Of a stretch of DNA of 64,000 bases, positions 1 through 64,000 are shown in pieces. Within the stretch, counting starts at the first letter, position 1; the number at the start of each line of letters is the position of its first letter. Source of the DNA: Akkermansia sp. (GTDB taxonomy: Bacteria; Verrucomicrobiota; Verrucomicrobiia; Verrucomicrobiales; Akkermansiaceae); NCBI GenBank assembly GCA_045531695.1, contig JAZSEM010000053.1, positions 1,307 through 65,306 of the forward strand, given 5' to 3'. The notes beneath the pieces are model-generated. The model saw only the letters and a program-made list of their open reading frames with translations. It had not been told where the DNA came from and ran no database searches. The translations under genes and the position numbers were made by a program.

Positions 1-330
1 GCGAGCCACAGGCGAGCCTAAACCAGAGCCCGCGACAGCGGGCGATAGCTCAATACCCCGGCGGCTGAGCCGCGAAGCGCCGACGCCCCGGGTAGGAGTA
101 TATAAAATAGATGAGCCCGAGGATCGAGGGCGGCAGATGAGAGGCAGGTTGGCATAAATAACGCGACAATTTCATTACGCGCCGTTTCTGCCGCCCTTTC
201 AGGGCTCATGTTCTTTTTGTACTCGCTGCAGGGGCTTACGCCCCTGCCTATTGAGCTACCGCCCTCGTACCTCGGGCTTTTGAATTCCGCTCACCTTCGG
301 TTCGCCATTCTGCTCGGCAAATTGCTCTTT
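1..330. repeat. Intergenic palindromic repeat mosaic (partial, at window edge)
   Basis: 1-33 is the reverse complement of 9860-9892 with 1 mismatch. About 256-307 matches the reverse complement of ~9521-9574 and partly 1961-1994 (cgggcttttgaattccgctcaccttcggttcgcc). Confidence 0.85.
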
Positions 331-344
331 ATCGGCCTGTCGGC

Positions 345-959
345 TCAGCGCACGAAGTGGGTCCAGGCGCGGGGCTCATCGAGGGTGGGGTGAGCGGGGC
401 CCTGCGCGATGCACTGCATAAGCCAGGCGAGGTTGCGGCCGAGGTTACGCATGGTCTGGCAGCCCTCGGGATCCATTTGGACTTCACCAGGGCGCATGCC
501 GTAAATCATGTTCCAGTAGAATGAGCTGACGAGCGGCTGGTTATTGTAAGTGATGTACTTGTTGAGCCTGTCGAGTGTGGTGGAGGCGCCACCTCGACGG
601 GCCACAGCGATGGTGGCACCGGGTTTGTAGGCCAGCTTGCTGCCGGCGGAGTAGTACAGGCGGTCGAGCAGGGCACAGAGTGAGCCGTTCGGGCCGGCGA
701 AGTAGGTGGGACTGCCGATGACGATGGCATCTATCTCATCCAGCTTATCGTAAATGGTGTTGTAGAGCTCATCATTTATACCGCAGCGGCCGGTTTTCAG
801 ACAACGACGGCAACCGATGCAGCCTTGTACGGCCTTGGTGCCTATCTGAATGATTTCCGCCTCGGCTCCGCCGGCGCGAAGTCCCTCTGCTACCATGCTG
901 AGTGCGTGAAATGTGTTGCCTGCGGCGTTCGGACTGCCATTGATGAGGAGAGCTTTCAT
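345..959 (-). CDS. Flavodoxin-fold iron-sulfur flavoprotein / NADPH-dependent FMN reductase family
   Basis: Starts MKALLINGSP...GNT (ATG at 959 preferred over the 1013 start of the ORF track). Has a CX2CX2CX5C motif (CIGCRRCLKTGRC), GSPTYF and RRGG motifs. Confidence 0.88.
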   Translation of the reverse strand: MKALLINGSPNAAGNTFHALSMVAEGLRAGGAEAEIIQIGTKAVQGCIGCRRCLKTGRCGINDELYNTIYDKLDEIDAIVIGSPTYFAGPNGSLCALLDRLYYSAGSKLAYKPGATIAVARRGGASTTLDRLNKYITYNNQPLVSSFYWNMIYGMRPGEVQMDPEGCQTMRNLGRNLAWLMQCIAQGPAHPTLDEPRAWTHFVR

Positions 960-1065
960 ACGTCGTAAAGAGTAGCATAAATACGCCTGAGCCGCAAGAA
1001 AAAAGGCTTGCAAATCTCAGCCTGTCTGTTATGCTGTCGTTCAGTACAACTTATCTTATATCATC

Positions 1066-1566
1066 ATGAAACGTTTGCTTGCTTTTCTGCTCATGCTGTT
1101 GGGAATCGGCTCCGCAGCTCATGCTGAGGTACTTTGGGGGCGCTGCGAATACGTGCAGGATGGCGATTCCCTGCGACTGATTGTGGACGGCAGCGGCGAA
1201 AAGGTGCGCGTGCGTTTACACGGGGTCGACGCTCCTGAGAAAAATCAGGAGTTCTCGGCTCAGTCTCGCAAGAAACTTGCAAAACTCACCCGCGGTAAGC
1301 GCTTGCGTATTGAGGTGCAGGATATTGATAAATATGACCGCTACGTGGGCAAGGTCTATGTGGGTAAGACCTATGTTAATCTTGAGATGGTGAAGGCCGG
1401 GCTTGCCTGGTACTATAGCTATCATGCCGATAAAACAGCCGATGCTGACTTGGCTGCCGCCGAGGCCGCTGCCCGCAAGGCTCGTCGCGGACTGTGGAGC
1501 GATGACAGCGTGATGAACCCGCGCGAGCACAGGCGAATTCACGGTACGGTGCACGACCCTAAATAA
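1066..1566 (+). CDS. Secreted thermonuclease (SNase-like) family protein
   Basis: Signal peptide (…GSAAHA), DGDS, VRLHGVDAPE and DKYDRYVG motifs, and a C-terminal RGLW motif. Confidence 0.9.
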   Translation: MKRLLAFLLMLLGIGSAAHAEVLWGRCEYVQDGDSLRLIVDGSGEKVRVRLHGVDAPEKNQEFSAQSRKKLAKLTRGKRLRIEVQDIDKYDRYVGKVYVGKTYVNLEMVKAGLAWYYSYHADKTADADLAAAEAAARKARRGLWSDDSVMNPREHRRIHGTVHDPK

Positions 1567-1711
1567 GGGCTACGATTACCTGTAACAAAGTTTAACCCGG
1601 AACTGGCTTAAAATTGGAGTTTGTGTGAGTGTGAGCCGAAGGCGAACCGTACTTTGAGCCCGCTTTGCGGGCGTCAGAACATAGCCCAGGGTGAAGCCGC
1701 AGGCGAAACCC

Positions 1712-1937
1712 TGGGAAAATGCGAAAAATATATCTAAACCCCGCAGACTTGCGGGGTGACAGAGGAGTGTTGCTCAAGTATACACTAATGTTGTACCGTA
1801 AGAGCAGGAGCCAATTATAAAAAAAAACGCGTGCGGTTGTAACCCGCTTTTCTGTCACCCCGCAAGTCTGCGGGGTTCTGTTTATTTTTTCTCTTTACCC
1901 AGAGCTGCGCGAGCCTTCGCTCGCTTGCTCTGGGCTA
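1712..1937. repeat. REPIN-like element, copy 1 (inverted REP doublet plus flanking hairpin)
   Basis: Perfect 25-bp inverted repeats at 1739-1763 and 1851-1875, each holding the hairpin CCCCGC-AGACTT-GCGGGG. The whole unit is homologous to the reverse complement of ~9579-9800. Confidence 0.8.
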
Positions 1938-2046
1938 ATTCTCTGTCGCCCGCACAAGTGCGGGCTTTTGAATTCCGCTCACCTTCGGTTCGCCGTACAG
2001 CGCTACAAATTGCTTTTTGGCAAGTTTTTCAATGTCGGTGGGGGTG

Positions 2047-2511
2047 TTAATGGCTTGCCTTGGCTGCGAGCAATTCGGCTGCTTTTGCCGCGCAGAATGC
2101 CACACAGCGTTCGCAGGGGCGGGCATCGTAGTACGCCTGAGTACGCTCGCTCGGGCGAGCGCTCTCGGTGGTTCCCTCCTGCAGGTGCAGGAGTTCGCGG
2201 CAGGTCAGGGTGCCGAACTCTGCTGTGAAGGCCGCCGCCTGTTCCCGTACCAGAGAGAACACGCGCTCCTTATCTTCGGGAACCCCTGTCAGGTTGCCTT
2301 TGCAATAACCTGCTACGAGGGTGAGCCCGCTGAATGCCCCGCACATGCCGCGCATGCGCCCTACGCCGGCGCCGAATCCTGCCGCAAGTCGCAGAGCCAG
2401 TTCTTCACTCAGTCCGACTTCCGGGGCAAATACAGCAAACACAGACTGAGCGCAGTTGAACCCACGGTGAAAATAGCTCAGTGCCTTTTCTGCAGCAAGT
2501 TGTTCCGTCAT
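2047..2511 (-). CDS. C-GCAxxG-C-C family putative redox protein
   Basis: FNCAQSV, GFGAGVG…MCGA, TCRELL and CERC motifs. Confidence 0.85.
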   Translation of the reverse strand: MTEQLAAEKALSYFHRGFNCAQSVFAVFAPEVGLSEELALRLAAGFGAGVGRMRGMCGAFSGLTLVAGYCKGNLTGVPEDKERVFSLVREQAAAFTAEFGTLTCRELLHLQEGTTESARPSERTQAYYDARPCERCVAFCAAKAAELLAAKASH

Positions 2512-2523
2512 GATTTTGCCGTA

Positions 2524-4401
2524 TCAGCTGCGGCGGGGCTTTTTGGTGAATCGGGAGAAGAAGGGAGCATCGCCACCATCGCGACGGTTGCCACGCTCAC
2601 GGCGCTCATTGCGGTCGTTCTTTTCGCGGCGCGGGCCGTTGCCGTAGCGCTCTCCGCGTTCAAATCGGCCGCCTTTTTCGCTCCTGCCGGGGTAGGAGGA
2701 ACCGGTGCGGCGGTCGCGCACATGAACGGTGGGGCGGCTGTCGGCCTCGGGCTTTTTGTCCTCGCGCACGTTGACTTCGTACCCGCAGATGGAGCAGGTG
2801 GAAAGGCGCTCTATGAGCTGCGGCGCAATTTCCGGTGTGACTTCAATCAGCGTGTGTTTCAGGAAAATCCTGATATCGCCCACACTGCCCTTGGGGGCTC
2901 CGCCTTCGTTGTAGAACAGGCCTGCCACGTCCTTGGGGCGCAGCCCGATGAGCTTGCCGCCATTCATGAAAAGAGTGGTGCTCTCCTGCAGGCTGCTCCA
3001 GTCATTGCCTTTTTCGGCAGCAGGCTGGTGCTCGCTGTCGGCATTTTCGCGCTTGTTGTAGCGGCTGGGGCGATCTTCGGGGATAAACTGCAGCTCACAG
3101 CTGCCCTTGGCTGCCAGCAGGTTGAACATGGCGGCTATCAGTTGCTCGGCAGGCATGTCGATGTCCTTCAGCTCCTCGGGCAGTTCCGGCCCCTTCGCGG
3201 CCTGCTCCAGAATGTCATCGACCAGAGCCTCCTTACGGGCTTCCTCGACCTGCCCGGCGGTCATGACTTTCTCGCGCTGCATGCGGGTACCGATAAAGCG
3301 CTCAATGCGTGCCAGCAGGGAGAAATCGCGGCGACCGATGAAGGTGACGGCCTTGCCCTTGCGCCCGGCTCTGGCAGTGCGGCCGATGCGGTGCACGTAG
3401 TCCTCGGGGTCGCGGGGTAACTCAAAGTTTACCACGATGTCTACATCATCAATATCAAGCCCTCGGGCGGCAATGTCGGTGGCCACGAGCACGTTCAGAT
3501 TGCCGCGGCGGAAGGAGTCCATTACGCGCTCACGCAGGGTCTGGGGCATATCGCCGTGCAGGCGGTCCACGGAATAACCGCGTGCCAGCAGTCCGTCCAC
3601 CACGTCATCCACCACTCGCTTGGTGTTGGCGAAAACCAGGCCGCGCTTCATACGCCCCATCTCAATCAGGCGGCTGAGTACTTCGATTCGGGAGGAGAAC
3701 ACAACCTCGTATACGCTCTGCTCACAGGTGGGTACAGTGAGGACAGGGCGCTCGATGGTAATCTCCTTCGGGGCTGAGGAAAGTCGGTTGATGAGCGCAC
3801 GGATAGCCGGCGACATGGTGGCCGAGAAGAAGAGGGTCTGGCGCTCTTCCGGCAGCAGTGCCACCACGCGGTCAATATCCTCCTGGAATCCCATGTCGAG
3901 CATTTCGTCGGCTTCATCCAGAATGAGGGTGGTGATGTTTTCTGTCGGCAGTTCTCCCTGTTCCATGAGGTCAATCACGCGCCCGGGTGTACCCACGACA
4001 AACTGCACACCGCGGTGCAGGGCTGCCAGCTGGGGCCCGAACGAGGCACCGCCGTAAATCGGTACGGCCGACACACCATCGAGGAACAGGGCCAGTTTGT
4101 CTACCTCGCGGCATATCTGTACTGCCAGCTCACGGGTCGGTGCCAGGCACAGCACCTGAACGCCGCGCAGTGACGGGTCAATGTTTTCCAGTGCCGGTAT
4201 GGAGAATGCCAGCGTCTTACCCGAGCCGGTGTGCGACAAACCTACGATGTCGTGCCCCTCCAGTGCAGGCGGAATGGCTTGCTCTTGAATGGGGGACGGG
4301 GTGTCGAAGCCAAGCACTTCGATGGCTTCCAGAATTTCTGGGCATATACCGAGTTGAGAGAAAGACATAGACGCGGGGAAGAATGCCCGATTATTACGCA
4401 T
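2524..4401 (-). CDS. deaD: DEAD-box RNA helicase with DbpA-type RNA-binding C-terminal domain (DeaD/CsdA-like)
   Basis: Q motif, TGSGKT, PTRELA, DEAD, SAT and HRIGRTARAG motifs, a DbpA-like domain and an Arg/Gly-rich tail. Alternative start at 4368. Confidence 0.9.
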   Translation of the reverse strand: MRNNRAFFPASMSFSQLGICPEILEAIEVLGFDTPSPIQEQAIPPALEGHDIVGLSHTGSGKTLAFSIPALENIDPSLRGVQVLCLAPTRELAVQICREVDKLALFLDGVSAVPIYGGASFGPQLAALHRGVQFVVGTPGRVIDLMEQGELPTENITTLILDEADEMLDMGFQEDIDRVVALLPEERQTLFFSATMSPAIRALINRLSSAPKEITIERPVLTVPTCEQSVYEVVFSSRIEVLSRLIEMGRMKRGLVFANTKRVVDDVVDGLLARGYSVDRLHGDMPQTLRERVMDSFRRGNLNVLVATDIAARGLDIDDVDIVVNFELPRDPEDYVHRIGRTARAGRKGKAVTFIGRRDFSLLARIERFIGTRMQREKVMTAGQVEEARKEALVDDILEQAAKGPELPEELKDIDMPAEQLIAAMFNLLAAKGSCELQFIPEDRPSRYNKRENADSEHQPAAEKGNDWSSLQESTTLFMNGGKLIGLRPKDVAGLFYNEGGAPKGSVGDIRIFLKHTLIEVTPEIAPQLIERLSTCSICGYEVNVREDKKPEADSRPTVHVRDRRTGSSYPGRSEKGGRFERGERYGNGPRREKNDRNERRERGNRRDGGDAPFFSRFTKKPRRS

Positions 4402-4448
4402 TTGTAAAGCATTTTTTTTGCCAGTGCGCCTAAATAGTGGGAGACGGG

Positions 4449-5804
4449 TTATTCCGCGGGCTGATTTTCGTATGCCTGCACCTTGTAATGGCGCCGCAGG
4501 AGGGTTTGGGGTTCAGTGGCATCTGACCCGCTGGGGGCGAACTGGAGCTCAAAACTCACGCCGAAGTAGTTGTGGGATTCTCCGCATTTGATGGCAAAGA
4601 ACGGAGCACCGTAGGGGAAGAGGGTGGCAAGCTCGCTGACCGTGCTGTCTCGCATCCACTCCGCTTGTGCCCCGGGGATATCGTGGCGGAATATCTCCTG
4701 AGAGTCTGCGGAATACTGAGCCGGGAAGGAGAAGAGGCGCAGCAATTTGTTGCCGTCGTTCATGTCGCGTATGGCCAGTAGCAGGGTTCCGGGGCGTCCG
4801 GTATTGGCATAGACTTCTGCCTGATAAATTCCGTACTGATTATTCGGCTCAATGACCCGCAGTTCCGGCGTCGAGCCACGGCGTTTGCGCTTGCCGGTGC
4901 ACATGCGCTCGAGCGTTTCCTCTGTCGGATTTTCGGCCAGTTTCTGCACCAGACTGTCAATGGTTGTAATAGCGGCATTGATGGCCTTCTGAGCTGTATC
5001 TCTGTGCTTGGTGCCGCGCCAGGCCAGCAGCAGGTGGTGCTTGCCCGAGAGCATGAGCGCAATATCGGGCAGCTCTTCGTTCTCGGCTGTCGGCTGGGGG
5101 AAGGCATCGCCGGGTTTGACCGGCACAAAACCGTCGGGCAACTGCTCGCCCTCGGTCACAGTGCGGAAAGTGGCGTGCACGGTGCCCGGTATTCCACCGC
5201 TCGACGGGGGAACCAGCACGACGTGCCCGGGCTTGGTGTAGAAGATGTTGCTTTTGTCGGCGTATGCCCAGCGCGGGGAGCGGGTGATATAGGCTGTCAG
5301 CAGTTCTTCGTGTTCTTTCTCGAGTTTTTCGAGGTTGGGAACGGCAACAATGGTGCCGGCCTGACTGGACTCCGGGTCAATGGGTATGACCAGTGAGGCG
5401 GGGCTGGTGATGTTCTCCGTCGGCTGGTGAAGGGTCGCAGTCTCCTGTATGGGTTGGCTTACCGCTGTTTCGTAGGGGGAGGGGACATCTGCCTCGATGG
5501 CCATTTCCACGAATATCATCACGCCGATACCCCAGATGGCACTGCAGTAGATAAGCTGCAGAATAGCCTGCAGGTTCTTAATTCTGAGTAGGAAGTGTGT
5601 GCAGGTTGTCAGCAGTGTGACGACGGAAACCAGCATGCTGCCCGCAATGATTTGCCCCAGGTGCGACAGTAGGGCGCTGAGGAATTCCGGGTAGCTCTCT
5701 TCCGGCCAGAGGATGGGTATGCAGGCCAGAAGTGCCGTGGCTGCACAGCAGATGTGCAGAACCCAAGTCGAGCCGAGTACGGTGCTGAGCCGGGAGGAAC
5801 TCAT
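4449..5804 (-). CDS. Hypothetical membrane-anchored protein (3 N-terminal TM segments, large extracytoplasmic domain)
   Basis: 451-aa ORF with hydrophobic N-terminal helices. Its ATG overlaps the upstream stop (ATGA at 5801-5804). Confidence 0.75.
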   Translation of the reverse strand: MSSSRLSTVLGSTWVLHICCAATALLACIPILWPEESYPEFLSALLSHLGQIIAGSMLVSVVTLLTTCTHFLLRIKNLQAILQLIYCSAIWGIGVMIFVEMAIEADVPSPYETAVSQPIQETATLHQPTENITSPASLVIPIDPESSQAGTIVAVPNLEKLEKEHEELLTAYITRSPRWAYADKSNIFYTKPGHVVLVPPSSGGIPGTVHATFRTVTEGEQLPDGFVPVKPGDAFPQPTAENEELPDIALMLSGKHHLLLAWRGTKHRDTAQKAINAAITTIDSLVQKLAENPTEETLERMCTGKRKRRGSTPELRVIEPNNQYGIYQAEVYANTGRPGTLLLAIRDMNDGNKLLRLFSFPAQYSADSQEIFRHDIPGAQAEWMRDSTVSELATLFPYGAPFFAIKCGESHNYFGVSFELQFAPSGSDATEPQTLLRRHYKVQAYENQPAE

Positions 5805-7201
5805 CTTTCTTTTGCGGGCGGGGTGGCAAACTGGGCAGGGTGCTCCAGAATGTAGCGCGACATCATCATGCGGGGACTGGGCGGGGGCTGTTCAATGTAG
5901 CGATGGTGAGCAGCCTGAACGGTGTACGGGTCGGTCGTAAGGGTGTCATCTGCCGTGATGAGTTCCGAGACGATAGTCGCGTGTTTCTTGAGCTTCATGC
6001 CGTTGAAACTGGCTACAACCCGCCTTACGATATCAATACTCAGTTTGCTGATATCACCGCTGCTGAGCGCGGCGTCCACCACAGCGCATTCGTAAATCTT
6101 GCTCTGCTCGGGCGACATGGTGGCGCTGACCGGTTCATCCTGTGTGCCGAATGCCTTTTCGAGAGCTTCGGGAGTGGGCAGGGGGAGATTCTGTCGTCGC
6201 AGCAGGAGCTTGTAGGCACGATAGGCCAGTTCGGCTTCATTGCCTGTGGCATATTTCTGAATGAGTGGCAGCGTGTCGTCACCCTGTCGGCGCTCCAGCA
6301 TTTCGAGTAATATGCCCATGGGCTGTGCGGCAAAGCAGTCAATCATTTCATCCGGCGAGGTCGGCAGCATGGTGTCGAGCTTTTCGAGCGCCTGGCGTAT
6401 GGCGTCAGGATTAACATCCCACTCCAACAGGTTCAGCGCATCAAGCACCTGCGAGGGCTTTTCCTCCAGAAAATGCTCGCCGTGTTTCCAGTAATTGAGT
6501 TCGTTGACGAATTGTGTGGCTCGCTCCCGGTCGGCCAGTCGCATGAAAGCCAGCAAATCGCAGACCGCCGGGTAGGAAAAGCGCCGCGTGCTCTCCGTTG
6601 AAATCATGTCGGTGAGCCGTTTTTCAGCACGCTCGTAAGCCGGTGCGCAGTATTTGCGTATGAGGTATTCCCGGCAGGGCTCATGCGAGGTGAGGGTGGC
6701 CTGCTCGGTTCGCTTGCGAATGTAGCTGTAGAAAGCCATCGATTCGTAGGGTATACGCACGGCTAACTCCTTGGGCATCAGTTTTTCCTCTTCCAGTCGC
6801 TTGAGAAGCTCCGGCTTGCTCTGCAGGTAGAAGGCAGCATTGCACCCTTTCTGATTTTCCAGCAGAATATTGGCTTTGTTCTGCAGCAACAGCACAATGG
6901 CATCGTCCACAGCCTTGGCAAAATGCGGATCGGTTGTGTAGCGATAGTCCATTTCGATGGGGGCACACAGGTGCAGCAGCGGTGTGTTGCCCTCGCTGTC
7001 CTGCATATTAATGTCTGCTCCTTCCTGCAGGAGAGTACGCAGTTGCTCCAGCGATTCCGCACCCGAGAAACCGGCGGCAACATTCAGCAGATTGTACGCG
7101 GACTGATCTTCTGTTTGTGTGGGTTCCGGGGGGAGGGTAGCACTGTCCTGTGCACTCAGATTGAGTGCGCAGAGGGTGAGTGCTGTAAGAATGATTCGCA
7201 T
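5801..7201 (-). CDS. Secreted protein with ankyrin-like repeat and helical C-terminal domain
   Basis: Likely start MRIILTALTLCALNLSAQ (7201), a signal peptide. Contains the ankyrin-like segment GADINMQDSEGNTPLLHL. Confidence 0.75.
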   Translation of the reverse strand: MRIILTALTLCALNLSAQDSATLPPEPTQTEDQSAYNLLNVAAGFSGAESLEQLRTLLQEGADINMQDSEGNTPLLHLCAPIEMDYRYTTDPHFAKAVDDAIVLLLQNKANILLENQKGCNAAFYLQSKPELLKRLEEEKLMPKELAVRIPYESMAFYSYIRKRTEQATLTSHEPCREYLIRKYCAPAYERAEKRLTDMISTESTRRFSYPAVCDLLAFMRLADRERATQFVNELNYWKHGEHFLEEKPSQVLDALNLLEWDVNPDAIRQALEKLDTMLPTSPDEMIDCFAAQPMGILLEMLERRQGDDTLPLIQKYATGNEAELAYRAYKLLLRRQNLPLPTPEALEKAFGTQDEPVSATMSPEQSKIYECAVVDAALSSGDISKLSIDIVRRVVASFNGMKLKKHATIVSELITADDTLTTDPYTVQAAHHRYIEQPPPSPRMMMSRYILEHPAQFATPPAKER

Positions 7202-7212
7202 GGGACAGGTCG

Positions 7213-9084
7213 TTATTGTGCGGCATCCTCTGCAGGGGCAGCCAGGATTTCGTCCTTGTGCTGAAGCAGGAATTGGGCTGTGGCTATTTCGAGTTCGTAA
7301 GCCCAGAGGTGCTGGGTTGCCATGATTTCGTCCAGCTTCTCGGGATGACTGAGATGGGTGATAATCTGCTGATAAATCTCGGCCACACGGGACAGACCGA
7401 GTTCCTGAACTGCGACGACAAAGGAGTCCATTTCCTCTGTCGACATGTCCCCGTACCAAAGCCGCTCAATGGAGGTGAGCAGCAGGGCCTTCTGCAGAAC
7501 CGGTGTGTCGGCGGTGCGCTTGTGCTCGGCCAGCCAGGCCTCTACGCCACCGTCACTGGCTGCGGGCAGGCCTTCTTTGTACAGACGGGCACTCAGAGCG
7601 CCGGCTTTGAGAGCAGGGCGGGCGTCATTGCTGAGCTGCTCAATGAGCTCATCGCTGTCATCGGCTCTGCCCAGAAGTTCCGTCAGAATGGCGGCCAGTT
7701 CGTAGGCTCCGTTTTTCTGGCATTCTTCGGCGGATTTGTGCAACAGTTCCTTGGGGAGCACGATGCTGCGTGTGTCCTGCAGAGCATAAAGGAGTGCAGA
7801 GGTGATGTGATTGTGCGGTTTCATGGCCTGCGGGTCGTTCCACAGGGGCATGTTGGCAATGATTTGCGAAGTTCTGTCGGCATCTACCTTTGCCATCAGA
7901 ATGACGGCGTTTCTCAGGGCATCGGTGTAGATTTCCTGCTCGCGGAGCTCATCGGTGGGGTTGAGCAGGGTGGCAATGGTGTCGAAGTACGGTGCTATGG
8001 CCTCAGCGTCAGGGCGAGTCAGGGCGGCACGGCATACGTCGGCCGCCAGATATTCTCCGCTGCGGATTTCCATGGCAGGTGGCGTAAAGGTAAAGCCCTT
8101 CTGCTGCAGTGCCTGCAGCAAATCGCTGTTCCCCTTAATCAAATCGTAGGCTGAGAAGCCGGGGTAATCCGGTTCCCTGTCAATGCGCAGGTAGGGATTA
8201 GCTCCATTCTTGAGCAGGTACTCGGCCAGCTCCAGGGCGGTATCGCCCATGCCGTTTTCCTTCAGCGTGCTGTAGCCGCTTGCCAGGCAGAACAGTGCGG
8301 TGCGACCCACTTCATCGGGGGAATCTGCCGAGGCGCCGTTTTCAATCAGATATCGGGCGCAGGCCAAGTGCTCGCCGGTGTAATAGCCATCGCTCATGCG
8401 TGCCACCGTGGGGAGTAGGGCATAATCTGCCGGGGTGATTCCTCCCTTCTCGTTCAGCAGGCGGGTGAGGGTACTCAGCCAGCCACGGTAGGCACACTCC
8501 TGCAACTCGTTACCACTGCGGGGGGCACCAATATCGAGCAGGTGGGCATAGACTTCCTCATGGGCACAGGTCAGGCAGGCATTGTATGCCAAGCCGGTTT
8601 CGGCAGAACCCGGTGTGGCCAGAGATGCACCCGCTGCTACCAGCACATCGATGAGTGTGTTGATTTCCTGTGCTGTGGCTTCGGGGGCATAGTCTGTTGT
8701 GAGGGCGTAGAGCAGGGGCGTTTCGGCGGGGCTGCCTTCCATCATGGTGGCGGCATTCGGGTCGGCTCCGTCTTGAATCAGGCAGCGAGCCAGCTCGGCC
8801 TTCTTCAGCATGCAGGCGATGTGCAGTATGCTGTATTTGTTGGTGGCAGAGGTGTAGGTGGGGTCGGCGGTCTGAATGAAGTTCTGCACGACCTCGCGCA
8901 GTTCCTCGGGGCCATAGTCCACCATCCAGTCTGCAGCGGTGAGCTCCTCGAGCTCCACTCGCAACTCCATGAACTGCCCTGCAGCCTCAGGGGTGGCACT
9001 GCCTTTCTGCCCGCTGCCGTCGCATCCCAGCAACAGCCCGGCAATCACCAGTGCAATACCCATTCTACAGCATGCTTTCCTCAT
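7213..9084 (-). CDS. Ankyrin-repeat lipoprotein
   Basis: Lipobox-like LLLG-C. Ankyrin segments SILHIAC, GADPNA…ETPLLYAL, GRTALFCLA and GANPY. Start uncertain (9063/9084/9093). Confidence 0.75.
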   Translation of the reverse strand: MRKACCRMGIALVIAGLLLGCDGSGQKGSATPEAAGQFMELRVELEELTAADWMVDYGPEELREVVQNFIQTADPTYTSATNKYSILHIACMLKKAELARCLIQDGADPNAATMMEGSPAETPLLYALTTDYAPEATAQEINTLIDVLVAAGASLATPGSAETGLAYNACLTCAHEEVYAHLLDIGAPRSGNELQECAYRGWLSTLTRLLNEKGGITPADYALLPTVARMSDGYYTGEHLACARYLIENGASADSPDEVGRTALFCLASGYSTLKENGMGDTALELAEYLLKNGANPYLRIDREPDYPGFSAYDLIKGNSDLLQALQQKGFTFTPPAMEIRSGEYLAADVCRAALTRPDAEAIAPYFDTIATLLNPTDELREQEIYTDALRNAVILMAKVDADRTSQIIANMPLWNDPQAMKPHNHITSALLYALQDTRSIVLPKELLHKSAEECQKNGAYELAAILTELLGRADDSDELIEQLSNDARPALKAGALSARLYKEGLPAASDGGVEAWLAEHKRTADTPVLQKALLLTSIERLWYGDMSTEEMDSFVVAVQELGLSRVAEIYQQIITHLSHPEKLDEIMATQHLWAYELEIATAQFLLQHKDEILAAPAEDAAQ

Positions 9085-9578
9085 GCCCGACATTCTAGCA
9101 CAAACTTTGCTCCTTCTCAAGTAGGAAATGCACGGCAATCGCATTTACCACATAGCTGTCCCCAATGCGTTCTGAAGTGTGGCAATTTGTGGAAGTACTG
9201 GTTACGAGGTACAAAGGACTAAGTGTAAAGTTCCGCGGCTTACGCCGCATGGTTGCAGGGGGCTTCGCGTCTCGCTTCGCTCACTTGCTACGCCCACCCG
9301 GGGGGGGGAGCTTAGCCATGGCGACTGCCCGCGCTTTAATGCGCGGCCTGCTACGCCCGGGTGGGCGAATCAACGAGAAGCCCCCAGACGCAGACGAAGC
9401 CGGGGCGTAAACTGTAGCTCCGGCCACGCTGGTTGCGGCGCAGCCGCCTAGCTCAACACTTGTCTATCGTAATTTGTAACTCGTCTATCCTTCCCCGGTA
9501 AGCTCCAATTTGTCGAGTTGTATGGAGAACCGAAGGTGTGGGGAATTTCATAAGCCCGAGGTACGAGGGCGGTAGAGC

Positions 9579-9800
9579 ATTAGCCCAGTGCAAGCGAGCG
9601 GAAGCTCGCGCAGCTCTGGGTAAAGAGAAAAAATAATCAAAGCCCCGCAGAAGTGCGGGGCGACGGAAAAGCGTGTTACAACCGCATGAGGTTATTTATG
9701 ACCGGCTCCTGCTCTTTTGGTTCAAGATCCGTGCATTTCTGAGCAAAACTCCTCCGTCACCCCGCAAGTCTGCGGGGTTCATATTTCTTTTTTTTCCCTA
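9579..9800. repeat. REPIN-like element, copy 2 (inverted relative to copy 1)
   Basis: REP arms at 9643-9667 and 9753-9777. The internal spacer and the flanking cccagagc…ctggg hairpin align with the reverse complement of 1712-1937. Confidence 0.8.
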
Positions 9801-10059
9801 CCACAGGTTCCGTTCGCGTTGCTCACTACACCTGTGGCTACTTCTCTGTCGCCCGCGCAGCGGGCTCTGATTTAGGCTCGCCTGTGGCTCGCTTTGGAAT
9901 AAAAGCTTTTTAACGGCCTTCGGCCGGGTGAAAAGCGGGCTTTGCCCGCGGTGAAGAACCGTGCTGCGCACGGTGGTGAAGACTGCGCTGCGCGCAGGGT
10001 GAAGAGCAAGGCTGACGCCTTGGGGATAGGGGGACAAACTCCAATTTGTGAAATACAAG

Positions 10060-10232
10060 TTACGAGGTACGAAGGACTAGGTGATAAAAAAAGCGGGCTT
10101 TCGTTCGCGGGTATGCGTAGCTTATTCCACCGTTTACGCCCGTGCTACACGCGCGGTTCGTAGCCGAGGCAAAGCTATGCTACCTTGCAGCGTAAGCCGC
10201 GGAATTTATACCTAGTCCTTCGTACTTCGTAA
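10060..10232. mobile_element. Putative MITE (173 bp) with 23-bp terminal inverted repeats
   Basis: ttacgaggtacgaaggactaggt (10060-10082) and acctagtccttcgtacttcgtaa (10210-10232) differ by 1 mismatch. A third related end lies at 9202-9252. No coding capacity. Confidence 0.55.
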
Positions 10233-10244
10233 TTAGTCCTTTTC

Positions 10245-12092
10245 TCACTTTTTGAGCCAGACCAGCAGCAGCGCGATGTCTGCCGGGGTGATACCGGGTA
10301 TGCGCGAGGCCTGGCCGATGGTGCCGGGGCGTATGCGGCTCAGGCGCTGGCGAGCTTCGGTTTTCATGGCCGGAATGGCATCGTAATCAATGTCGGCAGG
10401 TATGCGCTTGTCCTCCTGCCGTTGAATGCGCTCAGCGGTTACGCGCATGCGGTCGATATGGCCGGCGTAGACGACCTCGATGGCGATGGGTTCCCACAGG
10501 TCAGCGGGGAAGGTGGATTGTAAATCAGCGGGCAGGTTTTGCCATTCATTGCCGGGGCGACGCAGCCAGAGGTTGAGGTTCACGCCCGGTTCCACCTTGA
10601 TGCGGTTGGTGAGTTCCACGCCCTGCTGAATGTCGCTCAGTCGCTTGGCTGCGGCAGCACCGCGCTCCGGGGAGAGCAGACCCAGCTCCGCCGCCAGCGG
10701 GGACAGGCGCAGGTCGGCGTTGTCCTGTCGCAGCAGCAGGCGCATTTCGGCACGGCTGGTGAACATGCGGTAGGGTTCATCGGTACCGCGGGTTACGAGG
10801 TCGTCGACCATCACGCCCAGATAGGCTTGGTCACGGCGCAGAATGAGCGGTTGCTTGCCCTGCAGGGCCAGCATGGCATTGGCACCGGCCAGCAACCCCT
10901 GACCGGCGGCCTCCTCGTAGCCGCTGGTACCGTTAATCTGGCCGGCAAAGTACAGGCCGCGCACGCGCTTGGTTTCGAGGGTAGGCTGTAGCTCCGTGGG
11001 GGGCACAAAGTCGTACTCCACGGCATAGCCGGGGCGTATGAGCTCGGCGTGCTCCAGTCCGGGGATACTGTGCACGATGTCCTGCTGCACCGAGAAGGGC
11101 AGGCTGGAGGACAGGCCGTTGAGGTAGTACTCGTCGGTACTGCGGCCCTCGGGTTCGATGAATATCTGGTGGCGCTCCTTCTCGGCAAAGCGCACGACCT
11201 TATCCTCGATACTGGGGCAGTAGCGGGGGCCTGTGCCCTCAATCACGCCACCGAACAGGGGGCTGTACTGCAGGTTGGCGCGTATGATGTCGTGTGTGCG
11301 CTCGTTGGTGTAGGTCGAGCCACAGGCCATTTGCTGCAGCACGAAGTCCGAATCGGTCAGGTAATTGAGTGTGCAATGGGGCTCGGTGGAGCGGCTCAGC
11401 ACCTCGCGGGAGATATTACTGAAGAGGGGTGGCGGTTCGTCGCCCGGCTGCATTTCCAGCGAGCTGAAGTCGATGGTGCTGCCCTTGATGCGGGGGGATG
11501 TCCCGGTCTTGAAACGCGCCAGCGGGAAACCCAGCTTGGCCAGACTAGCCGAAATACCTGTAGCCACTGCACCCAGACGCCCACCCGGCAGGTGGTCCAT
11601 ACCTACGTGCAGCAGACCTCGCATGAAAGTGCCGCTGCAGAGCACTACGGCGCGGGCCGCTATCTTCTGCCCCCACGTGGTGGTCACACCGGTCACTCGG
11701 CCGTTGTCGGTTACGATTTCTGCGGCATCTCCCTGCACGAGCTGCACACCGGGGGCTGTCTCCATAACCCACTTCATGCGGGCTCGGTAGGCGAGCTTGT
11801 CGCACTGGGCGCGGGGGGCGCGCACACTGGGGCCTTTGCTTGCATTGAGCATGCGGAACTGGATGGCCGTGGCATCCGTATTGAGCCCCATGGCACCGCC
11901 GAGGGCGTCGATTTCACGCACGATATGCCCTTTGGCCAGGCCGCCGATTGCCGGGTTGCAGCTCATCTGCCCTATGGTGTCGAGGTCATGGGTAATGAAG
12001 GCCACACGACCACCCAGACGCGCGGCTGCGAGGGCTGCTTCTATTCCGGCGTGTCCACCGCCGATAACGGCTATGTCGAATATCCGGGACAT
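10245..12092 (-). CDS. mnmG: tRNA uridine-5-carboxymethylaminomethyl(34) synthesis enzyme MnmG (GidA)
   Basis: GGGHAG FAD motif, [26 protein letters not shown] and [16 protein letters not shown]. Confidence 0.98.
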
Positions 12093-12111
12093 GGGAAAAA
12101 GAGATTTGATA

Positions 12112-14595
12112 TTACAGGGATAGGCTGGCTTCGGCCATCTGCAGCAATTTTGCGCATTCTGTGTGTCCGTTCATTCTGGCATAGTTGAGCGGGGTGTTGT
12201 TGTTCATGTCCTTCAGGTAGGGGGTGGCTCGGGCGTTCAGCAGTACTTTTATTGTATTGATGTCTCCGTTTTTGGCTGCAGCATGAAGGGCGGTGCGGCC
12301 TGTGTTGTTCCTGTAGTTGACCATGGCTCCGGCTTTGAGGAGTAATTGGGCACAGTATGCTTTGCCATGCGAGGCTGCCACGATGAGTGCGGTTTCGTTG
12401 TTTCGATCTTTTTTATCTACTGCCGCGTTTGCTTTCAGGAGTAATTGCAGGCATTCCGCATGTCCCAGTTTGGCTGCCAGATGCAGCAATGGTTGCGAAT
12501 CGGTACCCTGATCCGGACTTGCCCCTTTGTTGAGCAAGGCCTGAGTACAGAATGGGTGTTGATTCTTTATGCTCCAGTACAGCAGGCTGCGCCCGCTATT
12601 ATCTGTTTCATTTGGGTTACATCCTCTGTCGAGCAGGAGTCGTACACACTCAATATGGCCATTGCAGCAGGCTTCGTAAAGGGGGCTTGGACGTTTGCTA
12701 TGTGTCATCGGTAAGGTCGCGCCCTTGTTGAGAAGTGCTCGCAAGCAGTTTGTGTAACCTTTTTCTGCAGCTTCGTGCAGCAGTGTAATACCGTCTGTCT
12801 TTTCCTCATTGGGATTTGCTCCGGCATCCAACAGGGCTATCATGCATTCCGGTCTATTTACGTCCAGGGCTGCGTGCAGGGCGCTTTCCTCACCCTCGTC
12901 AGATTTCTGTACATTGGCTCCTGCTCTGATGAGCAGGAGCAGGGTTTGCATGCTTCCTTCCTTGACTGTGGCAAGCATGACCTTAGTGTATTCTTTGGGC
13001 AAGATGTGACGTTTGCTCAAATCAGTGGCGGCGTTGAGCATGTCGGCACATTCCGCGTGGCCGTTTTGTTTAGCAACTTCCTCGGGGGTAAGTCCGGCGG
13101 CGTTTCGGCTCAGGAAATCTGCACCTGCAGCCATCACTAAGCGTAGGCAGTGAAGGTGTCCCCCTGTGGCGGCAAGGTGTACAATGCCGTCATCGTTTTT
13201 TGACCTTGCTGCGATGTCTGCTCCTGCAGTCAGAAGCGGGGCAATGACAGAGCTGTTGCCCTGTTCTGCTGCCAGCAGCAGGGGAGTAATCCCCTTTTCA
13301 TTGCGGGCATTAGCATCTGTTCCTGCCTGCAACAGGAGTGTTACCAATTCTGAGTTTCCTTCAATGATTGCCTGAAAGAGCGCAGATTCGTGGTTACCAT
13401 GGATTCCTTGCTGTTGCAGAGTGGCGGTAGCAAGGATTTTGAGTATGGGGGTGTCCTCTTCTCCAAAAAGTTGCATGGCTGTTTTTCCATCTGCATTGAC
13501 AGCGGTGATATCAACTCCCTTGCTTACCAGTTTTTGTATGAGAGTGGCTTCGTCGTTCAGTATGGCTAAGTGCAGAGTGGTCTGTCCATCGGGGCTTAAT
13601 TCATGAACATTCGCCCCCTTGTCGAGCAGCAGATGTGCACAATCAGGGTGATTGTTTTTGAGCGCTATGAGAAGGGGAGACCAGCCGTTATCTGTCTTGA
13701 TTTCCGGATCTGCTCCACTCTCCAACAGAGCTTGTACGCAAGCTGAATAGTCAGAATTGCAAGCTATAAAAAGCGGTGTGTAACCGTTTTTGTTAACCGT
13801 ATTGATGGGGGTACCGGATTTTATCAATTCTTTTACGCAGTCTGTACGTCCGTGTTCACATGCTTTGTGTAACGGGGTGTTACCGGATGGGCCGGTGACA
13901 TCCGTTCGGGCACCTGCTGCCAGTAATTGTTGCAGAATGGCGACGTTCCCGCTTTTGGCAGCAAGAAACAGTGCCGTTTCGCCATTTGTTGTGGCATGAA
14001 CATCCGCCCCGGCCTGCAAGAGCAGCGCTACGGTTTCGATGTTGTCGGAACTTGTGGCAATATGGAGAAGGGATGGCTTATTACCGCTCTGTGTGTTGGG
14101 ATTTGCTCCGGCTGCGAGCAGAATTTTTATGCATTCATGTTTATAGGATTCTGTGGCTTCGCGCAGAGCTGTGGAATGGCTCTTATCTTCACTCTGCAGA
14201 TCAGCTCCATTATCCACCAGCAGCTGTACACAATCTGCGTGCCCTTCCTTCGCCGCCAGGTGCAGAGCCGTGCTGCCATATGACGTGACAGCATGGATAT
14301 TGGCTTTGGCCTCAATGCTTTGGCGCAGAAGCTCGGCATCGCCCATTTCGGCGGCCTTCAGCATCTGTTCATCGATGGGCGAGTTCTGAATCTCTGCTGT
14401 TTTTGTTTGCTTGGTTTGATTGTTGGCTGTAGACTGTGGTTTTTTCTCTTCCTGTCGGGAATCTTTTGCCGGTAGGTGAGTCTGTTGTTGTGGGGCAGAG
14501 TCCGGCAGGTAAAGGAAGGTAACGCCGGCTATGCCCAGTGCGCCTATACTGAGAATGCCGATGTTGAGTGCGATTCTGGTGGATCGATACCGCAT
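12112..14595 (-). CDS. Long ankyrin-repeat protein with N-terminal membrane anchor (~20 repeats)
   Basis: Many G-x-T-(A/P)-L-H-x-A-A…LL-x-x-GA units (e.g. [37 protein letters not shown]) after a TM segment and a polar linker. Confidence 0.92.
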
Positions 14596-14606
14596 GAACC
14601 GAGGGG

Positions 14607-15689
14607 TTAGTTGGCTGATATGGCTTTAGCTATACATTCTGCCGCATCGGGGCGAGCCTGAGCACGCATGGCCTCCTCCATGGTGATACGAGCGGTGGAA
14701 TCCATGATAGTGCCGTGTACGAAGTCGTGGACTTTCTCGATGGTCAGCTCCGATTGTTGGTACATGACGGCAGCACCGGCGTCGCTGAACACACGGGCGT
14801 TGAAGCTCTGGTGGTCGTCTGCAGCAAAGGGGAAGGGAACCAGCAGGCAGGCCTTGCCGATGAATGAGAGCTCGGTGAGGGTGGAGGCTCCGGAGCGGGC
14901 AATGACGCCATCGGCTGCAGCGTAGGCGGCAGGCATGTCGGAGCAGAAGCCGATAACGGTGATGTTGGGGGCACCGGCTGCCAGTCCGCTCACTCGCTCA
15001 TAATCCAGGCGGCCGGCAATCACAAAGTAGTGCACATCAGGGTCGGCCTTGGCGGCATCGATAAGCAGGCTGTTGAGATTGCGAGCCCCCTGTGAGCCGC
15101 CTGTTACCAGGATAACGGTTTTATCCTGCGGCAGGCCGAGCTTTTCTCTGGCCTCATTTCGGGAGGGCAGGTGGCGCAGCTCATCGCGTACCGGGGTGCC
15201 GGTTACGATGCAGCGGTGCCCGCCGAAACGAGCTACGGCTTCCTTCAACCCGACCATGACGGCTGTACACCAGCGGGCGGTCAGGCGATTGGATTTGCCG
15301 GGCATGGCGTTGCTCTCGTGCACGTAAGTGCGCAGCCCCATGTAGTGACCGGCCATGACCGGCGGCAGTGAGGTAAAGCCCCCCATACCGATAACCACAT
15401 CGGCCTGTTCCTTACGAATGATGCTGCGACAGGTCAGCCAGGAACGCAGCATTTTCCACAGAAAGCCGGGCATTTTCGGGGAGAGTGTAGCGGGCTTGGC
15501 GATGGCCTGCACGGTGTGGAACTTCAGGTCGCCGTATTTGCGGGAGGCCTCGGCATCTACCTCCTTTTGCGAAATAAGCAGCACAGGGTTGTGTCCCATG
15601 CTGCGTAATTGCTGAGCCACGGCAATGCCGGGGAAAAGATGCCCGCCGGTACCGCCGCAGGCAATGATGACGTTGAGAGCTTTGTTCAT
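14607..15689 (-). CDS. murG: UDP-GlcNAc:lipid I N-acetylglucosaminyltransferase MurG
   Basis: GGTGGHLFP, HESNAMPG, GGSQGA, RSGASTLTE and PFAADDHQ motifs. Confidence 0.97.
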   Translation of the reverse strand: MNKALNVIIACGGTGGHLFPGIAVAQQLRSMGHNPVLLISQKEVDAEASRKYGDLKFHTVQAIAKPATLSPKMPGFLWKMLRSWLTCRSIIRKEQADVVIGMGGFTSLPPVMAGHYMGLRTYVHESNAMPGKSNRLTARWCTAVMVGLKEAVARFGGHRCIVTGTPVRDELRHLPSRNEAREKLGLPQDKTVILVTGGSQGARNLNSLLIDAAKADPDVHYFVIAGRLDYERVSGLAAGAPNITVIGFCSDMPAAYAAADGVIARSGASTLTELSFIGKACLLVPFPFAADDHQSFNARVFSDAGAAVMYQQSELTIEKVHDFVHGTIMDSTARITMEEAMRAQARPDAAECIAKAISAN

Positions 15690-16831
15690 GGTTTATTGAT
15701 TTCCTGTAATCTGCGGGTAGGCCAATAGACCTCCCTCTTGATGGGTGTATGGCGCTGTATACTCGTTAGCAGACCAATGGCACATATCGTGAATACCAGA
15801 TTGGTGCCACCGTAGCTGATAAAGGGTAAGGGAAGACCGGAGTTCGGCAACATGGAGGTGACAACCATCATGTTGAGCATAGCCGGCCAGAAGATGGTGC
15901 ATACCAAACCCGTTGCCAGCAGGCGACCGAAGGTATCGGTCATCTGCAGCGCCAGCAGGATTCCTGACAGCGTGAGCAATGTGAATAATATCAGCACACC
16001 GGCAGTGCCTACTAAGCCCCATTCTTCGCCTACCTCAGCAAAAATAAAGTCGGTATGGGCAAAGGGCAGGTTGCCGAACTTTTCAATTCCGTCGCCCAAT
16101 CCCACGCCGGTTATACCGCCACGAGCCAGTGCCAATATGGCAATCCACTGCTGTCGCCCGGCCTCACGGCTGTATTTTTCGGGGTCAAACCAGGCATAGA
16201 TTCGCTCCAGACGGTTGGCGCTGCCCGTGGCCTGATCGAACAGAACCAAGGCTCCCAGCAGGAAGCAGAGGAACAGTACCCAAGTGCGTACACCCGCAAC
16301 GTACATCACACAGAAACCTGACATGGCAAGTGCGGCAGCTGTACCCATGTCCTTTTCCACCAGAATGAGCAGGAGCGGAAAACCGAAGATGAAGCCCGGT
16401 GCAATGAAGCCACGCCAGAAAGTGCCGGCCATCTCTCGGTGGGTTGTATACCAGTGAGCCAGGCAAATCATGAGCACGCTCTTGGCCAGCTCACTGGGCT
16501 GAAAGCTCATGACACCAAGGTTAATCCAGCGATTTTCGCCATTGATATTCATGCCCACAACCGGCAGAAAGCAGCAGACAAGCAGTACGACTGTAATCCA
16601 CCACATGGGCGTTATGAATCTGCGCAGGATGTGGTAATCTACACAGCTGATAATCAGTGCTAAGCCAAGACCCAGAACAGCAAATTGACTTTGCTTTCTC
16701 AGGAATGTGGTAGGGTCGCCATCCTCACCCACCGGGGCACACAGCCCCGTACTGGCTACCATCATAATACCCAGAATGAGCAGGGTAATGAAGCAGAACC
16801 AGATGCAGATGATACTCAGGCGGGTGGACAT
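15686..16831 (-). CDS. ftsW: SEDS peptidoglycan polymerase FtsW
   Basis: Multi-TM protein with RWINLG…FQPSE, LPFAHTDFIF and GLPLPFISYGG motifs, adjacent to murG. Confidence 0.93.
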   Translation of the reverse strand: MSTRLSIICIWFCFITLLILGIMMVASTGLCAPVGEDGDPTTFLRKQSQFAVLGLGLALIISCVDYHILRRFITPMWWITVVLLVCCFLPVVGMNINGENRWINLGVMSFQPSELAKSVLMICLAHWYTTHREMAGTFWRGFIAPGFIFGFPLLLILVEKDMGTAAALAMSGFCVMYVAGVRTWVLFLCFLLGALVLFDQATGSANRLERIYAWFDPEKYSREAGRQQWIAILALARGGITGVGLGDGIEKFGNLPFAHTDFIFAEVGEEWGLVGTAGVLILFTLLTLSGILLALQMTDTFGRLLATGLVCTIFWPAMLNMMVVTSMLPNSGLPLPFISYGGTNLVFTICAIGLLTSIQRHTPIKREVYWPTRRLQEINKP

Positions 16832-16854
16832 GGGGCGACAGTTGTGTGGTCTAA

Positions 16855-17769
16855 TCAGTTGGCAATACGCAGGGTGTCACCTACACGGATTTTACCCTCG
16901 TTACCCTTGGCGATATTGTTGAGCTGCATGAGCTTGGCCACGGTGGTCTTGTGCTTGCGGGCAATGCGAGCCAGAGTGTCACCGCGCTTGATGGTGTAGA
17001 GCTTAGCTGCTTCGGTTGCAGCATCTGCAGCTTGTTGTGCCGCGATTCGGCGACCTGCGTCGGAATCTGCACTGACGGGGATATTCAGGTAGGTACCGCA
17101 AACGATGGTATTGTTGCGCAGGGAGGGGTTTGCCTTGCGTATAGCAGCGACACTGACCTTGTATTGAGCAGCAATAGCGAACAGTGTGTCGCCCGTTGCA
17201 ACAAGGTGCTTTTCGATGGCCTGCTGTGCCGGAGCCGGGGTGGCGGGAGCTACCGGGGCGGGGGCTGCAACTTCAGGGGCGGCAGGGGCAGCCGGCTCCA
17301 CAGCGACTTCCTCCACAACGGGAGGAGTCACAATCTCGGGCTCGGTGGGTACCACTGTGGGCTCTGCCTGAGCCGGTGCCTGAGTGATGTGGCCGGTGGC
17401 GGCAACCTCGGTGCGAACAGGGTTGGCTACGGGGCCGTCCACAGGCTGGGGAAGAACGTCATTAACGGGCTCAGCCGGAGCGGCAGGTGCTACCGGTGCC
17501 GGGGGCGCTGTGATGGTGGCCTCGGCTATGGGACCGGCCTCGCCCGACTTGATTTTACCGCGCAGAATCACACCACCGATGACAATGAGGTGAATGAGCA
17601 ACAGACCAATAATAAGGCGGACAATCGTGGTGCTGTTGTGGCGGTCTTCCACCAGCCCCATATTGCCGTGGTACTTGAAGGTCTTGTTGATGAATGTGCG
17701 GATGAAATGTTTCTTAGGCTTCACACGAGCCATGTCTGAGTTGCGGAAAGTAGAGGATTGACGCTTCAT
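16855..17769 (-). CDS. Membrane-anchored protein with two LysM domains and Pro/Ala-rich linker
   Basis: One TM helix, then HLVATGDTLFAIAAQY and YTIKRGDTLARIARKH LysM repeats. Alternative start at 17733. Confidence 0.9.
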   Translation of the reverse strand: MKRQSSTFRNSDMARVKPKKHFIRTFINKTFKYHGNMGLVEDRHNSTTIVRLIIGLLLIHLIVIGGVILRGKIKSGEAGPIAEATITAPPAPVAPAAPAEPVNDVLPQPVDGPVANPVRTEVAATGHITQAPAQAEPTVVPTEPEIVTPPVVEEVAVEPAAPAAPEVAAPAPVAPATPAPAQQAIEKHLVATGDTLFAIAAQYKVSVAAIRKANPSLRNNTIVCGTYLNIPVSADSDAGRRIAAQQAADAATEAAKLYTIKRGDTLARIARKHKTTVAKLMQLNNIAKGNEGKIRVGDTLRIAN

Positions 17770-17793
17770 AAATGGATACAGGGGGGAATGAGA

Positions 17794-19104
17794 TTAAAGA
17801 TTGAGAGTTTTGAGAACAGCTGCGCGGAAGCACTCGCCACGCTGAACATAACCGGTAAACTGGTCGAAGGAGGAGGTGCCGGGGGAGAAGAGTACCACAT
17901 CGCCGGACTTAGCCTCACGGGCTGCTGCGGCCACTGCCTCCTGCACGGTTTCTACGCGGATGGTGCGACATACGGGCGAGAATGTTTCCTCGAGCTGTCC
18001 TGCAATCTGTCCAAAGACGACACAGCAGCGAGCCTTCTCTGCCAGCATGGGGTTGATGGCGGTGTAGTCCAGCCCCTTGTCTTTACCGCCGGCAAGCAGT
18101 ACGATGGGGCGGGTCTGGGAACGGACTGCAGCCTCGGTGGAGTGCAGGTTGGTGCTCTTGGAGTCATTGAGCCACAGTACGCCATCCATCTCGGCTACGG
18201 TTTCGCAACGGTGCCCGGGAGGACTGAAGCTGCGGAGCCCGGCGGAAATCGCGGCATCGCTCAGGCCGACAGCACGGCAGGCCAGAGTGGCAGCCATGGC
18301 GTTTTCGGCATTGTGGGCCTGCTCCAGTGTGGTGCCACGCAGTTGAGTGAGGGGTGTTTCTCCCTCCATGATGTAGCCGTCCTTGTAGGAAAGCTGACCA
18401 CTTTCGCTGACAGAGGAGAATTCGGCCACGCGGGGCTTGAGGCCGGGCAGGTTTTCGCCCACTCGCACAATAGCCAGCTGCTCTTCGCTCATGTTTTCGA
18501 ACACACGCAGCTTGGCATTGAAGTAGTCCTCAACCTTGGCGTAGCGATCCATGTGGTCGGGAGCGAAGTTCAGCCAGATTGCCACCTCGGGGCGGAAGTC
18601 GACGATGGTCTCCATCTGGAAAGATGAGACCTCGAGCACCGCGAACTCAGGCTGCTCGGGCAGCATGGCCAGTTCGCAGAAGGGATACCCGTAATTACCG
18701 CATGCCTTGGCTGTGTGACCTGCCTGCAGCAGAACATGTTCCAACAGGGCGGTCGTGGTGGTTTTGCCGTTGGTTCCGGTGATGGCGATGATTCGGCCAC
18801 TGTAATAGTGGTAGCCCAGCTCAATTTCACCGATAATGGGTGCACCGGCGCAGGCGAATGCCAGAGTCCACGGAATGTCTGCCTCGATACCGGGGGAGAG
18901 TATGACGAGCTCTGCTGCAAAGGTATGAGCGTCTGCCTCTCCCGCGCCGGGGACGAAGTTCAGTGAGCTGTCGGAGCAGGTGGCTTTCGGGTTGCTGTCG
19001 AATATGCACACCTCGCCGGCCCCCTGGGCAAGCGCCAAGCGAGCGGCGGCCACTCCACTGCGACCGCAACCGAGAACTGCTACTTTTTTACCGGTGAGAT
19101 TCAT
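17794..19104 (-). CDS. murD: UDP-MurNAc-L-Ala:D-Glu ligase MurD
   Basis: GCGRSG, ITGTNGKTTT, EVSSFQ, NDSKSTN and SPGTSSFDQF motifs. Confidence 0.97.
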   Translation of the reverse strand: MNLTGKKVAVLGCGRSGVAAARLALAQGAGEVCIFDSNPKATCSDSSLNFVPGAGEADAHTFAAELVILSPGIEADIPWTLAFACAGAPIIGEIELGYHYYSGRIIAITGTNGKTTTTALLEHVLLQAGHTAKACGNYGYPFCELAMLPEQPEFAVLEVSSFQMETIVDFRPEVAIWLNFAPDHMDRYAKVEDYFNAKLRVFENMSEEQLAIVRVGENLPGLKPRVAEFSSVSESGQLSYKDGYIMEGETPLTQLRGTTLEQAHNAENAMAATLACRAVGLSDAAISAGLRSFSPPGHRCETVAEMDGVLWLNDSKSTNLHSTEAAVRSQTRPIVLLAGGKDKGLDYTAINPMLAEKARCCVVFGQIAGQLEETFSPVCRTIRVETVQEAVAAAAREAKSGDVVLFSPGTSSFDQFTGYVQRGECFRAAVLKTLNL

Positions 19105-19135
19105 GGCTGATAAGGGCGGGGGATTGTACTATATT

Positions 19136-20167
19136 TTACTGTCCCATGCAAGAGAAAAAGAGGAACACACCGACGAATGCCAGAATGGCGGCAATAATCC
19201 AGAAACGGACGCAGACCTGAGTCTCACTCAACCCACCCTTCTCGAAATGGTGATGGATGGGGGCCATGCGGAAGATGCGGCGACCCTCACCGAACTTGAT
19301 GCGGGTGAACTTAAACCAGCCCACCTGAATCATGACGGAAAGAGCCTCGGCCACAAACACGCCACCGATGATAACCAGCAGCAGTTCCGTGCCGCTGCAG
19401 ACGGCTACGGTACCCAGAGCACCACCCAGAGCCAGAGAACCGGTGTCGCCCATAAACACGCGGGCAGGATTGCAGTTGAACCACAGGAAACCGGCGCAGG
19501 CTGCTACGATGGGCAGCAGGAATGCAGGCATGATGGAGACGAGCTCCGTCATGTGGGTGGTGATGATGATGAAGGCAAGTGCTGCGATAATCATGCAACC
19601 GCTGGCCAGACCATCGAGTCCGTCGGTAAGGTTCACGGCGTTGGAGGTACCGATGATGACGAGAAGGGCGAGGGGAATGAAGACCCAGCCGATGTTAAGC
19701 GCACCGTAGAAGGGGATGTAGATGTTGCACACCTCGGGGCAGGCATAGTACAGGTAAACGGAGCAACCGGCAGCGGCAATGAACTGCAGGGCAATTTTGA
19801 ACCAGCCGCTCACACCGTCAGTGCTCTTCTTGGTGATTTTTGCGTAGTCGTCCAGGAACCCGAGGAATGCGGTGATAGCTGTGACAATCAGACAGCACTG
19901 AATGCGCGGGTCAGTGAGGTCGCACACCAGCAGAGCTGTGAGCAGGGTAAGGCCGATGAGCATGAGACCACCCATGGTGGGGGTGCCTACCTTGCTGCTG
20001 TGCTCGGGAGCAAGCACGCCCTTGCGGGCTTCGCGGATGGGCTGCCCGGCTTTCATGGCGCGCAGCATGGCAATGAGCCGAGGCCCGATAATCAGCGAGC
20101 CTACGAAGGGAATGACCATTGCAAGAATGGCCAGAAGAATCGGATTGGTGTCACAAAGTCGCAGCAT
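19136..20167 (-). CDS. mraY: Phospho-MurNAc-pentapeptide transferase MraY
   Basis: GTPTMGG, GFLDDY, SNAVNLTDGLDGL, FMGDTGS and MAPIHHHFE motifs. Confidence 0.97.
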   Translation of the reverse strand: MLRLCDTNPILLAILAMVIPFVGSLIIGPRLIAMLRAMKAGQPIREARKGVLAPEHSSKVGTPTMGGLMLIGLTLLTALLVCDLTDPRIQCCLIVTAITAFLGFLDDYAKITKKSTDGVSGWFKIALQFIAAAGCSVYLYYACPEVCNIYIPFYGALNIGWVFIPLALLVIIGTSNAVNLTDGLDGLASGCMIIAALAFIIITTHMTELVSIMPAFLLPIVAACAGFLWFNCNPARVFMGDTGSLALGGALGTVAVCSGTELLLVIIGGVFVAEALSVMIQVGWFKFTRIKFGEGRRIFRMAPIHHHFEKGGLSETQVCVRFWIIAAILAFVGVFLFFSCMGQ

Positions 20168-20170
20168 AAT

Positions 20171-21559
20171 TTATTTGGTGGGTTTAAGGGTGGGGAAAAG
20201 TTCGTACATGGTATGTTCCATACCGGCGGAGCGGGAGCCTTTGAACAGAATGGCATCCCCCGGTTCAATCATGCGACGCAGCGCTGTCGCTGCCTCGTCT
20301 GCCGTGCTGACCAGCATGGCGGGAATGGTTTCGGCGGCGGCCTCGCACAGAGCCAGCGTTTCGGCACATTCGGGGCCGACCACGACAACGGCTGTGTAAC
20401 CCAGACCGGCTGCACACATGCCTATCTCAGCATGGGCAGCTACGCCACCTTCACCCAGTTCGCCCATTTTACCCAGTACGGCAAAGCAGCGCTTAGGTCC
20501 GCGCAGGGCGGCCACGGTGTGCAGGGCGGCTTTCATGCTCTCGGGGTTGGCGTTGTATGTGTCGTCAACAACGGTAAATCCGTCTACCTCCTTGCAGCCC
20601 AGACGCCCCTTGGTGAGCGCGGCTGCGGAAAGCCCATCGGCAATCTGCTGCAGGGTGCAGCCGAGTTTCCAACCGGCGGCGGCAGCCAGCAGGCTGTTGC
20701 TCACCATGTGGGCACCGGGGACGGGCAGGTTCACTCGTACCTCGCCTACGCCGTCAATGTGCAGGTCGTAGCTGCTGCCTGCTGTCGTGGAGCGCACGTT
20801 GAGGGCTCGCACCGGGCTTTCACACCCGCCGACGGGCAGGGGGGTGGCCTTTGTGCCGGCAGCAATCGTGGCGGCAAAGTCATCTGTCGCCGGGTAAATC
20901 ATGTAGCCCTCGGCAGGCAGGGCTCGGGCAACAGTGCATTTTTCTTCGGCAATGGCCTCACGCGTGCCGAGGTATTCGAGGTGGGCCGAGCCGATGGTGG
21001 TGATGATGCCGATTTGCGGCTGGGTCATGCGGCAGAGCGGGGCCAGCTCGCCTGCGTGGTTCATACCCATTTCCCAGATGGCGGCTTCAGTGCCTTTTTC
21101 GGCGCTGAGAATACTCAGCGGTGTACCGATATGGTTGTTGAGGTTGCCCTTGGTGGCAATGGCGTTGAAGCGCTGTGAAAGCACGGACAGGCACATGTCC
21201 TTGGTGCTTGTCTTGCCGCTGGAGCCGGTCAGACCCACCACATGCAGCGGTGCCAGCTGACCGCGCCACCAGTGAGCGAGCTCCTGCAGGGCAGTCAGGG
21301 TGTCGGGAACCAATATGACGGTACAGGCAGGGTCGTAGTTGCCCACCAGTCGGCTCACGACCACGGCGGCGGCATCGGCCGAGGCGGCTGCTGCAAAGTT
21401 GTTGGCATCGAACCGCTCGCCGCTCAGTGCCAGAAAGATGCTGCCGGGCACAACGGCGCGGCTGTCGGTGGTAAGCCCGGCTGTGATGGCGCGGGTACCC
21501 ATGGCCACGGCCTGACCGGCTGTAGCGGAAATGAGGTCACTGATGGCGATGCTCTGCAT
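20171..21559 (-). CDS. murF: UDP-MurNAc-tripeptide:D-Ala-D-Ala ligase MurF
   Basis: TGSSGKTSTK, NLNNHIG, EMGMNH, DDTYNANPES and KGSRS motifs. Confidence 0.96.
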   Translation of the reverse strand: MQSIAISDLISATAGQAVAMGTRAITAGLTTDSRAVVPGSIFLALSGERFDANNFAAAASADAAAVVVSRLVGNYDPACTVILVPDTLTALQELAHWWRGQLAPLHVVGLTGSSGKTSTKDMCLSVLSQRFNAIATKGNLNNHIGTPLSILSAEKGTEAAIWEMGMNHAGELAPLCRMTQPQIGIITTIGSAHLEYLGTREAIAEEKCTVARALPAEGYMIYPATDDFAATIAAGTKATPLPVGGCESPVRALNVRSTTAGSSYDLHIDGVGEVRVNLPVPGAHMVSNSLLAAAAGWKLGCTLQQIADGLSAAALTKGRLGCKEVDGFTVVDDTYNANPESMKAALHTVAALRGPKRCFAVLGKMGELGEGGVAAHAEIGMCAAGLGYTAVVVVGPECAETLALCEAAAETIPAMLVSTADEAATALRRMIEPGDAILFKGSRSAGMEHTMYELFPTLKPTK

Positions 21560-21573
21560 GGTCGTAGAATAGG

Positions 21574-23100
21574 TTACTTTTTGCCTTCGGGTTTGCGGGA
21601 GGGGACGCTGCGACCCTCGGGGTTTTTCTCCTCGTAGTATTTCTGCACCACGGCGGAGTCCGAGAAGGTGATAGTCTCGTCTGCAAAAATCTGGTAATTT
21701 TCGTGTCCCTTACCGGCGATGAGAATGCAGTCACCGGGGCGGGCATTCTCGAGAGCGGAGCGAATAGCTTCCGCTCGGTCTGTGATGCGGTGCTGCTTCT
21801 CCTTGGGAATACCGGGCATGATTTCGTCGATAATCTTCTCGGGGTCTTCGGAGCGGGGGTTATCGCTGGTAACGATGCACACATCGCTGTAGCGAGCGGC
21901 GGCCTCGCCCATGAGCGGGCGCTTGGTGGTGTCGCGGTCGCCACCGCAACCGAACACGGTGAACACGCGACCCTGACGGCAAAGCTGCTTCATGGTGCGG
22001 CATACGTTCTCGACGGCATCGGGTGTGTGGGCGTAATCCACAAAGCACTGCACGTTGTTCACGCTGCTGACCAGCTCCATGCGACCCGGTACCTGCGGAG
22101 ACTGAGCCAGGCAGGAGATGGCATCGCGCACGTTGATACCGGCCGAAACGGCACCGGCCAGAGCAGCCAGACTGTTGCTGAGGTTGAACTCGCCGATGAG
22201 CGGGGTGCGCACCAGGTAAATCTTGCCCTGATAGTGCAGTTCATACTGGCTGCCTTTCAGAGAAACCAGTCGGGGCTCGGCGCGGAAATCGGCATCCTTG
22301 GCCAGACCGAAGGTACGCACACGCATGATGGGGCGCAGTTCATCTGCCAGACGGCGACCGTACTCGTCATCGATATTGATGACGGCCGTGGCCTTGGGGG
22401 CGCCGCTGGTGGCCATGCTGGTGAAGAGGAGTTTCTTGGCCTGATAGTATTCCTCCATATTACCGTGGTAATCCAAGTGGTCCTGAGTCAGATTGGTGAA
22501 AATACCCACGCGGAACTCACAACCGGCCGTGCGCTGCTGGTGCAGCGCGTGCGAGGATACTTCCATGGCGCAGGCGCGGCAGCCGTTCTTGACCATATCA
22601 GCGAGCATGCTCTGCAGTTCGGCGCAGCCGGGGGTGGTGTTGTGCGAGGGCTGGCGCTGAGCACCGTCGTCATACAGAATGGTGCCGATGAGGCCGGCTT
22701 TCTGCCAGGTGGCGCGGAAAATGGCGTTGGTGAGGTAGCTGATGGTGGTCTTGCCGTTGGTGCCGGTCACGCCGAGCATGACGAGCTGCTGGCTGGGGAC
22801 ATCATGCCAGGCGCTCATGAGCAGGCCGTCTGCCAGATGGCTGTCGGTTACCTGAACCCAGCATACGCCGGCCTGAGTTGCTGTGGCAGGGCAGGGGGTC
22901 TCTGCAACAATGGCAACGGCACCGGCAGCAATGGCGCTGTCGATGGCGCTGTGACCGTCAAACTGTGTGCCCTTCACGGCCACAAAACAGCTGCCGGGTA
23001 CCACGCGGCGACTGTCGTCTGTCAGCAGGGTGAGCGGCTTGCTCAGTTTGCCTGTCACCACGGCTCCGGGGAGCACTGAGAAGAGTTGTTTGCTGTTCAT
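21574..23100 (-). CDS. murE: UDP-MurNAc-dipeptide:meso-DAP ligase MurE
   Basis: TGTNGKTT, MEVSSH, DYAHTPDA and GCGGDRD motifs. The DNPR motif indicates DAP specificity. Confidence 0.96.
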   Translation of the reverse strand: MNSKQLFSVLPGAVVTGKLSKPLTLLTDDSRRVVPGSCFVAVKGTQFDGHSAIDSAIAAGAVAIVAETPCPATATQAGVCWVQVTDSHLADGLLMSAWHDVPSQQLVMLGVTGTNGKTTISYLTNAIFRATWQKAGLIGTILYDDGAQRQPSHNTTPGCAELQSMLADMVKNGCRACAMEVSSHALHQQRTAGCEFRVGIFTNLTQDHLDYHGNMEEYYQAKKLLFTSMATSGAPKATAVINIDDEYGRRLADELRPIMRVRTFGLAKDADFRAEPRLVSLKGSQYELHYQGKIYLVRTPLIGEFNLSNSLAALAGAVSAGINVRDAISCLAQSPQVPGRMELVSSVNNVQCFVDYAHTPDAVENVCRTMKQLCRQGRVFTVFGCGGDRDTTKRPLMGEAAARYSDVCIVTSDNPRSEDPEKIIDEIMPGIPKEKQHRITDRAEAIRSALENARPGDCILIAGKGHENYQIFADETITFSDSAVVQKYYEEKNPEGRSVPSRKPEGKK

Positions 23101-23133
23101 GTCTGATGTGTGTGCTGGGGTGAATATTCGGGG

Positions 23134-25377
23134 TTATTTTTTCGGGGCTTCGCCGTTCTTTTCGGCCAGATATTTTTCGTAAGCTTCGGGGTCGCTCGGC
23201 TGCAGGTTCAGGACTTTGATGAACTCCTCGGCCGCAGAGCGGAATATCGGGGCGGCTACCGTACCGCCACCGGCGTTGCAATCGCGGGGATTCGGTTCGT
23301 CAATGACGGTCATGACAACCAGGCGCGGATCATCAATGGGCAGCACGCCGGCAAAGGATACCGTGTAGAGGCCTTCATAGTATCCTACACCACCGGCTTT
23401 CACTTTCTTGGCGGTACCGGTCTTGCCGCCGATACGGAAGCCGGGAATAGCTGCCTGCGTAGCAGTGCCTCGACCGGCCGGTCCCTTTTTCTCGGTTACA
23501 CTCTCGAGAGCTCCTCGTATGGCGCGTGCCGTGCCTTCTGACATGACTCGGCATACTTCCTGCGGTTTGCACTCGTCGTACACGGTGCCGTCGGAGGCTA
23601 TGATGCTGTCAATCAGGCGGGGTTTCATGCGCACACCACCGTTGGCGATGGTGGCATAAACCATGGCCATGTGCAGGGGGGATACGGAGACTGAGTACCC
23701 GTAGGCAATACGGGAGAAGTTGACGATGTGGTTGCCGTTGGCCAGCTGGCAGGAGCCACCGCTGGGCAGGTCAATGCCCGCACTCTGGGTCAGGCCGTAG
23801 CGCTCAACGTACTCCTTGTACAACGGCCATTTGCAGGCCATGGCCACACGGGCTGCACCGGGGTTACTGGATTTCTTGAGCATCTGACCCACGGTGAGTA
23901 CACCGTAGTTGAAGCGACCGTCATTGATAGCCTTGCTACCGCCACCCACCGAGAACGGCTGGCAGCTCACATAGGAGTTAATGCCCATGACCCCGTTATC
24001 CACAGCAGCTGTAACGGCTACTACCTTAAAAGTGGAACCCGGTTCATAGCGAGCCTGGCAGGCAAAGTTGAAGTCACCGGTAATGGGGTTGCCTTTTTCG
24101 TCCTTCAGGCTGCCACGCTTGTGGGTGCCCTCGTGGGTAATGACTTCCTTGGTGTTGAGATTGATGGCAGGGCGACTTACCATGGCAAGTATGTCGCCGG
24201 TCTTGGGATCCACCACAATCATGCAGCCTCTTTTGGCGCGGAAGTGGCGCATACCCTTGTCGAGTGCCTGCTCGCAGATGGTCTGCAGGCGCATGTCGAT
24301 GGTGAGTCGCAGGTTCAGACCGTGTTTAGGGGCCAGATAGCGGTCGTCCTCATTGGGCAGCACCAGTCCGCGGGCATTGTGGCGGTACTCTCTCAGACCA
24401 TCGGTGCCGGCCAGGTAGCTGTTGAACACGCCCTCTACGCCACCGGTGCCGTTGTTATCGGCGTCCACGTAGCCTACTACATGGCTGAGCATATCGGGTA
24501 CTACGTAGCTGCGGCGCAGCTCACTCTGCACGATGACGCCGTGCACGTGGGCTTTCTTAAGTGCCTCCTTAATCTGGTCGGCGCAATCTATCGTCAATCC
24601 GCGAGCAATCTTAATCTGCTGGCGGTAGCGTCGTTTCTTCTCGCCTCGGGCCTCGGCGTCCTTATTGAACTCCTCAACCTCAGGCTGAGCAATCATGCGA
24701 ATGATATCCTCCTTGGTCACATAGCGCACTCGAACCTCGGTCTTGGCGGGGATGACGGTAGTCTTGCCACGGCGGGTGAGCGTACGCTCGGGCTCAAGCT
24801 CCACGGTCTCCTTAATCTCTATATCCTTAATATAGGGGTGAATGATTTCTGCAACCAGCTTGTCGTGTGCACGGAAAAGCGCCTCGCACTTGGCCGGGTC
24901 GTACTCGCTTGCCTGATTGGGTTTCTCGTCGCTGAGCATGGCCTGGCGTCGCTTTTCGGCCCGCTCTTCCTTAGTCATTTCAATCTGGACGAGCTCCATG
25001 AGGTCGCTGCGAGCCTCGGCATACATTTTGCGGCGCTTTGCAGGGTCTGTTTCGGCTTGCCACTTGTCGGTGTGGCTGATTTGGTTGTAGGCCAGACCGT
25101 AGACTACGAGGGTGAGATTGCGCAGGTGGTAGCGATCGCCAATGAGTTCAGCCGTCTGAATGTTGTTGGTCAGGGGCTCCTCGTTCCTGTCCATGATAAC
25201 ACCGCGCTCGGCCGGTATGCGCTCGCGCTCAATGAGCTCCTCTGCGGCAATCTGACGGCGGTTATCGCTGTCTACTACCTGCAACTCCACCAGCCTGATA
25301 GCAATCGAGCTTGAAATCACCATAATCAGCACGCAAAGCCAGAAACAGCGACCGGCAAATGGTACTTTGGTTTTCAT
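23134..25377 (-). CDS. ftsI: Class B penicillin-binding protein (FtsI/PBP3)
   Basis: N-terminal TM helix, ERGVIMDRN, and the transpeptidase motifs STFK, SSN and KTGT. Located in the dcw cluster. Confidence 0.9.
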   Translation of the reverse strand: MKTKVPFAGRCFWLCVLIMVISSSIAIRLVELQVVDSDNRRQIAAEELIERERIPAERGVIMDRNEEPLTNNIQTAELIGDRYHLRNLTLVVYGLAYNQISHTDKWQAETDPAKRRKMYAEARSDLMELVQIEMTKEERAEKRRQAMLSDEKPNQASEYDPAKCEALFRAHDKLVAEIIHPYIKDIEIKETVELEPERTLTRRGKTTVIPAKTEVRVRYVTKEDIIRMIAQPEVEEFNKDAEARGEKKRRYRQQIKIARGLTIDCADQIKEALKKAHVHGVIVQSELRRSYVVPDMLSHVVGYVDADNNGTGGVEGVFNSYLAGTDGLREYRHNARGLVLPNEDDRYLAPKHGLNLRLTIDMRLQTICEQALDKGMRHFRAKRGCMIVVDPKTGDILAMVSRPAINLNTKEVITHEGTHKRGSLKDEKGNPITGDFNFACQARYEPGSTFKVVAVTAAVDNGVMGINSYVSCQPFSVGGGSKAINDGRFNYGVLTVGQMLKKSSNPGAARVAMACKWPLYKEYVERYGLTQSAGIDLPSGGSCQLANGNHIVNFSRIAYGYSVSVSPLHMAMVYATIANGGVRMKPRLIDSIIASDGTVYDECKPQEVCRVMSEGTARAIRGALESVTEKKGPAGRGTATQAAIPGFRIGGKTGTAKKVKAGGVGYYEGLYTVSFAGVLPIDDPRLVVMTVIDEPNPRDCNAGGGTVAAPIFRSAAEEFIKVLNLQPSDPEAYEKYLAEKNGEAPKK

Positions 25378-25424
25378 GGATTACGACGTTATCGGGTGGT
25401 ATCAGGTGATTTATGCTGAAGGAA

Positions 25425-25775
25425 TCAGCGTGCTGCGGTTGCGCTTGCCCGGTTCATATCCCTTTCGGAGCGGGCGAACTCAATCTGATGGCGTGAGATT
25501 GTGCGCAGGGTGGACTGGTCGGCCATCAGGCGTGTGCGCATGGCCCAGCGGTTGGTCTGAGAGTTGATTTTGGCGCGATACTGGTTGGCAGACATGCGAC
25601 AGACGGCGATTTCGCGCTCGAGCTTGTTAATCTCAGTTTTGATGGCTACCTGCTGGTTTTTGAAGTAGGCGTAGGCTATCCCACTGGCTGAGGTGATGAT
25701 GGCAAACGCAACCATCCATAAAAGGAAGGTGAGGCTGATGCGACCGGCGAAACGAGAGGAAATGGTGCGAGACAT
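25425..25775 (-). CDS. ftsL: FtsL-like bitopic coiled-coil protein
   Basis: Likely start MSRTISS (25775), one TM helix then a coiled coil, in the canonical position between rsmH and ftsI. Confidence 0.7.
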   Translation of the reverse strand: MSRTISSRFAGRISLTFLLWMVAFAIITSASGIAYAYFKNQQVAIKTEINKLEREIAVCRMSANQYRAKINSQTNRWAMRTRLMADQSTLRTISRHQIEFARSERDMNRASATAAR

Positions 25776-25807
25776 AGCGAGATGTAGAGGAGAATGAGAG
25801 TTAGCAG

Positions 25808-27265
25808 TCAGAGCTTTTCGATAACTCGCAGCTTGGCGCTGCGGGAGCGGGGATTGGCAGAGAGCTCCTGCTCTGCCGGGGTGATAGGTTTGCGATAAAC
25901 TAAACGCGCGGCATAGGCCGGGTTCGGACGGGGTGCCGGCCATTCCGGGCGGTCAATTTCGGGCTTGCATACAAGCTCGAAGTAGCGCTTGACGGCACGG
26001 TCTTCCAGGCTGTGAAAGGTGATAACGGCAAAGCGACCGCCACTCTTGAGCATGCTCAGTCCGCTCTGCAGCAGGGCATCGAGTGCCCCCAGCTCATCGT
26101 TGACGGCTATGCGAAGCGCCTGGAAACTGCGGGTGGCAGGGTGCTGTTTGCCCTTGCGGGGCAGTACAGTGGCAATGAGGTCTGCCAGCTGCGTGGTGGT
26201 GGTGATGGGGGCTTTGGCGCGTTCCTGCACAATGCGGCGTGCAATGGCGCGGCTGGCGCGCTCCTCGCCGTACTGCCACAGGATGTCGGCGATTTCACTC
26301 TCGGCGGCGGTGTTGACGATATCGGCTGCGCTGCGGGGGGCAGAGGGGTTCATGCGCATGTCCAGCGGTCCTTCATGCAGGAAGGAGAAACCGCGCTCGG
26401 CGCAGTCGACCTGAGGGGAGGATATGCCGATGTCGGCCAGCAGGCCGTCCACCTGTTCCACGCCGTGCTTGCGCAGCATTTCAGCAGCGTTGCGGAAATT
26501 GCCGGCTACCACATGCAGGCGCTCACCAAACTGAGCCAGACGGGCTTTGGCAGCTGCGCGGGCTGCAGGGTCCTGATCAATGCCCCACACCTCGGCACCG
26601 GCCTGCAGCAGGCGCTCTGTGTGGCCACCGCCACCCAGAGTGGCGTCGACCAGTACTTTGCCCTCTGCGGGCTGAAGTGCCTCCACGGCCTCGTTGAGCA
26701 GCACTGTGACATGGTGGAACTCACCCGAAGTGTACCCGGGTGTATCGGCTTCCTCGTCGCTCTCGCAGCGGCTCTCCTGCTGCCAGGTTGTGGCCTCTGC
26801 TGCAGTCATGGCCTGTACGATGGGCTCGGTGCACCAGCTCATGCCGGGGGTGGCAGACTGCCAGCGCTTCAGCATGTCGCTCACGCTCTCTTCGCCCAAC
26901 ATCTGCATGAGAACCTCAGCAGCAGCTGTGCCCAGTCGGTATGCCAGCACGGCATCGTGCGCCTGCAGGGCTTCGCCCAGCGCCTCTGCGCGCGCGAAAG
27001 AAAAGGCTGTTCGTTCTGCCTGTGTCAACGGCTCCTCTACCATCTTGACAGTAAGGTTCTTGAGCTCGTTTTCGAGCTGTCCGAGCAGTCCGCGGGAGCC
27101 CTTGATGCCGGCATCTCTCATGCGGCCAAGCAATGCCCGGCGCTGCGTAGCCCACTCCGCAAGTTGCTCTGAGGGCAGGGCACTCGACTCCCACATAAGC
27201 ACCCGGTAACAGGTGCCTTGCGGCTCGGTGGCTTTCGCCCGGGTTATGGAGGTGGCGGGGTTCAT
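25808..27265 (-). CDS. rsmH: 16S rRNA m4C1402 methyltransferase RsmH with ~180-aa N-terminal extension
   Basis: Core motifs HVTVLL, DATLGGGGH, DIGISSPQ, GPLDMRM, ITFHSLEDR and NPRSRSAKLR. The ATG shares a base with the mraZ stop (TGATG). Confidence 0.92.
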   Translation of the reverse strand: MNPATSITRAKATEPQGTCYRVLMWESSALPSEQLAEWATQRRALLGRMRDAGIKGSRGLLGQLENELKNLTVKMVEEPLTQAERTAFSFARAEALGEALQAHDAVLAYRLGTAAAEVLMQMLGEESVSDMLKRWQSATPGMSWCTEPIVQAMTAAEATTWQQESRCESDEEADTPGYTSGEFHHVTVLLNEAVEALQPAEGKVLVDATLGGGGHTERLLQAGAEVWGIDQDPAARAAAKARLAQFGERLHVVAGNFRNAAEMLRKHGVEQVDGLLADIGISSPQVDCAERGFSFLHEGPLDMRMNPSAPRSAADIVNTAAESEIADILWQYGEERASRAIARRIVQERAKAPITTTTQLADLIATVLPRKGKQHPATRSFQALRIAVNDELGALDALLQSGLSMLKSGGRFAVITFHSLEDRAVKRYFELVCKPEIDRPEWPAPRPNPAYAARLVYRKPITPAEQELSANPRSRSAKLRVIEKL

Positions 27266-27741
27266 CAGAGCATGCGGAATTTCTTGTTGAGCGAGCTTTC
27301 TGCGGCGGCTTTCTGCTCGGTGTCGGCGTCGAAGTCGGCGGTGTTCCAGATTTCGAAGTGCATGGTTCGGCCTACGAGTCGGGCATATTCCCCTAGCTTC
27401 AGTCTGTCTCGCTGTTGCTTGGGTATGAGTAGCTTGCCCTGAGCATTCACCTCGGTCACAAAGCTTTTACCCGCGATGTCGCCAATGAACTCATCGACGT
27501 CACCCATTTCGTAGCCATCCGCTAGTGCCCGTTCTCGGATTTCGTGTAGCTTTTCTGCAAAGCTTTCGTGCGTAAAGCACTTAATCACCTTGTATTTCTG
27601 ATTGCTGCTACTGCTATCCAGCAGAACTAGCTCCTGACCGAAGATTGCACGCCAACCAGCCGGGATCGCCACTCTGTTTTTGGGATCCAGCTTGTGGGCA
27701 TAATTGCCCATAAACATGACTTTTGGTGCAGCTTCGGTCAT
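27265..27741 (-). CDS. mraZ: Division/cell wall cluster transcriptional repressor MraZ
   Basis: KLDPKNRVAIP and VNAQGKLLIP duplicated SpoVT/AbrB motifs, and FEIWN. First gene of the dcw cluster. Likely start 27741. Confidence 0.92.
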   Translation of the reverse strand: MTEAAPKVMFMGNYAHKLDPKNRVAIPAGWRAIFGQELVLLDSSSSNQKYKVIKCFTHESFAEKLHEIRERALADGYEMGDVDEFIGDIAGKSFVTEVNAQGKLLIPKQQRDRLKLGEYARLVGRTMHFEIWNTADFDADTEQKAAAESSLNKKFRML

Positions 27742-27746
27742 TTTGG

Positions 27747-27794
27747 TACACTTCGCGCTACACATAGTACACTCTAATACACCAAAAATGTCAA
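27747..27794 (-). promoter_or_regulatory. Putative MraZ operator (four GTGTA direct repeats) and -35 box
   Basis: TACAC on the + strand at 27747, 27759, 27768 and 27778 (spacing 12, 9, 10). TTGACA on the - strand at 27789-27794. Confidence 0.6.
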
Positions 27795-27948
27795 TCCAAA
27801 TTTTGAAAATTCATGAAAAAAATGCGTTCGCAAGAGGTCAACGCAAGTTGGTGGGCAGAGGGGCGCGGTGAGTGTAGCAGAAAATGCCGACTGCAGCAAG
27901 AAAAGAAAGATTGCATGTGCGCGAGAAATAGGCTAGAATAAGCGTGCA

Positions 27949-30192
27949 ATGCTCAGAACGAAGCTTTATTACACACTCGTTTTTCTAGCCGCAGCTGTAT
28001 ATTCAGGGGCTGAGGCTCAGTCGGTCGCGCCATTTGAAATGCCTCAGGACGACTATGCTGAGGCGGTAGATGAAGAAGTGGTGGAAACCGTGAATCTGGG
28101 CGGTGAGGACAATGTGAAGGATGGTCGCGGTGGCGTGAGCCAAGCCGATAGCTATGAACAGACGGCTGATCCGGAATCTCCGCTGAATGTGAACACCGGT
28201 GTTGCAGGCGGGGAGGATGAAGCCCCTGTGGTTACCCCGGGGATTAAACCTGTCGTCCCTGTGGATGATGTGGCTGAGCATGACCCCTCGCGTGTGGCGT
28301 ATGCGCGCACGCGCCGCAATGCGCGTACTATGTCACTTACCATCCCGGGGCCTCGTGGGTTGATAACTGACCGCAATGGTGAGGTCTTGGCCAGTTCTGA
28401 AGTTGCCTATCAACCGACTATTAATTTCGGGCAGCTCGAGAAAGATGACGATGCAACTGTGCTGGCTGTGGCTCGAAAAGTGATGGCTGACTATGAGGCA
28501 GCGGGTCTGAAAATCAGCGATAAGAGTGACGAACAGCTTCTTTCCCACTACCGCCATCGCAGGTGGATTCCCCTGAGTGTCGGTCCGGTAGTGCGCTCTG
28601 CTGAGGTGAAGAAGATAAAGAGTCGGCTTGAAGGCATAGAGAGAGGTTGGATGATGCCCCTCTACATTCGTCGCTATCCTGAGGGTGAAAGTGCAGGGCA
28701 CATTATCGGCTACACCGGTGTGAAGGCTAAGCTGCCCACAGGTCCCATTAACCACAATGACCCTATTTTTGAGCGACAGGAGGGGCGCGCCGGGTTGGAG
28801 TCGAAGTTCAACAAGCAGTTGACCGGTCGCCCGGGGCTCTGGCGTTTGATGTTCGATGAGAGTGGGAAAAAGATACTCGATGAACACCAGGTGAAACCCC
28901 GCCCGGGTGGCACCGTGGTGACGACGCTCAATCTTGCCTGGCAGAAGGCCGCCGAGGAATCCCTACGTCGCAATACACTGGGGCGTGGCGCCTTTGTCAT
29001 GATTGATGTGCACACCGGTGAGGTGCTGGTCATGGCCTCCGTTCCCAATTTCAATCCCAATACGTTCATTCCCTCAATTTCTCAGAAGGATTATGATGCC
29101 CTGAGAAATGATGAGAATAACCCGCTTGTATCCCGTGCGTTCGCCGGTGTGTACCCGCCGGCCTCGACCTTCAAAACGATTACGGTAGCTGCCGGTCTGC
29201 ACTTGGGGATTATACGAGAGGACACATACATCAACTGCCCCTACAGCATTCGCATCGGCGGTCATACCTTCAAAAACCACAGTAAGTTTGCCGGCAGTAT
29301 TAACTGTACGACGGCTCTCTCTGTTTCCAATAACCCCTTCATGTACCAGATTGCGGCTACGCGAGAACCACGTATCGGTGCAGAGCGTCTGTGTGCCTAC
29401 GCGCGTCGCTTTGGTTACGGTTCGACGACGGGGCTACCCATTGCCGACAAGGCGGGCAATGTTCCCGATGAATCGTGGATGTTCCGCAACTACTCCCGTG
29501 GTTTCATGCAGGGCGATGCCGCCAACATATCCATCGGTCAGGGCCCCTTGCTTGCCACTCCTCTGCAGGTGGCTCATGCCATGGCCGGTATAGCCAATGG
29601 CCAGTACCTGCCCAAACTGCACCTCGTGCGACAGATGCTCGATATTGACGGTAACGTGGTTTACCAGTTCAATCCCTCGGTTCAGTCCAACCTGCGCGAT
29701 ATGTCCGATGCGCTGGCTGTTGTGCGCCGTGGCATGCGCGCGGTGGTGTTCAATGGTTCCGGTCGTCGAGCCGCCCTCAGCTATACCGACAACGCCGGTA
29801 AGACCGGTACGGCTCAGTGGGGGCGCCCTTCCGATGATTGCCGCTTGGCTTGGTTTGCCGGGTTCCTGCCTGCCGATAATCCCCGATTCGCTTACGCTGC
29901 TCTTTATGAGGGTAAACCGCACCAGCGCATTTCCGGTGGTCGTATGGCTGCCACCATCGTGAAGAGTTTCTTCGAGTCCATCAAACCTGATATGGAGCAG
30001 GCCCTGAAGGCGCCTACCCGTGCTCTCGATGGCTCAACAACTGAAGCGCCCATGACTGAGGAGGAGCGCTTTGCTGCCGAGGCAGAGGCCGCAGCCAATG
30101 CCCAGCGCAAGGCCGATGAGGCTCGCCGCCGTCAGGAGGCCGAGCGCCGCCACCGCCAGAGCGGGTGGGATGACGGTCGCTCCCGTCATTGA
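27949..30192 (+). CDS. mrdA: Class B penicillin-binding protein (PBP2/MrdA-like)
   Basis: GPRGLITDRNG, RRYP, STFK, SNN and KTGTAQW motifs. Acidic N-terminal region and charged C-terminal tail. Confidence 0.85.
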   Translation: MLRTKLYYTLVFLAAAVYSGAEAQSVAPFEMPQDDYAEAVDEEVVETVNLGGEDNVKDGRGGVSQADSYEQTADPESPLNVNTGVAGGEDEAPVVTPGIKPVVPVDDVAEHDPSRVAYARTRRNARTMSLTIPGPRGLITDRNGEVLASSEVAYQPTINFGQLEKDDDATVLAVARKVMADYEAAGLKISDKSDEQLLSHYRHRRWIPLSVGPVVRSAEVKKIKSRLEGIERGWMMPLYIRRYPEGESAGHIIGYTGVKAKLPTGPINHNDPIFERQEGRAGLESKFNKQLTGRPGLWRLMFDESGKKILDEHQVKPRPGGTVVTTLNLAWQKAAEESLRRNTLGRGAFVMIDVHTGEVLVMASVPNFNPNTFIPSISQKDYDALRNDENNPLVSRAFAGVYPPASTFKTITVAAGLHLGIIREDTYINCPYSIRIGGHTFKNHSKFAGSINCTTALSVSNNPFMYQIAATREPRIGAERLCAYARRFGYGSTTGLPIADKAGNVPDESWMFRNYSRGFMQGDAANISIGQGPLLATPLQVAHAMAGIANGQYLPKLHLVRQMLDIDGNVVYQFNPSVQSNLRDMSDALAVVRRGMRAVVFNGSGRRAALSYTDNAGKTGTAQWGRPSDDCRLAWFAGFLPADNPRFAYAALYEGKPHQRISGGRMAATIVKSFFESIKPDMEQALKAPTRALDGSTTEAPMTEEERFAAEAEAAANAQRKADEARRRQEAERRHRQSGWDDGRSRH

Positions 30193-30221
30193 GAAAGAGC
30201 TACTATCTTTCAGAAAAAGCA

Positions 30222-30249
30222 CAGCCGTTACCTTGCGGGGTAACGGCTG
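30222..30249. terminator. Hairpin between convergent genes
   Basis: Stem cagccgttacc / ggtaacggctg. Confidence 0.6.
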
Positions 30250-30255
30250 AGTTCG

Positions 30256-32262
30256 TTATAGGAACTCTCTCGGTGCAGCTGCCGGTATGGCGTACATGAA
30301 TCTGGCACCGTAATATTTGGCTGTTACGCGGGAGTCGAGCAGGGTGATGATGCCGTGGTCGGTCTTGCTGCGGATGAGGCGGCCGATGCCCTGTCGGAAC
30401 TTCAGCAGAGCTTCCGGCAGTGAGTAGTCGCGGAAGGCGTTGCCGCCTCGGGCAGTGATGTCTTCCATGCGAGCCTCGGTGAGCGGGTTGGTGGGGGATT
30501 CAAAGGGAATTTTAGTGACAATGACGTTGGAGAGAGCCTCGCCGGGCACGTCAACCCCGGTCCAGAAGCTGTCTGTCCCCAGCAGCACACTGCCGATATT
30601 CTGCCGGAAGTCGCGCAGCATACGAGAGCGGTCTTGCCCGTCGCCCTGTACCAGCAGGGGCCACCCACGCTCAGTGCAATAGGGGCGCAGTAGCCCGGCC
30701 ATGCGGCGCATGAGGTTGTAGCTGGTAAAGAGCACGAAGGCACGCCCGTCGCTTTCCTCCAGCGAGCGGGTAACCCAGTCAAAGAGGGCGGGTACGTAGG
30801 TGTCCTCCTCCGTAGCCGGAGGGGGTGGGGGCATGCTGCGCGCTACAATCACACGCATCTGCTCAGCGAAGTTGAACGGGCTGCCGATTTGCAGAGTTTC
30901 TGCACTCTCGGCACCTACGCGACCGGCAAAGTAACCCATGCCACGGTCGCCGGTGGAGAGGGTAGCACTGGTGCATATACAGGTGTTACCCGTCTCGAAC
31001 AGCTTTTCGCGCAGCAGGTCGGACACGTTGATGAGGGCTGAGCGCAGGGTGGTGAATTGGCGCTCTTGCCCGCCGGTCTCCGCCCAGTACACTGCGGTGT
31101 CGGCATTGGTGAGTTGGGTCAGTTCCTTTGCAGCAGCTCTGTAGGCACACAGGCGGGCCTGTACGTCCTGCAGTTCGGCGCAGGTGAGCTCGTTCTCCTG
31201 AACCACGGCCATCTCCTTCACTTCGTTTTCCAGTGTGGCGAGCGCGGGGGAGAGTATGTCTTCCGTCCACTCCGGTTGGCGCAGGCGCACGGTACCCTGG
31301 TGTTCATCGACGCGGCAATCCATGCGGGCGCAGCGAAAGAACTCGTCGGTGGCGGTTTGGGCGTCCTCGATGTATTGAATGAGCCGGGGTGTGGCGAGTT
31401 GGCGCAGTCGCCCCTTGCGGGTAACCGGGTTATACAGGCGCAGTAGGTCGTATTTCAGCTCTGCCTCGGGCAGCGAGGTGCCGAACTGGTGGGCGGCAAC
31501 GGTTTCGATGGTGTGCGCCTCGTCCAGTATTACGAAGTCATTGGGGAAGATGAAGGAGGGTATAATCTCGTCATCGTCCGGCAGGGGGGCTTCCTGTCGC
31601 ATTTCATCGGCCAGAGAGAGCAGACCGAAAAAAAGCGTGTGGTTCAGCACGACAACCTGCGCTTCATCCACCCTGCGGCGAGCTGCCTGGTAGGGGCACT
31701 CGGGGCCACAGTTGCGGGGTGTGCAAACGTGGTTTTCGCTGCAGACCTGCGCCCATACCTTGGGGGTGATTTCGAGCTCCTGAGGTAGGTCGGCCAGTGA
31801 GCCTTCTCCACAATCACGGGACCAGGCCAGCAGGTCGTGCAGTTGCTTGGTTTCGGCTTGGTTGAAGAGGTCGGTAGACTGCTCGAGAGCCCTGCGCAGG
31901 CGGGTGCGGCACAGGTAATTGGCTCGCCCTTTCAGCAGGGCCGCGCGAAAATCAACCCCCAGTGCCTTGGCAACAGTGGGGATATCCTTGTGAAAGAGCT
32001 GCTCCTGCAGGTTAATGGTGTGGGTGGATATAACGGCTTTTCTGCCCAGTTCGAGGGCATGGCGTATGGCCGGTATGAGGTAGGCCAGCGATTTGCCCAC
32101 ACCTGTTCCTGCCTCGACCAGCAGGGCTCCGCGGTTCTCGAGCGCAGCAGCTACGGCCGTGGCCATCAGTTGTTGCTGTGGGCGGTACTCAAACCCGCGT
32201 CCGCCGGAGAGTATGCCGGTGGCTGAAAAGTCCTGCTCTGTCTGTTCGATGAGTATGCCCAC
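30256..32262 (-). CDS. dinG: DinG/YoaA-family ATP-dependent DNA helicase
   Basis: EAGTGVGKS, KGRANYLC, four-Cys Fe-S region, DEAH, LFTSY, GVDVPG and QGIGRLIRS motifs. Confidence 0.92.
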   Translation of the reverse strand: MGILIEQTEQDFSATGILSGGRGFEYRPQQQLMATAVAAALENRGALLVEAGTGVGKSLAYLIPAIRHALELGRKAVISTHTINLQEQLFHKDIPTVAKALGVDFRAALLKGRANYLCRTRLRRALEQSTDLFNQAETKQLHDLLAWSRDCGEGSLADLPQELEITPKVWAQVCSENHVCTPRNCGPECPYQAARRRVDEAQVVVLNHTLFFGLLSLADEMRQEAPLPDDDEIIPSFIFPNDFVILDEAHTIETVAAHQFGTSLPEAELKYDLLRLYNPVTRKGRLRQLATPRLIQYIEDAQTATDEFFRCARMDCRVDEHQGTVRLRQPEWTEDILSPALATLENEVKEMAVVQENELTCAELQDVQARLCAYRAAAKELTQLTNADTAVYWAETGGQERQFTTLRSALINVSDLLREKLFETGNTCICTSATLSTGDRGMGYFAGRVGAESAETLQIGSPFNFAEQMRVIVARSMPPPPPATEEDTYVPALFDWVTRSLEESDGRAFVLFTSYNLMRRMAGLLRPYCTERGWPLLVQGDGQDRSRMLRDFRQNIGSVLLGTDSFWTGVDVPGEALSNVIVTKIPFESPTNPLTEARMEDITARGGNAFRDYSLPEALLKFRQGIGRLIRSKTDHGIITLLDSRVTAKYYGARFMYAIPAAAPREFL

Positions 32263-32274
32263 GGTGCCGATGAA

Positions 32275-33048
32275 TTACTGCAGCGGGCGCTCGCCTGTGT
32301 CGGGACGGGCGATGTTGAGCGGCAGGGTGGGGAAGTAGGAGCGCAGCACGTTCACATCAGTATTGCCATCGATGAAGTACCACTTGTTGAGCTGGGTGCC
32401 GCGGTAGTTGCGGTTATTGGTGCTCTGTATGACTTCGTCGCGCACGGCATAGATAAAGTGCTTGCGTTCCACGCGCATGCGACGACCGCTCTCGGTCGGT
32501 ACGCTGTACCACAGTGTCGTGGGCAGAACGACCAGTCGGCTGCGACCGCCCTCCCAACTCATGTGCTCGGCACTGGTCAGGCGCCCCTGACGGCGGGAGT
32601 CGGCCTTTACGCTGCGAATAGCGGCTGCGGAGTGCGGCAGCACATATTCGGCCATGGGGGTGCCTACCACATAGCGCTCGACTTTGAAACCGGCCTGTTT
32701 CATGCGCTGCCCCATGCGCACATACTCATCGCGCAGGGCTCGTATGTTGCGCTCCATGCGACGGCGGGCAACTTCATCACTCTCGCGTGACCCCTCGGTA
32801 CCCATGATACGGCGGGCATTTTCAGCCTCTCTGCGCGGGTCGCGACTGACCAATCTGTCGGCCAGTGTCCATTTGAGGGGCGGGTACATGGAGTCTACGG
32901 CCCAACCCATGTCGCACTCAATGACGGCTCCTTTGTATTCATTGGCCTTCGCCTGAGCCTCGCGCGCTGCGGCACTGACCGGGGTGGCCTCGGCGGTGAG
33001 TGCGCCCAATGCAACGGTCGTCATGATTAGACTGTAAAAGGATTTCAT
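32275..33048 (-). CDS. Hypothetical secreted protein
   Basis: 257-aa ORF with a signal peptide (…LTAEA) and host-like codon usage. No recognised domain. Confidence 0.7.
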   Translation of the reverse strand: MKSFYSLIMTTVALGALTAEATPVSAAAREAQAKANEYKGAVIECDMGWAVDSMYPPLKWTLADRLVSRDPRREAENARRIMGTEGSRESDEVARRRMERNIRALRDEYVRMGQRMKQAGFKVERYVVGTPMAEYVLPHSAAAIRSVKADSRRQGRLTSAEHMSWEGGRSRLVVLPTTLWYSVPTESGRRMRVERKHFIYAVRDEVIQSTNNRNYRGTQLNKWYFIDGNTDVNVLRSYFPTLPLNIARPDTGERPLQ

Positions 33049-33114
33049 GCCTCGAATCTTATCACGCAGACCCTACCATGACAAGCTCAAAGTATGCCTG
33101 CAGATGGACACACG

Positions 33115-33147
33115 AAAAAAAGCGATTTCCTTTCGGAAATCGCTTTT
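33115..33147 (-). terminator. Rho-independent terminator after tRNA-Asp
   Basis: agcgatttcc-tttc-ggaaatcgct stem flanked by A and T runs. Confidence 0.8.
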
Positions 33148-33155
33148 GCAAGGGA

Positions 33156-33230
33156 CGAAGCGGACGGGGCTCGAACCCGCGACCTCAGCCGTGACAGGGC
33201 TGCGCTCTAACCAAACTGAGCTACCGCTCC
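33156..33230 (-). tRNA. tRNA-Asp(GTC), CCA not encoded
   Basis: GGAGCGG…CCGCTTC acceptor stem, CAGCC-CTGTCAC-GGCTG anticodon arm and GGTTCGAGCCC T-loop. Confidence 0.96.
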
Positions 33231-33271
33231 TTGCCTTTGGTTGCTCCCCTTTGTTGGTGGGGTGCGAGGGG

Positions 33272-33300
33272 ATTATACACAATGCTGAGACGTATTGCAA
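33272..33300 (-). promoter_or_regulatory. Sigma70-type promoter of tRNA-Asp
   Basis: TTGCAA-17 nt-TATAAT on the - strand, with phased A/T tracts upstream (33301-33360). Confidence 0.75.
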
Positions 33301-33429
33301 GCTTTTTTTTGTAAAAAGTGCAAAAAAGTGCAAAAAAAGCATAAAAAAGGCTAAAAAGAGCGCATGAAGTGTCTAAAATGGGATGTTTGGCTTGCAGAAT
33401 GGGTGCATTTTTGGTAGCTTAGGGATGGT

Positions 33430-34502
33430 ATGAGGAAACGAGTTCTGTTTATAATGCAGCTGCCACCGCCGGTACATGGGTCGAGTATGGCCGGTGATAT
33501 GATACGGCGGAGCACTCTCATTAATGAGGAGTTCGACTGCCGGTATGTGAATCTCTCTGCCTCTCGCCGGGCTGATGAGGTTTCGAATTATTCGCCTTTG
33601 CGTGTGGTTGGGAAAATGTGGCGTTTTGTGGGAGCTTTGCTTAAAACTGTATGGTACCTGATGACTTTCCGCCCGGAGGTGAGCTATGTGACCATTACCT
33701 GTCATGGTGTGCCGTTTCTGAAAGATGCCCCGTTTGTTCTGTTGAGTCGGTTAGCGGGGTGTAAGATAGTGTTGCACCAGCACAATAAGGGCTTATCTGA
33801 GTGCGTGAGCAAGTTCCCTTACAAATGGCTTATGCCGATTGTGTATCGAGGAGCTACGGTGGTGTTGCTTTCTGAACGTCTCTATGATGATGTTGCGCCT
33901 GTAGTTAAGCGCGAACAAGTTGTAATTTGTCCCAACGGTATTTAAGGCCTATGTTTGAGTTTTTGTTTTTAGGGAACTTGATGGTAGAGAAGGGCGTTCT
34001 CGTTCTTCTGCAGGCGTGTGAAGAACTACGGAAGGAATGCCCCGATTTTATATGCCACTTTGTCGGGGCTGCAAGTATGGATATGGGGCTCGAGGAGTTC
34101 AGAGCTTTGGTTGCGGAGCGCCAACTACAGAGCAATGTGAGGGTTCACGGCCCATTGTATGGTGATGACAAGGATGCCATGCTTGGTAAGGTGGGGGCAT
34201 TAGTGTTCCCAACCTATTACCACAATGAGTGCTTTCCGTTCGTGATTCTTGAGGCAATGAAAGCCGGGTTACCTGTTATCTCGACTGAGGAAGGGGCTAT
34301 CCCCGATATGGTGGTGAGTGGAGAAAGCGGATTGCTGGTGGCCAGGAAAGATAGCATGGCTCTGGCCGGTGCTATGCGCAGCCTGATGGAGAATCCTCAA
34401 CTGGCGTTGAAGATGGGTGCTTGCGGTAAGGCGCACTACGAGGACCGATTTAAGACTGAGCACTTCATTAACACTGTGCGTGACTTACTTCGCCGGGTCT
34501 GA
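33430..34502 (+). pseudogene. Split GT4 glycosyltransferase (N-half 33430-33945, C-half 33927-34502)
   Basis: The N-half (QLPPPVHG…ICPNGI*) and C-half (LFLGNL…EKG…ECFPFVILEAM) are the two Rossmann domains of one GT-B/GT4 enzyme in different frames. Confidence 0.75.
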
Positions 34503-34524
34503 TTTTTACTCATTCTCTTGCAAC

Positions 34525-34557
34525 AAAAAGCCGCTCCCTTTCGGGAACGGCTTTTTT
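34525..34557. terminator. Bidirectional terminator
   Basis: aaaaagccgctccc-tttc-gggaacggctttttt between convergent genes. Confidence 0.8.
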
Positions 34558-34579
34558 AAACTTTCTGTCAGCAGCAGAA

Positions 34580-35068
34580 TCAGGCTTCGGCGGGAGCTTC
34601 CTCCTCTACCTTCTCGCCCTTCACTACGAGCACCACCTTTACGGTAGCGGTCACCTGAGCGTGCAGCTTGGCAGGTACCTCGTAGGTGCCGGACTTCTTG
34701 ATCGGCTTCTCCAGCTCGATGCTGTGGCGGTCGATCTCGATGCCGAGAGCGGCCAGACCATCGGTGATCTGCTGGTTGGTGATGGCGCCGAATACCTTGC
34801 CATTCTCGCCGGCCTCGAGGGTGAGGTTCACCGTGACGGCAGCAATCTTGGCAGCAATCTCCTGGAAGTTGGCCAGCTCGGCGGCCTCGCGCTCAGCGCG
34901 CTTCTTCTGGAGCATGTTGATGAAACGCTGGTTGGCGGGAGTAGCCTCGAACGCAAGACCCTGAGGAATCAGGTAGTTGCGGCCGTAACCAGCCTTCACG
35001 GTAACGAGGTCGGCTTCACAGCCCAGACCTTCGATCTTTGTAGCGAGAATAACTTGCATGTTAGCCAT
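34580..35068 (-). CDS. rplI: 50S ribosomal protein L9
   Basis: MQVIL…VKAGYGRNYLIPQG, KVFGAIT and IKKSGTYEV motifs. Confidence 0.96.
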   Translation of the reverse strand: MANMQVILATKIEGLGCEADLVTVKAGYGRNYLIPQGLAFEATPANQRFINMLQKKRAEREAAELANFQEIAAKIAAVTVNLTLEAGENGKVFGAITNQQITDGLAALGIEIDRHSIELEKPIKKSGTYEVPAKLHAQVTATVKVVLVVKGEKVEEEAPAEA

Positions 35069-35123
35069 AACTCAGTAATTTTGGTTTGGTGAGCGGCTCT
35101 TGTACACCAATCCGGTCTGATTG

Positions 35124-35696
35124 TCAAGAATTTATTTTATCTTTTTTCACCTTCTCGGTCTTCAGTCGGCGTACGAGAATCCAAGCGGCCTTGTCGCCAT
35201 CGGGGCAGAGGGTGCTCACATATTCCCAACCATCAGGTATACCCAAGAGGTTCTCGCAGCGCACCATGCCCTGCAATTCCTGTCCGCTCACGATATCGCT
35301 GCGGAACAGCTCTTCGCTCGTTACCTTGAGGGATGCGTACTCGTACTGTGCCGGTGGTTTCGGTTTCTCAATCTTGTTGAATTGCACCAGTATGACGGCG
35401 GCAATGAAGGCCAGGAATATGCAGCTGAACACCTGTGCTATGGTGCTGCCGGCAGGGGCTGTTGCCTCGGGTTCTTCGTATTGAACTACTTCATCCTCGT
35501 CATTTTTCGGGGCAGGTTTGGGGGCAGATTTCATCTTAATCTGCATCACAACACTGCGGATGGGCAGCCAGGTTTCTGAGTTCTCCCGGCGCACTTTCAC
35601 ATTTTCATTCAGTGCTCCGTTGACATAGTCCGTCACCAGCTCATCTTCAGTTAATGGGCCGTCTGTAATCTCTCCATCAGTATAGTAAAATCGCAT
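35124..35696 (-). CDS. GYF_2 (DUF4339) domain membrane protein
   Basis: FYYTDGEITDGPLT…VRRENSETWLP N-terminal domain, then one TM helix. Confidence 0.75.
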   Translation of the reverse strand: MRFYYTDGEITDGPLTEDELVTDYVNGALNENVKVRRENSETWLPIRSVVMQIKMKSAPKPAPKNDEDEVVQYEEPEATAPAGSTIAQVFSCIFLAFIAAVILVQFNKIEKPKPPAQYEYASLKVTSEELFRSDIVSGQELQGMVRCENLLGIPDGWEYVSTLCPDGDKAAWILVRRLKTEKVKKDKINS

Positions 35697-35791
35697 ACTC
35701 TCCTATACTATGCCTCAAGCTTTTTCATGTCAAGGGGAAAAGGGTGTTGTGGCTGATTTTTCTATATTTTTCTACATTTCTCTTGACTTTG

Positions 35792-35809
35792 TTTCTGAAA
35801 TTTCAGAAA
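35792..35809. promoter_or_regulatory. Perfect 18-bp palindromic operator
   Basis: TTTCTGAAATTTCAGAAA, immediately downstream of a TTGACT -35 box and upstream of the regulator ATG. Confidence 0.75.
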
Positions 35810-35817
35810 ATACGCGC

Positions 35818-36339
35818 ATGCAGCTCAGCGATACACAAATGACCTTTATTCGCCGTTGGGGCGATATGGGTTCACGCTGGGGCATACCGCGCTCAACGGC
35901 TATGCTGCATGGCTTGCTGTATCTGGCTCCGGAGCCGCTGACGGCAGAGCAGATGTGCGAGTTGTTGCAGCTGGCACGTTCGAATGTAAGCACCGGTCTG
36001 CGTGAGCTTGAGAGTTACAACCTTATTTACCGTGAATCCCGCGCGGGGGACAGGCGCAGTTTTTATCGTGCTGAGTGCGATGTGTGGGAAATGGCGCGCC
36101 GTATTTTGGAGGAGCGTCGCCGGCGCGAGACGGGCGGTGCGGTTTCGGCTGTGCAGGATTGCCTGAAAGCTGCGCAGGAGCAGGGGGATGCTCATACCGC
36201 CGCCCGCATGCAGGCCATGAGTGAGCTGTTGCAAACGGCCGAGAATGTGGCGCTTGCTGCACAGCGTTACCCGACTTCTGTCTTCCGCCGTGCCGCTCTC
36301 ATGGGGAGCAAGGTGCTGGCTCTCATAGCGAAACTCTGA
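35818..36339 (+). CDS. GbsR/MarR-family transcriptional regulator
   Basis: FIRRWGDMGSRWGIPRS…LLYLAPEPLTAEQMCELLQLARSNVSTGLREL…GDRRSFY. Likely start 35818. Confidence 0.88.
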   Translation: MQLSDTQMTFIRRWGDMGSRWGIPRSTAMLHGLLYLAPEPLTAEQMCELLQLARSNVSTGLRELESYNLIYRESRAGDRRSFYRAECDVWEMARRILEERRRRETGGAVSAVQDCLKAAQEQGDAHTAARMQAMSELLQTAENVALAAQRYPTSVFRRAALMGSKVLALIAKL

Positions 36340-36361
36340 CTTTAATTTTTTTAGAATAAGA

Positions 36362-36379
36362 TTTCTTAAATTTCAGAAA
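36362..36379. promoter_or_regulatory. Second operator copy (1 mismatch)
   Basis: TTTCTTAAATTTCAGAAA, ending 1 nt before the ATG at 36381. Confidence 0.7.
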
Positions 36380-36380
36380 T

Positions 36381-37307
36381 ATGAAAACAATAGCAATTAC
36401 CGGGGTATTGGGTTACAGTGGGCGTTATGTAGCAGCCGAGGCTGTCAGAAGAGGTTGGCGTGTGATAGGGCTTACCAATTCTGCGGGGAGGTTGCCAAAT
36501 CCCGATGGGTATGAGCTGCGGCCTATGCCTTGGTGCACGCAAGATGATGTGCTGTCGGGGGTGGATGTGCTGGTGAATACTTATTGGGTGCGTTTTTCCT
36601 ATGAGGGCAGGAAGGGCGGGCACGCTGCTTTTAGCCACGATGAAGCCGTAAAGAATACGCTCGCGCTGTTTGCAGCTGCTCAGCGAGCCGGGGTAAGGCG
36701 CGTGGTGCATACTAGTATAACCTGCCCGGATATTGCCGGTGAGTTACCGTATTTCCGTGGTAAAGCCGAGCTGGAGCAAGCGCTGGTCGAGAGCGGCCTG
36801 CCCCACAGCATACTGCGCCCGGCTATTCTGTTCGGCGATACCCCGCAGGAGAGCATTCTTATCAACAATATGGCCTGGAGCCTGCGCCATTTGCCGGCGG
36901 TTGCAACCTTCGGTTGGGGTGATTACTGCCTGCAGCCCATTCATGTGCAGGACTTTGCCGAACTTGCTATGAATGAAGCCGAGCGCTCCGAACCGAGTCG
37001 AATCATCAATGCTACGGGGGTGGAGACATATACCTTCCGAGAACTATGGCGCCTGTTGGCTCGCAGTATGGGGCTGTGGCGTCCCATTCTCCCCGTGCCC
37101 CATGCGGTGGGGTATATGGCTGCCAGATTGTTGGGTGCCTTGGTAGGGGATGTCATGCTCACGCGCGATGAGATTGCCGGCCTGTCTCAGAACCGCCTGG
37201 CTGTTCCCGGTACCGGGCTCGGCTCCCGCCACCTCAGTATCTGGCTGCAACAGCATGCCGCTACTCTGGGGCGTGAATATGCTTCGGAACTTGCTCGCCG
37301 TCAGTGA
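36381..37307 (+). CDS. NAD(P)-dependent epimerase/dehydratase (atypical SDR, NDUFA9-like)
   Basis: ITGVLGYSG, YFRGKAELE, ILRPAILFG and LQPIHVQDFA motifs. Confidence 0.85.
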   Translation: MKTIAITGVLGYSGRYVAAEAVRRGWRVIGLTNSAGRLPNPDGYELRPMPWCTQDDVLSGVDVLVNTYWVRFSYEGRKGGHAAFSHDEAVKNTLALFAAAQRAGVRRVVHTSITCPDIAGELPYFRGKAELEQALVESGLPHSILRPAILFGDTPQESILINNMAWSLRHLPAVATFGWGDYCLQPIHVQDFAELAMNEAERSEPSRIINATGVETYTFRELWRLLARSMGLWRPILPVPHAVGYMAARLLGALVGDVMLTRDEIAGLSQNRLAVPGTGLGSRHLSIWLQQHAATLGREYASELARRQ

Positions 37308-37322
37308 GTTGTGATAAAAACG

Positions 37323-37376
37323 AAAAAATCCGCAATGCGACTGCGAATTTTTCGCAATGGTGTTGCGGATTTTTTT
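37323..37376. repeat. ~54-bp imperfect palindrome, copy 1
   Basis: aaaaaatccgcaa…gcgaa-ttt-ttcgc…ttgcggatttttt. Direct-repeat homolog at 38667-38721. Confidence 0.8.
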
Positions 37377-37385
37377 ATTCCTGTG

Positions 37386-38618
37386 TCAGAGCATGGAAAT
37401 AGGGAAGGCTTTTGCCTTGTTATCCAATGTGTAGGGGCGCTCAGCTGTGCAGAATACAATCCCCGGGTGCAGTTCGAGTTGCCCTGTCGGTATTTTGGAT
37501 GCGTGTCGCAGGTCGGCGATGGTGGGACTGTTGCTGCGCTTTACCTCCATGGGGTAGATTTTTCCATTTTGTATCAGCAGGAAATCGACTTCTGCAGTGC
37601 CTTTGGCATCCCTGAAGAAATAGAGTTGCGGTCGCTTGCCGTTGTGGTTGAAACTGCGCAGCAGCTGGCCGTAGACCCAAGTCTCGAGAATTGCACCGGC
37701 AAAGGGGCTGTTCATGAGGGATTGCGGACTTTGCCAGCCTGCCAGCCACGCGCACAGGCCGGTGTCGGTGAAATAAAGTTTGGGAGTCTTGGTCAGGCGC
37801 TTGATGGAGTTGGCAGAATAGGGGTGCAGCAAGGAGATGATACCTGTGGTTTCGAGCATGGAAACCCACGCTTTTGCCGTGTTGGGGGATACTTCGGCGT
37901 CCCTCGCCAAATCCGTATATACCAACTGCTGCCCACTGCGCATGGCGGCAGATTGCATGAGCTTGAGGAATGCCGCACGATTGCCTACCTGTGCCAGTTG
38001 GTTCACATCGCGTTCCAGATAGGTTCTGACATAGGAGTCAAAAAAGCTGTCGGGTTCCAGCTCCTTATCTTTGCTCAGCACGGGGTAACCACCACGCCAG
38101 ATACGGCGGTAGAGTTCATGTATGTCACAGGGGGCCGTTGATGAGGTATAGCTATTTAAGTCCTCGGGGTCGAAGACCGGGGCTGAGTTCCCCAGCCCCA
38201 GACTTTCTCGCTGCGACAGGCTGTGTAAATCCAGAATTCCGACACGCCCCGCCAGACTTTCACTCACCCCTTCCATGAGATGGAATTGCTGCGAACCTGT
38301 CAACCAATACAGGCCGTTGCTTTTTGCTGCATCCACCTTCATTTTGATGGCGCGCAGCAGCTCCGGAGCGTACTGAATCTCGTCGATGAAGAGGGGCGCC
38401 TTGTGCTCCTCAAGAAATCCCATGGGGTCTCGCTTCGCTTCGGCTGCCAGAATATAGTCATCCAGAGTCACGTAGTTCATGCCAGTCGGCAGAAGTTCCT
38501 CGAACAATGTGGATTTACCCACTTGTCTCGCGCCCGTGAGCAGGACACAGGGATAGTGCTCCGACATGTATTTCACACGAGCGGAAGCTGTTCGCGGATA
38601 ATATGTAAGACTCTCCAT
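37386..38618 (-). CDS. AAA_14 ATPase with C-terminal DUF4143 (PD-(D/E)xK-like) domain
   Basis: GARQVGKST Walker A, FIDEIQ Walker B, TGSQ, SLAGR, KLYFTDTGL and EVDFLL…EVK motifs. Confidence 0.9.
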   Translation of the reverse strand: MESLTYYPRTASARVKYMSEHYPCVLLTGARQVGKSTLFEELLPTGMNYVTLDDYILAAEAKRDPMGFLEEHKAPLFIDEIQYAPELLRAIKMKVDAAKSNGLYWLTGSQQFHLMEGVSESLAGRVGILDLHSLSQRESLGLGNSAPVFDPEDLNSYTSSTAPCDIHELYRRIWRGGYPVLSKDKELEPDSFFDSYVRTYLERDVNQLAQVGNRAAFLKLMQSAAMRSGQQLVYTDLARDAEVSPNTAKAWVSMLETTGIISLLHPYSANSIKRLTKTPKLYFTDTGLCAWLAGWQSPQSLMNSPFAGAILETWVYGQLLRSFNHNGKRPQLYFFRDAKGTAEVDFLLIQNGKIYPMEVKRSNSPTIADLRHASKIPTGQLELHPGIVFCTAERPYTLDNKAKAFPISML

Positions 38619-38666
38619 AACCTGACAGTATTATGGCAGTATGGAGGAGCTCTGTCAAGTAAAAAT

Positions 38667-38721
38667 GGAAAAATCTGCAATGCAACTGCGAATTTTTCGC
38701 AATGGCGTTGCAGATTTTTCC
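38667..38721. repeat. ~55-bp imperfect palindrome, copy 2
   Basis: ggaaaaatctgcaa…gcgaa-ttt-ttcgc…ttgcagatttttcc. Confidence 0.8.
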
Positions 38722-38743
38722 GTTTGTGCGCTAAGTGATTGAT

Positions 38744-40144
38744 TCAGATGGCTTCCGAGTCTTCCTCTTCTTCGGTTTCGAGGTCTTCTTCATCGATTTC
38801 ATCCTCCGAATCCTCTACTTCCTCGTCATTACTCTCGGGCTCTTCCTCATATTCCTCTTCATCGTACACCTCTTCGTCATCGGTGTCTTCATTGTCCTCA
38901 TCTGCCTCATCGGTCGTGGTGGGTGAGTAATTGCCGACACCGGCGGAACGGAGCTTGTCGCAGAGCATTTGCCAACGGGTGCGGATGTCCGGTCCCTCGA
39001 TGCAGCAGGAGTTTTCGGGCATGCCGTCCGAGCGCTCGAAGTCTGTGCGGCTCTGCATTATCTGCAGCGGGGTGCGGCGGGTGGATTCGGTGGTGAGGTT
39101 CGGGTCGGCACCGGCGGCAAGCAGGAGGTTCAGTCGCTCCTCATAGCGAGAGGTTTCGATTGCTTCTGCTGCGACGCCCCACAATCCTTCCGCAAGGGCC
39201 TGCAGGGGGGTACGCTTGCCGGAGTTGTCGTTCACATTGACCATTTGATGGGCTAAGACGTACTCGACTAGGGGCATGCCCTCGGGGGCTTCGAGCATTT
39301 CACAGAAATCATCTGTGCTCACCTTTTTGCCGTGTTCGAGTGCCCAGAGCCAAACCTGCGGTTCTTCGCGGGCCTGTAGGGCAATATTGAGGGAAAGGGG
39401 GACCATTTTTTTACTGCGGTTGAGGTCGGCTCCGTGGCTGATGAGGAAATCGAGCATCTCGCGGCGTTGCTCCCAGGGGATAAGCCGACTGTTGATAAAC
39501 ATGCCGTTGAGCAGGGGGGAGAGCATACATTCTATTTCCCTGCCGTCGTAGGTCATCATGACATTCGGGTCTGCGCCGTGGCTGATAAGGGCTCTCAGGG
39601 CAGGGAAGTCACCGAGCTGAGCCGCGAGCAGGGCGGGCGTGGTTTTATCTCCGCCCGGGGTGGATATGAGCTCAGCCGGGTCGCCTTTGCCGGTGGCGGC
39701 GATTTCGTGCAGGGCGGCATCAATAGGGGCAATTTGCAGCTTCATGAACACAGCAGCGGTCAGGCGTGTGGCAAGCCCGGCGGGTTCTTTCGGCGTGGCC
39801 TTGCTCTCATCTGTCCATTCATCCGTTGCTTCGTCGTCGTATTCGTTCTCCTCGGTGGGCTCCTCGTTGGCGATTTCGTCGAGGGTGTCTTCCATCGCAT
39901 CATACACGAGCCCCATGTCGTCGGCCAATTGGGTGTGCAGGTAACGCTCAAACTGTGTGAGGGCGGCTCGTTCTTCGGCTGTCCAACTCTCATGGAAACT
40001 CATGCCGCCGTGCCATTGCCAGCCGTATAGCCACCAGGCACCCCCGGAGAGGGTAAGCAGAAACAGGGTAAACATGCTGCCCATGAACCAGGCAGCGATA
40101 CGCCACCATCGGCGGCGGGATTTCGGTGTATCGGGGGGTGTCAT
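38744..40144 (-). CDS. Membrane-anchored ankyrin-like paralog 3 with highly acidic C-terminal tail
   Basis: RRRWW plus TM helix, FHESWTAEERAALT, GADPN and RTPLQ segments. Start 40144 overlaps the upstream stop (ATGA). Confidence 0.8.
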   Translation of the reverse strand: MTPPDTPKSRRRWWRIAAWFMGSMFTLFLLTLSGGAWWLYGWQWHGGMSFHESWTAEERAALTQFERYLHTQLADDMGLVYDAMEDTLDEIANEEPTEENEYDDEATDEWTDESKATPKEPAGLATRLTAAVFMKLQIAPIDAALHEIAATGKGDPAELISTPGGDKTTPALLAAQLGDFPALRALISHGADPNVMMTYDGREIECMLSPLLNGMFINSRLIPWEQRREMLDFLISHGADLNRSKKMVPLSLNIALQAREEPQVWLWALEHGKKVSTDDFCEMLEAPEGMPLVEYVLAHQMVNVNDNSGKRTPLQALAEGLWGVAAEAIETSRYEERLNLLLAAGADPNLTTESTRRTPLQIMQSRTDFERSDGMPENSCCIEGPDIRTRWQMLCDKLRSAGVGNYSPTTTDEADEDNEDTDDEEVYDEEEYEEEPESNDEEVEDSEDEIDEEDLETEEEEDSEAI

Positions 40145-41298
40145 AACGATTTTTGCTGAAGTTTGTTGCACATGCGCCGCCAGATGGTGCGGGCATCGTC
40201 TCCCTCACCCCCGCAGTCGGTGCCATCCATACCACAGGTGGCGAAGTTGCGCTTGTCGAGCAGGATGTCGAGCGGTAAACGGCTCTCGCAGGAGTCATAC
40301 TTATCTTTCGGTTGCGGGCGCAGGGATGGATTAGCACCATGGGCCAGCAGTAGGTCGAGCACTTGCTCCAGTTCGGGCATTTCTTCCTCATCGGCATAGC
40401 TTATTCTTTTAGCCAGTGCCTGCAGGGGTGTTTCGTTGTCGTCGGTCGCGTTGGCTACGCCGGGGGTACTGCGAAGCATTGCTTCGAAGAGCGGGAGGGA
40501 GAACTCTTTCTGTGTCGTCAGACTCATAATTAACTCCTTCCCTGTTACCTTTTTACCGTGTTCCAGAGCCCAGAACCAGGGTTCCGTTTCACCACTCAGG
40601 AGCGCCAGAGTGCAGTTTATGCCGACGATATATCCATGGGCGTTGATGTCGAATCCTTTAGATATCAGGTACTCGGCAGCTTCCCGGCGTTCGTTCCAGG
40701 AAGGTTTGAGTGTTTTGTTGAAAGAGTAACCGGAGAGTATATCGGAGATGGGGGTGCTTATTTGGTTATCGTCGGCAGGTCGCTCGCCAGCCGGGACCGG
40801 CTCGTGAGTGAGGCAGGCATTTGGGTCCGCGCCATGCTCAATGAGTGCTTTCATGGCATCGAAGTGAGCTGTTATCGAGGCGATGATGACCGGGGTGCAA
40901 CCATACTTTTGCATAAACTCGAAGGCTGGTTGATTGGCATTGCCGCTTTCGGCAATGTGTGCCAACTGCTGACAAACGGGAGCACAGTTGGCTCGGGTCA
41001 TGCAAGCTCGGGCGATATCATGGTTCAGGCCTTTTTCGTCGTGGAACTCCTGTTTTACGTACTCTGCGACGTCGGTCACATGTCTGTCATGCAGGTAGTT
41101 GTTGAACTCGGTCAGGGCGGCGCGCTCTTCGGCGCTCCAGCTCTCGTGAAATGTCAGCTCGCTGCGCCATTGCCAGCCCCACAGCCACCACGCGGCTCCG
41201 GCAAGTGTGAGCAGAAGCAGAGCTGAGATGCTGCACATCAGCCATGCGGCTGTGCGCCACCAACGTCGGCGTGGTTTTGGGGTATCAATCATGGTCAT
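40141..41298 (-). CDS. Membrane-anchored ankyrin-like paralog 2
   Basis: RRRWW plus TM helix, FHESWSAEERAALT, HGADPN, WFWALEHGKKV and ETPLQAL. Confidence 0.8.
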   Translation of the reverse strand: MTMIDTPKPRRRWWRTAAWLMCSISALLLLTLAGAAWWLWGWQWRSELTFHESWSAEERAALTEFNNYLHDRHVTDVAEYVKQEFHDEKGLNHDIARACMTRANCAPVCQQLAHIAESGNANQPAFEFMQKYGCTPVIIASITAHFDAMKALIEHGADPNACLTHEPVPAGERPADDNQISTPISDILSGYSFNKTLKPSWNERREAAEYLISKGFDINAHGYIVGINCTLALLSGETEPWFWALEHGKKVTGKELIMSLTTQKEFSLPLFEAMLRSTPGVANATDDNETPLQALAKRISYADEEEMPELEQVLDLLLAHGANPSLRPQPKDKYDSCESRLPLDILLDKRNFATCGMDGTDCGGEGDDARTIWRRMCNKLQQKSL

Positions 41299-42310
41299 TC
41301 GAGTGTTGAAGTTTGTTTAACATGCGAGTGAGTATTTCTGCCACCTCGGCAGGTAGGTCCGGCTCGCTGAGCCTGCGGCGCAGGGTGGCGATGGTTATGG
41401 CTTCGACCCTTGCTCCGGCTGTCAGGAGAAGGGAAAGTTTACTCTCCGCTTCCAGTTCCTGCAACTCATCGGTATAGTCACAGCATGTGGCAGCGTAAAT
41501 CAGAGCCTGTAATGGTGTACGGTAGCCGCCATCATCATTGACATTTACCCGCTTTTCGCGAATGACTCTCTCGGCCAGGCTGTAGCCACCGGGGCAGGTC
41601 ATCATGGTATCCAAGCAGGCGGGGGTAACTTGTCGCCCATGGTCGAGCGCCCAGTGCCAAGGCTCGGTTTCATGCCCGATTTGCAGAGAGAGTTGAAGAG
41701 CAATGAGCACAGCTTCTCCCTCGGGGTTCAGCTCAGCACCCTGACTGAGCAGGAACTCAACGGTGGCTTTACGCTCTTTCCATGGAAGTTTACGCCCATT
41801 GATACAGACACCGTTGAGCACTTCTGTAAAGGGAGTGGAGTACATGTCGTCGCTTTCCTGCCCATTCACATCTGCCCCGTGCGCTACCAGAGCGCGTACT
41901 GCCGACAGGTAACCGGTCTGAGCTGCTAATATAGACGCGCGAATTGTTGAGTCTGTCGGTTCTTTGACGGTTCCGTTTGTCGCGCTGGCCGCAAGCTGTT
42001 TCAGGATGGGAGTGATTTCTTGCCTGATTTTTTCGTGGAAAGTCGATTCTCTGAGTTGCTCACTCTCGCCCTGAACAGCCTGACTGAATTCCGGAGCATG
42101 GGAGCGGATGGCCTCGAGCGTGGCAGCATGGCGTATCCACATATCGCTGTGAAAATCCTGCATGAGGTAACGGTGGAACTCTGTGAGGGCGGCTCGCTCT
42201 TCGGGACTCCAGCTTTCATGGAATCGAAGTTCTGTATCTTGCTTTTCGCACCCCGAGGATAAAGGGATGAAAAGTAAGAGCAGGATGAATGCTTTGATGA
42301 ATCGTAGCAT
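41285..42310 (-). CDS. Ankyrin-like paralog 1 (probable lipoprotein)
   Basis: LSSG-C lipobox-like signal, FHESWSPEERAALT, HGADVN, WHWALDHGRQV and RTPLQAL. Start 42310 (alternative 42334). Confidence 0.75.
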   Translation of the reverse strand: MLRFIKAFILLLLFIPLSSGCEKQDTELRFHESWSPEERAALTEFHRYLMQDFHSDMWIRHAATLEAIRSHAPEFSQAVQGESEQLRESTFHEKIRQEITPILKQLAASATNGTVKEPTDSTIRASILAAQTGYLSAVRALVAHGADVNGQESDDMYSTPFTEVLNGVCINGRKLPWKERKATVEFLLSQGAELNPEGEAVLIALQLSLQIGHETEPWHWALDHGRQVTPACLDTMMTCPGGYSLAERVIREKRVNVNDDGGYRTPLQALIYAATCCDYTDELQELEAESKLSLLLTAGARVEAITIATLRRRLSEPDLPAEVAEILTRMLNKLQHSNDHD

Positions 42311-42411
42311 AGAGGTGATGGGAATGGTTGGCACTTATTTAACCACATTCTGCGCAGGATGCAAGAATAAAAGTTTTTGAGCTTGTGTGGATTGTTGCGT
42401 GTCACAGTTGC

Positions 42412-42624
42412 ATGGACCGAGAAAAGATTCAGGAAGCCGAAGAAGGAGTGCGGCATTGGCTGGCCGATGGCCACCACCGCAGGTGTTGTAAGTTGGCTCT
42501 GGGCATTGCCAATGGGGTGATGCTGCTGGGCCTGACGGCAGGCATGGCCATGCTGTGCCTGATGGAGCTGCGCAAGGCGCGCTGCTGCCACAATCATTGT
42601 CACAAGACGGACGCAGAGAAGTGA
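42412..42624 (+). CDS. Small single-TM protein with Cys/His clusters
   Basis: 70 aa starting MDREKIQ, with a hydrophobic core flanked by HHRRCC and CCHNHCH, followed by a hairpin (42631-42670). Confidence 0.5.
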   Translation: MDREKIQEAEEGVRHWLADGHHRRCCKLALGIANGVMLLGLTAGMAMLCLMELRKARCCHNHCHKTDAEK

Positions 42625-42687
42625 TAATGAACCGCGCGCGCAGCCGGGGGAACCTGACTGCGCGCGCGGAAAAGCGCTTGCTCTCTA

Positions 42688-43794
42688 TCAGTGCAGCTGA
42701 TTGCCGTGAAGCTCCAGACAGATGCGGTTGACGTGTACGCCGTCGCGCACATCCACATCCTCGTACTCCTCCACACAGGTGCAGAAGGAGTAAATCTTGG
42801 CTTTCACCTCGGCCGGCATCTTCTCGAGTACGGGACCGGTGGAGGTGGGCATCAGGATTTCCATGTCGAGCGTACCGTTCTTCTCGGAGTATCGGTAGTA
42901 CAGGTGCACGTCGCCGTAACCGAGCGGGATGTGCTGCAGCATTTCCTCGGCCAGAGTCATGGCGTGCTGCACGGTCTGCTCGGAGAGGAAGTACTTGTTG
43001 CAGAACTGCTGGAACTCGGCCTCGAGGGCGTAGATGTCGAAGTCCTCGCTCTGTACCACATAGTGGAAGTCGCGGATGCGGTTCACAAACACACGGGTGC
43101 GCTCGCGCTGCGGGTTGTCGAAAATCTCCTCGGGTGTGCCCTGTTCGTAAATGACGCCCTGGTCCATGTAGAGCACACGGGTGCTCACATTGCGGGCGAA
43201 GGACATCTCGTGCGTCACAATGACCATGGTCATGCCCTGCTTGGCCAGAGCACGGATTACGGAGAGTACCTCGCTCACCATCGTGGGGTCGAGGGCCGAG
43301 GTCGGCTCGTCGAAGAGGATGATTTCGGGGTTCATGGACAGGCAGCGGGCAATGGCTGCACGCTGTTTCTGACCGCCGGAAAGCTCGGAGGGCATGGAGC
43401 GGGCTTTCTCCTTCATACCCACCATCTTCAGCAGTTTCAGGCCGCGCTGGGCTGCCTCGATTTTGCTCTTGCCCAGCAGCTTAACGGGGCCTATGCATAC
43501 GTTCTCGAGCACGCTGAGGTGGTCGAACAGGTTGAAGGACTGGAACACCATGCCCATCTTGCGGCGCAGTTTGGGGGCGTCGACTTTCTCATCTGACAGC
43601 AGCTCTTCGCCATCCACGACGATACTGCCGCTTGTCGGTTCCTCCAGCAGGTTCAGGCAGCGCAGGAAGGTGCTCTTGCCGGTGCCGGACGGCCCGATGA
43701 TGGAGATGACCTCGCCGCGTTTGATGTCAATGTTGACATCGTGCAGCACGGTCAGGTTACCGAAGGTTTTCTTGAGGTTACGGATCTGAATCAT
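42688..43794 (-). CDS. Polar amino-acid ABC transporter ATP-binding protein (GlnQ-like) with C-terminal extension
   Basis: [26 protein letters not shown] and VTHEM motifs, plus ~125 extra residues. Confidence 0.92.
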
Positions 43795-43815
43795 GACTGT
43801 GTGTTGCGGTCGGGG

Positions 43816-46167
43816 TTAACGAATGTTGCGGCTGGCACGGTCGAGTACGAAGGTGAACAACCAGGCAATAAGGAAGTAAAGAATGGCCACCATCAGCAGC
43901 GGGAAGAAGGGATCGAAGGTACGGGCGCGAATGATATCGGTCATCTTGGTCAGGTCGGCAATGGCAATGTAACCCACTACCGAGGTATTCTTAATGAGCG
44001 AAATAACTTCGCCCTTGTAAACGGGTAATACTCGTTTGATGGCCTGCGGCAGCACGATGTAGTAGAACGAGTGGAAGGGGGAGAAGCCCATGGCAATACC
44101 GGCCTCGCTTTGTCCGCGGTCAATGCTGGTGATGGAGCTGCGGAACATTTCGCTCACGTAGGCACCGAAGTTCAGGCTGAAGGTGATGATGGCCACATAC
44201 AGAGCCTCGACCTGCGTGCCGGCAAAGGCTACGTAGTACATGAGCATGAGCAGAATCAGGATGGGCGTGCCGCGCATGATGTCGATGTACACGCGGGCAA
44301 ACCACTGCCAGAACTTGCTGTGGCTCATGCGCAGGTAGCACACGGCGGCTCCCACCAGAGTACCGAACAGGGTGGAGAAGAAGGCGATGGCAAAGGTGGC
44401 CTTCAGACCGTCCCAGATGAGCATGTAGCGGCTCTCGGCTATAATATTGCGGTAGAAGCTGTCTCTGATGCTGCCCACAATACCCTGCGCGGCTTTGGTA
44501 ACGGCAGAGGGCTCGCCCTTCAGGTCAACGTCCTTGCGGGTGGCAATCACGGAAATGCTGGTGTAGTACGGGTCGGAGAACAGCACGCTCTCGCCACGCT
44601 CGGCGGTGATGAGGAAACCCGAGGAGGCAATCTCCACCTGACCGGCGGCCACGGCAGTCAGCAGGCCGTAGTAGTCGATGTTCTTGATTTCAACGGGGCG
44701 CCCGATGTGCTCGGCAAAGCGGTAAATGAGCTCGGCGTCCATGCCCACGATTTCCTCGCCACGCATGAAGACGATAGGCTCGGTGCAGGGCTCCATGCCC
44801 ACAATGATGGGCTTGCCCTCGGTGGGGATATTGAACTTGGGCATTTGGGCGGTTTCGGTATGGCGAATCCACTTGTTGCAGATAGCTTCCAGCTCGCCGC
44901 TCTCGCGCAGCCCGCTCAGGAACTCGTTGAATTGCTTGCAGAGTTCCTTGCCCTCGGGGGTATGGTTGAAGGCCATACCCATGAAGTTCTTGGGCAGGCT
45001 CGGGTCCTCGAACAGCAGAATGTTGGGCTTCTTGCGGGCCAGGGCGTAGCAGATAACATCGTCCATGATGGCGGCATCGCAAATGCCCTTCTCGAGAGCC
45101 AGCATCATGTCGGCTTCGAAGTTATGGCGCTGCAGCTCCAGCTGCGGGTAGGTCTCCATCAGGTAAATATCCTGCACGGTGCCCTGCGGTACGCCCAGTT
45201 TCTTACCCACCAGGTCTTTCACGGCGATGGTGCCGAGCTCAGGAATGTCGCTCTCCTCGGCCGGGGCTGCGGTGTCCTCGGTACGGGTGGCAATGATGGA
45301 ACGGCTCGTGTAGTACGGGTCAGAGAACAGCACACTCTCGCCACGCTCGGCGGTGATGAGGAAACCCGAGGAGGCAATCTCCACCTGCCCGGTGGCCACG
45401 GCAGTCAGCAGGCCATAGTAGTCGATGTTCTTGATTTCAACGGGGCGGCCGATGTGCTCGGCAAAGCGGTAAATAAGCTCGGCGTCCATCCCCACGATTT
45501 CCTCGCCGCGCATGAAGACGATAGGCTCGGTGCAGGGCTCCATGCCCACGATGATGGGCTTGCCCTCGGTGGGGATGTTGAACTTGGGCATTTCTGCCGT
45601 CTCGGTGTTCACAATCCACTTGTTGCAGATGGCCTCGAGCTCGCCGCTCTCGCGCAGTCCGCTCAGGAACTCATTGAACTGCCTGCAGAGTTCCTTGCCC
45701 TCGGGGCTGTGGTTGAAGGCCATGCCCATGAAGTTCTTGGGGAGGCTCGGGTCTTCGAAAAGCTGAATGTTGGGCTTCTTGCGGGCCAGGGCGTAGCAGA
45801 TAACGTCGTCCATGATGGCGGCGTCGCAAATCCCCTTTTCGAGAGCCAGCATCATGTCAGCCTCGAAATTGTGGCGCTGCAGCTCCAGCTGCGGGTAGGT
45901 CTCCATCAGGTAGATATCCTGCACGGTGCCCTGCGGTACCCCCAGTTTCTTACCCACCAGGTCTTTTACGGCAATGGTGCCCACGGCGGGTACCTCTGCG
46001 TCAGTAGTAGTCACCTCTGCACCGGCAGAGGGAGTGACCGCAGCTACGGCTGCGGCCTCGGACTGGTCGGGCGCGGCGGCTGCCGTGGTATCGGCACCGA
46101 TGGCGGTGCCCCACACAAGCGCCGGTATGGCCAGTATGGCTGCTATGAGGAGAGTGTGTTTCTTCAT
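43816..46167 (-). CDS. Polar amino-acid ABC transporter: two tandem substrate-binding domains fused to a permease (GlnP-like)
   Basis: Signal peptide, two SBP_bac_3-like domains 249 aa apart, then RGTP, SITSIDRGQSEA and IKNTS permease motifs. Confidence 0.92.
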   Translation of the reverse strand: MKKHTLLIAAILAIPALVWGTAIGADTTAAAAPDQSEAAAVAAVTPSAGAEVTTTDAEVPAVGTIAVKDLVGKKLGVPQGTVQDIYLMETYPQLELQRHNFEADMMLALEKGICDAAIMDDVICYALARKKPNIQLFEDPSLPKNFMGMAFNHSPEGKELCRQFNEFLSGLRESGELEAICNKWIVNTETAEMPKFNIPTEGKPIIVGMEPCTEPIVFMRGEEIVGMDAELIYRFAEHIGRPVEIKNIDYYGLLTAVATGQVEIASSGFLITAERGESVLFSDPYYTSRSIIATRTEDTAAPAEESDIPELGTIAVKDLVGKKLGVPQGTVQDIYLMETYPQLELQRHNFEADMMLALEKGICDAAIMDDVICYALARKKPNILLFEDPSLPKNFMGMAFNHTPEGKELCKQFNEFLSGLRESGELEAICNKWIRHTETAQMPKFNIPTEGKPIIVGMEPCTEPIVFMRGEEIVGMDAELIYRFAEHIGRPVEIKNIDYYGLLTAVAAGQVEIASSGFLITAERGESVLFSDPYYTSISVIATRKDVDLKGEPSAVTKAAQGIVGSIRDSFYRNIIAESRYMLIWDGLKATFAIAFFSTLFGTLVGAAVCYLRMSHSKFWQWFARVYIDIMRGTPILILLMLMYYVAFAGTQVEALYVAIITFSLNFGAYVSEMFRSSITSIDRGQSEAGIAMGFSPFHSFYYIVLPQAIKRVLPVYKGEVISLIKNTSVVGYIAIADLTKMTDIIRARTFDPFFPLLMVAILYFLIAWLFTFVLDRASRNIR

Positions 46168-46395
46168 TGTTCACCATGCGGGGGATTACCCGCGCGCGGA
46201 TTGTACCACAATCTAACCTGTTTTGGCAAGCTGAATGTCAGATAGATGCAACTTTTTTTGTTGATGGAGCTTATTTGCGTTACGCTGAGTGAAAAACTGT
46301 TTGGCGGATGCTGGTCGCGAGCATTCGCCAATTGGTAATTCTGCGTAGCGAGTTGTTTTTAGGGAGGTGGAAAAGAGAACTGCCCCCTCCCTTGC

Positions 46396-46737
46396 TGGTA
46401 TTCCGCCTTTCGGCTGAATGTGCTTTTAGCTTCCATTGGCGTACGCCTCGCATTCCGCCACCCGCTCACGTCACAAATGCCTTTCGGCTGAATGTGCTTT
46501 TAGCTTCAGGTGATGTACGAGATAAAGGTGCAGCTCGAAACGCTGAGTCACAAATGCCTTTCGGCTGAATGTGCTTTTAGCTTGTGTCAAAAAGACTCTG
46601 GCAACCTGCAGCAATCTCACGTCACAAATGCCTTTCGGCTGAATGTGCTTTTAGCTTCGCATTCTCCCGTCGTAGGAGTTATGACCAGACTCAGCCGGAC
46701 GTCACAAATGCCTTTCGGCTGAATGTGCTTTTAGCTT
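46396..46737 (-). CRISPR. CRISPR array 1: 4 intact plus 1 truncated 37-nt repeats, 4 spacers (37, 40, 37, 43 nt)
   Basis: Repeat (+ strand) gtcacaaatgcctttcggctgaatgtgcttttagctt at 46470, 46547, 46621 and 46701. The left copy is degenerate (conserved 46405-46432) and an AT-rich leader lies to the right, so it is read on the - strand. Confidence 0.97.
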
Positions 46738-47100
46738 AGCTGAAAAAATGCGGGAAGTCAAGCATTCTTTGAAAAAAGAGGAATAATGAGTATAGCTGTG
46801 TTAGAAGTTGTAAGAGACTATATAATGAATGTATTAGAGGAGATAAGAGAGGGGTGAGTCTAAAAACTGATTTCAGTTCTGAGTACCCCAAAAATGGGGG
46901 GTGAAATCAGAAATGGGGGTAAAATGCGGTAAAATTACCGGAAATTGGTGAAAAATAGGTATTTTGGAACATGGGGAAATGGAGAAAATATATGCCAAAA
47001 TGGGGCAGATTGCTTATTTTTGACTAAAAATGGGCGTTTTTACTCAGAAAAACTGATTTCACCCCTGCTGAAAATGGCGTTTGGAACTGAAATCAGTTTT
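46738..47100. promoter_or_regulatory. CRISPR leader / divergent promoter region 1 with 48-bp inverted repeats
   Basis: Colinear with 58530-58892 at a constant offset of 11,792. Arms at 46863-46910 and 47053-47100. Confidence 0.8.
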
Positions 47101-47270
47101 GATTGAAAAATCATAAACAACTCGGGAGTCGGGGGAGTGTAATGTTCCGGAATGTTCCGGCAATGGAAAATCTGACAAAAATGTGTTTTAATACACATGT
47201 CATCGGACGTAAGTAAGAAATAAGCACACAACAGAAAATGAATAAATCAACATCACATAAATATCAAATC

Positions 47271-47732
47271 ATGCAAATCCGCAATACCATCAACGTCCTT
47301 TCCGCTATCCCCGCTCTGTACCGGAATAAGTTGCTGCCCTCCATCGAAGCGCTGCTGCAGAGCAAATGGGGGCGCATGGTAGGTGACCCTCAGTTCCGTG
47401 GTCAGCTTATTGATCTGGCTGAGTCGTGGCTGAACAAGCACAAGGAGAGCCCGCTGGCTGCCCATCTAATTCGCCTGCTGGAAATGCTGCGCCCGCTTCT
47501 TACCGACACTGAGCCGCTGAGCAAAACAAAGATGCTGGCTATAGCTGCCGCTGTGCTCTATGTGATAAGCACGCTGGATGTAGTTCCCGATTTCCTGCCG
47601 CTCATCGGCTGGCTGGATGACCTGGGAGTGATCGCGATGGTGCTGCGCCACGCACTGGGCGAGCGTGCGGGCGAGGCGCTCTCAGGAATAATCGGGAAAG
47701 TTCTTCCCCTTGCAACCACCCGCAAAGCATGA
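47271..47732 (+). CDS. YkvA/DUF1232-family membrane protein, copy 1 (long-tail type)
   Basis: AAVLYVISTLDVVPDFLPLIGWLDD motif. Likely start 47271 (ORF track gives 47238). Confidence 0.85.
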   Translation: MQIRNTINVLSAIPALYRNKLLPSIEALLQSKWGRMVGDPQFRGQLIDLAESWLNKHKESPLAAHLIRLLEMLRPLLTDTEPLSKTKMLAIAAAVLYVISTLDVVPDFLPLIGWLDDLGVIAMVLRHALGERAGEALSGIIGKVLPLATTRKA

Positions 47733-47818
47733 TTTAATACAGACATCACCAACCTCTCAATAAACATACTCAAACATATAAACAACAATCTATAAATCCC
47801 CAACTCACACACTATCAT

Positions 47819-48232
47819 ATGCAAATACAGAACACCATCAACGTTATTTCCACCATCCCTGCTCTGTACCAGAATAAGCTGCTGTCCTCCGTCGAAGCGC
47901 TGCTGCAGAGCAAATGGGGGCGCATGGTAGGTGACCCTCAGTTCCGTGGTCAGCTTATTGGCCTGGCCGAGGCGTGGCTGAACAAGCACAAGGAGAGCCC
48001 GCTGGCTGCACATCTCATTCGCCTGCTGGAAATGCTGCGCCCGCTGCTCACAAGCGAGGAGCCGCTGAGCAAGACAAAGATGCTGGCCATAGCCGCAGCA
48101 GTGCTCTACGTTATCTCTCCAATCGATTCGTTACCGGATATTCTTCCGGGTGTCGGTTGGCTGGATGATTTAGGTATCGTACTGCTGGTTCTGCGCTATG
48201 TCCTGGGAATTCCGGCAGCGGAAAAAAGTTGA
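47819..48232 (+). CDS. YkvA/DUF1232-family membrane protein, copy 2 (short-tail type)
   Basis: Canonical LYVISPIDSLPDILPGVGWLDD motif. Confidence 0.88.
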   Translation: MQIQNTINVISTIPALYQNKLLSSVEALLQSKWGRMVGDPQFRGQLIGLAEAWLNKHKESPLAAHLIRLLEMLRPLLTSEEPLSKTKMLAIAAAVLYVISPIDSLPDILPGVGWLDDLGIVLLVLRYVLGIPAAEKS

Positions 48233-48310
48233 ATGAGGTGTTACGTCCTTTCAACGGGATGTTTGAGGGGGCAAACACGGGCTTTCAATAATAGCTCATT
48301 TCAACAAATA

Positions 48311-48364
48311 TATAAATCCCTTCCCCAGTGCTTTTTGATAAAGCAGCAGAGGAAGGGATTTATA
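48311..48364. terminator. Hairpin between the convergent DUF1232 pair and cmr operon
   Basis: 14-bp stem tataaatcccttcc / ggaagggatttata. Confidence 0.65.
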
Positions 48365-48372
48365 GTGCGTTG

Positions 48373-49275
48373 TTAAAGGTTGGTGAAGTTGTGTTCTCTT
48401 GCCTTTGCTCCCAAAGTAAAATCCGGCGCCTTGAGAATACAGAGTTTGAGCTTGTTTTCTATAAGTACAGGTCGGAATCGCACGGCAGAGCTCTGCCGAT
48501 CACCTATGGCATTGCCCAGTGCCGAGGTCCCATAGTGAGAGCCTTTTTTCGCGGATTGGCCTTTGCTTAGCGTGGGGTGAATACCGAGATTTTTTCGGTA
48601 TTCCTTGAGTTTCTGTGCGCAGTCTGATAGAAGCTGGGTTGTTACAGAACCATCGCCGAAATTTCCGTATTCTTTTTTGTCGAACAACCTGAAATTGAAA
48701 TTCTTTTTTACAATATTGTTGTTCAGTAGTTCGAGCACCTTCTGTTCATCCGTTTTAACCGGTGCATAGGCGCCCAGAGCACGTGTTTTACGAGCACCGA
48801 TAGCGCCAAGATTACACAGGCAGTCCCAAGCGAGACTCAGCAATTCCATATTAGCCGGGTTGATATCTTTCACTTGGCGTAACTCCAGCGTAAACTTTTT
48901 TTTAGGTGGTAGGTATGCATCTGAGCGTACGATTTTTGTCGCATCGAAGTTTTTTTCGTTGGCGCTCAGGAAATAAGTGATGTATGAGGAATTGGCAATT
49001 TTAATATTGGGTTGCTCAAAGCTCCAGCGAAAATCTGTTGGAGAAGGTTTAATGTTGACAACCAGCAGAGCTACGGCGGATGCTTGGCATTCACCATATA
49101 TTCCGCCGAAAACGGCTTGTTCCTGCTCCCTGGTTCCACCAAGGCAGCGGAACCACCAGCGTAGCTCACCTCGAAAAGATGCAGCCCTCAGTTCCGGGGC
49201 TGTTTGATCAGCACCGGCACAAAAGCATGGGGTGATGAGTTGGAGTTCACACGAACGAAATATTTTGGGAATCAT
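48373..49275 (-). CDS. cmr1: Type III-B RAMP protein Cmr1
   Basis: LQLITPCFCAGA…LRAASFRGELRWWFR and the Gly-rich loop LGAIGARKTRALG. Confidence 0.88.
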   Translation of the reverse strand: MIPKIFRSCELQLITPCFCAGADQTAPELRAASFRGELRWWFRCLGGTREQEQAVFGGIYGECQASAVALLVVNIKPSPTDFRWSFEQPNIKIANSSYITYFLSANEKNFDATKIVRSDAYLPPKKKFTLELRQVKDINPANMELLSLAWDCLCNLGAIGARKTRALGAYAPVKTDEQKVLELLNNNIVKKNFNFRLFDKKEYGNFGDGSVTTQLLSDCAQKLKEYRKNLGIHPTLSKGQSAKKGSHYGTSALGNAIGDRQSSAVRFRPVLIENKLKLCILKAPDFTLGAKAREHNFTNL

Positions 49276-50435
49276 GGGATATCCGGTAAGTTGATGTTGT
49301 AATTTTGTGCCATTTGGAACATGGCTTCCAGCGCTTTCTTGCGGGCTTTTTCCTCTTTTTTATCTGAGATTTTCTTATCCAGGAAGTCTCGAAAATCCTT
49401 CAGACGGCATGCCGGATCCTCTTCCGGTAAGGATATTGCTCGCAGCAGAGCCCAGTGATTCATGGGCTTTTTGTCCTTATCTTTGTGGAATTTGGAGAAC
49501 ATGTCGTGGAGTTTCTCCTTTTTGGAGATAAAGAGAATAGCTTCCTGCTGTTCCGGGGTGAAGATTTGCAGAGACTTATCGGCTACCTCGAAATAGCCAT
49601 ATCCGGCTGCTCCTTTAGCTCCAATTCCAAAGAGGATGAGTGCTTGGGTGAGCCATTCTTCAGCTGTGTCGAGTATTTCCGTGGCTGTGGGGGCATAGAG
49701 GGTGAAGCTGTAAATGGCATCTTTTCCGTACTCCACTGCCGGAAAGTAGCAGGGGGTGGGGAGTTCGTCATCTGTAGGATTGGGGGTGTCCCCTGACATG
49801 TAGTTTTTGTGGTGTGGGGTGAGTACCTCAGCACAGAGTTGTACTGTATTTTGGGGAACCGCCTGCATAAAATAAACCTGACCTTGTCGGGGACCATAGA
49901 GTTCCGCAAACTCATGGAGCCGGTTTTCGGGAATGGCTAGAGCTAAATCACTGTCTTTCTGGAAATCTGATTGAGAGCAACCGAAAATACGAACAAATAA
50001 ATCCAACAGTTTTTCTACCTGTTCAGCATCTTCGCATTCTTGCATTTTGGCTATGGCATATCGTCTGGCTGCACCTTTCACTGCGCTTCCCGGTATGATT
50101 GGAACGCCACAGCTGTGTTCCAGCGCAATGCTGGCATTTTCGAGAATACTGCCGGAAAGATTAATCAACAGTCTGCTTTGCAGAGTTGCTTGTATGGTGC
50201 GGCATCGGCTTATCGGAAGTGAGTCCACAAAATGCGTCCAGTACGAGCCGAAAGTCCGGAGCTCCGCTGCATGAATCAGTGCTTCTACCCCCTTTTTTTT
50301 GTATTCAGCGTCTTCGCTGCCATCTTCACCTCGTGCTGATGGTGCAAAATACGTGCTTGCCAATGTGCGGGCTCGATCATTGCCGGAGAGTGAATGCCAG
50401 GCATTTTTTGCCCGGTTTGCTGCATAGATATTCAT
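49272..50435 (-). CDS. cmr6: Type III-B RAMP protein Cmr6
   Basis: GVPIIPGSAVKGAAR, EVLTPHH…PTDDELP and GIGAKGAAGYG motifs. Confidence 0.92.
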   Translation of the reverse strand: MNIYAANRAKNAWHSLSGNDRARTLASTYFAPSARGEDGSEDAEYKKKGVEALIHAAELRTFGSYWTHFVDSLPISRCRTIQATLQSRLLINLSGSILENASIALEHSCGVPIIPGSAVKGAARRYAIAKMQECEDAEQVEKLLDLFVRIFGCSQSDFQKDSDLALAIPENRLHEFAELYGPRQGQVYFMQAVPQNTVQLCAEVLTPHHKNYMSGDTPNPTDDELPTPCYFPAVEYGKDAIYSFTLYAPTATEILDTAEEWLTQALILFGIGAKGAAGYGYFEVADKSLQIFTPEQQEAILFISKKEKLHDMFSKFHKDKDKKPMNHWALLRAISLPEEDPACRLKDFRDFLDKKISDKKEEKARKKALEAMFQMAQNYNINLPDIP

Positions 50436-50440
50436 AAGGC

Positions 50441-50827
50441 TTAAAGTTTATTCATGGCACGAACAAATCGCTTCAGGTAATTGAGGTAGGTCAGGCACTC
50501 ATCCGACATCATGGCCAGTTGTGTGGGCTCTGATGTTGTGGAGATGGTGCGGATGGCTGACATCACATCTGTCGGCAAGGGGGAGCCGGGGAAACGTTTT
50601 CGGGCCTGCAAGTTGCTCAGGTGGCCGATGAGGGACTGTGCAATCAGTTGGCACTCGCCGCCTTTGTCTACGCTGTATGCCAAGGTCGCCAGCAGACCAT
50701 TGGTGATGATGAGGGAGTGGTAGCCTGAAAGCTGGTCACCTTCTTTACCTCGAGCACAGTGGATTTTTTCTGCATCCGCCAGTGCGTTTGCAGCACGGAA
50801 TTGCTCCATGTTGATGATAGTTTTCAT
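50441..50827 (-). CDS. cmr5: Type III-B small subunit Cmr5
   Basis: 128-aa helical protein with SLIITNGLLATLAY and LNYLKRF, between cmr4 and cmr6. Confidence 0.85.
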   Translation of the reverse strand: MKTIINMEQFRAANALADAEKIHCARGKEGDQLSGYHSLIITNGLLATLAYSVDKGGECQLIAQSLIGHLSNLQARKRFPGSPLPTDVMSAIRTISTTSEPTQLAMMSDECLTYLNYLKRFVRAMNKL

Positions 50828-50847
50828 AACAGCACAAGAGAATGGAG

Positions 50848-51648
50848 TTAAATAAGAGATGTTGTGCAGAACCCGAGGCCGGTGGTGGCATCTGCCCCAA
50901 TTTGGAGAACCGGGGGTATATTCAGCTTGTCGAGGGTACCGGTGCGCAACTCGGTGAGAGTGGCATAGAAAAGAGTTTCTGCCGGAACATTTTCCTGATT
51001 GAAGAGTGCGCCATCAGCTGCCGTTCCGGTGCTATCATCAATTTTAACGTGTTGGGCAATTTCGCAGGAGGATGTGCAGAAGTGACTGAGCATTTCATCG
51101 GAGGCGAGGAGTAGGTGGTCCCCCAGAAGCTCAGTCCACATGGGGTCGGCGCATGCTGTTTGCAACGCTTCCACCAGCCCGGTGGGCAGGGGGGCTGCAT
51201 CGAGCAGGTAGCCTTCCAACAGAACTTGCCCGGCTTGTGTTTGGAGGGAATCTGCTGCATATACAGAGCAACCCTCTGTTCGGGGAATGTCGTAGGAACG
51301 GCCGGTGTCGCGCAGCCAGCGTTGCAATGCCAGCGGACTGGTTACCCAGGCAAAGCAGCCTCGGGCGCTGCGCACCGGGAACGCCAGTAGCTTGGCTTCG
51401 CCGAATGCCAATCCCCCGGACTGATTAGAGTTTTCTTTGCCCAGTATGGCTTCGCCATCTGCTGTGCGGCGGAATTGGGAGTCCAGATAGAGGTCGGCAA
51501 TTACTCCCTTGATGGCAGAACCGGGAATGCAAGGGAAACCGGTATGTCTTTCGCGTACAATGGGTTGATCGATAGCTCCGACAGAGGCTCCGGCTCCGAT
51601 GTGGAGTGGTGTGCGGGTAAAGATGGAAAGAATGGATGTAGTGGACAT
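50848..51648 (-). CDS. cmr4: Type III-B RAMP backbone protein Cmr4
   Basis: TPLHIGAG…IDQPIVRERHTGFPCIPGSAIKG, LLAFPVRS, ENVPAETLFY and IGADATTGLG. Start 51648 preferred. Confidence 0.93.
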   Translation of the reverse strand: MSTTSILSIFTRTPLHIGAGASVGAIDQPIVRERHTGFPCIPGSAIKGVIADLYLDSQFRRTADGEAILGKENSNQSGGLAFGEAKLLAFPVRSARGCFAWVTSPLALQRWLRDTGRSYDIPRTEGCSVYAADSLQTQAGQVLLEGYLLDAAPLPTGLVEALQTACADPMWTELLGDHLLLASDEMLSHFCTSSCEIAQHVKIDDSTGTAADGALFNQENVPAETLFYATLTELRTGTLDKLNIPPVLQIGADATTGLGFCTTSLI

Positions 51649-51676
51649 AAAGATGAATAATGATGAGAGTTGAAGT

Positions 51677-53002
51677 TTATTTTGCAAAATGCCAGATAGC
51701 GCATACGCCGAGGCCGAAGCCTTGCTCCCCCAGTAGTTCTGAGCGGCGGTTGAGTGAGCCTGAAGCAGTGCAATGCAGTGCCTGACAGAGCTGCTCTGCA
51801 TCGGCAACACTATTACACTCAAAGTAATATACTGAGCCTGCCGGTGCCGCAGAGTGGGCAGCTTTGGGGCCTTCCTCGGCATCCGGTCTGTCGGTAGTGG
51901 AATAGCCGGCTATGGAGAGTGGCTTGCCTACTACCGCGGCAACCAAGTGGGCTGCTATACGGTTCTTGCTTGCTTGCAGTCGAGCTCTCCATGCTGCGCG
52001 GGATTCCCCCTCATTGCGGGCGCGATTCCCCCCCTGCAACAGAACGTCACCGGTGGTAGCGTGCACCCAGCTGGGCAGCCAGCCGCCGGGGTGTTCTCCG
52101 TGTCGGCTCCAGATAGCCGGGGTAATCAGTACCCATTTGACACGAACTTTCCCATCGATATCCTGCTGCAACTCTGGTATGGGGGGAAGTGGCAGTTCAC
52201 TGATGGAACTTAACACGGCGGTGCATATTCTTTGTTGACCTCCGACAACGATGCGATTATTTTGCTGTAACAGCTCTTCTAACACGTCTTTGCGTCCGCC
52301 ATCCGCTGTTTTTTCTGAAGAACTTACCCAACTGCCTATGCTCCACCCCGGTTTGATTCGCAGTCCGGAGTATGAGTAAAATGTGCCGGCTTTTACTGTG
52401 TTTGTTGCATCCTCGCGGGCTATACCATAGTGGTGTTCCAAATCTGCGATATCAGCATAGTTAATTCCCTGTCGGTTGTTGAGCTGGGGATGTTGTTTAC
52501 CTGTCACTCCCTGTGCAGATGTTCGGACGTACTGCTGCCAAGCCGTAGAGGAGAGCCAGATGGGAGCTCGGTTTTCTTTACTGGGTGCGCAAAGGCTTGC
52601 TACACTGTAGCGCAGGGGGGCCGGTAAGGTGGACTGCCCTGCCATTTCTTTGGACAGAGGTAGGCTGGTGGGAGCTGCTATGCCCAGCTCCATATCCAGC
52701 GGGCAGGGGAAGTACCATTCCTGCTCTGTGGCATCGACACGCACCGGGAAGGGGCCGGCGTGTAGCAATGAACCATAACGTGAGGTGCGATTTTCAGCTC
52801 CGCTGTATCTGCGCTGCTGACCGCGCGTGTGGAACTCATGATTGTGGCCGGATATGCCACTGCGGTGCAGGGCTGCACGCAACGCATGTGATATGAGATC
52901 CGGCGTGGGCCAGAACATTGTATGTCCTGCGAGGGCACCCTCCATGGGACGGGCATCGCGTATCATGAGTATATCGGAAGGTGTTAAAATAAGCTGGTTC
53001 AT
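51677..53002 (-). CDS. cmr3: Type III-B RAMP protein Cmr3
   Basis: PSDILMIRDARP, PTPDLISHALR, LITPAIW, AAPAGSVYYF and GFGLG. Start 53002 preferred. Confidence 0.9.
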   Translation of the reverse strand: MNQLILTPSDILMIRDARPMEGALAGHTMFWPTPDLISHALRAALHRSGISGHNHEFHTRGQQRRYSGAENRTSRYGSLLHAGPFPVRVDATEQEWYFPCPLDMELGIAAPTSLPLSKEMAGQSTLPAPLRYSVASLCAPSKENRAPIWLSSTAWQQYVRTSAQGVTGKQHPQLNNRQGINYADIADLEHHYGIAREDATNTVKAGTFYSYSGLRIKPGWSIGSWVSSSEKTADGGRKDVLEELLQQNNRIVVGGQQRICTAVLSSISELPLPPIPELQQDIDGKVRVKWVLITPAIWSRHGEHPGGWLPSWVHATTGDVLLQGGNRARNEGESRAAWRARLQASKNRIAAHLVAAVVGKPLSIAGYSTTDRPDAEEGPKAAHSAAPAGSVYYFECNSVADAEQLCQALHCTASGSLNRRSELLGEQGFGLGVCAIWHFAK

Positions 53003-53003
53003 G

Positions 53004-54839
53004 TTATCTTTCGTTAGGATTTCGGCCGATGAAGGCGACGATACTGCACATGGGGACAAGCTCATCCACGGGGTTGCTGATACGTGGTCGGGGTGGCGTG
53101 CCTATTTGCTCCTGAAGCAGATGTCGGGTGTAGTTGCTCAGGCTGTTTCTTAAATTATCCCTCAATGCGTAATCTTTTCCCTGCCATTGGCGGTCGAGCA
53201 TGCTTTCAAATTCCAGTAATGCCACATTGACTGCTGCTGTGTGGTACGGAGTATGCAACTGGTAGTGCATCATCTCACTTTTACCACTCATGTAGGGGGT
53301 TAATAGTTCGGCATAGCGGTGAGCCCCCTTAGCGGATATTTGTTCCTGCTCTATACATTCCTGCCATATATTCAGGAGTTCTCGCGCCCCACTATCCCAC
53401 CTTGCGCCCCATTCGATGATTTCGCCGGAGCGTTTAAGCGCGGAAATGGAGAAGGCATTGCGCCCAAGAGTTCCCTTGGCTCGCGCCTCTGCTCGGCGGG
53501 CAGCTTCTACAGCATCTTGCAGGGGGGCGGAACTGTGTACCAGTGCCAACCCGGCGGATACAGTCATGCCCTGACGTATGCTCTGCATGGTTTCGCTGAA
53601 AGCAGCCCCCAGTTTTGCAGCACAATCTACAGCTGTGGCAATGCCTGTGCCGCCGGATGTGTCGGTATCGGATTGCCGAACATGTAGTGGCAGCAGTGCC
53701 AGTACGTCATCTCCACCTGCGTAAATGAGCTTGCCCCCATATTCCTTGATGATGGCTCCCACCTTTTTCTGCGCGAAAGTTGCCAGAGCAGATGAGAATG
53801 TACGGTGAAAGTCTGCATTCACCAGCTTATCGTTGCCTTCATTTTGGCGTGTAAGTGCCGCGCCGATGTTGTCACCATCCATAGCCAGCACGGCATAATA
53901 ATGGCTATCGTGGTCAGACTGTCCCTCTACATTTGGCCCATAGGCAGCATTCAGCTCCGGTAGTTTATCCTCGTATGGCTGCATGTCGGGTACATACCAA
54001 AGACGCTTGATGAGGGTAATGGCACCCAGTGCATCATTGCGGCAGGGTGCCAGATACCGTTTGTACTCCCAATCGGTGCACAGGTGCGCATCCTTTTTCA
54101 GACAGAACACTTGTTCTTCTTTGCCGGTCAGATAATCTTTTACCTGTTCTCGCCCAGAGTGCCAGCCGGCATCCCGACCTAAGCCTGCATTGCGAGCGGC
54201 AAAGTTGTTCACTTTGCGTACGGCATTCATGCAGTGATCTACCAAATAATAGATGGTGGAATAGCGTGCAGCTGCCTTGCCCTGTTGCAGGCTGTGCAGT
54301 GCGCGGGTGAGGGGCGTTTGCTCTGTCACACCCTGAGCCAGTGTTTCAATATCGGCCAGTGGCAGCTCCATGGGTAGGTGTGCATAATCCACAGCCAAAT
54401 GTTGCTGCACCTGCATGTTGTAACGTGTTCGTCGGGCTGTATCCGTTTGTATAGCCACGGGCAACATGCTCCAAACCGTATCGGCTATGTCCTGCCAGGT
54501 GTCTTGTACAACGGAACGGGTGGCTTGAGCCAGTTGTTCAGCCTGTTCAGTTGGCACACAGGCCACCAGTTTGTTACTCAGGCAGGGTGCCTCGGCTCCT
54601 TCTACCCACCCGGTACCTTTTCGGGGCAGGCTCCACCATTGACAGATACTCAGTTCTCCGGTACAGGGGAAAATAATTTCTGCTTCTTCCTGTTGTTCCA
54701 GATAGTGCAGAGCAGCAGCCATGAGACGCGATAACAGATAGGAGCCGCTCCACAAATCTCGGGATGTGCGAGCCGCCGCTATGAAGTCTTGCACAGGACC
54801 TATCTGCATACGCAGCATACTTTTGCCGTTTGTTTGCAT
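53004..54839 (-). CDS. cas10: Cas10/Cmr2 (type III-B), HD-less, Palm domain intact
   Basis: IGPVQDFIAAARTSRDLWSGSYLLS at the very N-terminus, YAVLAMDGDNIG, YAGGDDVLA and AFSISALKRSG. Confidence 0.95.
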   Translation of the reverse strand: MQTNGKSMLRMQIGPVQDFIAAARTSRDLWSGSYLLSRLMAAALHYLEQQEEAEIIFPCTGELSICQWWSLPRKGTGWVEGAEAPCLSNKLVACVPTEQAEQLAQATRSVVQDTWQDIADTVWSMLPVAIQTDTARRTRYNMQVQQHLAVDYAHLPMELPLADIETLAQGVTEQTPLTRALHSLQQGKAAARYSTIYYLVDHCMNAVRKVNNFAARNAGLGRDAGWHSGREQVKDYLTGKEEQVFCLKKDAHLCTDWEYKRYLAPCRNDALGAITLIKRLWYVPDMQPYEDKLPELNAAYGPNVEGQSDHDSHYYAVLAMDGDNIGAALTRQNEGNDKLVNADFHRTFSSALATFAQKKVGAIIKEYGGKLIYAGGDDVLALLPLHVRQSDTDTSGGTGIATAVDCAAKLGAAFSETMQSIRQGMTVSAGLALVHSSAPLQDAVEAARRAEARAKGTLGRNAFSISALKRSGEIIEWGARWDSGARELLNIWQECIEQEQISAKGAHRYAELLTPYMSGKSEMMHYQLHTPYHTAAVNVALLEFESMLDRQWQGKDYALRDNLRNSLSNYTRHLLQEQIGTPPRPRISNPVDELVPMCSIVAFIGRNPNER

Positions 54840-54875
54840 GGATTGTTATGTGTGTTATGTTGTACGTATTGATTT

Positions 54876-55241
54876 CTATACCTCCACAAGACCTTCGTAG
54901 CTGAAAACACTGTGTTTTTCTACCCTTCCATCGGGCTGGTGTACCTCTTTACTGCGTCGCAGAGAAAAGGAAAAGTAGGTCCGGACTCCGCGTCGTTTCA
55001 GGCTTTGTGTCAGCTGTGCCATCAGGAAGGGAGCTCCACCCAGCATGGCTCCTTCAGCCCCTGCGGTGACTGCCAGCCCAGCCAGCTGTTCGGCGCGTTG
55101 CTGTACGTCTGCCAGAGTTGGCGGTGCGATGAAGGTAAGCAGTTCCCGTACCTGCTTGCTCAGCGGGGCAGGAAGTTCCTGTATGTTGTCTTTCTTTTGT
55201 TCTTCGGTCAGTGAGTGTTGTGTAAGGTTATAAATTGGCAT
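54876..55241 (-). CDS. Small CRISPR-associated alpha/beta protein, Csx15/Csx20-like N-terminus (candidate ring nuclease)
   Basis: 121 aa, with NLTQHSLTEEQ, LLTF, AMLGGAPFLM and YFSFSLR. Located directly upstream of cas10. Confidence 0.6.
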   Translation of the reverse strand: MPIYNLTQHSLTEEQKKDNIQELPAPLSKQVRELLTFIAPPTLADVQQRAEQLAGLAVTAGAEGAMLGGAPFLMAQLTQSLKRRGVRTYFSFSLRRSKEVHQPDGRVEKHSVFSYEGLVEV

Positions 55242-55270
55242 AGTAATAGGGTAGTTATTTGTTCGATGGA

Positions 55271-56386
55271 TTATTTTTTTTGGAATTTGATGTCGTGTAT
55301 TCTGTCGAATCCTATGGGGCTGTGAGGTTTGAGAGCATCTTCAGCCACCACGCTGTAACCGTTGTTTTCCAGTGTTTGTTTCAGGTATGTCTTTTCCTTG
55401 CTGAATATTCTAGGGTAATTATCCTTCCATGCTTCTTCCTTGAAGAGTTCCTCTTTTTCCCAGCGTCGAAGAATTTCATTGGGCAATCTGTTTGATTCGC
55501 GTAACCTGTTTCTCCATTTGTTGGCAAGCTTGTATGTAAGCTCCATGATTTCGCCCTTTTTTTTCCCTTTAAGAGCGTGCATTGCCATGATGGCCATCAG
55601 CATGTATTGGCGCGGAGGAAGTTCCAGAGATTCTCCATTGATGATGACCTTGCAGTCGCTTGTACTTATGCGTATCTTTACATCCTCAGGATATAGCTGG
55701 GTTATATGTTCCCTTGCTCGCCCCATGAGTCGGGAGAAGGAACCGCCGGTTTCAAAGTCCGCTCCTTTCACCAGTGAAACCAACGGTACAAAGGGAATCT
55801 CTGCCAAATCTATTTTCACTTGTGCAGCGGTGAAATCCTCCCCCGTTCTGTTTATCAGCTGCTGCTTTTCCTGTTCCGGGAAGAAGAACTCCGTGCAGCT
55901 GGTGACTTTCTCATCTGCCAGCACGTGAGTTATGATGTCGTCACTGCTTGCTCCCAGACACATGGCTGCATACATCAGCGCGCTCATACTTTTGCGACCA
56001 CCTGCAATGGAGGCCACCAGTCGGCATATTTCCAGCTCAGGGTTTTTATAGCTACGGATTACACGTAGCAGTTGATCGGCCACAAGATTCTGGTCGGTGC
56101 TGGTTACAATGTCTATCAATTCGCAGCCTTGGTCATCTTCAAAGATGTATTTGGATAATTTGATTTTTTTTCTGAGTTTGTGTTCCAGCATTTTCCATAC
56201 GCTCATTTTTTCCTTTTGTTTCAGCAGCATGCTTTCTAACTTTTCCCAGCCGGTACGTGTGGTACATACCTTTACTTCATCCGGTACGAGGTCGGGGTGT
56301 TCTATGTGTAGTCCCCATATGGTCTCTGTTACCACGGCAGGGCTCATACCTACCACGGTTATTAAAACTACTTTTTCGCTGTTCAT
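55271..56386 (-). CDS. csx14: NE0113/Csx14-type CARF domain protein with putative C-terminal winged helix
   Basis: VLITVVGMSPAVVTETIWGL and SIAGGRKSMS…ITHVL CARF motifs. The C-terminal ~130 aa resembles an OmpR-type wHTH. Confidence 0.8.
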   Translation of the reverse strand: MNSEKVVLITVVGMSPAVVTETIWGLHIEHPDLVPDEVKVCTTRTGWEKLESMLLKQKEKMSVWKMLEHKLRKKIKLSKYIFEDDQGCELIDIVTSTDQNLVADQLLRVIRSYKNPELEICRLVASIAGGRKSMSALMYAAMCLGASSDDIITHVLADEKVTSCTEFFFPEQEKQQLINRTGEDFTAAQVKIDLAEIPFVPLVSLVKGADFETGGSFSRLMGRAREHITQLYPEDVKIRISTSDCKVIINGESLELPPRQYMLMAIMAMHALKGKKKGEIMELTYKLANKWRNRLRESNRLPNEILRRWEKEELFKEEAWKDNYPRIFSKEKTYLKQTLENNGYSVVAEDALKPHSPIGFDRIHDIKFQKK

Positions 56387-56634
56387 TACTTTAATTCGTT
56401 TAATAGAATGTCGGTTGTATCGGGCCGGAATTAACTTCGTGCCACCTGCAATTTACATATCTACTTATAGCATCCTTTCTATTTACATGTCAATTTTTTT
56501 TTAATGCAGGAATCTTCCGGGAAATTCCTGCATGATTTGCAGACCGAGTATTGTATTATGATTAACAGTTTGTTATGCTATCTCATTAAGATGTGGAACA
56601 TTCCCATCACTTTAACCTCAATATATGAGTTACT

Positions 56635-57654
56635 ATGAGCACTATCTTTATCGATTTAGCATATGGCAAGGGGCACCTTCGAGGAGATTGTATGCACTTG
56701 GTTGGGATTCCCTGGAAAAATAATTACGAGGCTGATGAAGCCATTCGCGAGGAAATATCCCGCAGTGTGCCTCTATCACAGGTGGAGCATGTGGTTGTCA
56801 ATCCTCAGGTTACCCTTAGCGGAGCTTTGCTGCAGGCTCTCCTTGAACGAGGTGTTGCTATTACCATGCTGGTGCAGAAAGGACTGCTCGGTACTGCGCA
56901 GCCCACTGGGGCACCCAAGGGTCACCTGCGACTCGCTCAGTACCGTTGCTGTTGCGATGCCGACTGGGCCTTGCGACAGGCGCGTGTTATTGTATCAACC
57001 AAAATTCATAATCAGGCATTTATGCTCCGCCGTCGTAAAAATCCACCGCCCGACGCTTTCTTTCGAGAGATGAAGAAGCTGCAGAAAGCTACGCTGTCGG
57101 CGACTGATACCGCCATGCTCATGGGGATTGAAGGGAGAGCCAGTGCTCTTTATTTCCCGGAGTGGGCGCGGGCTCTTCCTCCCGCTTTTCCTTTTAATGG
57201 CCGTTCTCGTCGCCCTCCGCGTGATGCGGTGAATGCCTGCCTTTCCTATCTGTCGGCTCTATGTCAGTCCGATATGCTGCGGGCTGTGGTAGAAGTGGGC
57301 CTGGATGCCGAACTGGGAGTGTTGCACAGTACAGAAGATTATCGCCACAATCTTGTTCTGGATCTTATGGAACCGTTCCGTCCCATTCTGGTTGAGGGGG
57401 TGACTCGAGATGCCCTGACCCACGGAATGCTTGGTGAAGAAAGTACCGAGATTCTTCCTGCAGATGGAGGTTGTTATCTTACTTCGCAGGGGCGTATTGC
57501 TATTATTCGACGTTATGAACAACGTATGCTCAGCTCATTCTTGCAGGGGGATAAACATACGACGCTGCGGCAGTGCATGCACCAGGTGGCTCGTCATTGG
57601 AAACATGCCGTTATGGATTCCCAATTAATTGCCTCGAACTTTAAACTCTGCTGA
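56635..57654 (+). CDS. cas1: CRISPR integrase Cas1
   Basis: GIEGRASALYF, RRPPRDAVNACLSYL and GVLH…NLVLDLMEPFRP motifs. Confidence 0.95.
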   Translation: MSTIFIDLAYGKGHLRGDCMHLVGIPWKNNYEADEAIREEISRSVPLSQVEHVVVNPQVTLSGALLQALLERGVAITMLVQKGLLGTAQPTGAPKGHLRLAQYRCCCDADWALRQARVIVSTKIHNQAFMLRRRKNPPPDAFFREMKKLQKATLSATDTAMLMGIEGRASALYFPEWARALPPAFPFNGRSRRPPRDAVNACLSYLSALCQSDMLRAVVEVGLDAELGVLHSTEDYRHNLVLDLMEPFRPILVEGVTRDALTHGMLGEESTEILPADGGCYLTSQGRIAIIRRYEQRMLSSFLQGDKHTTLRQCMHQVARHWKHAVMDSQLIASNFKLC

Positions 57655-57657
57655 AAG

Positions 57658-57942
57658 ATGTACTTTCTTGTCAGTTACGATATCGCTAATCCCCGGCGTT
57701 TGCGGCGAGTTTGTCGTTTGCTGGAGGGTGCCGGTACTCGCGAGCAGTACTCTGTTTTCCTTTGCAATATGGGAAGTATGCGGAGTATGTTGATATTGTG
57801 GGATACCCTTCAACGGGAAATTGACCCGACCGTTGATAGGCTTTCAGCCTACCCTATTGATGCCGCAGCGATGGCTCAGGCTTTACACGCCGGCGATTTC
57901 CCGGTAAGCCTTTTGACGGAACCGCTCATTATCATTGCCTGA
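57658..57942 (+). CDS. cas2: CRISPR-associated endoribonuclease Cas2
   Basis: LVSYDIANPRRLRRV…QYSVF…DRL motif. Confidence 0.95.
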   Translation: MYFLVSYDIANPRRLRRVCRLLEGAGTREQYSVFLCNMGSMRSMLILWDTLQREIDPTVDRLSAYPIDAAAMAQALHAGDFPVSLLTEPLIIIA

Positions 57943-57967
57943 ACGAATCTGTTCTCGATTCATTACG

Positions 57968-58008
57968 CCAAAAAAGCCTCCATCATAATTTGATGGAGGC
58001 TTTTTTGG
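57968..58008. terminator. Bidirectional terminator between cas2 and array 2
   Basis: ccaaaaaagcctccatca-taatt-tgatggaggcttttttgg. Confidence 0.85.
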
Positions 58009-58051
58009 GTGATGAAATAGATATCGTCGGTCTTTTGTAGCCAATGAGAGG

Positions 58052-58529
58052 AATCTCTACGATTTTCGGCCGTGTGCTTGTTGCTTTGATGCAGTTTACC
58101 GTTAAAGAGGGACAGAAGCCTGTAGTCACACATGCCTTTCGGCTGAATGTGCTTGTAGCTTCGCGAAATGCGCACCCTCACCAACACCTGCCAAAAACAG
58201 TCACAAATGCCTTTCGGCTGAATGTGCTTGTAGCTTGTGCTATCCAGCGCGCTGTAGACACTGCTATCGGTGAGTCACAAATGCCTTTCGGCTGAATGTG
58301 CTTGTAGCTTCTTTATCGGATGCGATGCGTTCGGTAAGGATTCTGTGTCACAAATGCCTTTCGGCTGAATGTGCTTGTAGCTTAGTTCATGGTCGAGCAC
58401 GGCATTCCCGGGAGTGTGAGTCACAAATGCCTTTCGGCTGAATGTGCTTGTAGCTTTGTCGAAGAGAACGACAACCGCCGCTGTCCTATGTGGTCACAAA
58501 TGCCTTTCGGCTGAATGTGCTTGTAGCTT
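58052..58529 (-). CRISPR. CRISPR array 2: 6 intact plus 1 degenerate 37-nt repeats, 6 spacers (36-38 nt)
   Basis: Repeat gtcacaaatgcctttcggctgaatgtgcttgtagctt at 58125 (1 variant base), 58200, 58274, 58347, 58420 and 58493, with a degenerate copy ending at 58086. Leader lies to the right. Confidence 0.97.
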
Positions 58530-58892
58530 AGCTGAAAAAATGCGGGAAGTCAAGCATTCTTTGCAAAAAAGAGGAATAATGATTATATGTTTGTTATGTG
58601 TTGCAAGTCCTTTGTAATCAGCTTGTTACGAGAAATGAGAGTAACGTGAGTCCAAAAACTGATTTCAGTTCTGAGAGGTTTTAAAGTGGGGAGTGAAATC
58701 AGAAATAGGGGTAAAATGCGGTAAAAACGACCAAAAATGGTGAAAAATAGGCATTTCGGAGCATGGTGGAACAGAGAAAATATATGCCAAAATGGGGATG
58801 TGTGCTTATTTTCGGCTAAAAATGAGCGCTTCGACTCAGAAAAACTGATTTCACCCCCACTAAAAATGTGAACTCCGACTGAAATCAGTTTT
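58530..58892. promoter_or_regulatory. CRISPR leader / divergent promoter region 2 with 48-bp inverted repeats
   Basis: Homolog of 46738-47100. Arms at 58655-58702 and 58845-58892. Confidence 0.8.
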
Positions 58893-58931
58893 GCTCAAAA
58901 TATCACAATGATACAGGAATGTGTGACTATA

Positions 58932-58988
58932 CAGGAATTACCGGGAAAGTTCTTACCCTTGTAAACGACCACAAAGCATGATTAAATA
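58932..58988 (+). pseudogene. 3' remnant of a fifth DUF1232 gene
   Basis: 57 bp identical to 59481-59537 (last codons, stop and downstream bases of copy 3). Confidence 0.75.
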
Positions 58989-59068
58989 CAGACATCAACC
59001 AACTTCTCAATAAACATACTCAAACATATAAACAACAATCTATAAATCCCCAACTCACACACTATCAT

Positions 59069-59530
59069 ATGCAAATACAGAACACCATCAACGTCATTTC
59101 CACCATCCCCGCTCTGTACCAGAATAAGCTTCTGCCCTCCGTCGAAGCGCTGCTGCAGAGCAAATGGGGGCGCATGGTAGGTGACCCTCAGTTCCGAGGT
59201 CAGCTTATTGACCTTGCTGAGGCGTGGCTCACCAAGCATAAGGAGAGTCCTCTGGCTGCGCATCTCATTCGCCTGCTGAAAATGCTTCGCCCGCTGCTCA
59301 CCGGCACCGAGCCTCTGAGCAAGACAAAGATGCTGGCTATAGCCGCCGCCGTGCTCTACGTGATAAGCACGCTGGATGCAGTACCCGATTTCTTGCCGCT
59401 CATCGGCTGGCTGGATGACCTGGGAGTAATTACAATGGTACTGCGCTACGTGCTGGGCGAACGAGTGGGGGAGGCCCTCTCAGGAATTACCGGGAAAGTT
59501 CTTACCCTTGTAAACGACCACAAAGCATGA
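59069..59530 (+). CDS. YkvA/DUF1232-family membrane protein, copy 3 (long-tail type)
   Basis: LYVISTLDAVPDFLPLIGWLDD motif, 153 aa. Confidence 0.87.
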   Translation: MQIQNTINVISTIPALYQNKLLPSVEALLQSKWGRMVGDPQFRGQLIDLAEAWLTKHKESPLAAHLIRLLKMLRPLLTGTEPLSKTKMLAIAAAVLYVISTLDAVPDFLPLIGWLDDLGVITMVLRYVLGERVGEALSGITGKVLTLVNDHKA

Positions 59531-59609
59531 TTAAATAAAGTCATCAACCATAACCCAAAACAAACAACCTAAAACATACTACCTAAAACTCAACATACAC
59601 AACTATCTT

Positions 59610-60053
59610 ATGAAAATCGAGAACACCATCAATATCGGCACACTTACCCTCCGCAACGTCATTTCCGCCATTCCCGCTCTGTACCGGAATAAGTTGCTGC
59701 CCACCATCGAAGCCCTGCTGCAGAGCAAGTGGGGGCGCATGGTAAGTAATCCTCAGTTCCGCGGTCAGCTCATTGACATGGCAGAGGCGTGGCTGAACAA
59801 GCATAAGGACAGTCCGCTGGCGTTCCATCTCATTCGCCTGCTGGAAATGCTGCGCCCGCTGCTCACAAGCGAGGAGCCTCTGAGCAAGACAAAGATGCTG
59901 GCCATAGCTGCCGCCGTGCTCTACGTGATAAGCACGCTGGATGCAGTACCCGATTTCCTGCCGCTCATCGGCTGGCTGGATGACTTGGGAGTAATTGCAA
60001 TGGTACTGCGCTACGTAGTTGGTTCGGTAGAGAAAGAAAAATCGGTATTCTAA
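59610..60053 (+). CDS. YkvA/DUF1232-family membrane protein, copy 4 (short-tail type)
   Basis: Same motif, with a small N-terminal insertion (INIGTLTLRNV). Confidence 0.87.
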   Translation: MKIENTINIGTLTLRNVISAIPALYRNKLLPTIEALLQSKWGRMVSNPQFRGQLIDMAEAWLNKHKDSPLAFHLIRLLEMLRPLLTSEEPLSKTKMLAIAAAVLYVISTLDAVPDFLPLIGWLDDLGVIAMVLRYVVGSVEKEKSVF

Positions 60054-60192
60054 TATAGGTAAAATGGATTTGCTAAAATCTGAAGAATGTGTGATGGAAA
60101 GGTAGGAGAAAAAGTTTAGACGTTTAGCCGTTGAAAAAAGTTGTTGACATTAACTTGAAGACATGAAATACTAGCTGAAGATTCAGCCTATT

Positions 60193-61704
60193 ATGTACAA
60201 AATCCTTATTCAGCTTGTGGGAGAGCAGTCGCTGCCGAATATTTTCCCTATTTTATCTCTTCATCCCAATCGTGTGGTGAATATTTTTACAATGAAAACG
60301 GAGAAAATTCACCGCAAAATTGCAAACTGGTGTGCCGAGCATGGCAAGGTGCACGGAGTTTCTCCGAAATTTGTAGAACATGAACCGATAGGTGAGGATT
60401 TGAGTAGCGTACAGTCAGGTATTTTCCGTATACTTCGCAAAGAAGTCGAACGGATGCAGGAAAAACCGGGAGCCATGATGATTCTGAACATGACCGGTGG
60501 CACGAAAGCTATGGCAGCCAGTGCGATTTCTCTCTGCCAACAGATTTCCGGCATGCGTGTAAAGGAAGGGCATCCCCCGGTACCTATCTGCTATCTGAAT
60601 CCGAACACGGGTGAGCTGGAGTTTGTAACATGTTCGGAACGGGAGTCGGTTGTGGTTGTTCGCCCTGCACGGGAGCTGAGGCTTACGGTTGCTGAGATTA
60701 TAGAGAGTGGTGGGGATACTAAGGTAGTATCTGCCCGCAGGGACTGGACTCAGGTGTACCCGGCAGCGATAAAACTGAAGTCGCTGGCGGACAGAAGGGT
60801 GCTTTTTACATTGGAGGATGCCAGAGTAGAAAATTATGCTGAGAAGGTAAAATCGCCGCTTTCGACAATGTTAGAGGATAAAGATCCCAATCGCCTCAAA
60901 AAGCTGGTGGTGGAAATGAAAAAACTTGCGGCTTGGGTTGAGAAGAATGACTCTGCACTCAAAGGGGTGGAATTGTGTGGATTTGAGGTGAAGAATGGTG
61001 ACATTTACTTTTCTGAGGTATTGCAAAAAGAGGTGGATGCTACAAAAAAGGAAATTTCATCCAATTGTGAGCTGTCAAAAGCAGATAAGAAAGGAATAGA
61101 AAGAAAAATGTGCATGAAACTGAACAACTGTGCCAATTTCTTTGTTGGCGGTTGGTGGGAGGTAATTGTGGCACATGCATATCAGAAATTGAATCCTGAA
61201 TCGGAGGTGTTGTGGTCTGTAGAGACTGCTCAAAAAAACAATCTAGAGCATGTGGTAGAGACGGATATTATAGCGACGGATGGTCGTTCTTTGTGTGGTA
61301 TATCGTGTAAGCGTGGTATGCACCTTAATAAGGTAACACAGGAGCTGGAGCAACATTGTACCCGCACCGCTTTGTTGGGGGGGATCATTCATAAACGTAT
61401 CATTGCCGTTTATAACAGCAAGCTTTTTAGCGGGCTGAATGCATTGATGAGTGCTTTGCGCCTTACTTTGTGGGATTCGAAAAAAGTTGAGGCGATAGAA
61501 AATAATATTGCTTACAGGGGGGCTGAGTCGCTATTGGGGGTTGCAGGTTCTCCTCAAGTAAAAGCTCCGGAAAACTCAACCCTTGAGCAGTCTGAACATG
61601 ATGGTGACGATGAATCTGCTGTGACCCGTCCATCATTTATTAAGCGTTTAACTATTGCGGTGCGCTACCTGTTCGGCAGTGGCAAACATCCTCAGGATTC
61701 CTGA
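60193..61704 (+). CDS. Card1/Can2-like (DUF1887) CARF plus PD-(D/E)xK nuclease effector
   Basis: LVGEQSLPN and LNMTGGTKAM CARF motifs, and GGWWE…ETDIIAT…ISCK nuclease motif. Confidence 0.85.
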   Translation: MYKILIQLVGEQSLPNIFPILSLHPNRVVNIFTMKTEKIHRKIANWCAEHGKVHGVSPKFVEHEPIGEDLSSVQSGIFRILRKEVERMQEKPGAMMILNMTGGTKAMAASAISLCQQISGMRVKEGHPPVPICYLNPNTGELEFVTCSERESVVVVRPARELRLTVAEIIESGGDTKVVSARRDWTQVYPAAIKLKSLADRRVLFTLEDARVENYAEKVKSPLSTMLEDKDPNRLKKLVVEMKKLAAWVEKNDSALKGVELCGFEVKNGDIYFSEVLQKEVDATKKEISSNCELSKADKKGIERKMCMKLNNCANFFVGGWWEVIVAHAYQKLNPESEVLWSVETAQKNNLEHVVETDIIATDGRSLCGISCKRGMHLNKVTQELEQHCTRTALLGGIIHKRIIAVYNSKLFSGLNALMSALRLTLWDSKKVEAIENNIAYRGAESLLGVAGSPQVKAPENSTLEQSEHDGDDESAVTRPSFIKRLTIAVRYLFGSGKHPQDS

Positions 61705-61746
61705 TAGCATTGAGTGAAATGGATTGCCTTTAATCGCTTGAATATG

Positions 61747-61784
61747 AAAAAAAGGCCGGCACTCGGGGGAGTGTCGGCCTTTTT
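61747..61784. terminator. Bidirectional terminator at the right border of the CRISPR island
   Basis: aaaaaaaggccggcactc-…-gagtgtcggccttttt. Confidence 0.8.
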
Positions 61785-61801
61785 CTTGGGTGGGTTTGGG
61801 G

Positions 61802-63847
61802 TTACTTCTTGCCCTCCCCGATGTTGGCGGGGGTGGCGGGTACATCCTTGCCGGTGACAACTGTCTCCAGCGGGATGCGGATGAAGCCTATACCGCGGGC
61901 ACCGTTCTTGCCGTTGTTGTGGCAGGTTTCGTAGAAGATGCCTACGTGCTTGTCGTCGGTCATGGCAATGCAGGAGTAGCCCATGCACTGGCGGGAATCG
62001 TAGAGGTAGCCCTCGTTCCAGGTGTTGCCGTCGTCGTGAGAGGTGCGGATGGTCATGGTGTTACGACCGCCGCTCTTGGGGTTGGAGAATAGCACGATGG
62101 TGCCGTAGGGCTTGGTGTTGACCTTCACGATGGAGGCCTGACATGTGGGCTCCTGCAGGGCCTTCAGGTTGGTGCTGTGGGGCTGCCAGGTCTTGCCCAT
62201 ATCCCTGGTGACATAGACAATGCGCTTGCCCTGACGTGCCTCGTTGCGGGCGTTGATCATGATGGAGCCGTCCTCCAGCTCGATGACCTGACACTCGGAG
62301 GTGCTGTGGGGCACGCCGGCGCCGTATGTCCAGTTCTTGCCGCCGTCTTTCGAGTAGCAGATGGTGCTCATGCAGCGGGGATTGGCAGCGCGGTCCCAAA
62401 TCTGAGCGGGGAAGACGATGGTGCCGTCCTTCAGTACGATACCGTTGCCGGGGCCGGCCAGAATGGTGGTCCACTCGTGCTTCTTAATCTGGCGGGTGGG
62501 GTTGACAAACTTCCTGGCCCAGGTCTTGCCGCCGTCATCGCTGTAGGTCATTTCCCACTGGCCGGTGGATTTTTCATCGAAGCCGGTCTTGGAGGTCCAC
62601 AGGGAGGCGCCGCCACTCCAGTGGCAGACGAGGGACTGCAGCCAGATGCGGCCTGTCTTGTCCTGCAGGATGCAGGGGTCGCCGCAGCCGTTGTTGGCGC
62701 CGGGACCGGCATCCATGGCGACGGTGGGGGTGGTCCAGGTCTGGCCGCCATCGGTGGAGCGAACCACGGCTACGTCAATGTCGGCGCAGAGGTCGCCCTC
62801 GTGGTTATAGCGGGCATCGAAACAACCCACGAGTGAGCCGTCGGCGGTCTGAATGAGGCCGGGAATGCGGAAGGAGACGCAGCCGCGATTGCCGCCGTCA
62901 GGCTGGTTGCTCACGGTCTCGCCGGGCAGGCCTACCAGGTAGCCGATGCGCTGGGTCACCGGTGTGGTGCCGGCGTAGTTCTTGCCGCCGATGGTGGCGG
63001 TCATCTCGCTGAAGGTAACGGTGCTGCCCACCAGTGAGGATTCGGTGGGGGTCACATCTGCCCACAGCCAGGTGGTGCCGCCGGGCAGTTCCTTGTCGCA
63101 GGTAATGGTCACGGTGCCGTCCGCTGCGGGCTTGGCGCTGCCGTAGACGGTGCTGGTGAAGAACTCCAGACCGTTCGGGCTGCCGGTGCGCAGGGTTACG
63201 TTCTCCACGCTCTCGGGGTTGTCAACTCTGAAGGTGAGCTTGGTAACTTTCTTGGCGTCATCCGTGCCGGTGGCCTGAACCTTGTAGGCGAACACCGGGT
63301 TGAAGGGGGCGCGCTTCATGATGGGGAATACGCCCGGGTTTACCATGCGGGCCTCGCGAATGATCATCGGCCCCAGGTGCACGTTCAGATCGTCGATGAG
63401 CAGCCCGCCCTTGGCATCGGATGTCACTTCGAAACGAATGGCTTTTGTCCCGCCGGGGAGTTTGGCTTTAACGAGGGTATTGAAGCCACCGACGGAAATT
63501 TTGTTGTTTGTGGCGACTGTCTGTTCGCCCTTGTCGGTAACAGCTACCAGCGAGAAGGAGAAAGGCTCGCGGCGAGTCCAGCGTTCAGCCCAGAAATCGC
63601 AGGAGGTTTCCTTGGCAAGCGGGGAGTCAAAGGTGATAGTGGCTTTCTTGTTTTGGCCGCCGGTGATATGCAGAGAGCGTGAGCCGGTGCGTCCCTTGCC
63701 GTAGATAGAAGCATGCCCCTTTTCGGCTGTTAGGGTGCCGATGGAAAGAGTTGCGTTGGTGATGCCCCCATTGTTCAGGCTGTCAAAGCTTTCAGTGGCC
63801 ATCACCAGGCCACACATCATCAGGCTGAGTATGGTGTGCTTAAGCAT
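61802..63847 (-). CDS. Exo-alpha-sialidase (GH33) with signal peptide and N-terminal accessory domains
   Basis: FRIP motif and Asp-boxes STDGGQTW, SDDGGKTW, SKDGGKNW, TRDMGKTW and SHDDGNTW. Confidence 0.93.
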   Translation of the reverse strand: MLKHTILSLMMCGLVMATESFDSLNNGGITNATLSIGTLTAEKGHASIYGKGRTGSRSLHITGGQNKKATITFDSPLAKETSCDFWAERWTRREPFSFSLVAVTDKGEQTVATNNKISVGGFNTLVKAKLPGGTKAIRFEVTSDAKGGLLIDDLNVHLGPMIIREARMVNPGVFPIMKRAPFNPVFAYKVQATGTDDAKKVTKLTFRVDNPESVENVTLRTGSPNGLEFFTSTVYGSAKPAADGTVTITCDKELPGGTTWLWADVTPTESSLVGSTVTFSEMTATIGGKNYAGTTPVTQRIGYLVGLPGETVSNQPDGGNRGCVSFRIPGLIQTADGSLVGCFDARYNHEGDLCADIDVAVVRSTDGGQTWTTPTVAMDAGPGANNGCGDPCILQDKTGRIWLQSLVCHWSGGASLWTSKTGFDEKSTGQWEMTYSDDGGKTWARKFVNPTRQIKKHEWTTILAGPGNGIVLKDGTIVFPAQIWDRAANPRCMSTICYSKDGGKNWTYGAGVPHSTSECQVIELEDGSIMINARNEARQGKRIVYVTRDMGKTWQPHSTNLKALQEPTCQASIVKVNTKPYGTIVLFSNPKSGGRNTMTIRTSHDDGNTWNEGYLYDSRQCMGYSCIAMTDDKHVGIFYETCHNNGKNGARGIGFIRIPLETVVTGKDVPATPANIGEGKK

Positions 63848-64000
63848 ACGTGCAATGTATCATAGATAATATGCCAATGCAAGCAAAAATTAAAGTAGGC
63901 TTAAGTCCGTATTGTCAGGTAAGTCCGCGAGTTTGATGCGTCCTGATGCACCGTGGGCAATATGTACTGCAGATTTGGGGAGTCCTAATGTTTTAGCTAG

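Follow-up and report, generated by a model that had tools for sequence, protein, structure and literature searches.

A type III-B CRISPR island enclosed by two array-leader-DUF1232 modules in an Akkermansia-like bacterium: a candidate accessory gene family

A low-GC type III-B island, probably acquired horizontally

The stretch of DNA analysed here (the window, 64,000 nucleotides) comes from an Akkermansia-like gut bacterium and carries, at 46.2-61.8 kb, a low-GC type III-B (Cmr) CRISPR island, with a GC content of 46-54% as against 55-61% in the flanks. It is a horizontally acquired CRISPR-Cas locus, in which a complete cmr1-6/cas10/csx20/CARF/cas1/cas2 core is enclosed by two direct copies of a module made up of a CRISPR array, a leader of ~380 bp and two DUF1232 genes. 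This bracketing of the core by two copies in the same orientation was the kernel of the original prediction and is borne out, the gene identities coming from profile matches. The core and effector genes are the following:

48373..49275, minus strand: cmr1 (TIGR01894, 37.7 bits; cut-off 28.65)
49272..50435, minus strand: cmr6 (TIGR01898, 98.6 bits)
50441..50827, minus strand: cmr5 (TIGR01881, 23.4 bits, below the cut-off; homologues in related loci have PF09701)
50848..51882 (longest ORF), minus strand: cmr4 (TIGR02580, 165 bits)
51677..53065, minus strand: cmr3 (weak match to TIGR01888; homologues have PF09700)
53004..54839, minus strand: cas10/cmr2 (611 aa; TIGR02577, 165 bits)
54876..55241, minus strand: csx20 (MJ1673-like; homologues have PF27247)
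55271..56386, minus strand: NE0113-family (CARF5) protein (371 aa; TIGR02584, 149.8 bits; PADLOC CARF5)
56635..57654, plus strand: cas1 (TIGR00287, 188 bits)
57658..57942, plus strand: cas2 (TIGR01573, 39.4 bits)
60193..61704, plus strand: Can2/Card1-like CARF + PD-(D/E)xK-type effector (503 aa; PF23400, 37.3 bits; PADLOC CARF4-PDDEXK)

The true start of cmr4 is probably near 51650, since its relatives are 265-269 aa long. The last gene, which lies inside the range first stated, encodes a Can2/Card1-like CARF nuclease with profile matches to Card1 (6WXW) and Can2 (7BDV); it belongs to the system itself, is no flank, and is preceded by a promoter-like TTGACA-17-AATACT at 60144-60172. The island lacks cas6, as do the related loci whose gene tables were examined. 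In translation, Cas10 displays the GGDD cyclase motif and lacks the N-terminal HD nuclease domain; hence, immunity must run via cyclic-oligoadenylate signaling to the two CARF proteins, the Can2/Card1-like nuclease and the NE0113-family protein. The C-terminal part of the latter weakly resembles an OmpR-type winged helix (ArlR match, E=0.044), a single-sequence AlphaFold run on this protein having given a pLDDT of 41 and no usable model.

Two copies of an array-leader-DUF1232 module

The components of the two modules, labeled A (beside cmr1) and B (beside cas2), are:

46396..46737, minus strand: CRISPR array A (4 spacers; 4 perfect repeats plus a degenerate one at the distal end; variant ...GCTTTTAGCTT)
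46738..47116, no strand assigned: leader A (same architecture in 6-7 leaders of the clade)
47271..47732, plus strand: DUF1232 gene A1 (153 aa as the gene caller's product; the alternative start at 47238 gives 164 aa)
47819..48232, plus strand: DUF1232 gene A2 (137 aa)
~58052..58529, minus strand: CRISPR array B (5-6 spacers; 6 repeats plus a degenerate one at the distal end; variant ...GCTTGTAGCTT)
58530..58908, no strand assigned: leader B (colinear with leader A, offset 11,792 bp)
59069..59530, plus strand: DUF1232 gene B1 (153 aa)
59610..60053, plus strand: DUF1232 gene B2 (147 aa)

Each leader adjoins the right side of its array. Array A reads leftward from its leader, with four perfect 37-nt repeats (GTCACAAATGCCTTTCGGCTGAATGTGCTTTTAGCTT), four spacers of 37-43 nt and, on the side away from the leader, a degenerate repeat at 46396-46432; the degenerate distal repeat of array B contains an indel. 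Repeat position 31 is T in every repeat of array A and G in every repeat of array B, the latter being also the state in an Akkermansia sp. MAG (GCA_045591805.1). The arrays share no spacers. Thus, the initial observation that they have no spacers in common and are each fixed for their own repeat variant proved correct, with a uniformity that includes even the oldest, degenerate repeat; this indicates that both arrays gained spacers after the split. Their current activity is putative, a search for protospacers matching the array spacers having found none.

Across the leader-proximal repeat and the leader, 46701-47116 aligns colinearly with 58493-58908, exactly 11,792 bp further on. The leaders are ~85% identical (84% in long blocks without gaps, with a mean column identity of 86% in a 580-column alignment). 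The proposed fixed offset applies to this repeat and leader and fails past 47116/58908, where colinearity breaks and the gene offsets differ: A2 matches B1 at 11,249 and A1 matches B2 at 12,363. In leader A, the block next to the repeat is conserved (AGCTGAAAA...GTCAAG), and inverted repeats are nested such that box 1 (~46863-46878) pairs with box 4 (~47086-47101) around an inner pair formed by box 2 (~46899-46911) and box 3 (~47053-47066). Exact matches between the module copies reach 90 nt; the excision or amplification of the core by recombination that had been suggested is conceivable, but neither a deletion junction nor a circle junction was seen. The modules have a ~380-bp leader at ~85% identity and four paralogous ORFs in common, too much for chance to be a viable explanation, and the duplicated module is genuine. 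That the duplication is old, as had been suggested, is confirmed by leaders that differ by ~15% and by gene copies with dS of 0.32-0.64.

An assembly artefact, with modules from different strains or a collapsed or chimeric assembly brought together instead of lying on one chromosome, was weighed against these data. The window is a metagenome-type contig, repeats are classic break or chimera points, and a second contig spanning both copies was looked for and not found. However, copies ~15% different are not expected to confuse an assembler, unique sequence lies at all four junctions, each of them different, and the short arrays (0.34 and 0.48 kb) are within the span of paired reads. Moreover, the junction between A2 and cmr1 was assembled independently in three metagenome contigs (L002, L003 and L004; 88-96% identical over 567-782 aligned nt), and the gene order of the B side is mirrored in the MAG. 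We hence consider such an artefact very improbable.

The MAG also bears on the polarity of the duplication. It has cas2, an array, a leader, two DUF1232 genes and Can2 across two contigs with a common end spacer; its cmr1 abuts dnaN, and it lacks copy A. Given that only the copy on the cas2-to-Can2 side is found there, with dnaN beside cmr1 and the G variant of the repeat, copy B can be taken as ancestral. The ancestral layout would then have been cas1-cas2, a leftward array running from its leader, rightward DUF1232 genes and Can2, and a segment of ~1.9 kb, extending at least from the leader-proximal repeat through the leader to the DUF1232 genes, would later have been copied to the opposite end of the operon, downstream of cmr1, as copy A. 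Both leaders presumably stayed able to take up spacers, with each array growing from its own founder repeat, which accounts for arrays without common spacers and with private repeat variants.

The DUF1232 genes and their upstream cassettes

All four DUF1232 proteins score 45-47 bits on Pfam PF06803 (cut-off 23), and A2, B1 and B2 are 80-87% identical to A1 as the reference. A1 has a helical N-terminal domain of ~84 aa followed by a two-helix hydrophobic hairpin; hydropathy places the hydrophobic helices at ~residues 85-106 and 113-133, on which an otherwise poor AlphaFold model (pLDDT 55) agrees. Profile and domain searches found no CARF, SAVED or other sensor domain in these proteins, so a direct link between them and cyclic oligoadenylate is unsupported.

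The four copies are intact and under purifying selection (dN/dS 0.19-0.31). They are also mosaics of one another, and segments have been shuffled among them by gene conversion: the 5' part of A2 is B1-like, whereas its 3' part represents another type of allele, found also in L002 and L004, and B2 has an 8-residue N-terminal insertion also seen in the MAG protein and in P0006 and P0007. B1 and B2 are the closest copies and A2 is the outlier. At least three lineages acquired their DUF1232 pairs independently. Hence, the idea that both modules kept the same pair stands insofar as all four genes are intact and selected; the pairs are not orthologous, given the closeness of B1 to B2, the conversion and the independent pairings. 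Copy number may have been maintained by recurrent tandem duplication of a cassette plus gene, together with gene conversion. These cassettes, and the palindrome and hairpins of the island, are:

47135..47215, plus strand: upstream cassette of A1 (GGAATGTTCCGGAATGTTCC ... TTTTAATACACATGTCA, includes the CCGGAA box)
47683..47760, plus strand: upstream cassette of A2 (repeat family D7; overlaps the A1 3' end and stop codon)
58932..59010, plus strand: upstream cassette of B1 (repeat family D7; 97% identical to the B2 cassette)
59481..59560, plus strand: upstream cassette of B2 (overlaps the B1 3' end)
56508..56533, no strand assigned: palindrome GCAGGAATCTTCCGGGAAATTCCTGC upstream of cas1, loosely like the CCGGAA box
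48314..48361, no strand assigned: hairpin AAATCCCTTCC...GGAAGGGATTT between convergent A2 and cmr1, read from the sequence
57970..58006, no strand assigned: hairpin of terminator type, AAAAAAGCCTCCATCA...TGATGGAGGCTTTTTT, separating cas2 from the distal end of array B

Every DUF1232 copy is preceded by its own conserved cassette of ~75 nt with a CCGGAA box, and the C-terminal tail of A1 is encoded within the next one, that upstream of A2. The cassette occurs in only 7 of 141 loci (1.47 Mb scanned) and, wherever the downstream gene is visible, precedes either a DUF1232 gene or a neighboring accessory gene. It received no score as a sigma-70 promoter in a consensus scan. The cas1-proximal palindrome fits the cassette pattern only with 3 mismatches and is absent from a stricter cassette scan. 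The hairpin between A2 and cmr1 is likely a bidirectional terminator, judging from its sequence, and is not listed by the consensus scan. Rfam terminator-type matches at the hairpin at 57970..58006 were rejected as spurious.

A rare DUF1232 subfamily confined to CRISPR neighborhoods

DUF1232 in general has no association with CRISPR: cas genes or arrays were found in none of ~120 loci with generic homologues, one of which (L007) has its DUF1232 gene adjoining the housekeeping genes grpE, dnaJ and secA. The versions in the island belong to a distinct, very small subfamily. A profile of the N-terminal domain obtained 13 matches at E<=1e-3 among 1.84 billion representatives, and whole-protein searches agree; the subfamily comprises only ~10 clusters. 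Some context is visible at seven subfamily loci (the window, the MAG, L002/L003, L004, L049, L139 and L140), and every one of them lies beside Cmr genes, arrays or the leader of this clade. This co-occurrence is not phylogenetically independent, as the subfamily occurs within a single narrow lineage, and it could reflect the shared descent of one island. The suggested link of DUF1232 to CRISPR fails family-wide and holds for the subfamily within that lineage.

The subfamily shows four or five arrangements, including leader-adjoining ones and one convergent with cmr1. Its genes directly adjoin the leader in the window, the MAG and L140, and lie close to a Can2-like effector in three loci. In L139, the order is cas1-cas2-small ORF (97 aa)-DUF1232-DUF1232-PIN-kinase-Can2, and in L049 a DUF1232-vWA-PP2C operon converges on cmr1, a long way from any cas1. 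No DUF1232 gene occurs in the visible region of the related Cmr loci L050/L051, L132, L134 and L135-137, whose Cas10 proteins are 49-75% identical; with several homologous loci devoid of them, these genes are optional. Of the two observations that would have counted together against a CRISPR link, Cmr homologues without DUF1232 do exist, but subfamily genes were never seen away from CRISPR or Cmr DNA, and leader-like DNA always abuts an array. The proposal of a candidate new CRISPR-linked module is accordingly upheld, and the subfamily is plausibly a new accessory family of type III-B systems. A literature search retrieved no paper connecting DUF1232/YkvA with CRISPR.

Proposed role of the DUF1232 proteins

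We propose that the DUF1232 genes are a regulon accessory to the type III-B system, over which the winged-helix-like C-terminus of the CARF protein possibly has control. The proteins would sit in the inner membrane and serve the type III response as a membrane-directed effector or adaptor, in the manner of Cam1, Csx23 or CorA, though with no recognizable nucleotide sensor. Taken as a whole, this account, namely an acquired Cmr island with an ancestral copy B and with DUF1232 genes as a co-regulated accessory membrane effector or adaptor, is the one we favor as fairly probable.

The genes might instead be passengers, that is, ordinary small membrane or stress proteins that lay beside the ancestral leader and were carried, duplicated and rearranged with the island, with no role in immunity. 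The CRISPR-free distribution of DUF1232 at large, with its grpE, dnaJ and secA neighbors in L007, the homologous Cmr loci without DUF1232 and the origin of every positive locus in one narrow lineage are in keeping with this. Yet the subfamily stayed beside Cmr DNA while the surroundings were rearranged in four or five different ways, purifying selection acts on all copies, the tandem duplication recurred independently, the cassette is common to neighboring accessory genes and has a related palindrome upstream of cas1, and no member lies outside a CRISPR context, though only ~10 clusters exist. We therefore regard passenger status as rather unlikely.

It is also conceivable that the DUF1232 proteins serve spacer acquisition together with Cas1-Cas2 and the leader, for instance by localizing it at the membrane, the site of phage DNA entry, and have no part in interference. 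Their adjacency to the leader in three loci, their place shortly downstream of cas1-cas2 in L139, with the 97-aa ORF between, and the loosely cassette-like CCGGAA-type palindrome upstream of cas1 would fit such a function. Against it speak the L049 gene, in its vWA/PP2C operon far from any cas1, and the closeness to Can2-like effectors in three loci; besides, we know of no adaptation factor of this kind, and we deem the possibility improbable. The accessory effector or adaptor remains our preferred reading.

Comparison with known systems

The island resembles Cmr systems that signal by cyclic oligoadenylate to Can2/Card1 (Treponema succinifaciens Card1, 6WXW; Can2, 7BDV) in its full cmr1-6/cas10 set with GGDD, Card1-type CARF effector, second CARF protein, cas1-cas2 and arrays of 37-nt repeats. 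It departs from them in having a Cas10 without an HD domain, no cas6, and a pair of arrays whose leaders, like the DUF1232 genes, are duplicated; further, the ExK motif is SCK in the Can2-like clade (8 of 8 aligned homologues) versus ECK in Card1. As in multi-array loci with a homologous leader, one cas1-cas2 pair and one effector complex serve two arrays, but here the duplicated unit includes protein-coding accessory genes, and its two copies stand as direct repeats on either side of the entire operon for interference and adaptation.

In related loci, DUF1232 genes in or next to a vWA-PP2C pair (L049; the pair recurs in L133) and a PIN-kinase gene (L139) recall the TerY-P-type vWA/PP2C/Ser-Thr kinase modules; vWA-containing conflict systems are discussed in PMC7159879. 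The window, in contrast, has none of the vWA, PP2C and PIN-kinase genes, and the link of DUF1232 to them is positional only.

As small helical membrane proteins inside type III loci, the DUF1232 proteins are comparable to Cam1, Csx23, CorA and the predicted Cam2 and Cam3 (PMC11229360), and, by analogy with Cam3, they might be accessories and not direct sensors. They differ from all of these in lacking a CARF, SAVED, REC or other recognizable nucleotide-binding domain, and in topology: a soluble N-terminal domain precedes their C-terminal two-helix hairpin, whereas the transmembrane helices of Cam1 and Csx23 are N-terminal and Cam3 contains six such helices. With no sequence similarity detected to any of them, the subfamily does not fall in these families. 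With DUF1232/YkvA (PF06803, COG3339), it shares a score above the Pfam threshold and a D-x-x-PD-x-x-P-x-x-G-W-L-DD loop between two hydrophobic helices; unlike that family at large, it is very small, has a specific N-terminal domain of ~84 aa and occurs exclusively in a CRISPR neighborhood. Thus, from its sequence and setting, this rare DUF1232 subfamily beside related CRISPR loci is a credible candidate for a CRISPR accessory gene.

Architecture and setting of the Cmr island

The island encodes a complete type III-B (Cmr) system, whose Cas10 is cyclase-competent but has no HD domain, together with two CARF proteins. Repeat finding, direct reading of the sequence, and ORF and domain searches all bear out the original prediction that its core is bracketed by two same-orientation modules, each formed by a CRISPR array, a leader and DUF1232 genes:

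Features of the island and its modules A and B
46396-46737, array A, read leftward: four perfect 37-nt repeats and one degenerate distal repeat, four spacers
47271-47732 and 47819-48232, DUF1232 genes A1 and A2, beside cmr1
Between the modules, minus strand: cmr1, cmr6, cmr5, cmr4, cmr3, cas10, csx20 and the gene for an NE0113-family CARF protein (55271-56386)
Between the modules, plus strand: cas1 and cas2
~58052-58529, array B, read leftward: six repeats and one degenerate distal repeat, five to six spacers
59069-59530 and 59610-60053, DUF1232 genes B1 and B2, between cas2 and the Can2-like gene
60193-61704, after module B: Can2/Card1-like CARF gene, predicted nuclease

The Cas10/Cmr2 protein (611 aa), which has a Palm/cyclase domain, matches TIGR02577 with 165 bits against a cut-off of 79.4, and its translation displays the GGDD motif and no HD domain. 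Cmr1, Cmr4 and Cmr6 score above their profile cut-offs; Cmr3 and Cmr5 fall below theirs and are syntenic with homologues carrying PF09700 and PF09701. The longest cmr4 ORF (50848-51882) overlaps cmr3 (51677-53065) by 206 nt, and the cmr4 products of relatives have 265-269 aa; the real start probably lies near 51650. The cmr3 and cas10 ORFs overlap by 62 nt.

Cas6 or another pre-crRNA processing enzyme is usual in III-B loci, but is not obligatory. We found no cas6 among the island ORFs (46168-61802), each of which was accounted for, or in the gene tables of the related Cmr loci (L048, L049, L050 and L132-L139). By analogy with another cas6-less III-B variant, in which a host RNase has reportedly been implicated, crRNA maturation here might also be performed by a host RNase.

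The GC content of the island (46000-62000) is 46-54% versus 55-61% in its flanks, where an ABC transporter gene borders the left side and a BNR/sialidase-like gene the right. In the related Akkermansia sp. MAG GCA_045591805.1 (contig loci L001 and L048), the neighborhood is instead composed of dnaN and SulP genes (L048 10449-11540; L001 5320-7023). This combination of low GC and differing chromosomal neighborhoods suggests that the island is mobile. In the window, the gene for a 783-aa fused solute-binding/permease ABC transporter protein contains a 300-nt direct repeat (44537-44836 and 45284-45583; 95% identical, 747 bp apart). The repeat corresponds to the two SBP_bac_3 domains of the protein, which suggests that the gene underwent a recent internal duplication.

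Reality and history of the duplication

The leader-proximal repeat and the ~380-bp leader are colinear between the two copies, the offset being exactly 11,792 bp and the identity ~85%, and to this extent the predicted fixed-offset colinearity of the leaders holds. That the two modules are an artefact of assembly is very improbable: the copies differ by ~15%, all four junctions are unique sequence, and each side is reproduced elsewhere. On the A side, the cassette (a conserved element upstream of the DUF1232 genes), A2, the hairpin and the 3′ end of cmr1 recur in three independent metagenome contigs, namely L002 and L003 (which come from two samples) and L004; these match the window at 88-96% identity across 567-782 aligned nt. 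The B-side order is mirrored in the MAG, where one contig ends with NE0113, cas1, cas2 and the array, and a second opens with the array, leader, two DUF1232 genes, two small ORFs and Can2; the two can be joined through the array because their ends have a spacer in common. Misassembly is thus unlikely.

In the MAG, cmr1 is directly followed by dnaN with no counterpart of copy A, and the variable position of its repeat is a G, as in array B; hence, copy B is ancestral, and copy A, with its T variant, is derived. The duplication is also old, as had been proposed, with a dS of 0.32-0.64 among the four DUF1232 genes; with dN/dS values of 0.19-0.31, all four copies are, judging by their substitutions, under purifying selection. 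B1 and B2 are the closest copies, while A2 is the outlier and is closest to the homologue in L004 (dS 0.15). Sliding-window identity reveals A2 to be a mosaic: its cassette and 5′ end are 91-100% identical to B1, and its membrane-hairpin region is a second allele common to L002 and L004, indicating that the copies exchange segments by gene conversion. We accordingly rejected simple orthologous pairs (A1/B1 and A2/B2), which the dS pattern and the mosaics contradict. The earlier claim that both modules kept the pair is hence sustained in that all four genes are intact and constrained, but not in the sense of preserved orthologous pairs. The first and second DUF1232 genes of the MAG share only 37% identity, those of the related locus L139 are 99% identical, and the window copies are closer to one another than to those of the MAG. 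The pairs are thus non-orthologous between lineages, implying that tandem duplication recurred at least three times; as read from these comparisons, the history is one of recurrent tandem duplication and gene conversion.

Exact matches of 90, 61, 55, 53 and 40 nt persist between copies A and B. Excision or amplification of the core via these direct repeats is mechanically possible, with no observation in its favor.

Arrays and leaders

Both arrays are read leftward, given the degenerate repeat on the left and the conserved leader on the right in each, and their spacers measure 36-43 nt. The 3′ end of the minus-strand repeat (...GCCGAAAGGCATTTGTGAC) presents a small hairpin, and the tail behind it might provide a typical 8-nt crRNA tag. 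As originally noted, the arrays have no spacer in common and each has its own repeat variant: a T occupies the variable position in every array A repeat, including the oldest, degenerate one. From this we infer that array A grew from a founder repeat after the duplication and, therefore, that both leaders have supported spacer acquisition. The locus would be a clean natural example of an array-leader-accessory-gene unit that was duplicated, with subsequent independent spacer acquisition at both copies. As for the protospacers, all nine spacers, searched as a concatenate, had no match in 50,697 phage records, and four 26-nt spacer cores had no exact match in IMG/VR. The MAG array (L001 1-233, L048 43-130) holds one spacer (TGCAAGGTAGCGGCGATTTTTGCTGCGCTAGTCGTA) twice, and its older repeats have AAC where the newer ones have AGC, a second case of repeat-variant turnover in the clade.

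The leader is conserved in six to seven related loci. Six aligned clade leaders have in common a repeat-proximal block with an invariant GTCAAG and two nested inverted repeats with conserved spacing: an outer one pairing box 1 (AAAAACTGATTTCAG) with box 4 (CTGAAATCAGTTTT), and an inner one pairing box 2 (GGGGTGAAATCAG) with box 3 (CTGATTTCACCCC), the inner boxes enclosing an A/G-rich stretch of ~130 nt with repeated AAAATGGGG-like motifs.

Nested inverted repeats of the leaders
Window, 46863-47101 and 58655-58893
L001, 1462-1720
L050, 3010-3270, minus strand
L135, 160-410, minus strand
L139, 7700-7960
L140, 1-210

In L050, where the leader abuts cas1 and DUF1232 is absent, the geometry is that of the window, with box 1 at a distance of 128 nt from the first repeat and box 4 ~223 nt away from box 1. 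The element originally described as a 363-bp leader is, therefore, a genuine clade leader that is independent of DUF1232. By pair counts, its two 13-bp helices show 91-95% pairing but only one covarying pair in each; hence, an RNA/DNA structure and protein-binding half-sites are equally possible interpretations of the inverted repeats. An Rfam search over 46-62 kb recovered sub-threshold terminator-like hits only, and nothing in the leaders.

The DUF1232 proteins and their distribution

By profile scores, all four products are members of PF06803 (45.0-46.6 bits versus a cut-off of 23). They display an all-helical N-terminal domain of ~84 aa followed by hydrophobic helices at ~85-106 and ~113-133, on which hydropathy and the AlphaFold model agree. 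Between these two helices is set the invariant loop D-x-x-PD-x-x-P-x-x-G-W-L-DD; across 33 sequences, Y97, D103, P106, D107, G113, L115, D116 and D117 do not vary. An AlphaFold2 model of B1 from the 33-sequence alignment (pLDDT 55, pTM 0.39) was too poor for a fold search. No sensor domain, and nothing else beyond DUF1232, emerged from Pfam, PADLOC, NCBIfam-type or PDB profile searches: PADLOC returned no hit, PHROGs only a family of unknown function over the DUF1232 region, and the PDB profile search nothing below E=0.5, i.e., no solved relative. To our knowledge, the function of a DUF1232/YkvA-type protein is known in no organism.

A general linkage of DUF1232 to CRISPR is rejected, as neither cas genes nor a credible array was observed at any of the 42 species-representative genome loci or 80 metagenome loci with DUF1232 homologues. 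The nearest full-length outgroups (~35% identical) adjoin the housekeeping genes grpE, dnaJ and secA in a Kiritimatiellae MAG, and the more distant homologues in L006 and L007 have no CRISPR nearby.

The subfamily combining the N-terminal helical domain with the DUF1232 hairpin presents a different picture. A word-indexed search of 5.8 billion proteins retrieved three close relatives outside the window, and a profile search four further subfamily proteins (P0157 to P0160). When the 84-aa N-terminal domain was run with HMMER exhaustively against 1.84 billion representatives, 13 proteins matched at E<=1e-3, and ~10 of these are genuine N-domain and DUF1232 proteins. All seven subfamily loci with readable context lie in Cmr/CRISPR DNA, in four or five arrangements, a count that leaves out five members (P0175, P0177, P0179, P0182 and P0183). 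The positive loci belong to one Cas10 clade, 49-77% identical to the window Cas10.

Contexts of the subfamily genes in relatives
MAG: array, leader, two DUF1232 genes, two small ORFs, Can2
L002, L003 and L004: DUF1232 convergent with cmr1
L049: DUF1232-vWA-PP2C operon convergent with cmr1
L139: array, leader, cas1, cas2, 97-aa membrane ORF, two DUF1232 genes, PIN-kinase, Can2
L140: leader boxes 2-4, cassette, DUF1232

DUF1232 is absent from the visible part of the same-clade loci L050/L051, L132, L134 and L135-137, and the genes are thus optional within the Cas10 clade. The close relatives were recovered only from Akkermansia-like contigs, a single narrow lineage, so that no association across phylogenetically independent lineages was seen. 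The linkage to Cmr/CRISPR DNA applies to the subfamily and not to the family at large, and the proposed new CRISPR-linked module stands in the contexts of its members but as an optional component in one lineage. We consider it rather probable that the DUF1232 genes are functionally tied to the type III-B system; that they are passenger genes is somewhat unlikely, and that they serve as an adaptation helper is very unlikely. The subfamily is, therefore, best described as a credible, narrowly distributed candidate accessory family of type III-B. A full-text literature search uncovered no link between DUF1232/YkvA/COG3339/PF06803 and CRISPR, and the searched supplements of the 2024 type III effector census do not mention DUF1232.

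Related Cmr loci also code for a vWA-PP2C operon, a PIN and Ser/Thr-kinase gene and a 747-aa kinase (L049 9882-12489; L133 15675-17461 and 1840-4083; L132 15197-15260; L139 11061-12902), which are absent from the window. These recur beside cmr1, cas1-cas2 or Can2 and resemble TerY-P-type accessory signaling modules. Three relatives further possess, alongside DUF1232, a small-ORF family with an RRW...EY.RRM motif, a glycine run and one transmembrane helix (L139 9597-9890; L001 3351-3536; L049 ~12770-12625, minus strand); no Pfam model matches this family, and the window lacks it.

A common upstream cassette

Every DUF1232 copy is preceded, 60-100 nt ahead of its start codon, by a cassette of ~75 nt with the consensus GGAAT-nn-TCCGGAA(A/T)GTTCTT, 4 nt, TTGnAA, 17 nt, GATTAAAT (in short form, GGAATnnTCCGGAAAGTTCTT...TTGnAA-N17-GATTAAAT). 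It also lies upstream of the DUF1232 genes in the MAG, L049, L139 and L140, and in L139 is additionally found ahead of two other genes, the small membrane ORF and the PIN-kinase gene. In the 1.47 Mb searched, only seven of the 141 loci carry it.

Cassette positions
Window, ~47146, 47692, 58941 and 59490
L139, 9446, 9894, 10451 and 11008
L049, 12585, minus strand
L001, 2343
L140, 368 and 530

The first gene of each pair has its stop codon inside the following cassette; hence, the "long tails" of A1, B1 and the first MAG gene are read-through into regulatory DNA. We rejected the idea that a 70-nt repeat (58932-59001) is what is left of a third gene, since deleted; the cassette found ahead of every copy accounts for it better.

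From its position and conservation only, we read the cassette as a putative promoter and operator unit that would make DUF1232 and other accessory genes one regulon, perhaps also taking in cas1. A scan for the sigma-70 consensus showed no enrichment and did not recover the cassettes. Upstream of cas1, between the divergent NE0113 and cas1 genes, lies a near-perfect CCGGAA-type palindrome (GCAGGAATCTTCCGGGAAATTCCTGC, 56508-56533), which has three mismatches to the cassette pattern; with this loose likeness, a common operator is possible. A TTCCGGAA box is also found at the cas1-proximal end of the L139 leader, and the six aligned leaders show partial conservation of the corresponding stretch.

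The two CARF proteins

The N-terminal CARF domain of the Can2-like protein matches PF23400 with 37.3 bits (cut-off 24.6), its family profile matches 6WXW and 7BDV at E ~3e-6, and PADLOC CARF4-PDDEXK models match across the whole protein. Conservation extends to the WWE and D358/D363 motifs; at the ExK position of the (D/E)xK motif (residues ~358-373), however, all eight aligned homologues of the clade have SCK, versus ECK in Card1. The nuclease chemistry may, therefore, differ, or another site may contribute the acidic residue.

In the NE0113-family protein, C-terminal residues ~235-290 comprise a segment of the form xVxINGxxLxLxxxxYxLMAIM that weakly matches the OmpR-type winged helix (ArlR, E=0.044, profile positions 238-280), and the PADLOC "CARF+WYL" model also matches the protein; a single-sequence structural model (pLDDT 41) was unusable. 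As a lead, this protein may be a transcription factor responsive to cyclic oligoadenylate (cOA).

Proposed function and relationship to known type III accessory proteins

These observations can be assembled into a conjectural scheme in which the cOA-sensing CARF/winged-helix NE0113 member would switch on the CCGGAA-cassette genes during infection, and the DUF1232 products would enforce dormancy at the inner membrane or anchor signaling partners, namely the vWA, PP2C and PIN-kinase proteins in relatives. The duplicated array-leader-effector unit would double adaptation sites and effector dose, and the two direct repeats could act on the Cmr core as a recombinational on/off switch. The parts of this scheme differ in probability: co-regulation of the DUF1232 genes through the cassette, perhaps by the NE0113 protein, is a tentative possibility, and that their products work at the inner membrane during the type III response, whether as effector or as adaptor, is a slightly weaker one. 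The whole, i.e., a new type III membrane-protein class that is NE0113/CCGGAA-induced, acts by dormancy or anchoring, is doubled in dose and accompanies a repeat-switched core, is unlikely.

A lineage that ties DUF1232/YkvA to Cmr loci with a common cassette offers the first testable functional context for this widespread family and, if the scheme is true, the type III repertoire would gain a membrane component devoid of a sensor. The phage defenses of Akkermansia are of practical interest, as this host group is an important commensal of the gut.

Type III CRISPR systems are known for varied accessory effectors, among which the membrane-acting Cam1, Csx23 and CorA are recent discoveries. These have sensors in the form of a CARF domain in Cam1, a cA4-binding C-terminal domain in Csx23 and a SAM-AMP-responsive CorA fold, whereas none was detected in the DUF1232 proteins. 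Lacking these defining sensors and differing in topology, the latter are not Cam1, Csx23, CorA, Cam2 or Cam3 (PMC11229360). They are, nevertheless, like Cam1, Csx23 and CorA in possessing membrane-spanning helices and in being encoded inside a type III locus.

What the first reader, a model, noticed from the sequence alone, without database searches (positions are those of the whole stretch)
47271..60053. Four YkvA/DUF1232 paralogs in a conserved long-tail plus short-tail pairing
All four share a near-identical ~85-aa N-terminal helical region and the D-x2-PD-x5-GWLDD membrane motif. In both modules the first gene ends in a long amphipathic tail (…GEALSGI(I/T)GKVL…KA) and the second in a short charged tail (…AEKS / EKEKSVF). 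Only copy 2 keeps the canonical SPID; the others have STLD. The retained A+B order suggests a hetero-oligomeric membrane complex. Type III systems often recruit membrane effectors (CorA, Csx23, Cam1; established), but these proteins have no visible cOA-sensing domain, so they may be transcriptionally induced effectors or membrane tethers (inference).
Basis: partly seen in the sequence, partly recalled or inferred. Interest (0 to 1): 0.75.

Follow-up and report, generated by a model that had tools for sequence, protein, structure and literature searches.

The report
DUF1232 membrane proteins in CRISPR island
Four small DUF1232/YkvA membrane proteins sit in two tandem pairs inside an Akkermansia-type III-B CRISPR island; relatives recur in related CRISPR loci, so they look like a new, uncharacterised membrane accessory whose "long tail" is largely the promoter of the next gene.

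Summary
Four intact paralogs (47271-47732, 47819-48232, 59069-59530, 59610-60053) all match Pfam DUF1232, are 80-87% identical and are under purifying selection.

They lie inside a 15.5-kb type III-B (Cmr) island that is missing as one block in other strains. Each pair diverges from a CRISPR leader.

Relatives at 33-75% identity sit in related type III-B loci in at least seven other contigs, in five different arrangements. Neighbours include cmr1, cas1-cas2, a NE0113 CARF gene, and a long Card1-like CARF protein in four loci. More distant relatives and 41 generic DUF1232 loci are not CRISPR-linked.

The A/B reading needs revising:
- Every CRISPR-linked copy is preceded by a conserved ~70-nt promoter-like element (CCGGAAAGTTCT … TTGnAA-N17-TGnTTwAAT).
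- The "long tail" is the upstream gene reading through that element. Its stop codon is the TG of the extended -10.
- The tail evolves almost neutrally as protein.
- One relative locus has two 99% identical copies.

A GGAAnnTTCC palindrome is shared with the cas1 promoter, which suggests an island regulon.

Function is unproven. The best guess is regulated membrane-hairpin accessories working with the Card1-like cA4 sensor.

The parts
46397..46737 (-). CRISPR array 1. Five 37-nt repeats (GTCACAAATGCCTTTCGGCTGAATGTGCTTTTAGCTT on the + strand); the leftmost repeat is degenerate. Probably transcribed leftwards.
   Evidence: The degenerate repeat lies at the left end and the conserved leader-like DNA at the right end.
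46738..47116 (.). Leader-like region of module 1, with four AAAACTGATTTCA / TGAAATCAG motifs.
   Evidence: 74-97% identical to 58530-58908. The motifs are conserved in L001, L057 and L059.
47139..47215 (+). Non-coding promoter-like element upstream of copy 1. It holds a GGAATGTTCCGG palindrome, -35-like ATGGAA and -10-like TTTAAT.
47271..47732 (+). DUF1232 copy 1 (153 aa, long tail).
47683..47759 (+). Promoter-like element of copy 2, overlapping the last 16 codons and the stop codon of copy 1.
   Evidence: (family D6)
47819..48232 (+). DUF1232 copy 2 (137 aa, short tail, SPID).
48373..54839 (-). cmr1, cmr6, cmr5, cmr4, cmr3 and cas10/cmr2. GGDD is present and no HD domain was detected.
54876..55241 (-). 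csx20-like gene (121 aa).
55271..56386 (-). NE0113-type (CARF5) CARF protein, 371 aa, with an unassigned C-terminal ~165 aa. Candidate regulator by inference only.
   Evidence: AF2 was unusable.
56509..56529 (.). GGAATCTTCCGGGAAATTCC palindrome in the divergent NE0113/cas1 intergenic region, about 125 nt before the cas1 start.
56635..57942 (+). cas1 and cas2.
58125..58529 (-). CRISPR array 2. Six repeats (…GTGCTTGTAGCTT variant).
58530..58908 (.). Leader-like region of module 2.
58932..59008 (+). Non-coding promoter-like element upstream of copy 3. It is 97% identical to the tail-coding copy at 59481-59550.
59069..59530 (+). DUF1232 copy 3 (153 aa, long tail).
59481..59557 (+). Promoter-like element of copy 4, overlapping the tail of copy 3.
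59610..60053 (+). DUF1232 copy 4 (147 aa, short tail).
60193..61704 (+). Long Card1/Can2-like CARF-PD-(D/E)xK protein (503 aa). It has S-C-K where Can2 has E-C-K, and a C-terminal basic amphipathic helix after an acidic linker.
46260..61788 (.). Extent of the CRISPR island, which is absent as one block in other strains.
   Evidence: Contigs of runs X8 and X25 join 46241/46260 to 61788/61827. G+C is lower inside the island.

Best explanation
The four genes are lineage-specific accessory genes of an Akkermansia-type III-B (Cmr) CRISPR island.

Architecture. Each encodes a small inner-membrane protein with three parts:
- an ~80-residue cytosolic helical domain;
- a DUF1232 helix-loop-helix hairpin whose acidic D-x2-PD-x5-GWLDD loop faces outwards;
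- a cytosolic C-terminus.

Expression (inferred from sequence only). Each gene is its own transcription unit. It is driven by a conserved promoter with a weak -35 (TTGnAA), an extended -10 (TGnTTwAAT) and an upstream CCGGAAAGTTCT / GGAAnnTTCC site. That site also occurs at the cas1 promoter, so the genes would belong to an island regulon controlled by one DNA-binding factor. The factor is possibly the NE0113-type CARF protein.

Function (inferred). At least two units associate in the membrane and form the membrane arm of the island's cyclic-oligoadenylate output. The most likely role is as a docking partner or target of the neighbouring long Card1-like CARF protein, which carries a C-terminal basic amphipathic helix. 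cA4 sensing would then be coupled to a membrane-located event.

The tails. The long tail of the first gene in each pair is mainly a by-product of reading through the next gene's promoter. It is not a specialised A subunit.
For: Membership in the island:
- The whole block 46260-61788, including both pairs and the Card1-like gene, is deleted as a unit in other strains.

Recurrent linkage in diverged relatives, with the same CRISPR repeat family shown for L001 and L059:
- L001: array-leader-A-B-ZnF-small TM-Card1-like.
- L003/L004: B-type gene convergent with cmr1.
- L049: DUF1232-ZnF-cas1-cas2.
- L050: Card1-like followed by DUF1232.
- L056: DUF1232 followed by a NE0113 gene.
- L057: leader motifs upstream.
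- L059: cas10-csx20-NE0113-Card1-array-cas1-cas2-small TM-DUF1232 x2-kinase-Card1-like.

In L059 the core Cas proteins are 77-80% identical to the window. NE0113, Card1-like and DUF1232 are 51, 50 and 44% identical, so the accessory genes diverge together.

Background: 41 generic DUF1232 loci from other genomes have no array and no detectable cas gene.

Purifying selection: dN/dS 0.19-0.38.

Promoter element:
- 11 aligned sites from 5 contigs have invariant operator, -35 and extended -10 positions, whether coding or not.
- GGAAnnTTCCSG occurs 3 times in 64 kb against 0.18 expected. The hits lie only upstream of copy 1 and in the NE0113/cas1 intergenic region, both ~125 nt from the start codon.
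- Among 59 loci it occurs only in CRISPR-linked ones.
- The Card1-like genes instead have a consensus TTGAC(A/G)-N17 promoter without the site.

Membrane anchoring: hydropathy and the AF2 model. DUF1232 is fused to dynamin-like GTPases and J domains elsewhere.

Oligomerisation: tandem pairs in L001, L054 and L059, and the double-unit fusion P0017.

Card1-like tail: FIKRLTIAVRYLFG, FFRRLAIAARYLFG, WLARLIHACTSLRG and FFKRVASAIRILFSG are conserved after a low-complexity linker in four orthologues at 43-63% identity.
Against: - There is no direct functional, expression or interaction data. The only RNA evidence is one low-depth metatranscriptome contig over a B-type gene in a related strain.
- All CRISPR-linked cases come from one lineage of gut Verrucomicrobia-like type III-B islands. 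The seven contigs are therefore not phylogenetically independent.
- Relatives with the same N-terminal domain occur outside CRISPR loci: L007 next to grpE-dnaJ-secA, L048, L051-53 and L058. The domain is therefore not a dedicated CRISPR sensor.
- Module 1 and L003/L004 have no adjacent Card1-like gene. Other genes intervene in L001 and L059.
- The regulator is unidentified. No DNA-binding domain was found in the NE0113 protein and its model was unusable.
- Promoter assignments are consensus matches only.
Confidence: 0.4

Rival explanations
1. The proteins are stand-alone induced membrane effectors. On type III activation a cOA-responsive regulator switches on the four promoters. The hairpin proteins accumulate, oligomerise and perturb or depolarise the membrane, giving dormancy or abortive infection. 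No partnership with the Card1-like protein is needed.
For: - Each gene has its own conserved promoter with an upstream operator-like site and a weak -35, typical of activator-dependent promoters.
- The site is shared with cas1 and, in L059, with a kinase gene and a small TM protein gene.
- Gene copy number is amplified: 4 copies here and a 99% identical tandem in L059.
- Invariant charged residues (DD, R) lie inside the hydrophobic hairpin.
- Cas10 keeps GGDD and lacks HD, so defence should rely on signalling.
Against: - There is no evidence of toxicity.
- Family relatives serve as plain anchors in fusions and sit in housekeeping contexts.
- No PADLOC defence model matches.
- Co-regulation with cas1 could just as well reflect general island induction.
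Confidence: 0.25
2. The genes are passengers. They would be ordinary YkvA-like membrane or envelope-stress proteins captured next to the CRISPR leader and copied together with array plus leader, with no role in immunity. The two pairs then simply reflect duplication of the array-leader module and later gene conversion.
For: - Array, leader and gene pair are duplicated as one collinear block at 80.5% over 1450 nt.
- Mosaic gene-conversion tracts are present.
- DUF1232 is a widespread family of unknown function, mostly outside CRISPR loci.
- The N-terminal domain also occurs in non-CRISPR relatives.
Against: - Linkage persists across 33-75% protein identity in five different gene arrangements.
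- All copies are under purifying selection.
- The genes share a regulatory motif with cas1.
- They are lost together with the island in strains lacking it.
Confidence: 0.2
3. The proteins act in the adaptation or crRNA arm, for example by localising Cas1-Cas2 or the leader/array region to the membrane during spacer uptake, rather than in interference output.
For: - The genes diverge from the CRISPR leader in the window, L001 and L057.
- They follow cas1-cas2 in L059 and precede cas1-cas2 in L049.
- The GGAAnnTTCC site lies at the same distance upstream of cas1 and of the first DUF1232 gene.
Against: - There is equally frequent adjacency to the CARF effectors Card1-like and NE0113.
- No precedent is known to me for membrane proteins in type III adaptation.
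- No sequence feature suggests nucleic-acid binding.
Confidence: 0.1

Closest known systems
DUF1232 / YkvA family (Pfam PF06803; B. subtilis YkvA; the domain also occurs in RING-finger proteins of plants)
   Same: All four proteins pass the Pfam gathering threshold. They carry the family's SP/TxD-x2-PD-x5-G(W)LDD loop between two hydrophobic helices.
   Different: - They belong to a subfamily with an ~80-residue N-terminal helical domain (S-x-W … W signature).
- They occur in tandem pairs.
- They are embedded in type III-B CRISPR islands with a dedicated promoter element.
- No function is established for the family. Full-text searches found only incidental mentions.
Cam3 (membrane protein always encoded downstream of the CARF-RelE effector Cami1 in type III-B loci; Hoikkala et al. 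2024, PMC11229360)
   Same: Both are predicted membrane proteins without a recognisable cOA sensor. Both are encoded in type III-B loci next to a soluble CARF effector and are therefore suspected to work with it.
   Different: - Cam3 is predicted to have a soluble N-domain plus a six-helix TM bundle. The proteins here are two-helix hairpins in multiple copies.
- The CARF neighbour is Card1-like, not Cami1.
- Homology to Cam3 was not tested because no Cam3 sequence was at hand.
Sensor-fused type III membrane effectors: Cam1, Csx23, CorA, Cap1, Chp1
   Same: They are membrane proteins in type III loci thought or shown to act by membrane perturbation.
   Different: - Those proteins carry their own ligand-binding domain: CARF, the Csx23 tetrameric domain, or the SAM-AMP-binding CorA.
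- None is detectable here.
- The N-domain here is shared with non-CRISPR relatives.
[quoted passage not shown] 2018, bioRxiv 10.1101/270033)
   Same: The same concept applies: membrane proteins without soluble functional domains, stably linked to type III systems and suggested to tether the machinery to the membrane.
   Different: That text does not mention DUF1232, YkvA or Akkermansia. Whether it is the same family could not be checked.
Csa3a-type regulation of adaptation genes by a CARF transcription factor (my own knowledge of Sulfolobus Csa3a; not checked in a paper here)
   Same: A palindromic site upstream of cas1, a CARF protein gene divergent from cas1, and the same site upstream of other island genes.
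   Different: The CARF protein here is NE0113/CARF5-type with no detected HTH. DNA binding is entirely inferred.

Membership tests
DUF1232 / YkvA (PF06803) | Pfam HMM match above the gathering score | tested here: met
   45.0-46.6 bits against a cut-off of 23 for all four.
DUF1232 / YkvA (PF06803) | Conserved acidic/proline loop (S-P/T-x-D-x2-PD-x5-G-x-L-D-D) flanked by two hydrophobic helices | tested here: met
   Alignment; hydropathy; AF2 helices 85-99 and 112-152.
Type III cOA-sensing membrane effectors (Cam1, Csx23, Cap1, Chp1, CARF-TM classes) | A CARF, SAVED or other known cOA-binding domain in the same polypeptide | tested here: not met
   No hit in PADLOC, NCBIfam (copy 1 only) or Pfam beyond DUF1232. 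No PDB sequence or fold match. The N-domain also occurs in non-CRISPR relatives.
Type III cOA-sensing membrane effectors | Ligand-dependent membrane depolarisation or growth arrest | not testable with these tools
   Needs experiments.
CRISPR-associated accessory gene (guilt by association, as in Shah 2019, Shmakov 2018, Hoikkala 2024) | Recurrent presence inside or next to type III cas cassettes in diverged genomes, in varied arrangements | tested here: met
   Window (two modules), L001, L003/4, L049, L050, L056, L057 and L059. All are from one repeat-family lineage.
CRISPR-associated accessory gene | Family (or subfamily) largely restricted to CRISPR loci | tested here: inconclusive
   Of the subfamily clusters with informative flanks, 7 are CRISPR-linked and 3 are not (L048, L051-53, L058), plus two remoter ones (L006, L007). 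Generic DUF1232 gave 0 of 41 loci. Many contigs are under 3 kb.
Sensorless membrane partner of a CARF effector (Cam3-like arrangement) | Conserved adjacency to one particular soluble CARF effector gene | tested here: inconclusive
   A Card1-like gene is adjacent, or within three genes, in window module 2, L001, L050 and L059. It is not adjacent in module 1, L003/4, L049 or L056.
Sensorless membrane partner of a CARF effector (Cam3-like arrangement) | Sequence or fold homology to Cam3 | not tested
The topology differs: a two-helix hairpin against six predicted TM helices.
Card1/Can2 (for the 503-aa neighbour) | Card1-type CARF domain plus a PD-(D/E)xK nuclease domain with an E-x-D … E-x-K active site | tested here: inconclusive
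   CARF_Card1 Pfam hit. PADLOC CARF4--CARF_PDDEXK hit over residues 3-407. Card1 PDB hit at E 4e-4 for the CARF part only. A weak alignment to Can2 7bdv puts E-T-D and S-C-K opposite E-L-D and E-C-K. S-C-K is invariant in four orthologues and also in the 448-aa Card1 of L059.

The most novel reading that the evidence does not exclude
The DUF1232 hairpin proteins and the long Card1-like CARF protein form a two-component, cA4-controlled membrane effector. The Card1-like protein has an S-C-K active-site variant and a C-terminal amphipathic helix. In this reading the soluble sensor docks on, or gates, an oligomer of DUF1232 units, whose synthesis is itself switched on by a CARF-type regulator through the GGAAnnTTCC operator. 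This would give the first function for the widespread DUF1232/YkvA family, and a new way for type III systems to reach the membrane through a separate sensorless subunit.
Probability: 0.15. Interest if true: 0.8.

Novelty: new member of a known kind. Interest (0 to 1): 0.55.

Why it matters
Type III CRISPR systems are known to recruit membrane proteins, but nearly all characterised ones carry their own nucleotide sensor. A sensorless, multi-copy, separately promoted membrane-hairpin family linked to a CARF effector would add a second example, after Cam3, of split sensor/membrane modules.

It would also offer an entry point into DUF1232/YkvA. That family has thousands of members (3,592 hits at E <= 0.001) and no known function. 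It is also used as a membrane anchor for dynamin-like GTPases and J domains.

The overlap of a protein tail with the next gene's promoter is a caution for reading 'subunit specialisation' from sequence alone.

The shared operator-like motif makes regulation of a whole CRISPR island directly testable in Akkermansia, a gut genus of applied interest.

Tried and rejected
- Generic sigma-70 promoter and terminator scans of both modules gave no enrichment over shuffles. The promoter element was found only by comparing loci.
- An Rfam scan of 46000-62000 gave only sub-threshold chance hits.
- Foldseek of the copy 3 model found nothing against PDB or BFVD at E <= 0.001.
- PDB sequence searches with the DUF1232 profile found nothing.
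- PADLOC has no defence model for the DUF1232 proteins or for the ZnF protein of L001.
- PHROGs matched only phrog_14750, of unknown function, over the DUF1232 core.
- A viral contig scan found no relative.
- A plasmid tblastn gave only two remote YkvA hits for copy 3 and nothing for the Card1-like protein.
- A JGI metagenome scan with the Card1-like alignment found no relative.
- The CRISPR-repeat scan of JGI metagenomes gave 5 loci. Only L060 was informative: cmr genes, a canonical 368-aa Can2 with E-C-K, and no DUF1232.
- AF2 of the NE0113 CARF protein without an alignment gave pLDDT 42 and was unusable, so its C-terminal domain stays unassigned. Pfam at E <= 10 on that region found nothing meaningful.
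- I first read 58932-59001 as the remnant of a deleted fifth gene. I rejected this once the same element was seen non-coding upstream of other copies.
- Apparent 'skip' joints at 59000->59564 and 59016->59597, and at 46262->58198, are ambiguous placements of short repeat matches. I did not use them.
- I considered calling the Card1-like nuclease dead because of S-C-K. I did not, because the alignment is weak and the canonical-length Card1 of L059 has S-C-K too.

Full report
**What is there**

The window region 46.2-61.8 kb is a type III-B CRISPR-Cas island of an Akkermansia-like genome. The nearest public relative is an Akkermansia sp. MAG. Near-identical DNA is found in pig, bovine and sheep gut metagenomes.

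From left to right the island contains:
- array 1 (46397-46737);
- a conserved ~380-bp leader-like region;
- DUF1232 copies 1 and 2 on the + strand;
- cmr1-cmr6-cmr5-cmr4-cmr3-cas10, csx20 and a NE0113-type CARF gene on the - strand;
- cas1-cas2 on the + strand;
- array 2 (58125-58529) and the same leader-like region;
- DUF1232 copies 3 and 4;
- a 503-aa Card1/Can2-like CARF protein.

Two features put the leader on the right of each array: the degenerate repeat at the left end of array 1, and the conserved DNA to the right of both arrays. The arrays are therefore read on the - strand and each DUF1232 pair diverges from a leader.

Contigs in two public runs join 46241/46260 directly to 61788/61827. 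The whole 15.5-kb block, including both pairs and the Card1-like gene, is thus an insertion/deletion polymorphism. G+C is also lower inside it.

**Check of the observation**

Every element of the description holds.
- All four ORFs hit PF06803 at about 1e-12.
- They are 80-87% identical to copy 1.
- They share an invariant D-x2-PD-x5-GWLDD motif.
- SPID occurs only in copy 2.
- The long tails (copies 1 and 3) and short tails (copies 2 and 4) are as stated.

Pairwise dN/dS is 0.19-0.38 with dS 0.35-0.67, so these are four maintained genes and not decaying duplicates.

AlphaFold2 with a 37-sequence alignment gives an all-helical protein. The N-terminal domain (residues 3-78) has pLDDT 72-89, followed by a helix at 85-99, a poorly defined acidic loop and a long helix at 112-152. 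Hydropathy shows two short hydrophobic segments around the loop. With a net positive N-domain and tail and an acidic loop, an N-in/C-in hairpin is the simplest topology. This topology is inferred.

No solved or viral predicted structure resembles the model.

**The paralogs are mosaics**

The two modules align collinearly at 80.5%. However, 47683-48111 matches 58932-59361 at 91.6%. Copy 3 therefore has a copy-2-like upstream region and 5' part joined to a copy-1-like tail.
- Copy 2 is A-like for its first 300 nt and distinct afterwards.
- Copy 4 is A-like to about residue 131 and then has a B-type tail.

In the related MAG (L001) the second gene is only 36-38% identical to the first. In runs X1 and X6 the 5' part of the gene at the copy 2 position is also different (loose ends at 48134). 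The high A/B similarity in this window is therefore best explained by gene conversion.

**Association with type III loci**

Close relatives are rare; one search returned 13 hits, mostly the window's own proteins. A profile search of 1.84 billion representatives and a word-index search revealed a subfamily with the same N-terminal domain at 33-52% identity.

Where flanks exist, the contexts are as follows.

| Locus | Context |
|---|---|
| L001 | array-leader-A-B-ZnF protein-small Gly-rich TM protein-Card1-like |
| L003/L004 | B-type gene convergent with cmr1 |
| L049 | DUF1232-ZnF-cas1-cas2 |
| L050 | Card1-like followed by DUF1232 |
| L056 | DUF1232 followed by a NE0113 homologue |
| L057 | the leader motifs upstream |
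| L059 | cas10-csx20-NE0113-Card1-array (27 repeats of the same family)-cas1-cas2-small TM-DUF1232 x2-Ser/Thr kinase-Card1-like |

L059 is a 36-kb contig. In it the core proteins are 77-80% identical to the window, while NE0113, Card1-like and DUF1232 are 51, 50 and 44% identical.

Contexts that are not CRISPR-linked:
- L048 (kinase);
- L051-53 (ankyrin);
- L058 (the fused double-unit protein P0017);
- the remoter L007 (grpE-dnaJ-rsmE-secA) and L006.

None of 41 generic DUF1232 loci from other species has an array or a detectable cas gene.

A remoter type III-B locus with the same repeat core (L060) has a canonical 368-aa Can2 with E-C-K and no DUF1232.

The linkage is real but confined to one lineage.

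**The long tail is a promoter**

Aligning the ~75 nt upstream of eleven CRISPR-linked genes from five contigs shows three conserved parts:
- an invariant C-GGAA--TTC box;
- a TTGnAA box;
- 17 nt later, TGnTTwAAT.

This is the layout of an extended -10 promoter with a weak -35 and an upstream factor site.

The element is non-coding upstream of copy 1 (47139-47215) and copy 3 (58932-59008), and upstream of the L057, L050 and L059 genes. In L059 that includes the kinase and small TM genes.

Upstream of copy 2, copy 4 and the L001 B gene, the same nucleotides are the last ~16 codons of the preceding gene. The stop codon TGA is the TG of the extended -10.

Within that tail, pN/pS is 0.61, 0.63 and 1.16, against 0.17-0.29 in the body. 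Synonymous divergence is lower in the tail than in the body. By Fisher's test p = 0.10, 0.28 and 0.007. The counts are small, so this is only suggestive.

In L059 the two copies are 99% identical and both stop before the element.

Tail length thus depends mainly on whether another DUF1232 promoter follows. It is weak evidence for A/B specialisation.

That at least two units act together remains plausible:
- tandem pairs recur in L001, L054 (56% identity) and L059;
- P0017 fuses two units that are 50% identical.

**A possible island regulon**

The first gene after each leader carries a fuller palindrome, GGAAnnTTCC(G/C)G.
- In the 64-kb window it occurs three times (expected 0.18).
- The hits are at 47147-47160 upstream of copy 1 and at 56509-56520 in the divergent NE0113/cas1 intergenic region.
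- Both lie about 125 nt before the start codon.
- Among 59 fetched loci it occurs only in the CRISPR-linked L001, L050, L057 and L059. In L059 it is again ~125 nt upstream of cas1.

The Card1-like genes instead have a near-consensus TTGAC(A/G)-N17 promoter without this site.

My inference is that one DNA-binding factor controls cas1-cas2, probably the divergent NE0113-csx20-cmr operon, and the DUF1232 genes. The NE0113 CARF protein is the obvious candidate, by analogy with CARF transcription factors. No DNA-binding domain could be shown in it.

**The neighbour**

The 503-aa protein has a Card1-type CARF domain and matches CARF4-PD-(D/E)xK profiles over residues 3-407.

A weak alignment to Can2 places E-T-D … S-C-K opposite E-L-D … E-C-K. 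The Can2 paper shows that E276A/D278A and E302A/K304A variants are inactive (PMC7969007). S-C-K is invariant in the four orthologues, but it also occurs in the shorter Card1 of L059. I therefore do not call the nuclease dead.

All four orthologues end in a low-complexity linker followed by a basic amphipathic helix. From my own knowledge this resembles C-terminal membrane-targeting helices such as that of MinD. This is a lead, not a test.

**What DUF1232 does elsewhere**

Nothing functional is published in the searchable library.
- In the profile search, 25 of the top 148 hits are proteins of 600 aa or more. The one I scanned (P0025) is DUF1232 followed by a dynamin-family GTPase.
- J-domain fusions also exist.
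- L007 lies next to grpE-dnaJ.
- A DnaJ-type CxxCxGxG zinc-finger protein follows the DUF1232 genes in L001 and L049.

The domain therefore behaves as a membrane anchor for cytosolic modules.

**Verdict**

The proteins are best described as a new, lineage-restricted membrane accessory of a type III-B island. They are separately promoted and probably co-regulated with cas1, and they are most often found near a long Card1-like CARF protein.
- Shown: how they are built and where they occur.
- Inferred: what they do, whether partner or tether of the CARF effector, induced membrane effector, or passenger.

The closest precedents are Cam3 next to Cami1 (PMC11229360) and the unnamed type III membrane families of Shmakov et al..

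Noticed in passing
46863-47100 and 58655-58895; also L001 1469-1708, L057 1-200, L059 5740-5930: The leader-like region holds four copies of AAAACTGATTTCA(G/C) in alternating orientation. One pair is a perfect 17-nt inverted repeat 204 nt apart. The arrangement is conserved in both modules and in three other contigs. It could be factor-binding sites for leader function or a structured element; no Rfam family matches.
   Followed up: partly
56509-56529: The palindrome GGAATCTTCCGGGAAATTCC lies in the divergent intergenic region between the NE0113 CARF gene and cas1. It is the same motif, at the same distance (~125 nt) from the start codon, as upstream of DUF1232 copy 1, and as upstream of cas1 in L059.
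   Followed up: partly
60193-61704 (especially residues 356-373 and 480-503): The Card1-like protein is ~120 residues longer than Can2/Card1. It has S-C-K where Can2 has E-C-K, by a weak alignment. It ends in an acidic low-complexity linker plus a basic amphipathic helix conserved in four orthologues.
   Followed up: partly
55077-56662: In metagenome runs X1 and X2 this segment (3' part of csx20, the NE0113 CARF gene and the cas1 5' end) is replaced. In X1 the replacement is 2788 nt of unrelated sequence inside an otherwise collinear 11-kb contig. The accessory cassette between cas10 and cas1 is therefore exchangeable between strains.
   Followed up: no
46241/46260 to 61788/61827: The whole CRISPR island is absent in some strains. 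Contigs of runs X8 and X25 join the ABC-transporter flank directly to the sialidase flank.
   Followed up: partly
L001 2953-3324 and 3324-3536; L049 540-1055; L059 7588-7890: Two further small genes travel with the DUF1232 genes in relatives but are absent from the window. One is a protein with a DnaJ-type double CxxCxGxG zinc finger (47% identity between L001 and L049). The other is a small protein with an RRW…EYxRRM motif, a Gly run and a TM helix (43% identity between L001 and L059).
   Followed up: partly
L059 9061-10902 (and L048 321-2528): A Ser/Thr protein kinase gene follows the DUF1232 tandem in L059 and carries the same promoter element only 15 nt before its start. A different kinase lies divergent from the non-CRISPR relative in L048; the two kinases are not detectably related outside the catalytic core.
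   Followed up: partly
P0025 and about 25 of the top 148 profile hits: There is a sizeable class of ~650-710-aa proteins. The one scanned (P0025) has this N-domain plus DUF1232 hairpin at the N-terminus and a dynamin-family GTPase behind it, which suggests DUF1232 anchors bacterial dynamin-like proteins to the membrane.
   Followed up: partly
43816-46167 (- strand): The 783-aa protein flanking the island contains two nearly identical periplasmic solute-binding domains in tandem, fused to an amino-acid ABC permease domain. This is an internal duplication.
   Followed up: no
46260-61788: No cas6 was recognised among the island ORFs that were annotated, although the repeat has a small GCC-GAAA-GGC hairpin near its presumed 3' end. 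The rest of the window was not searched for cas6.
   Followed up: no
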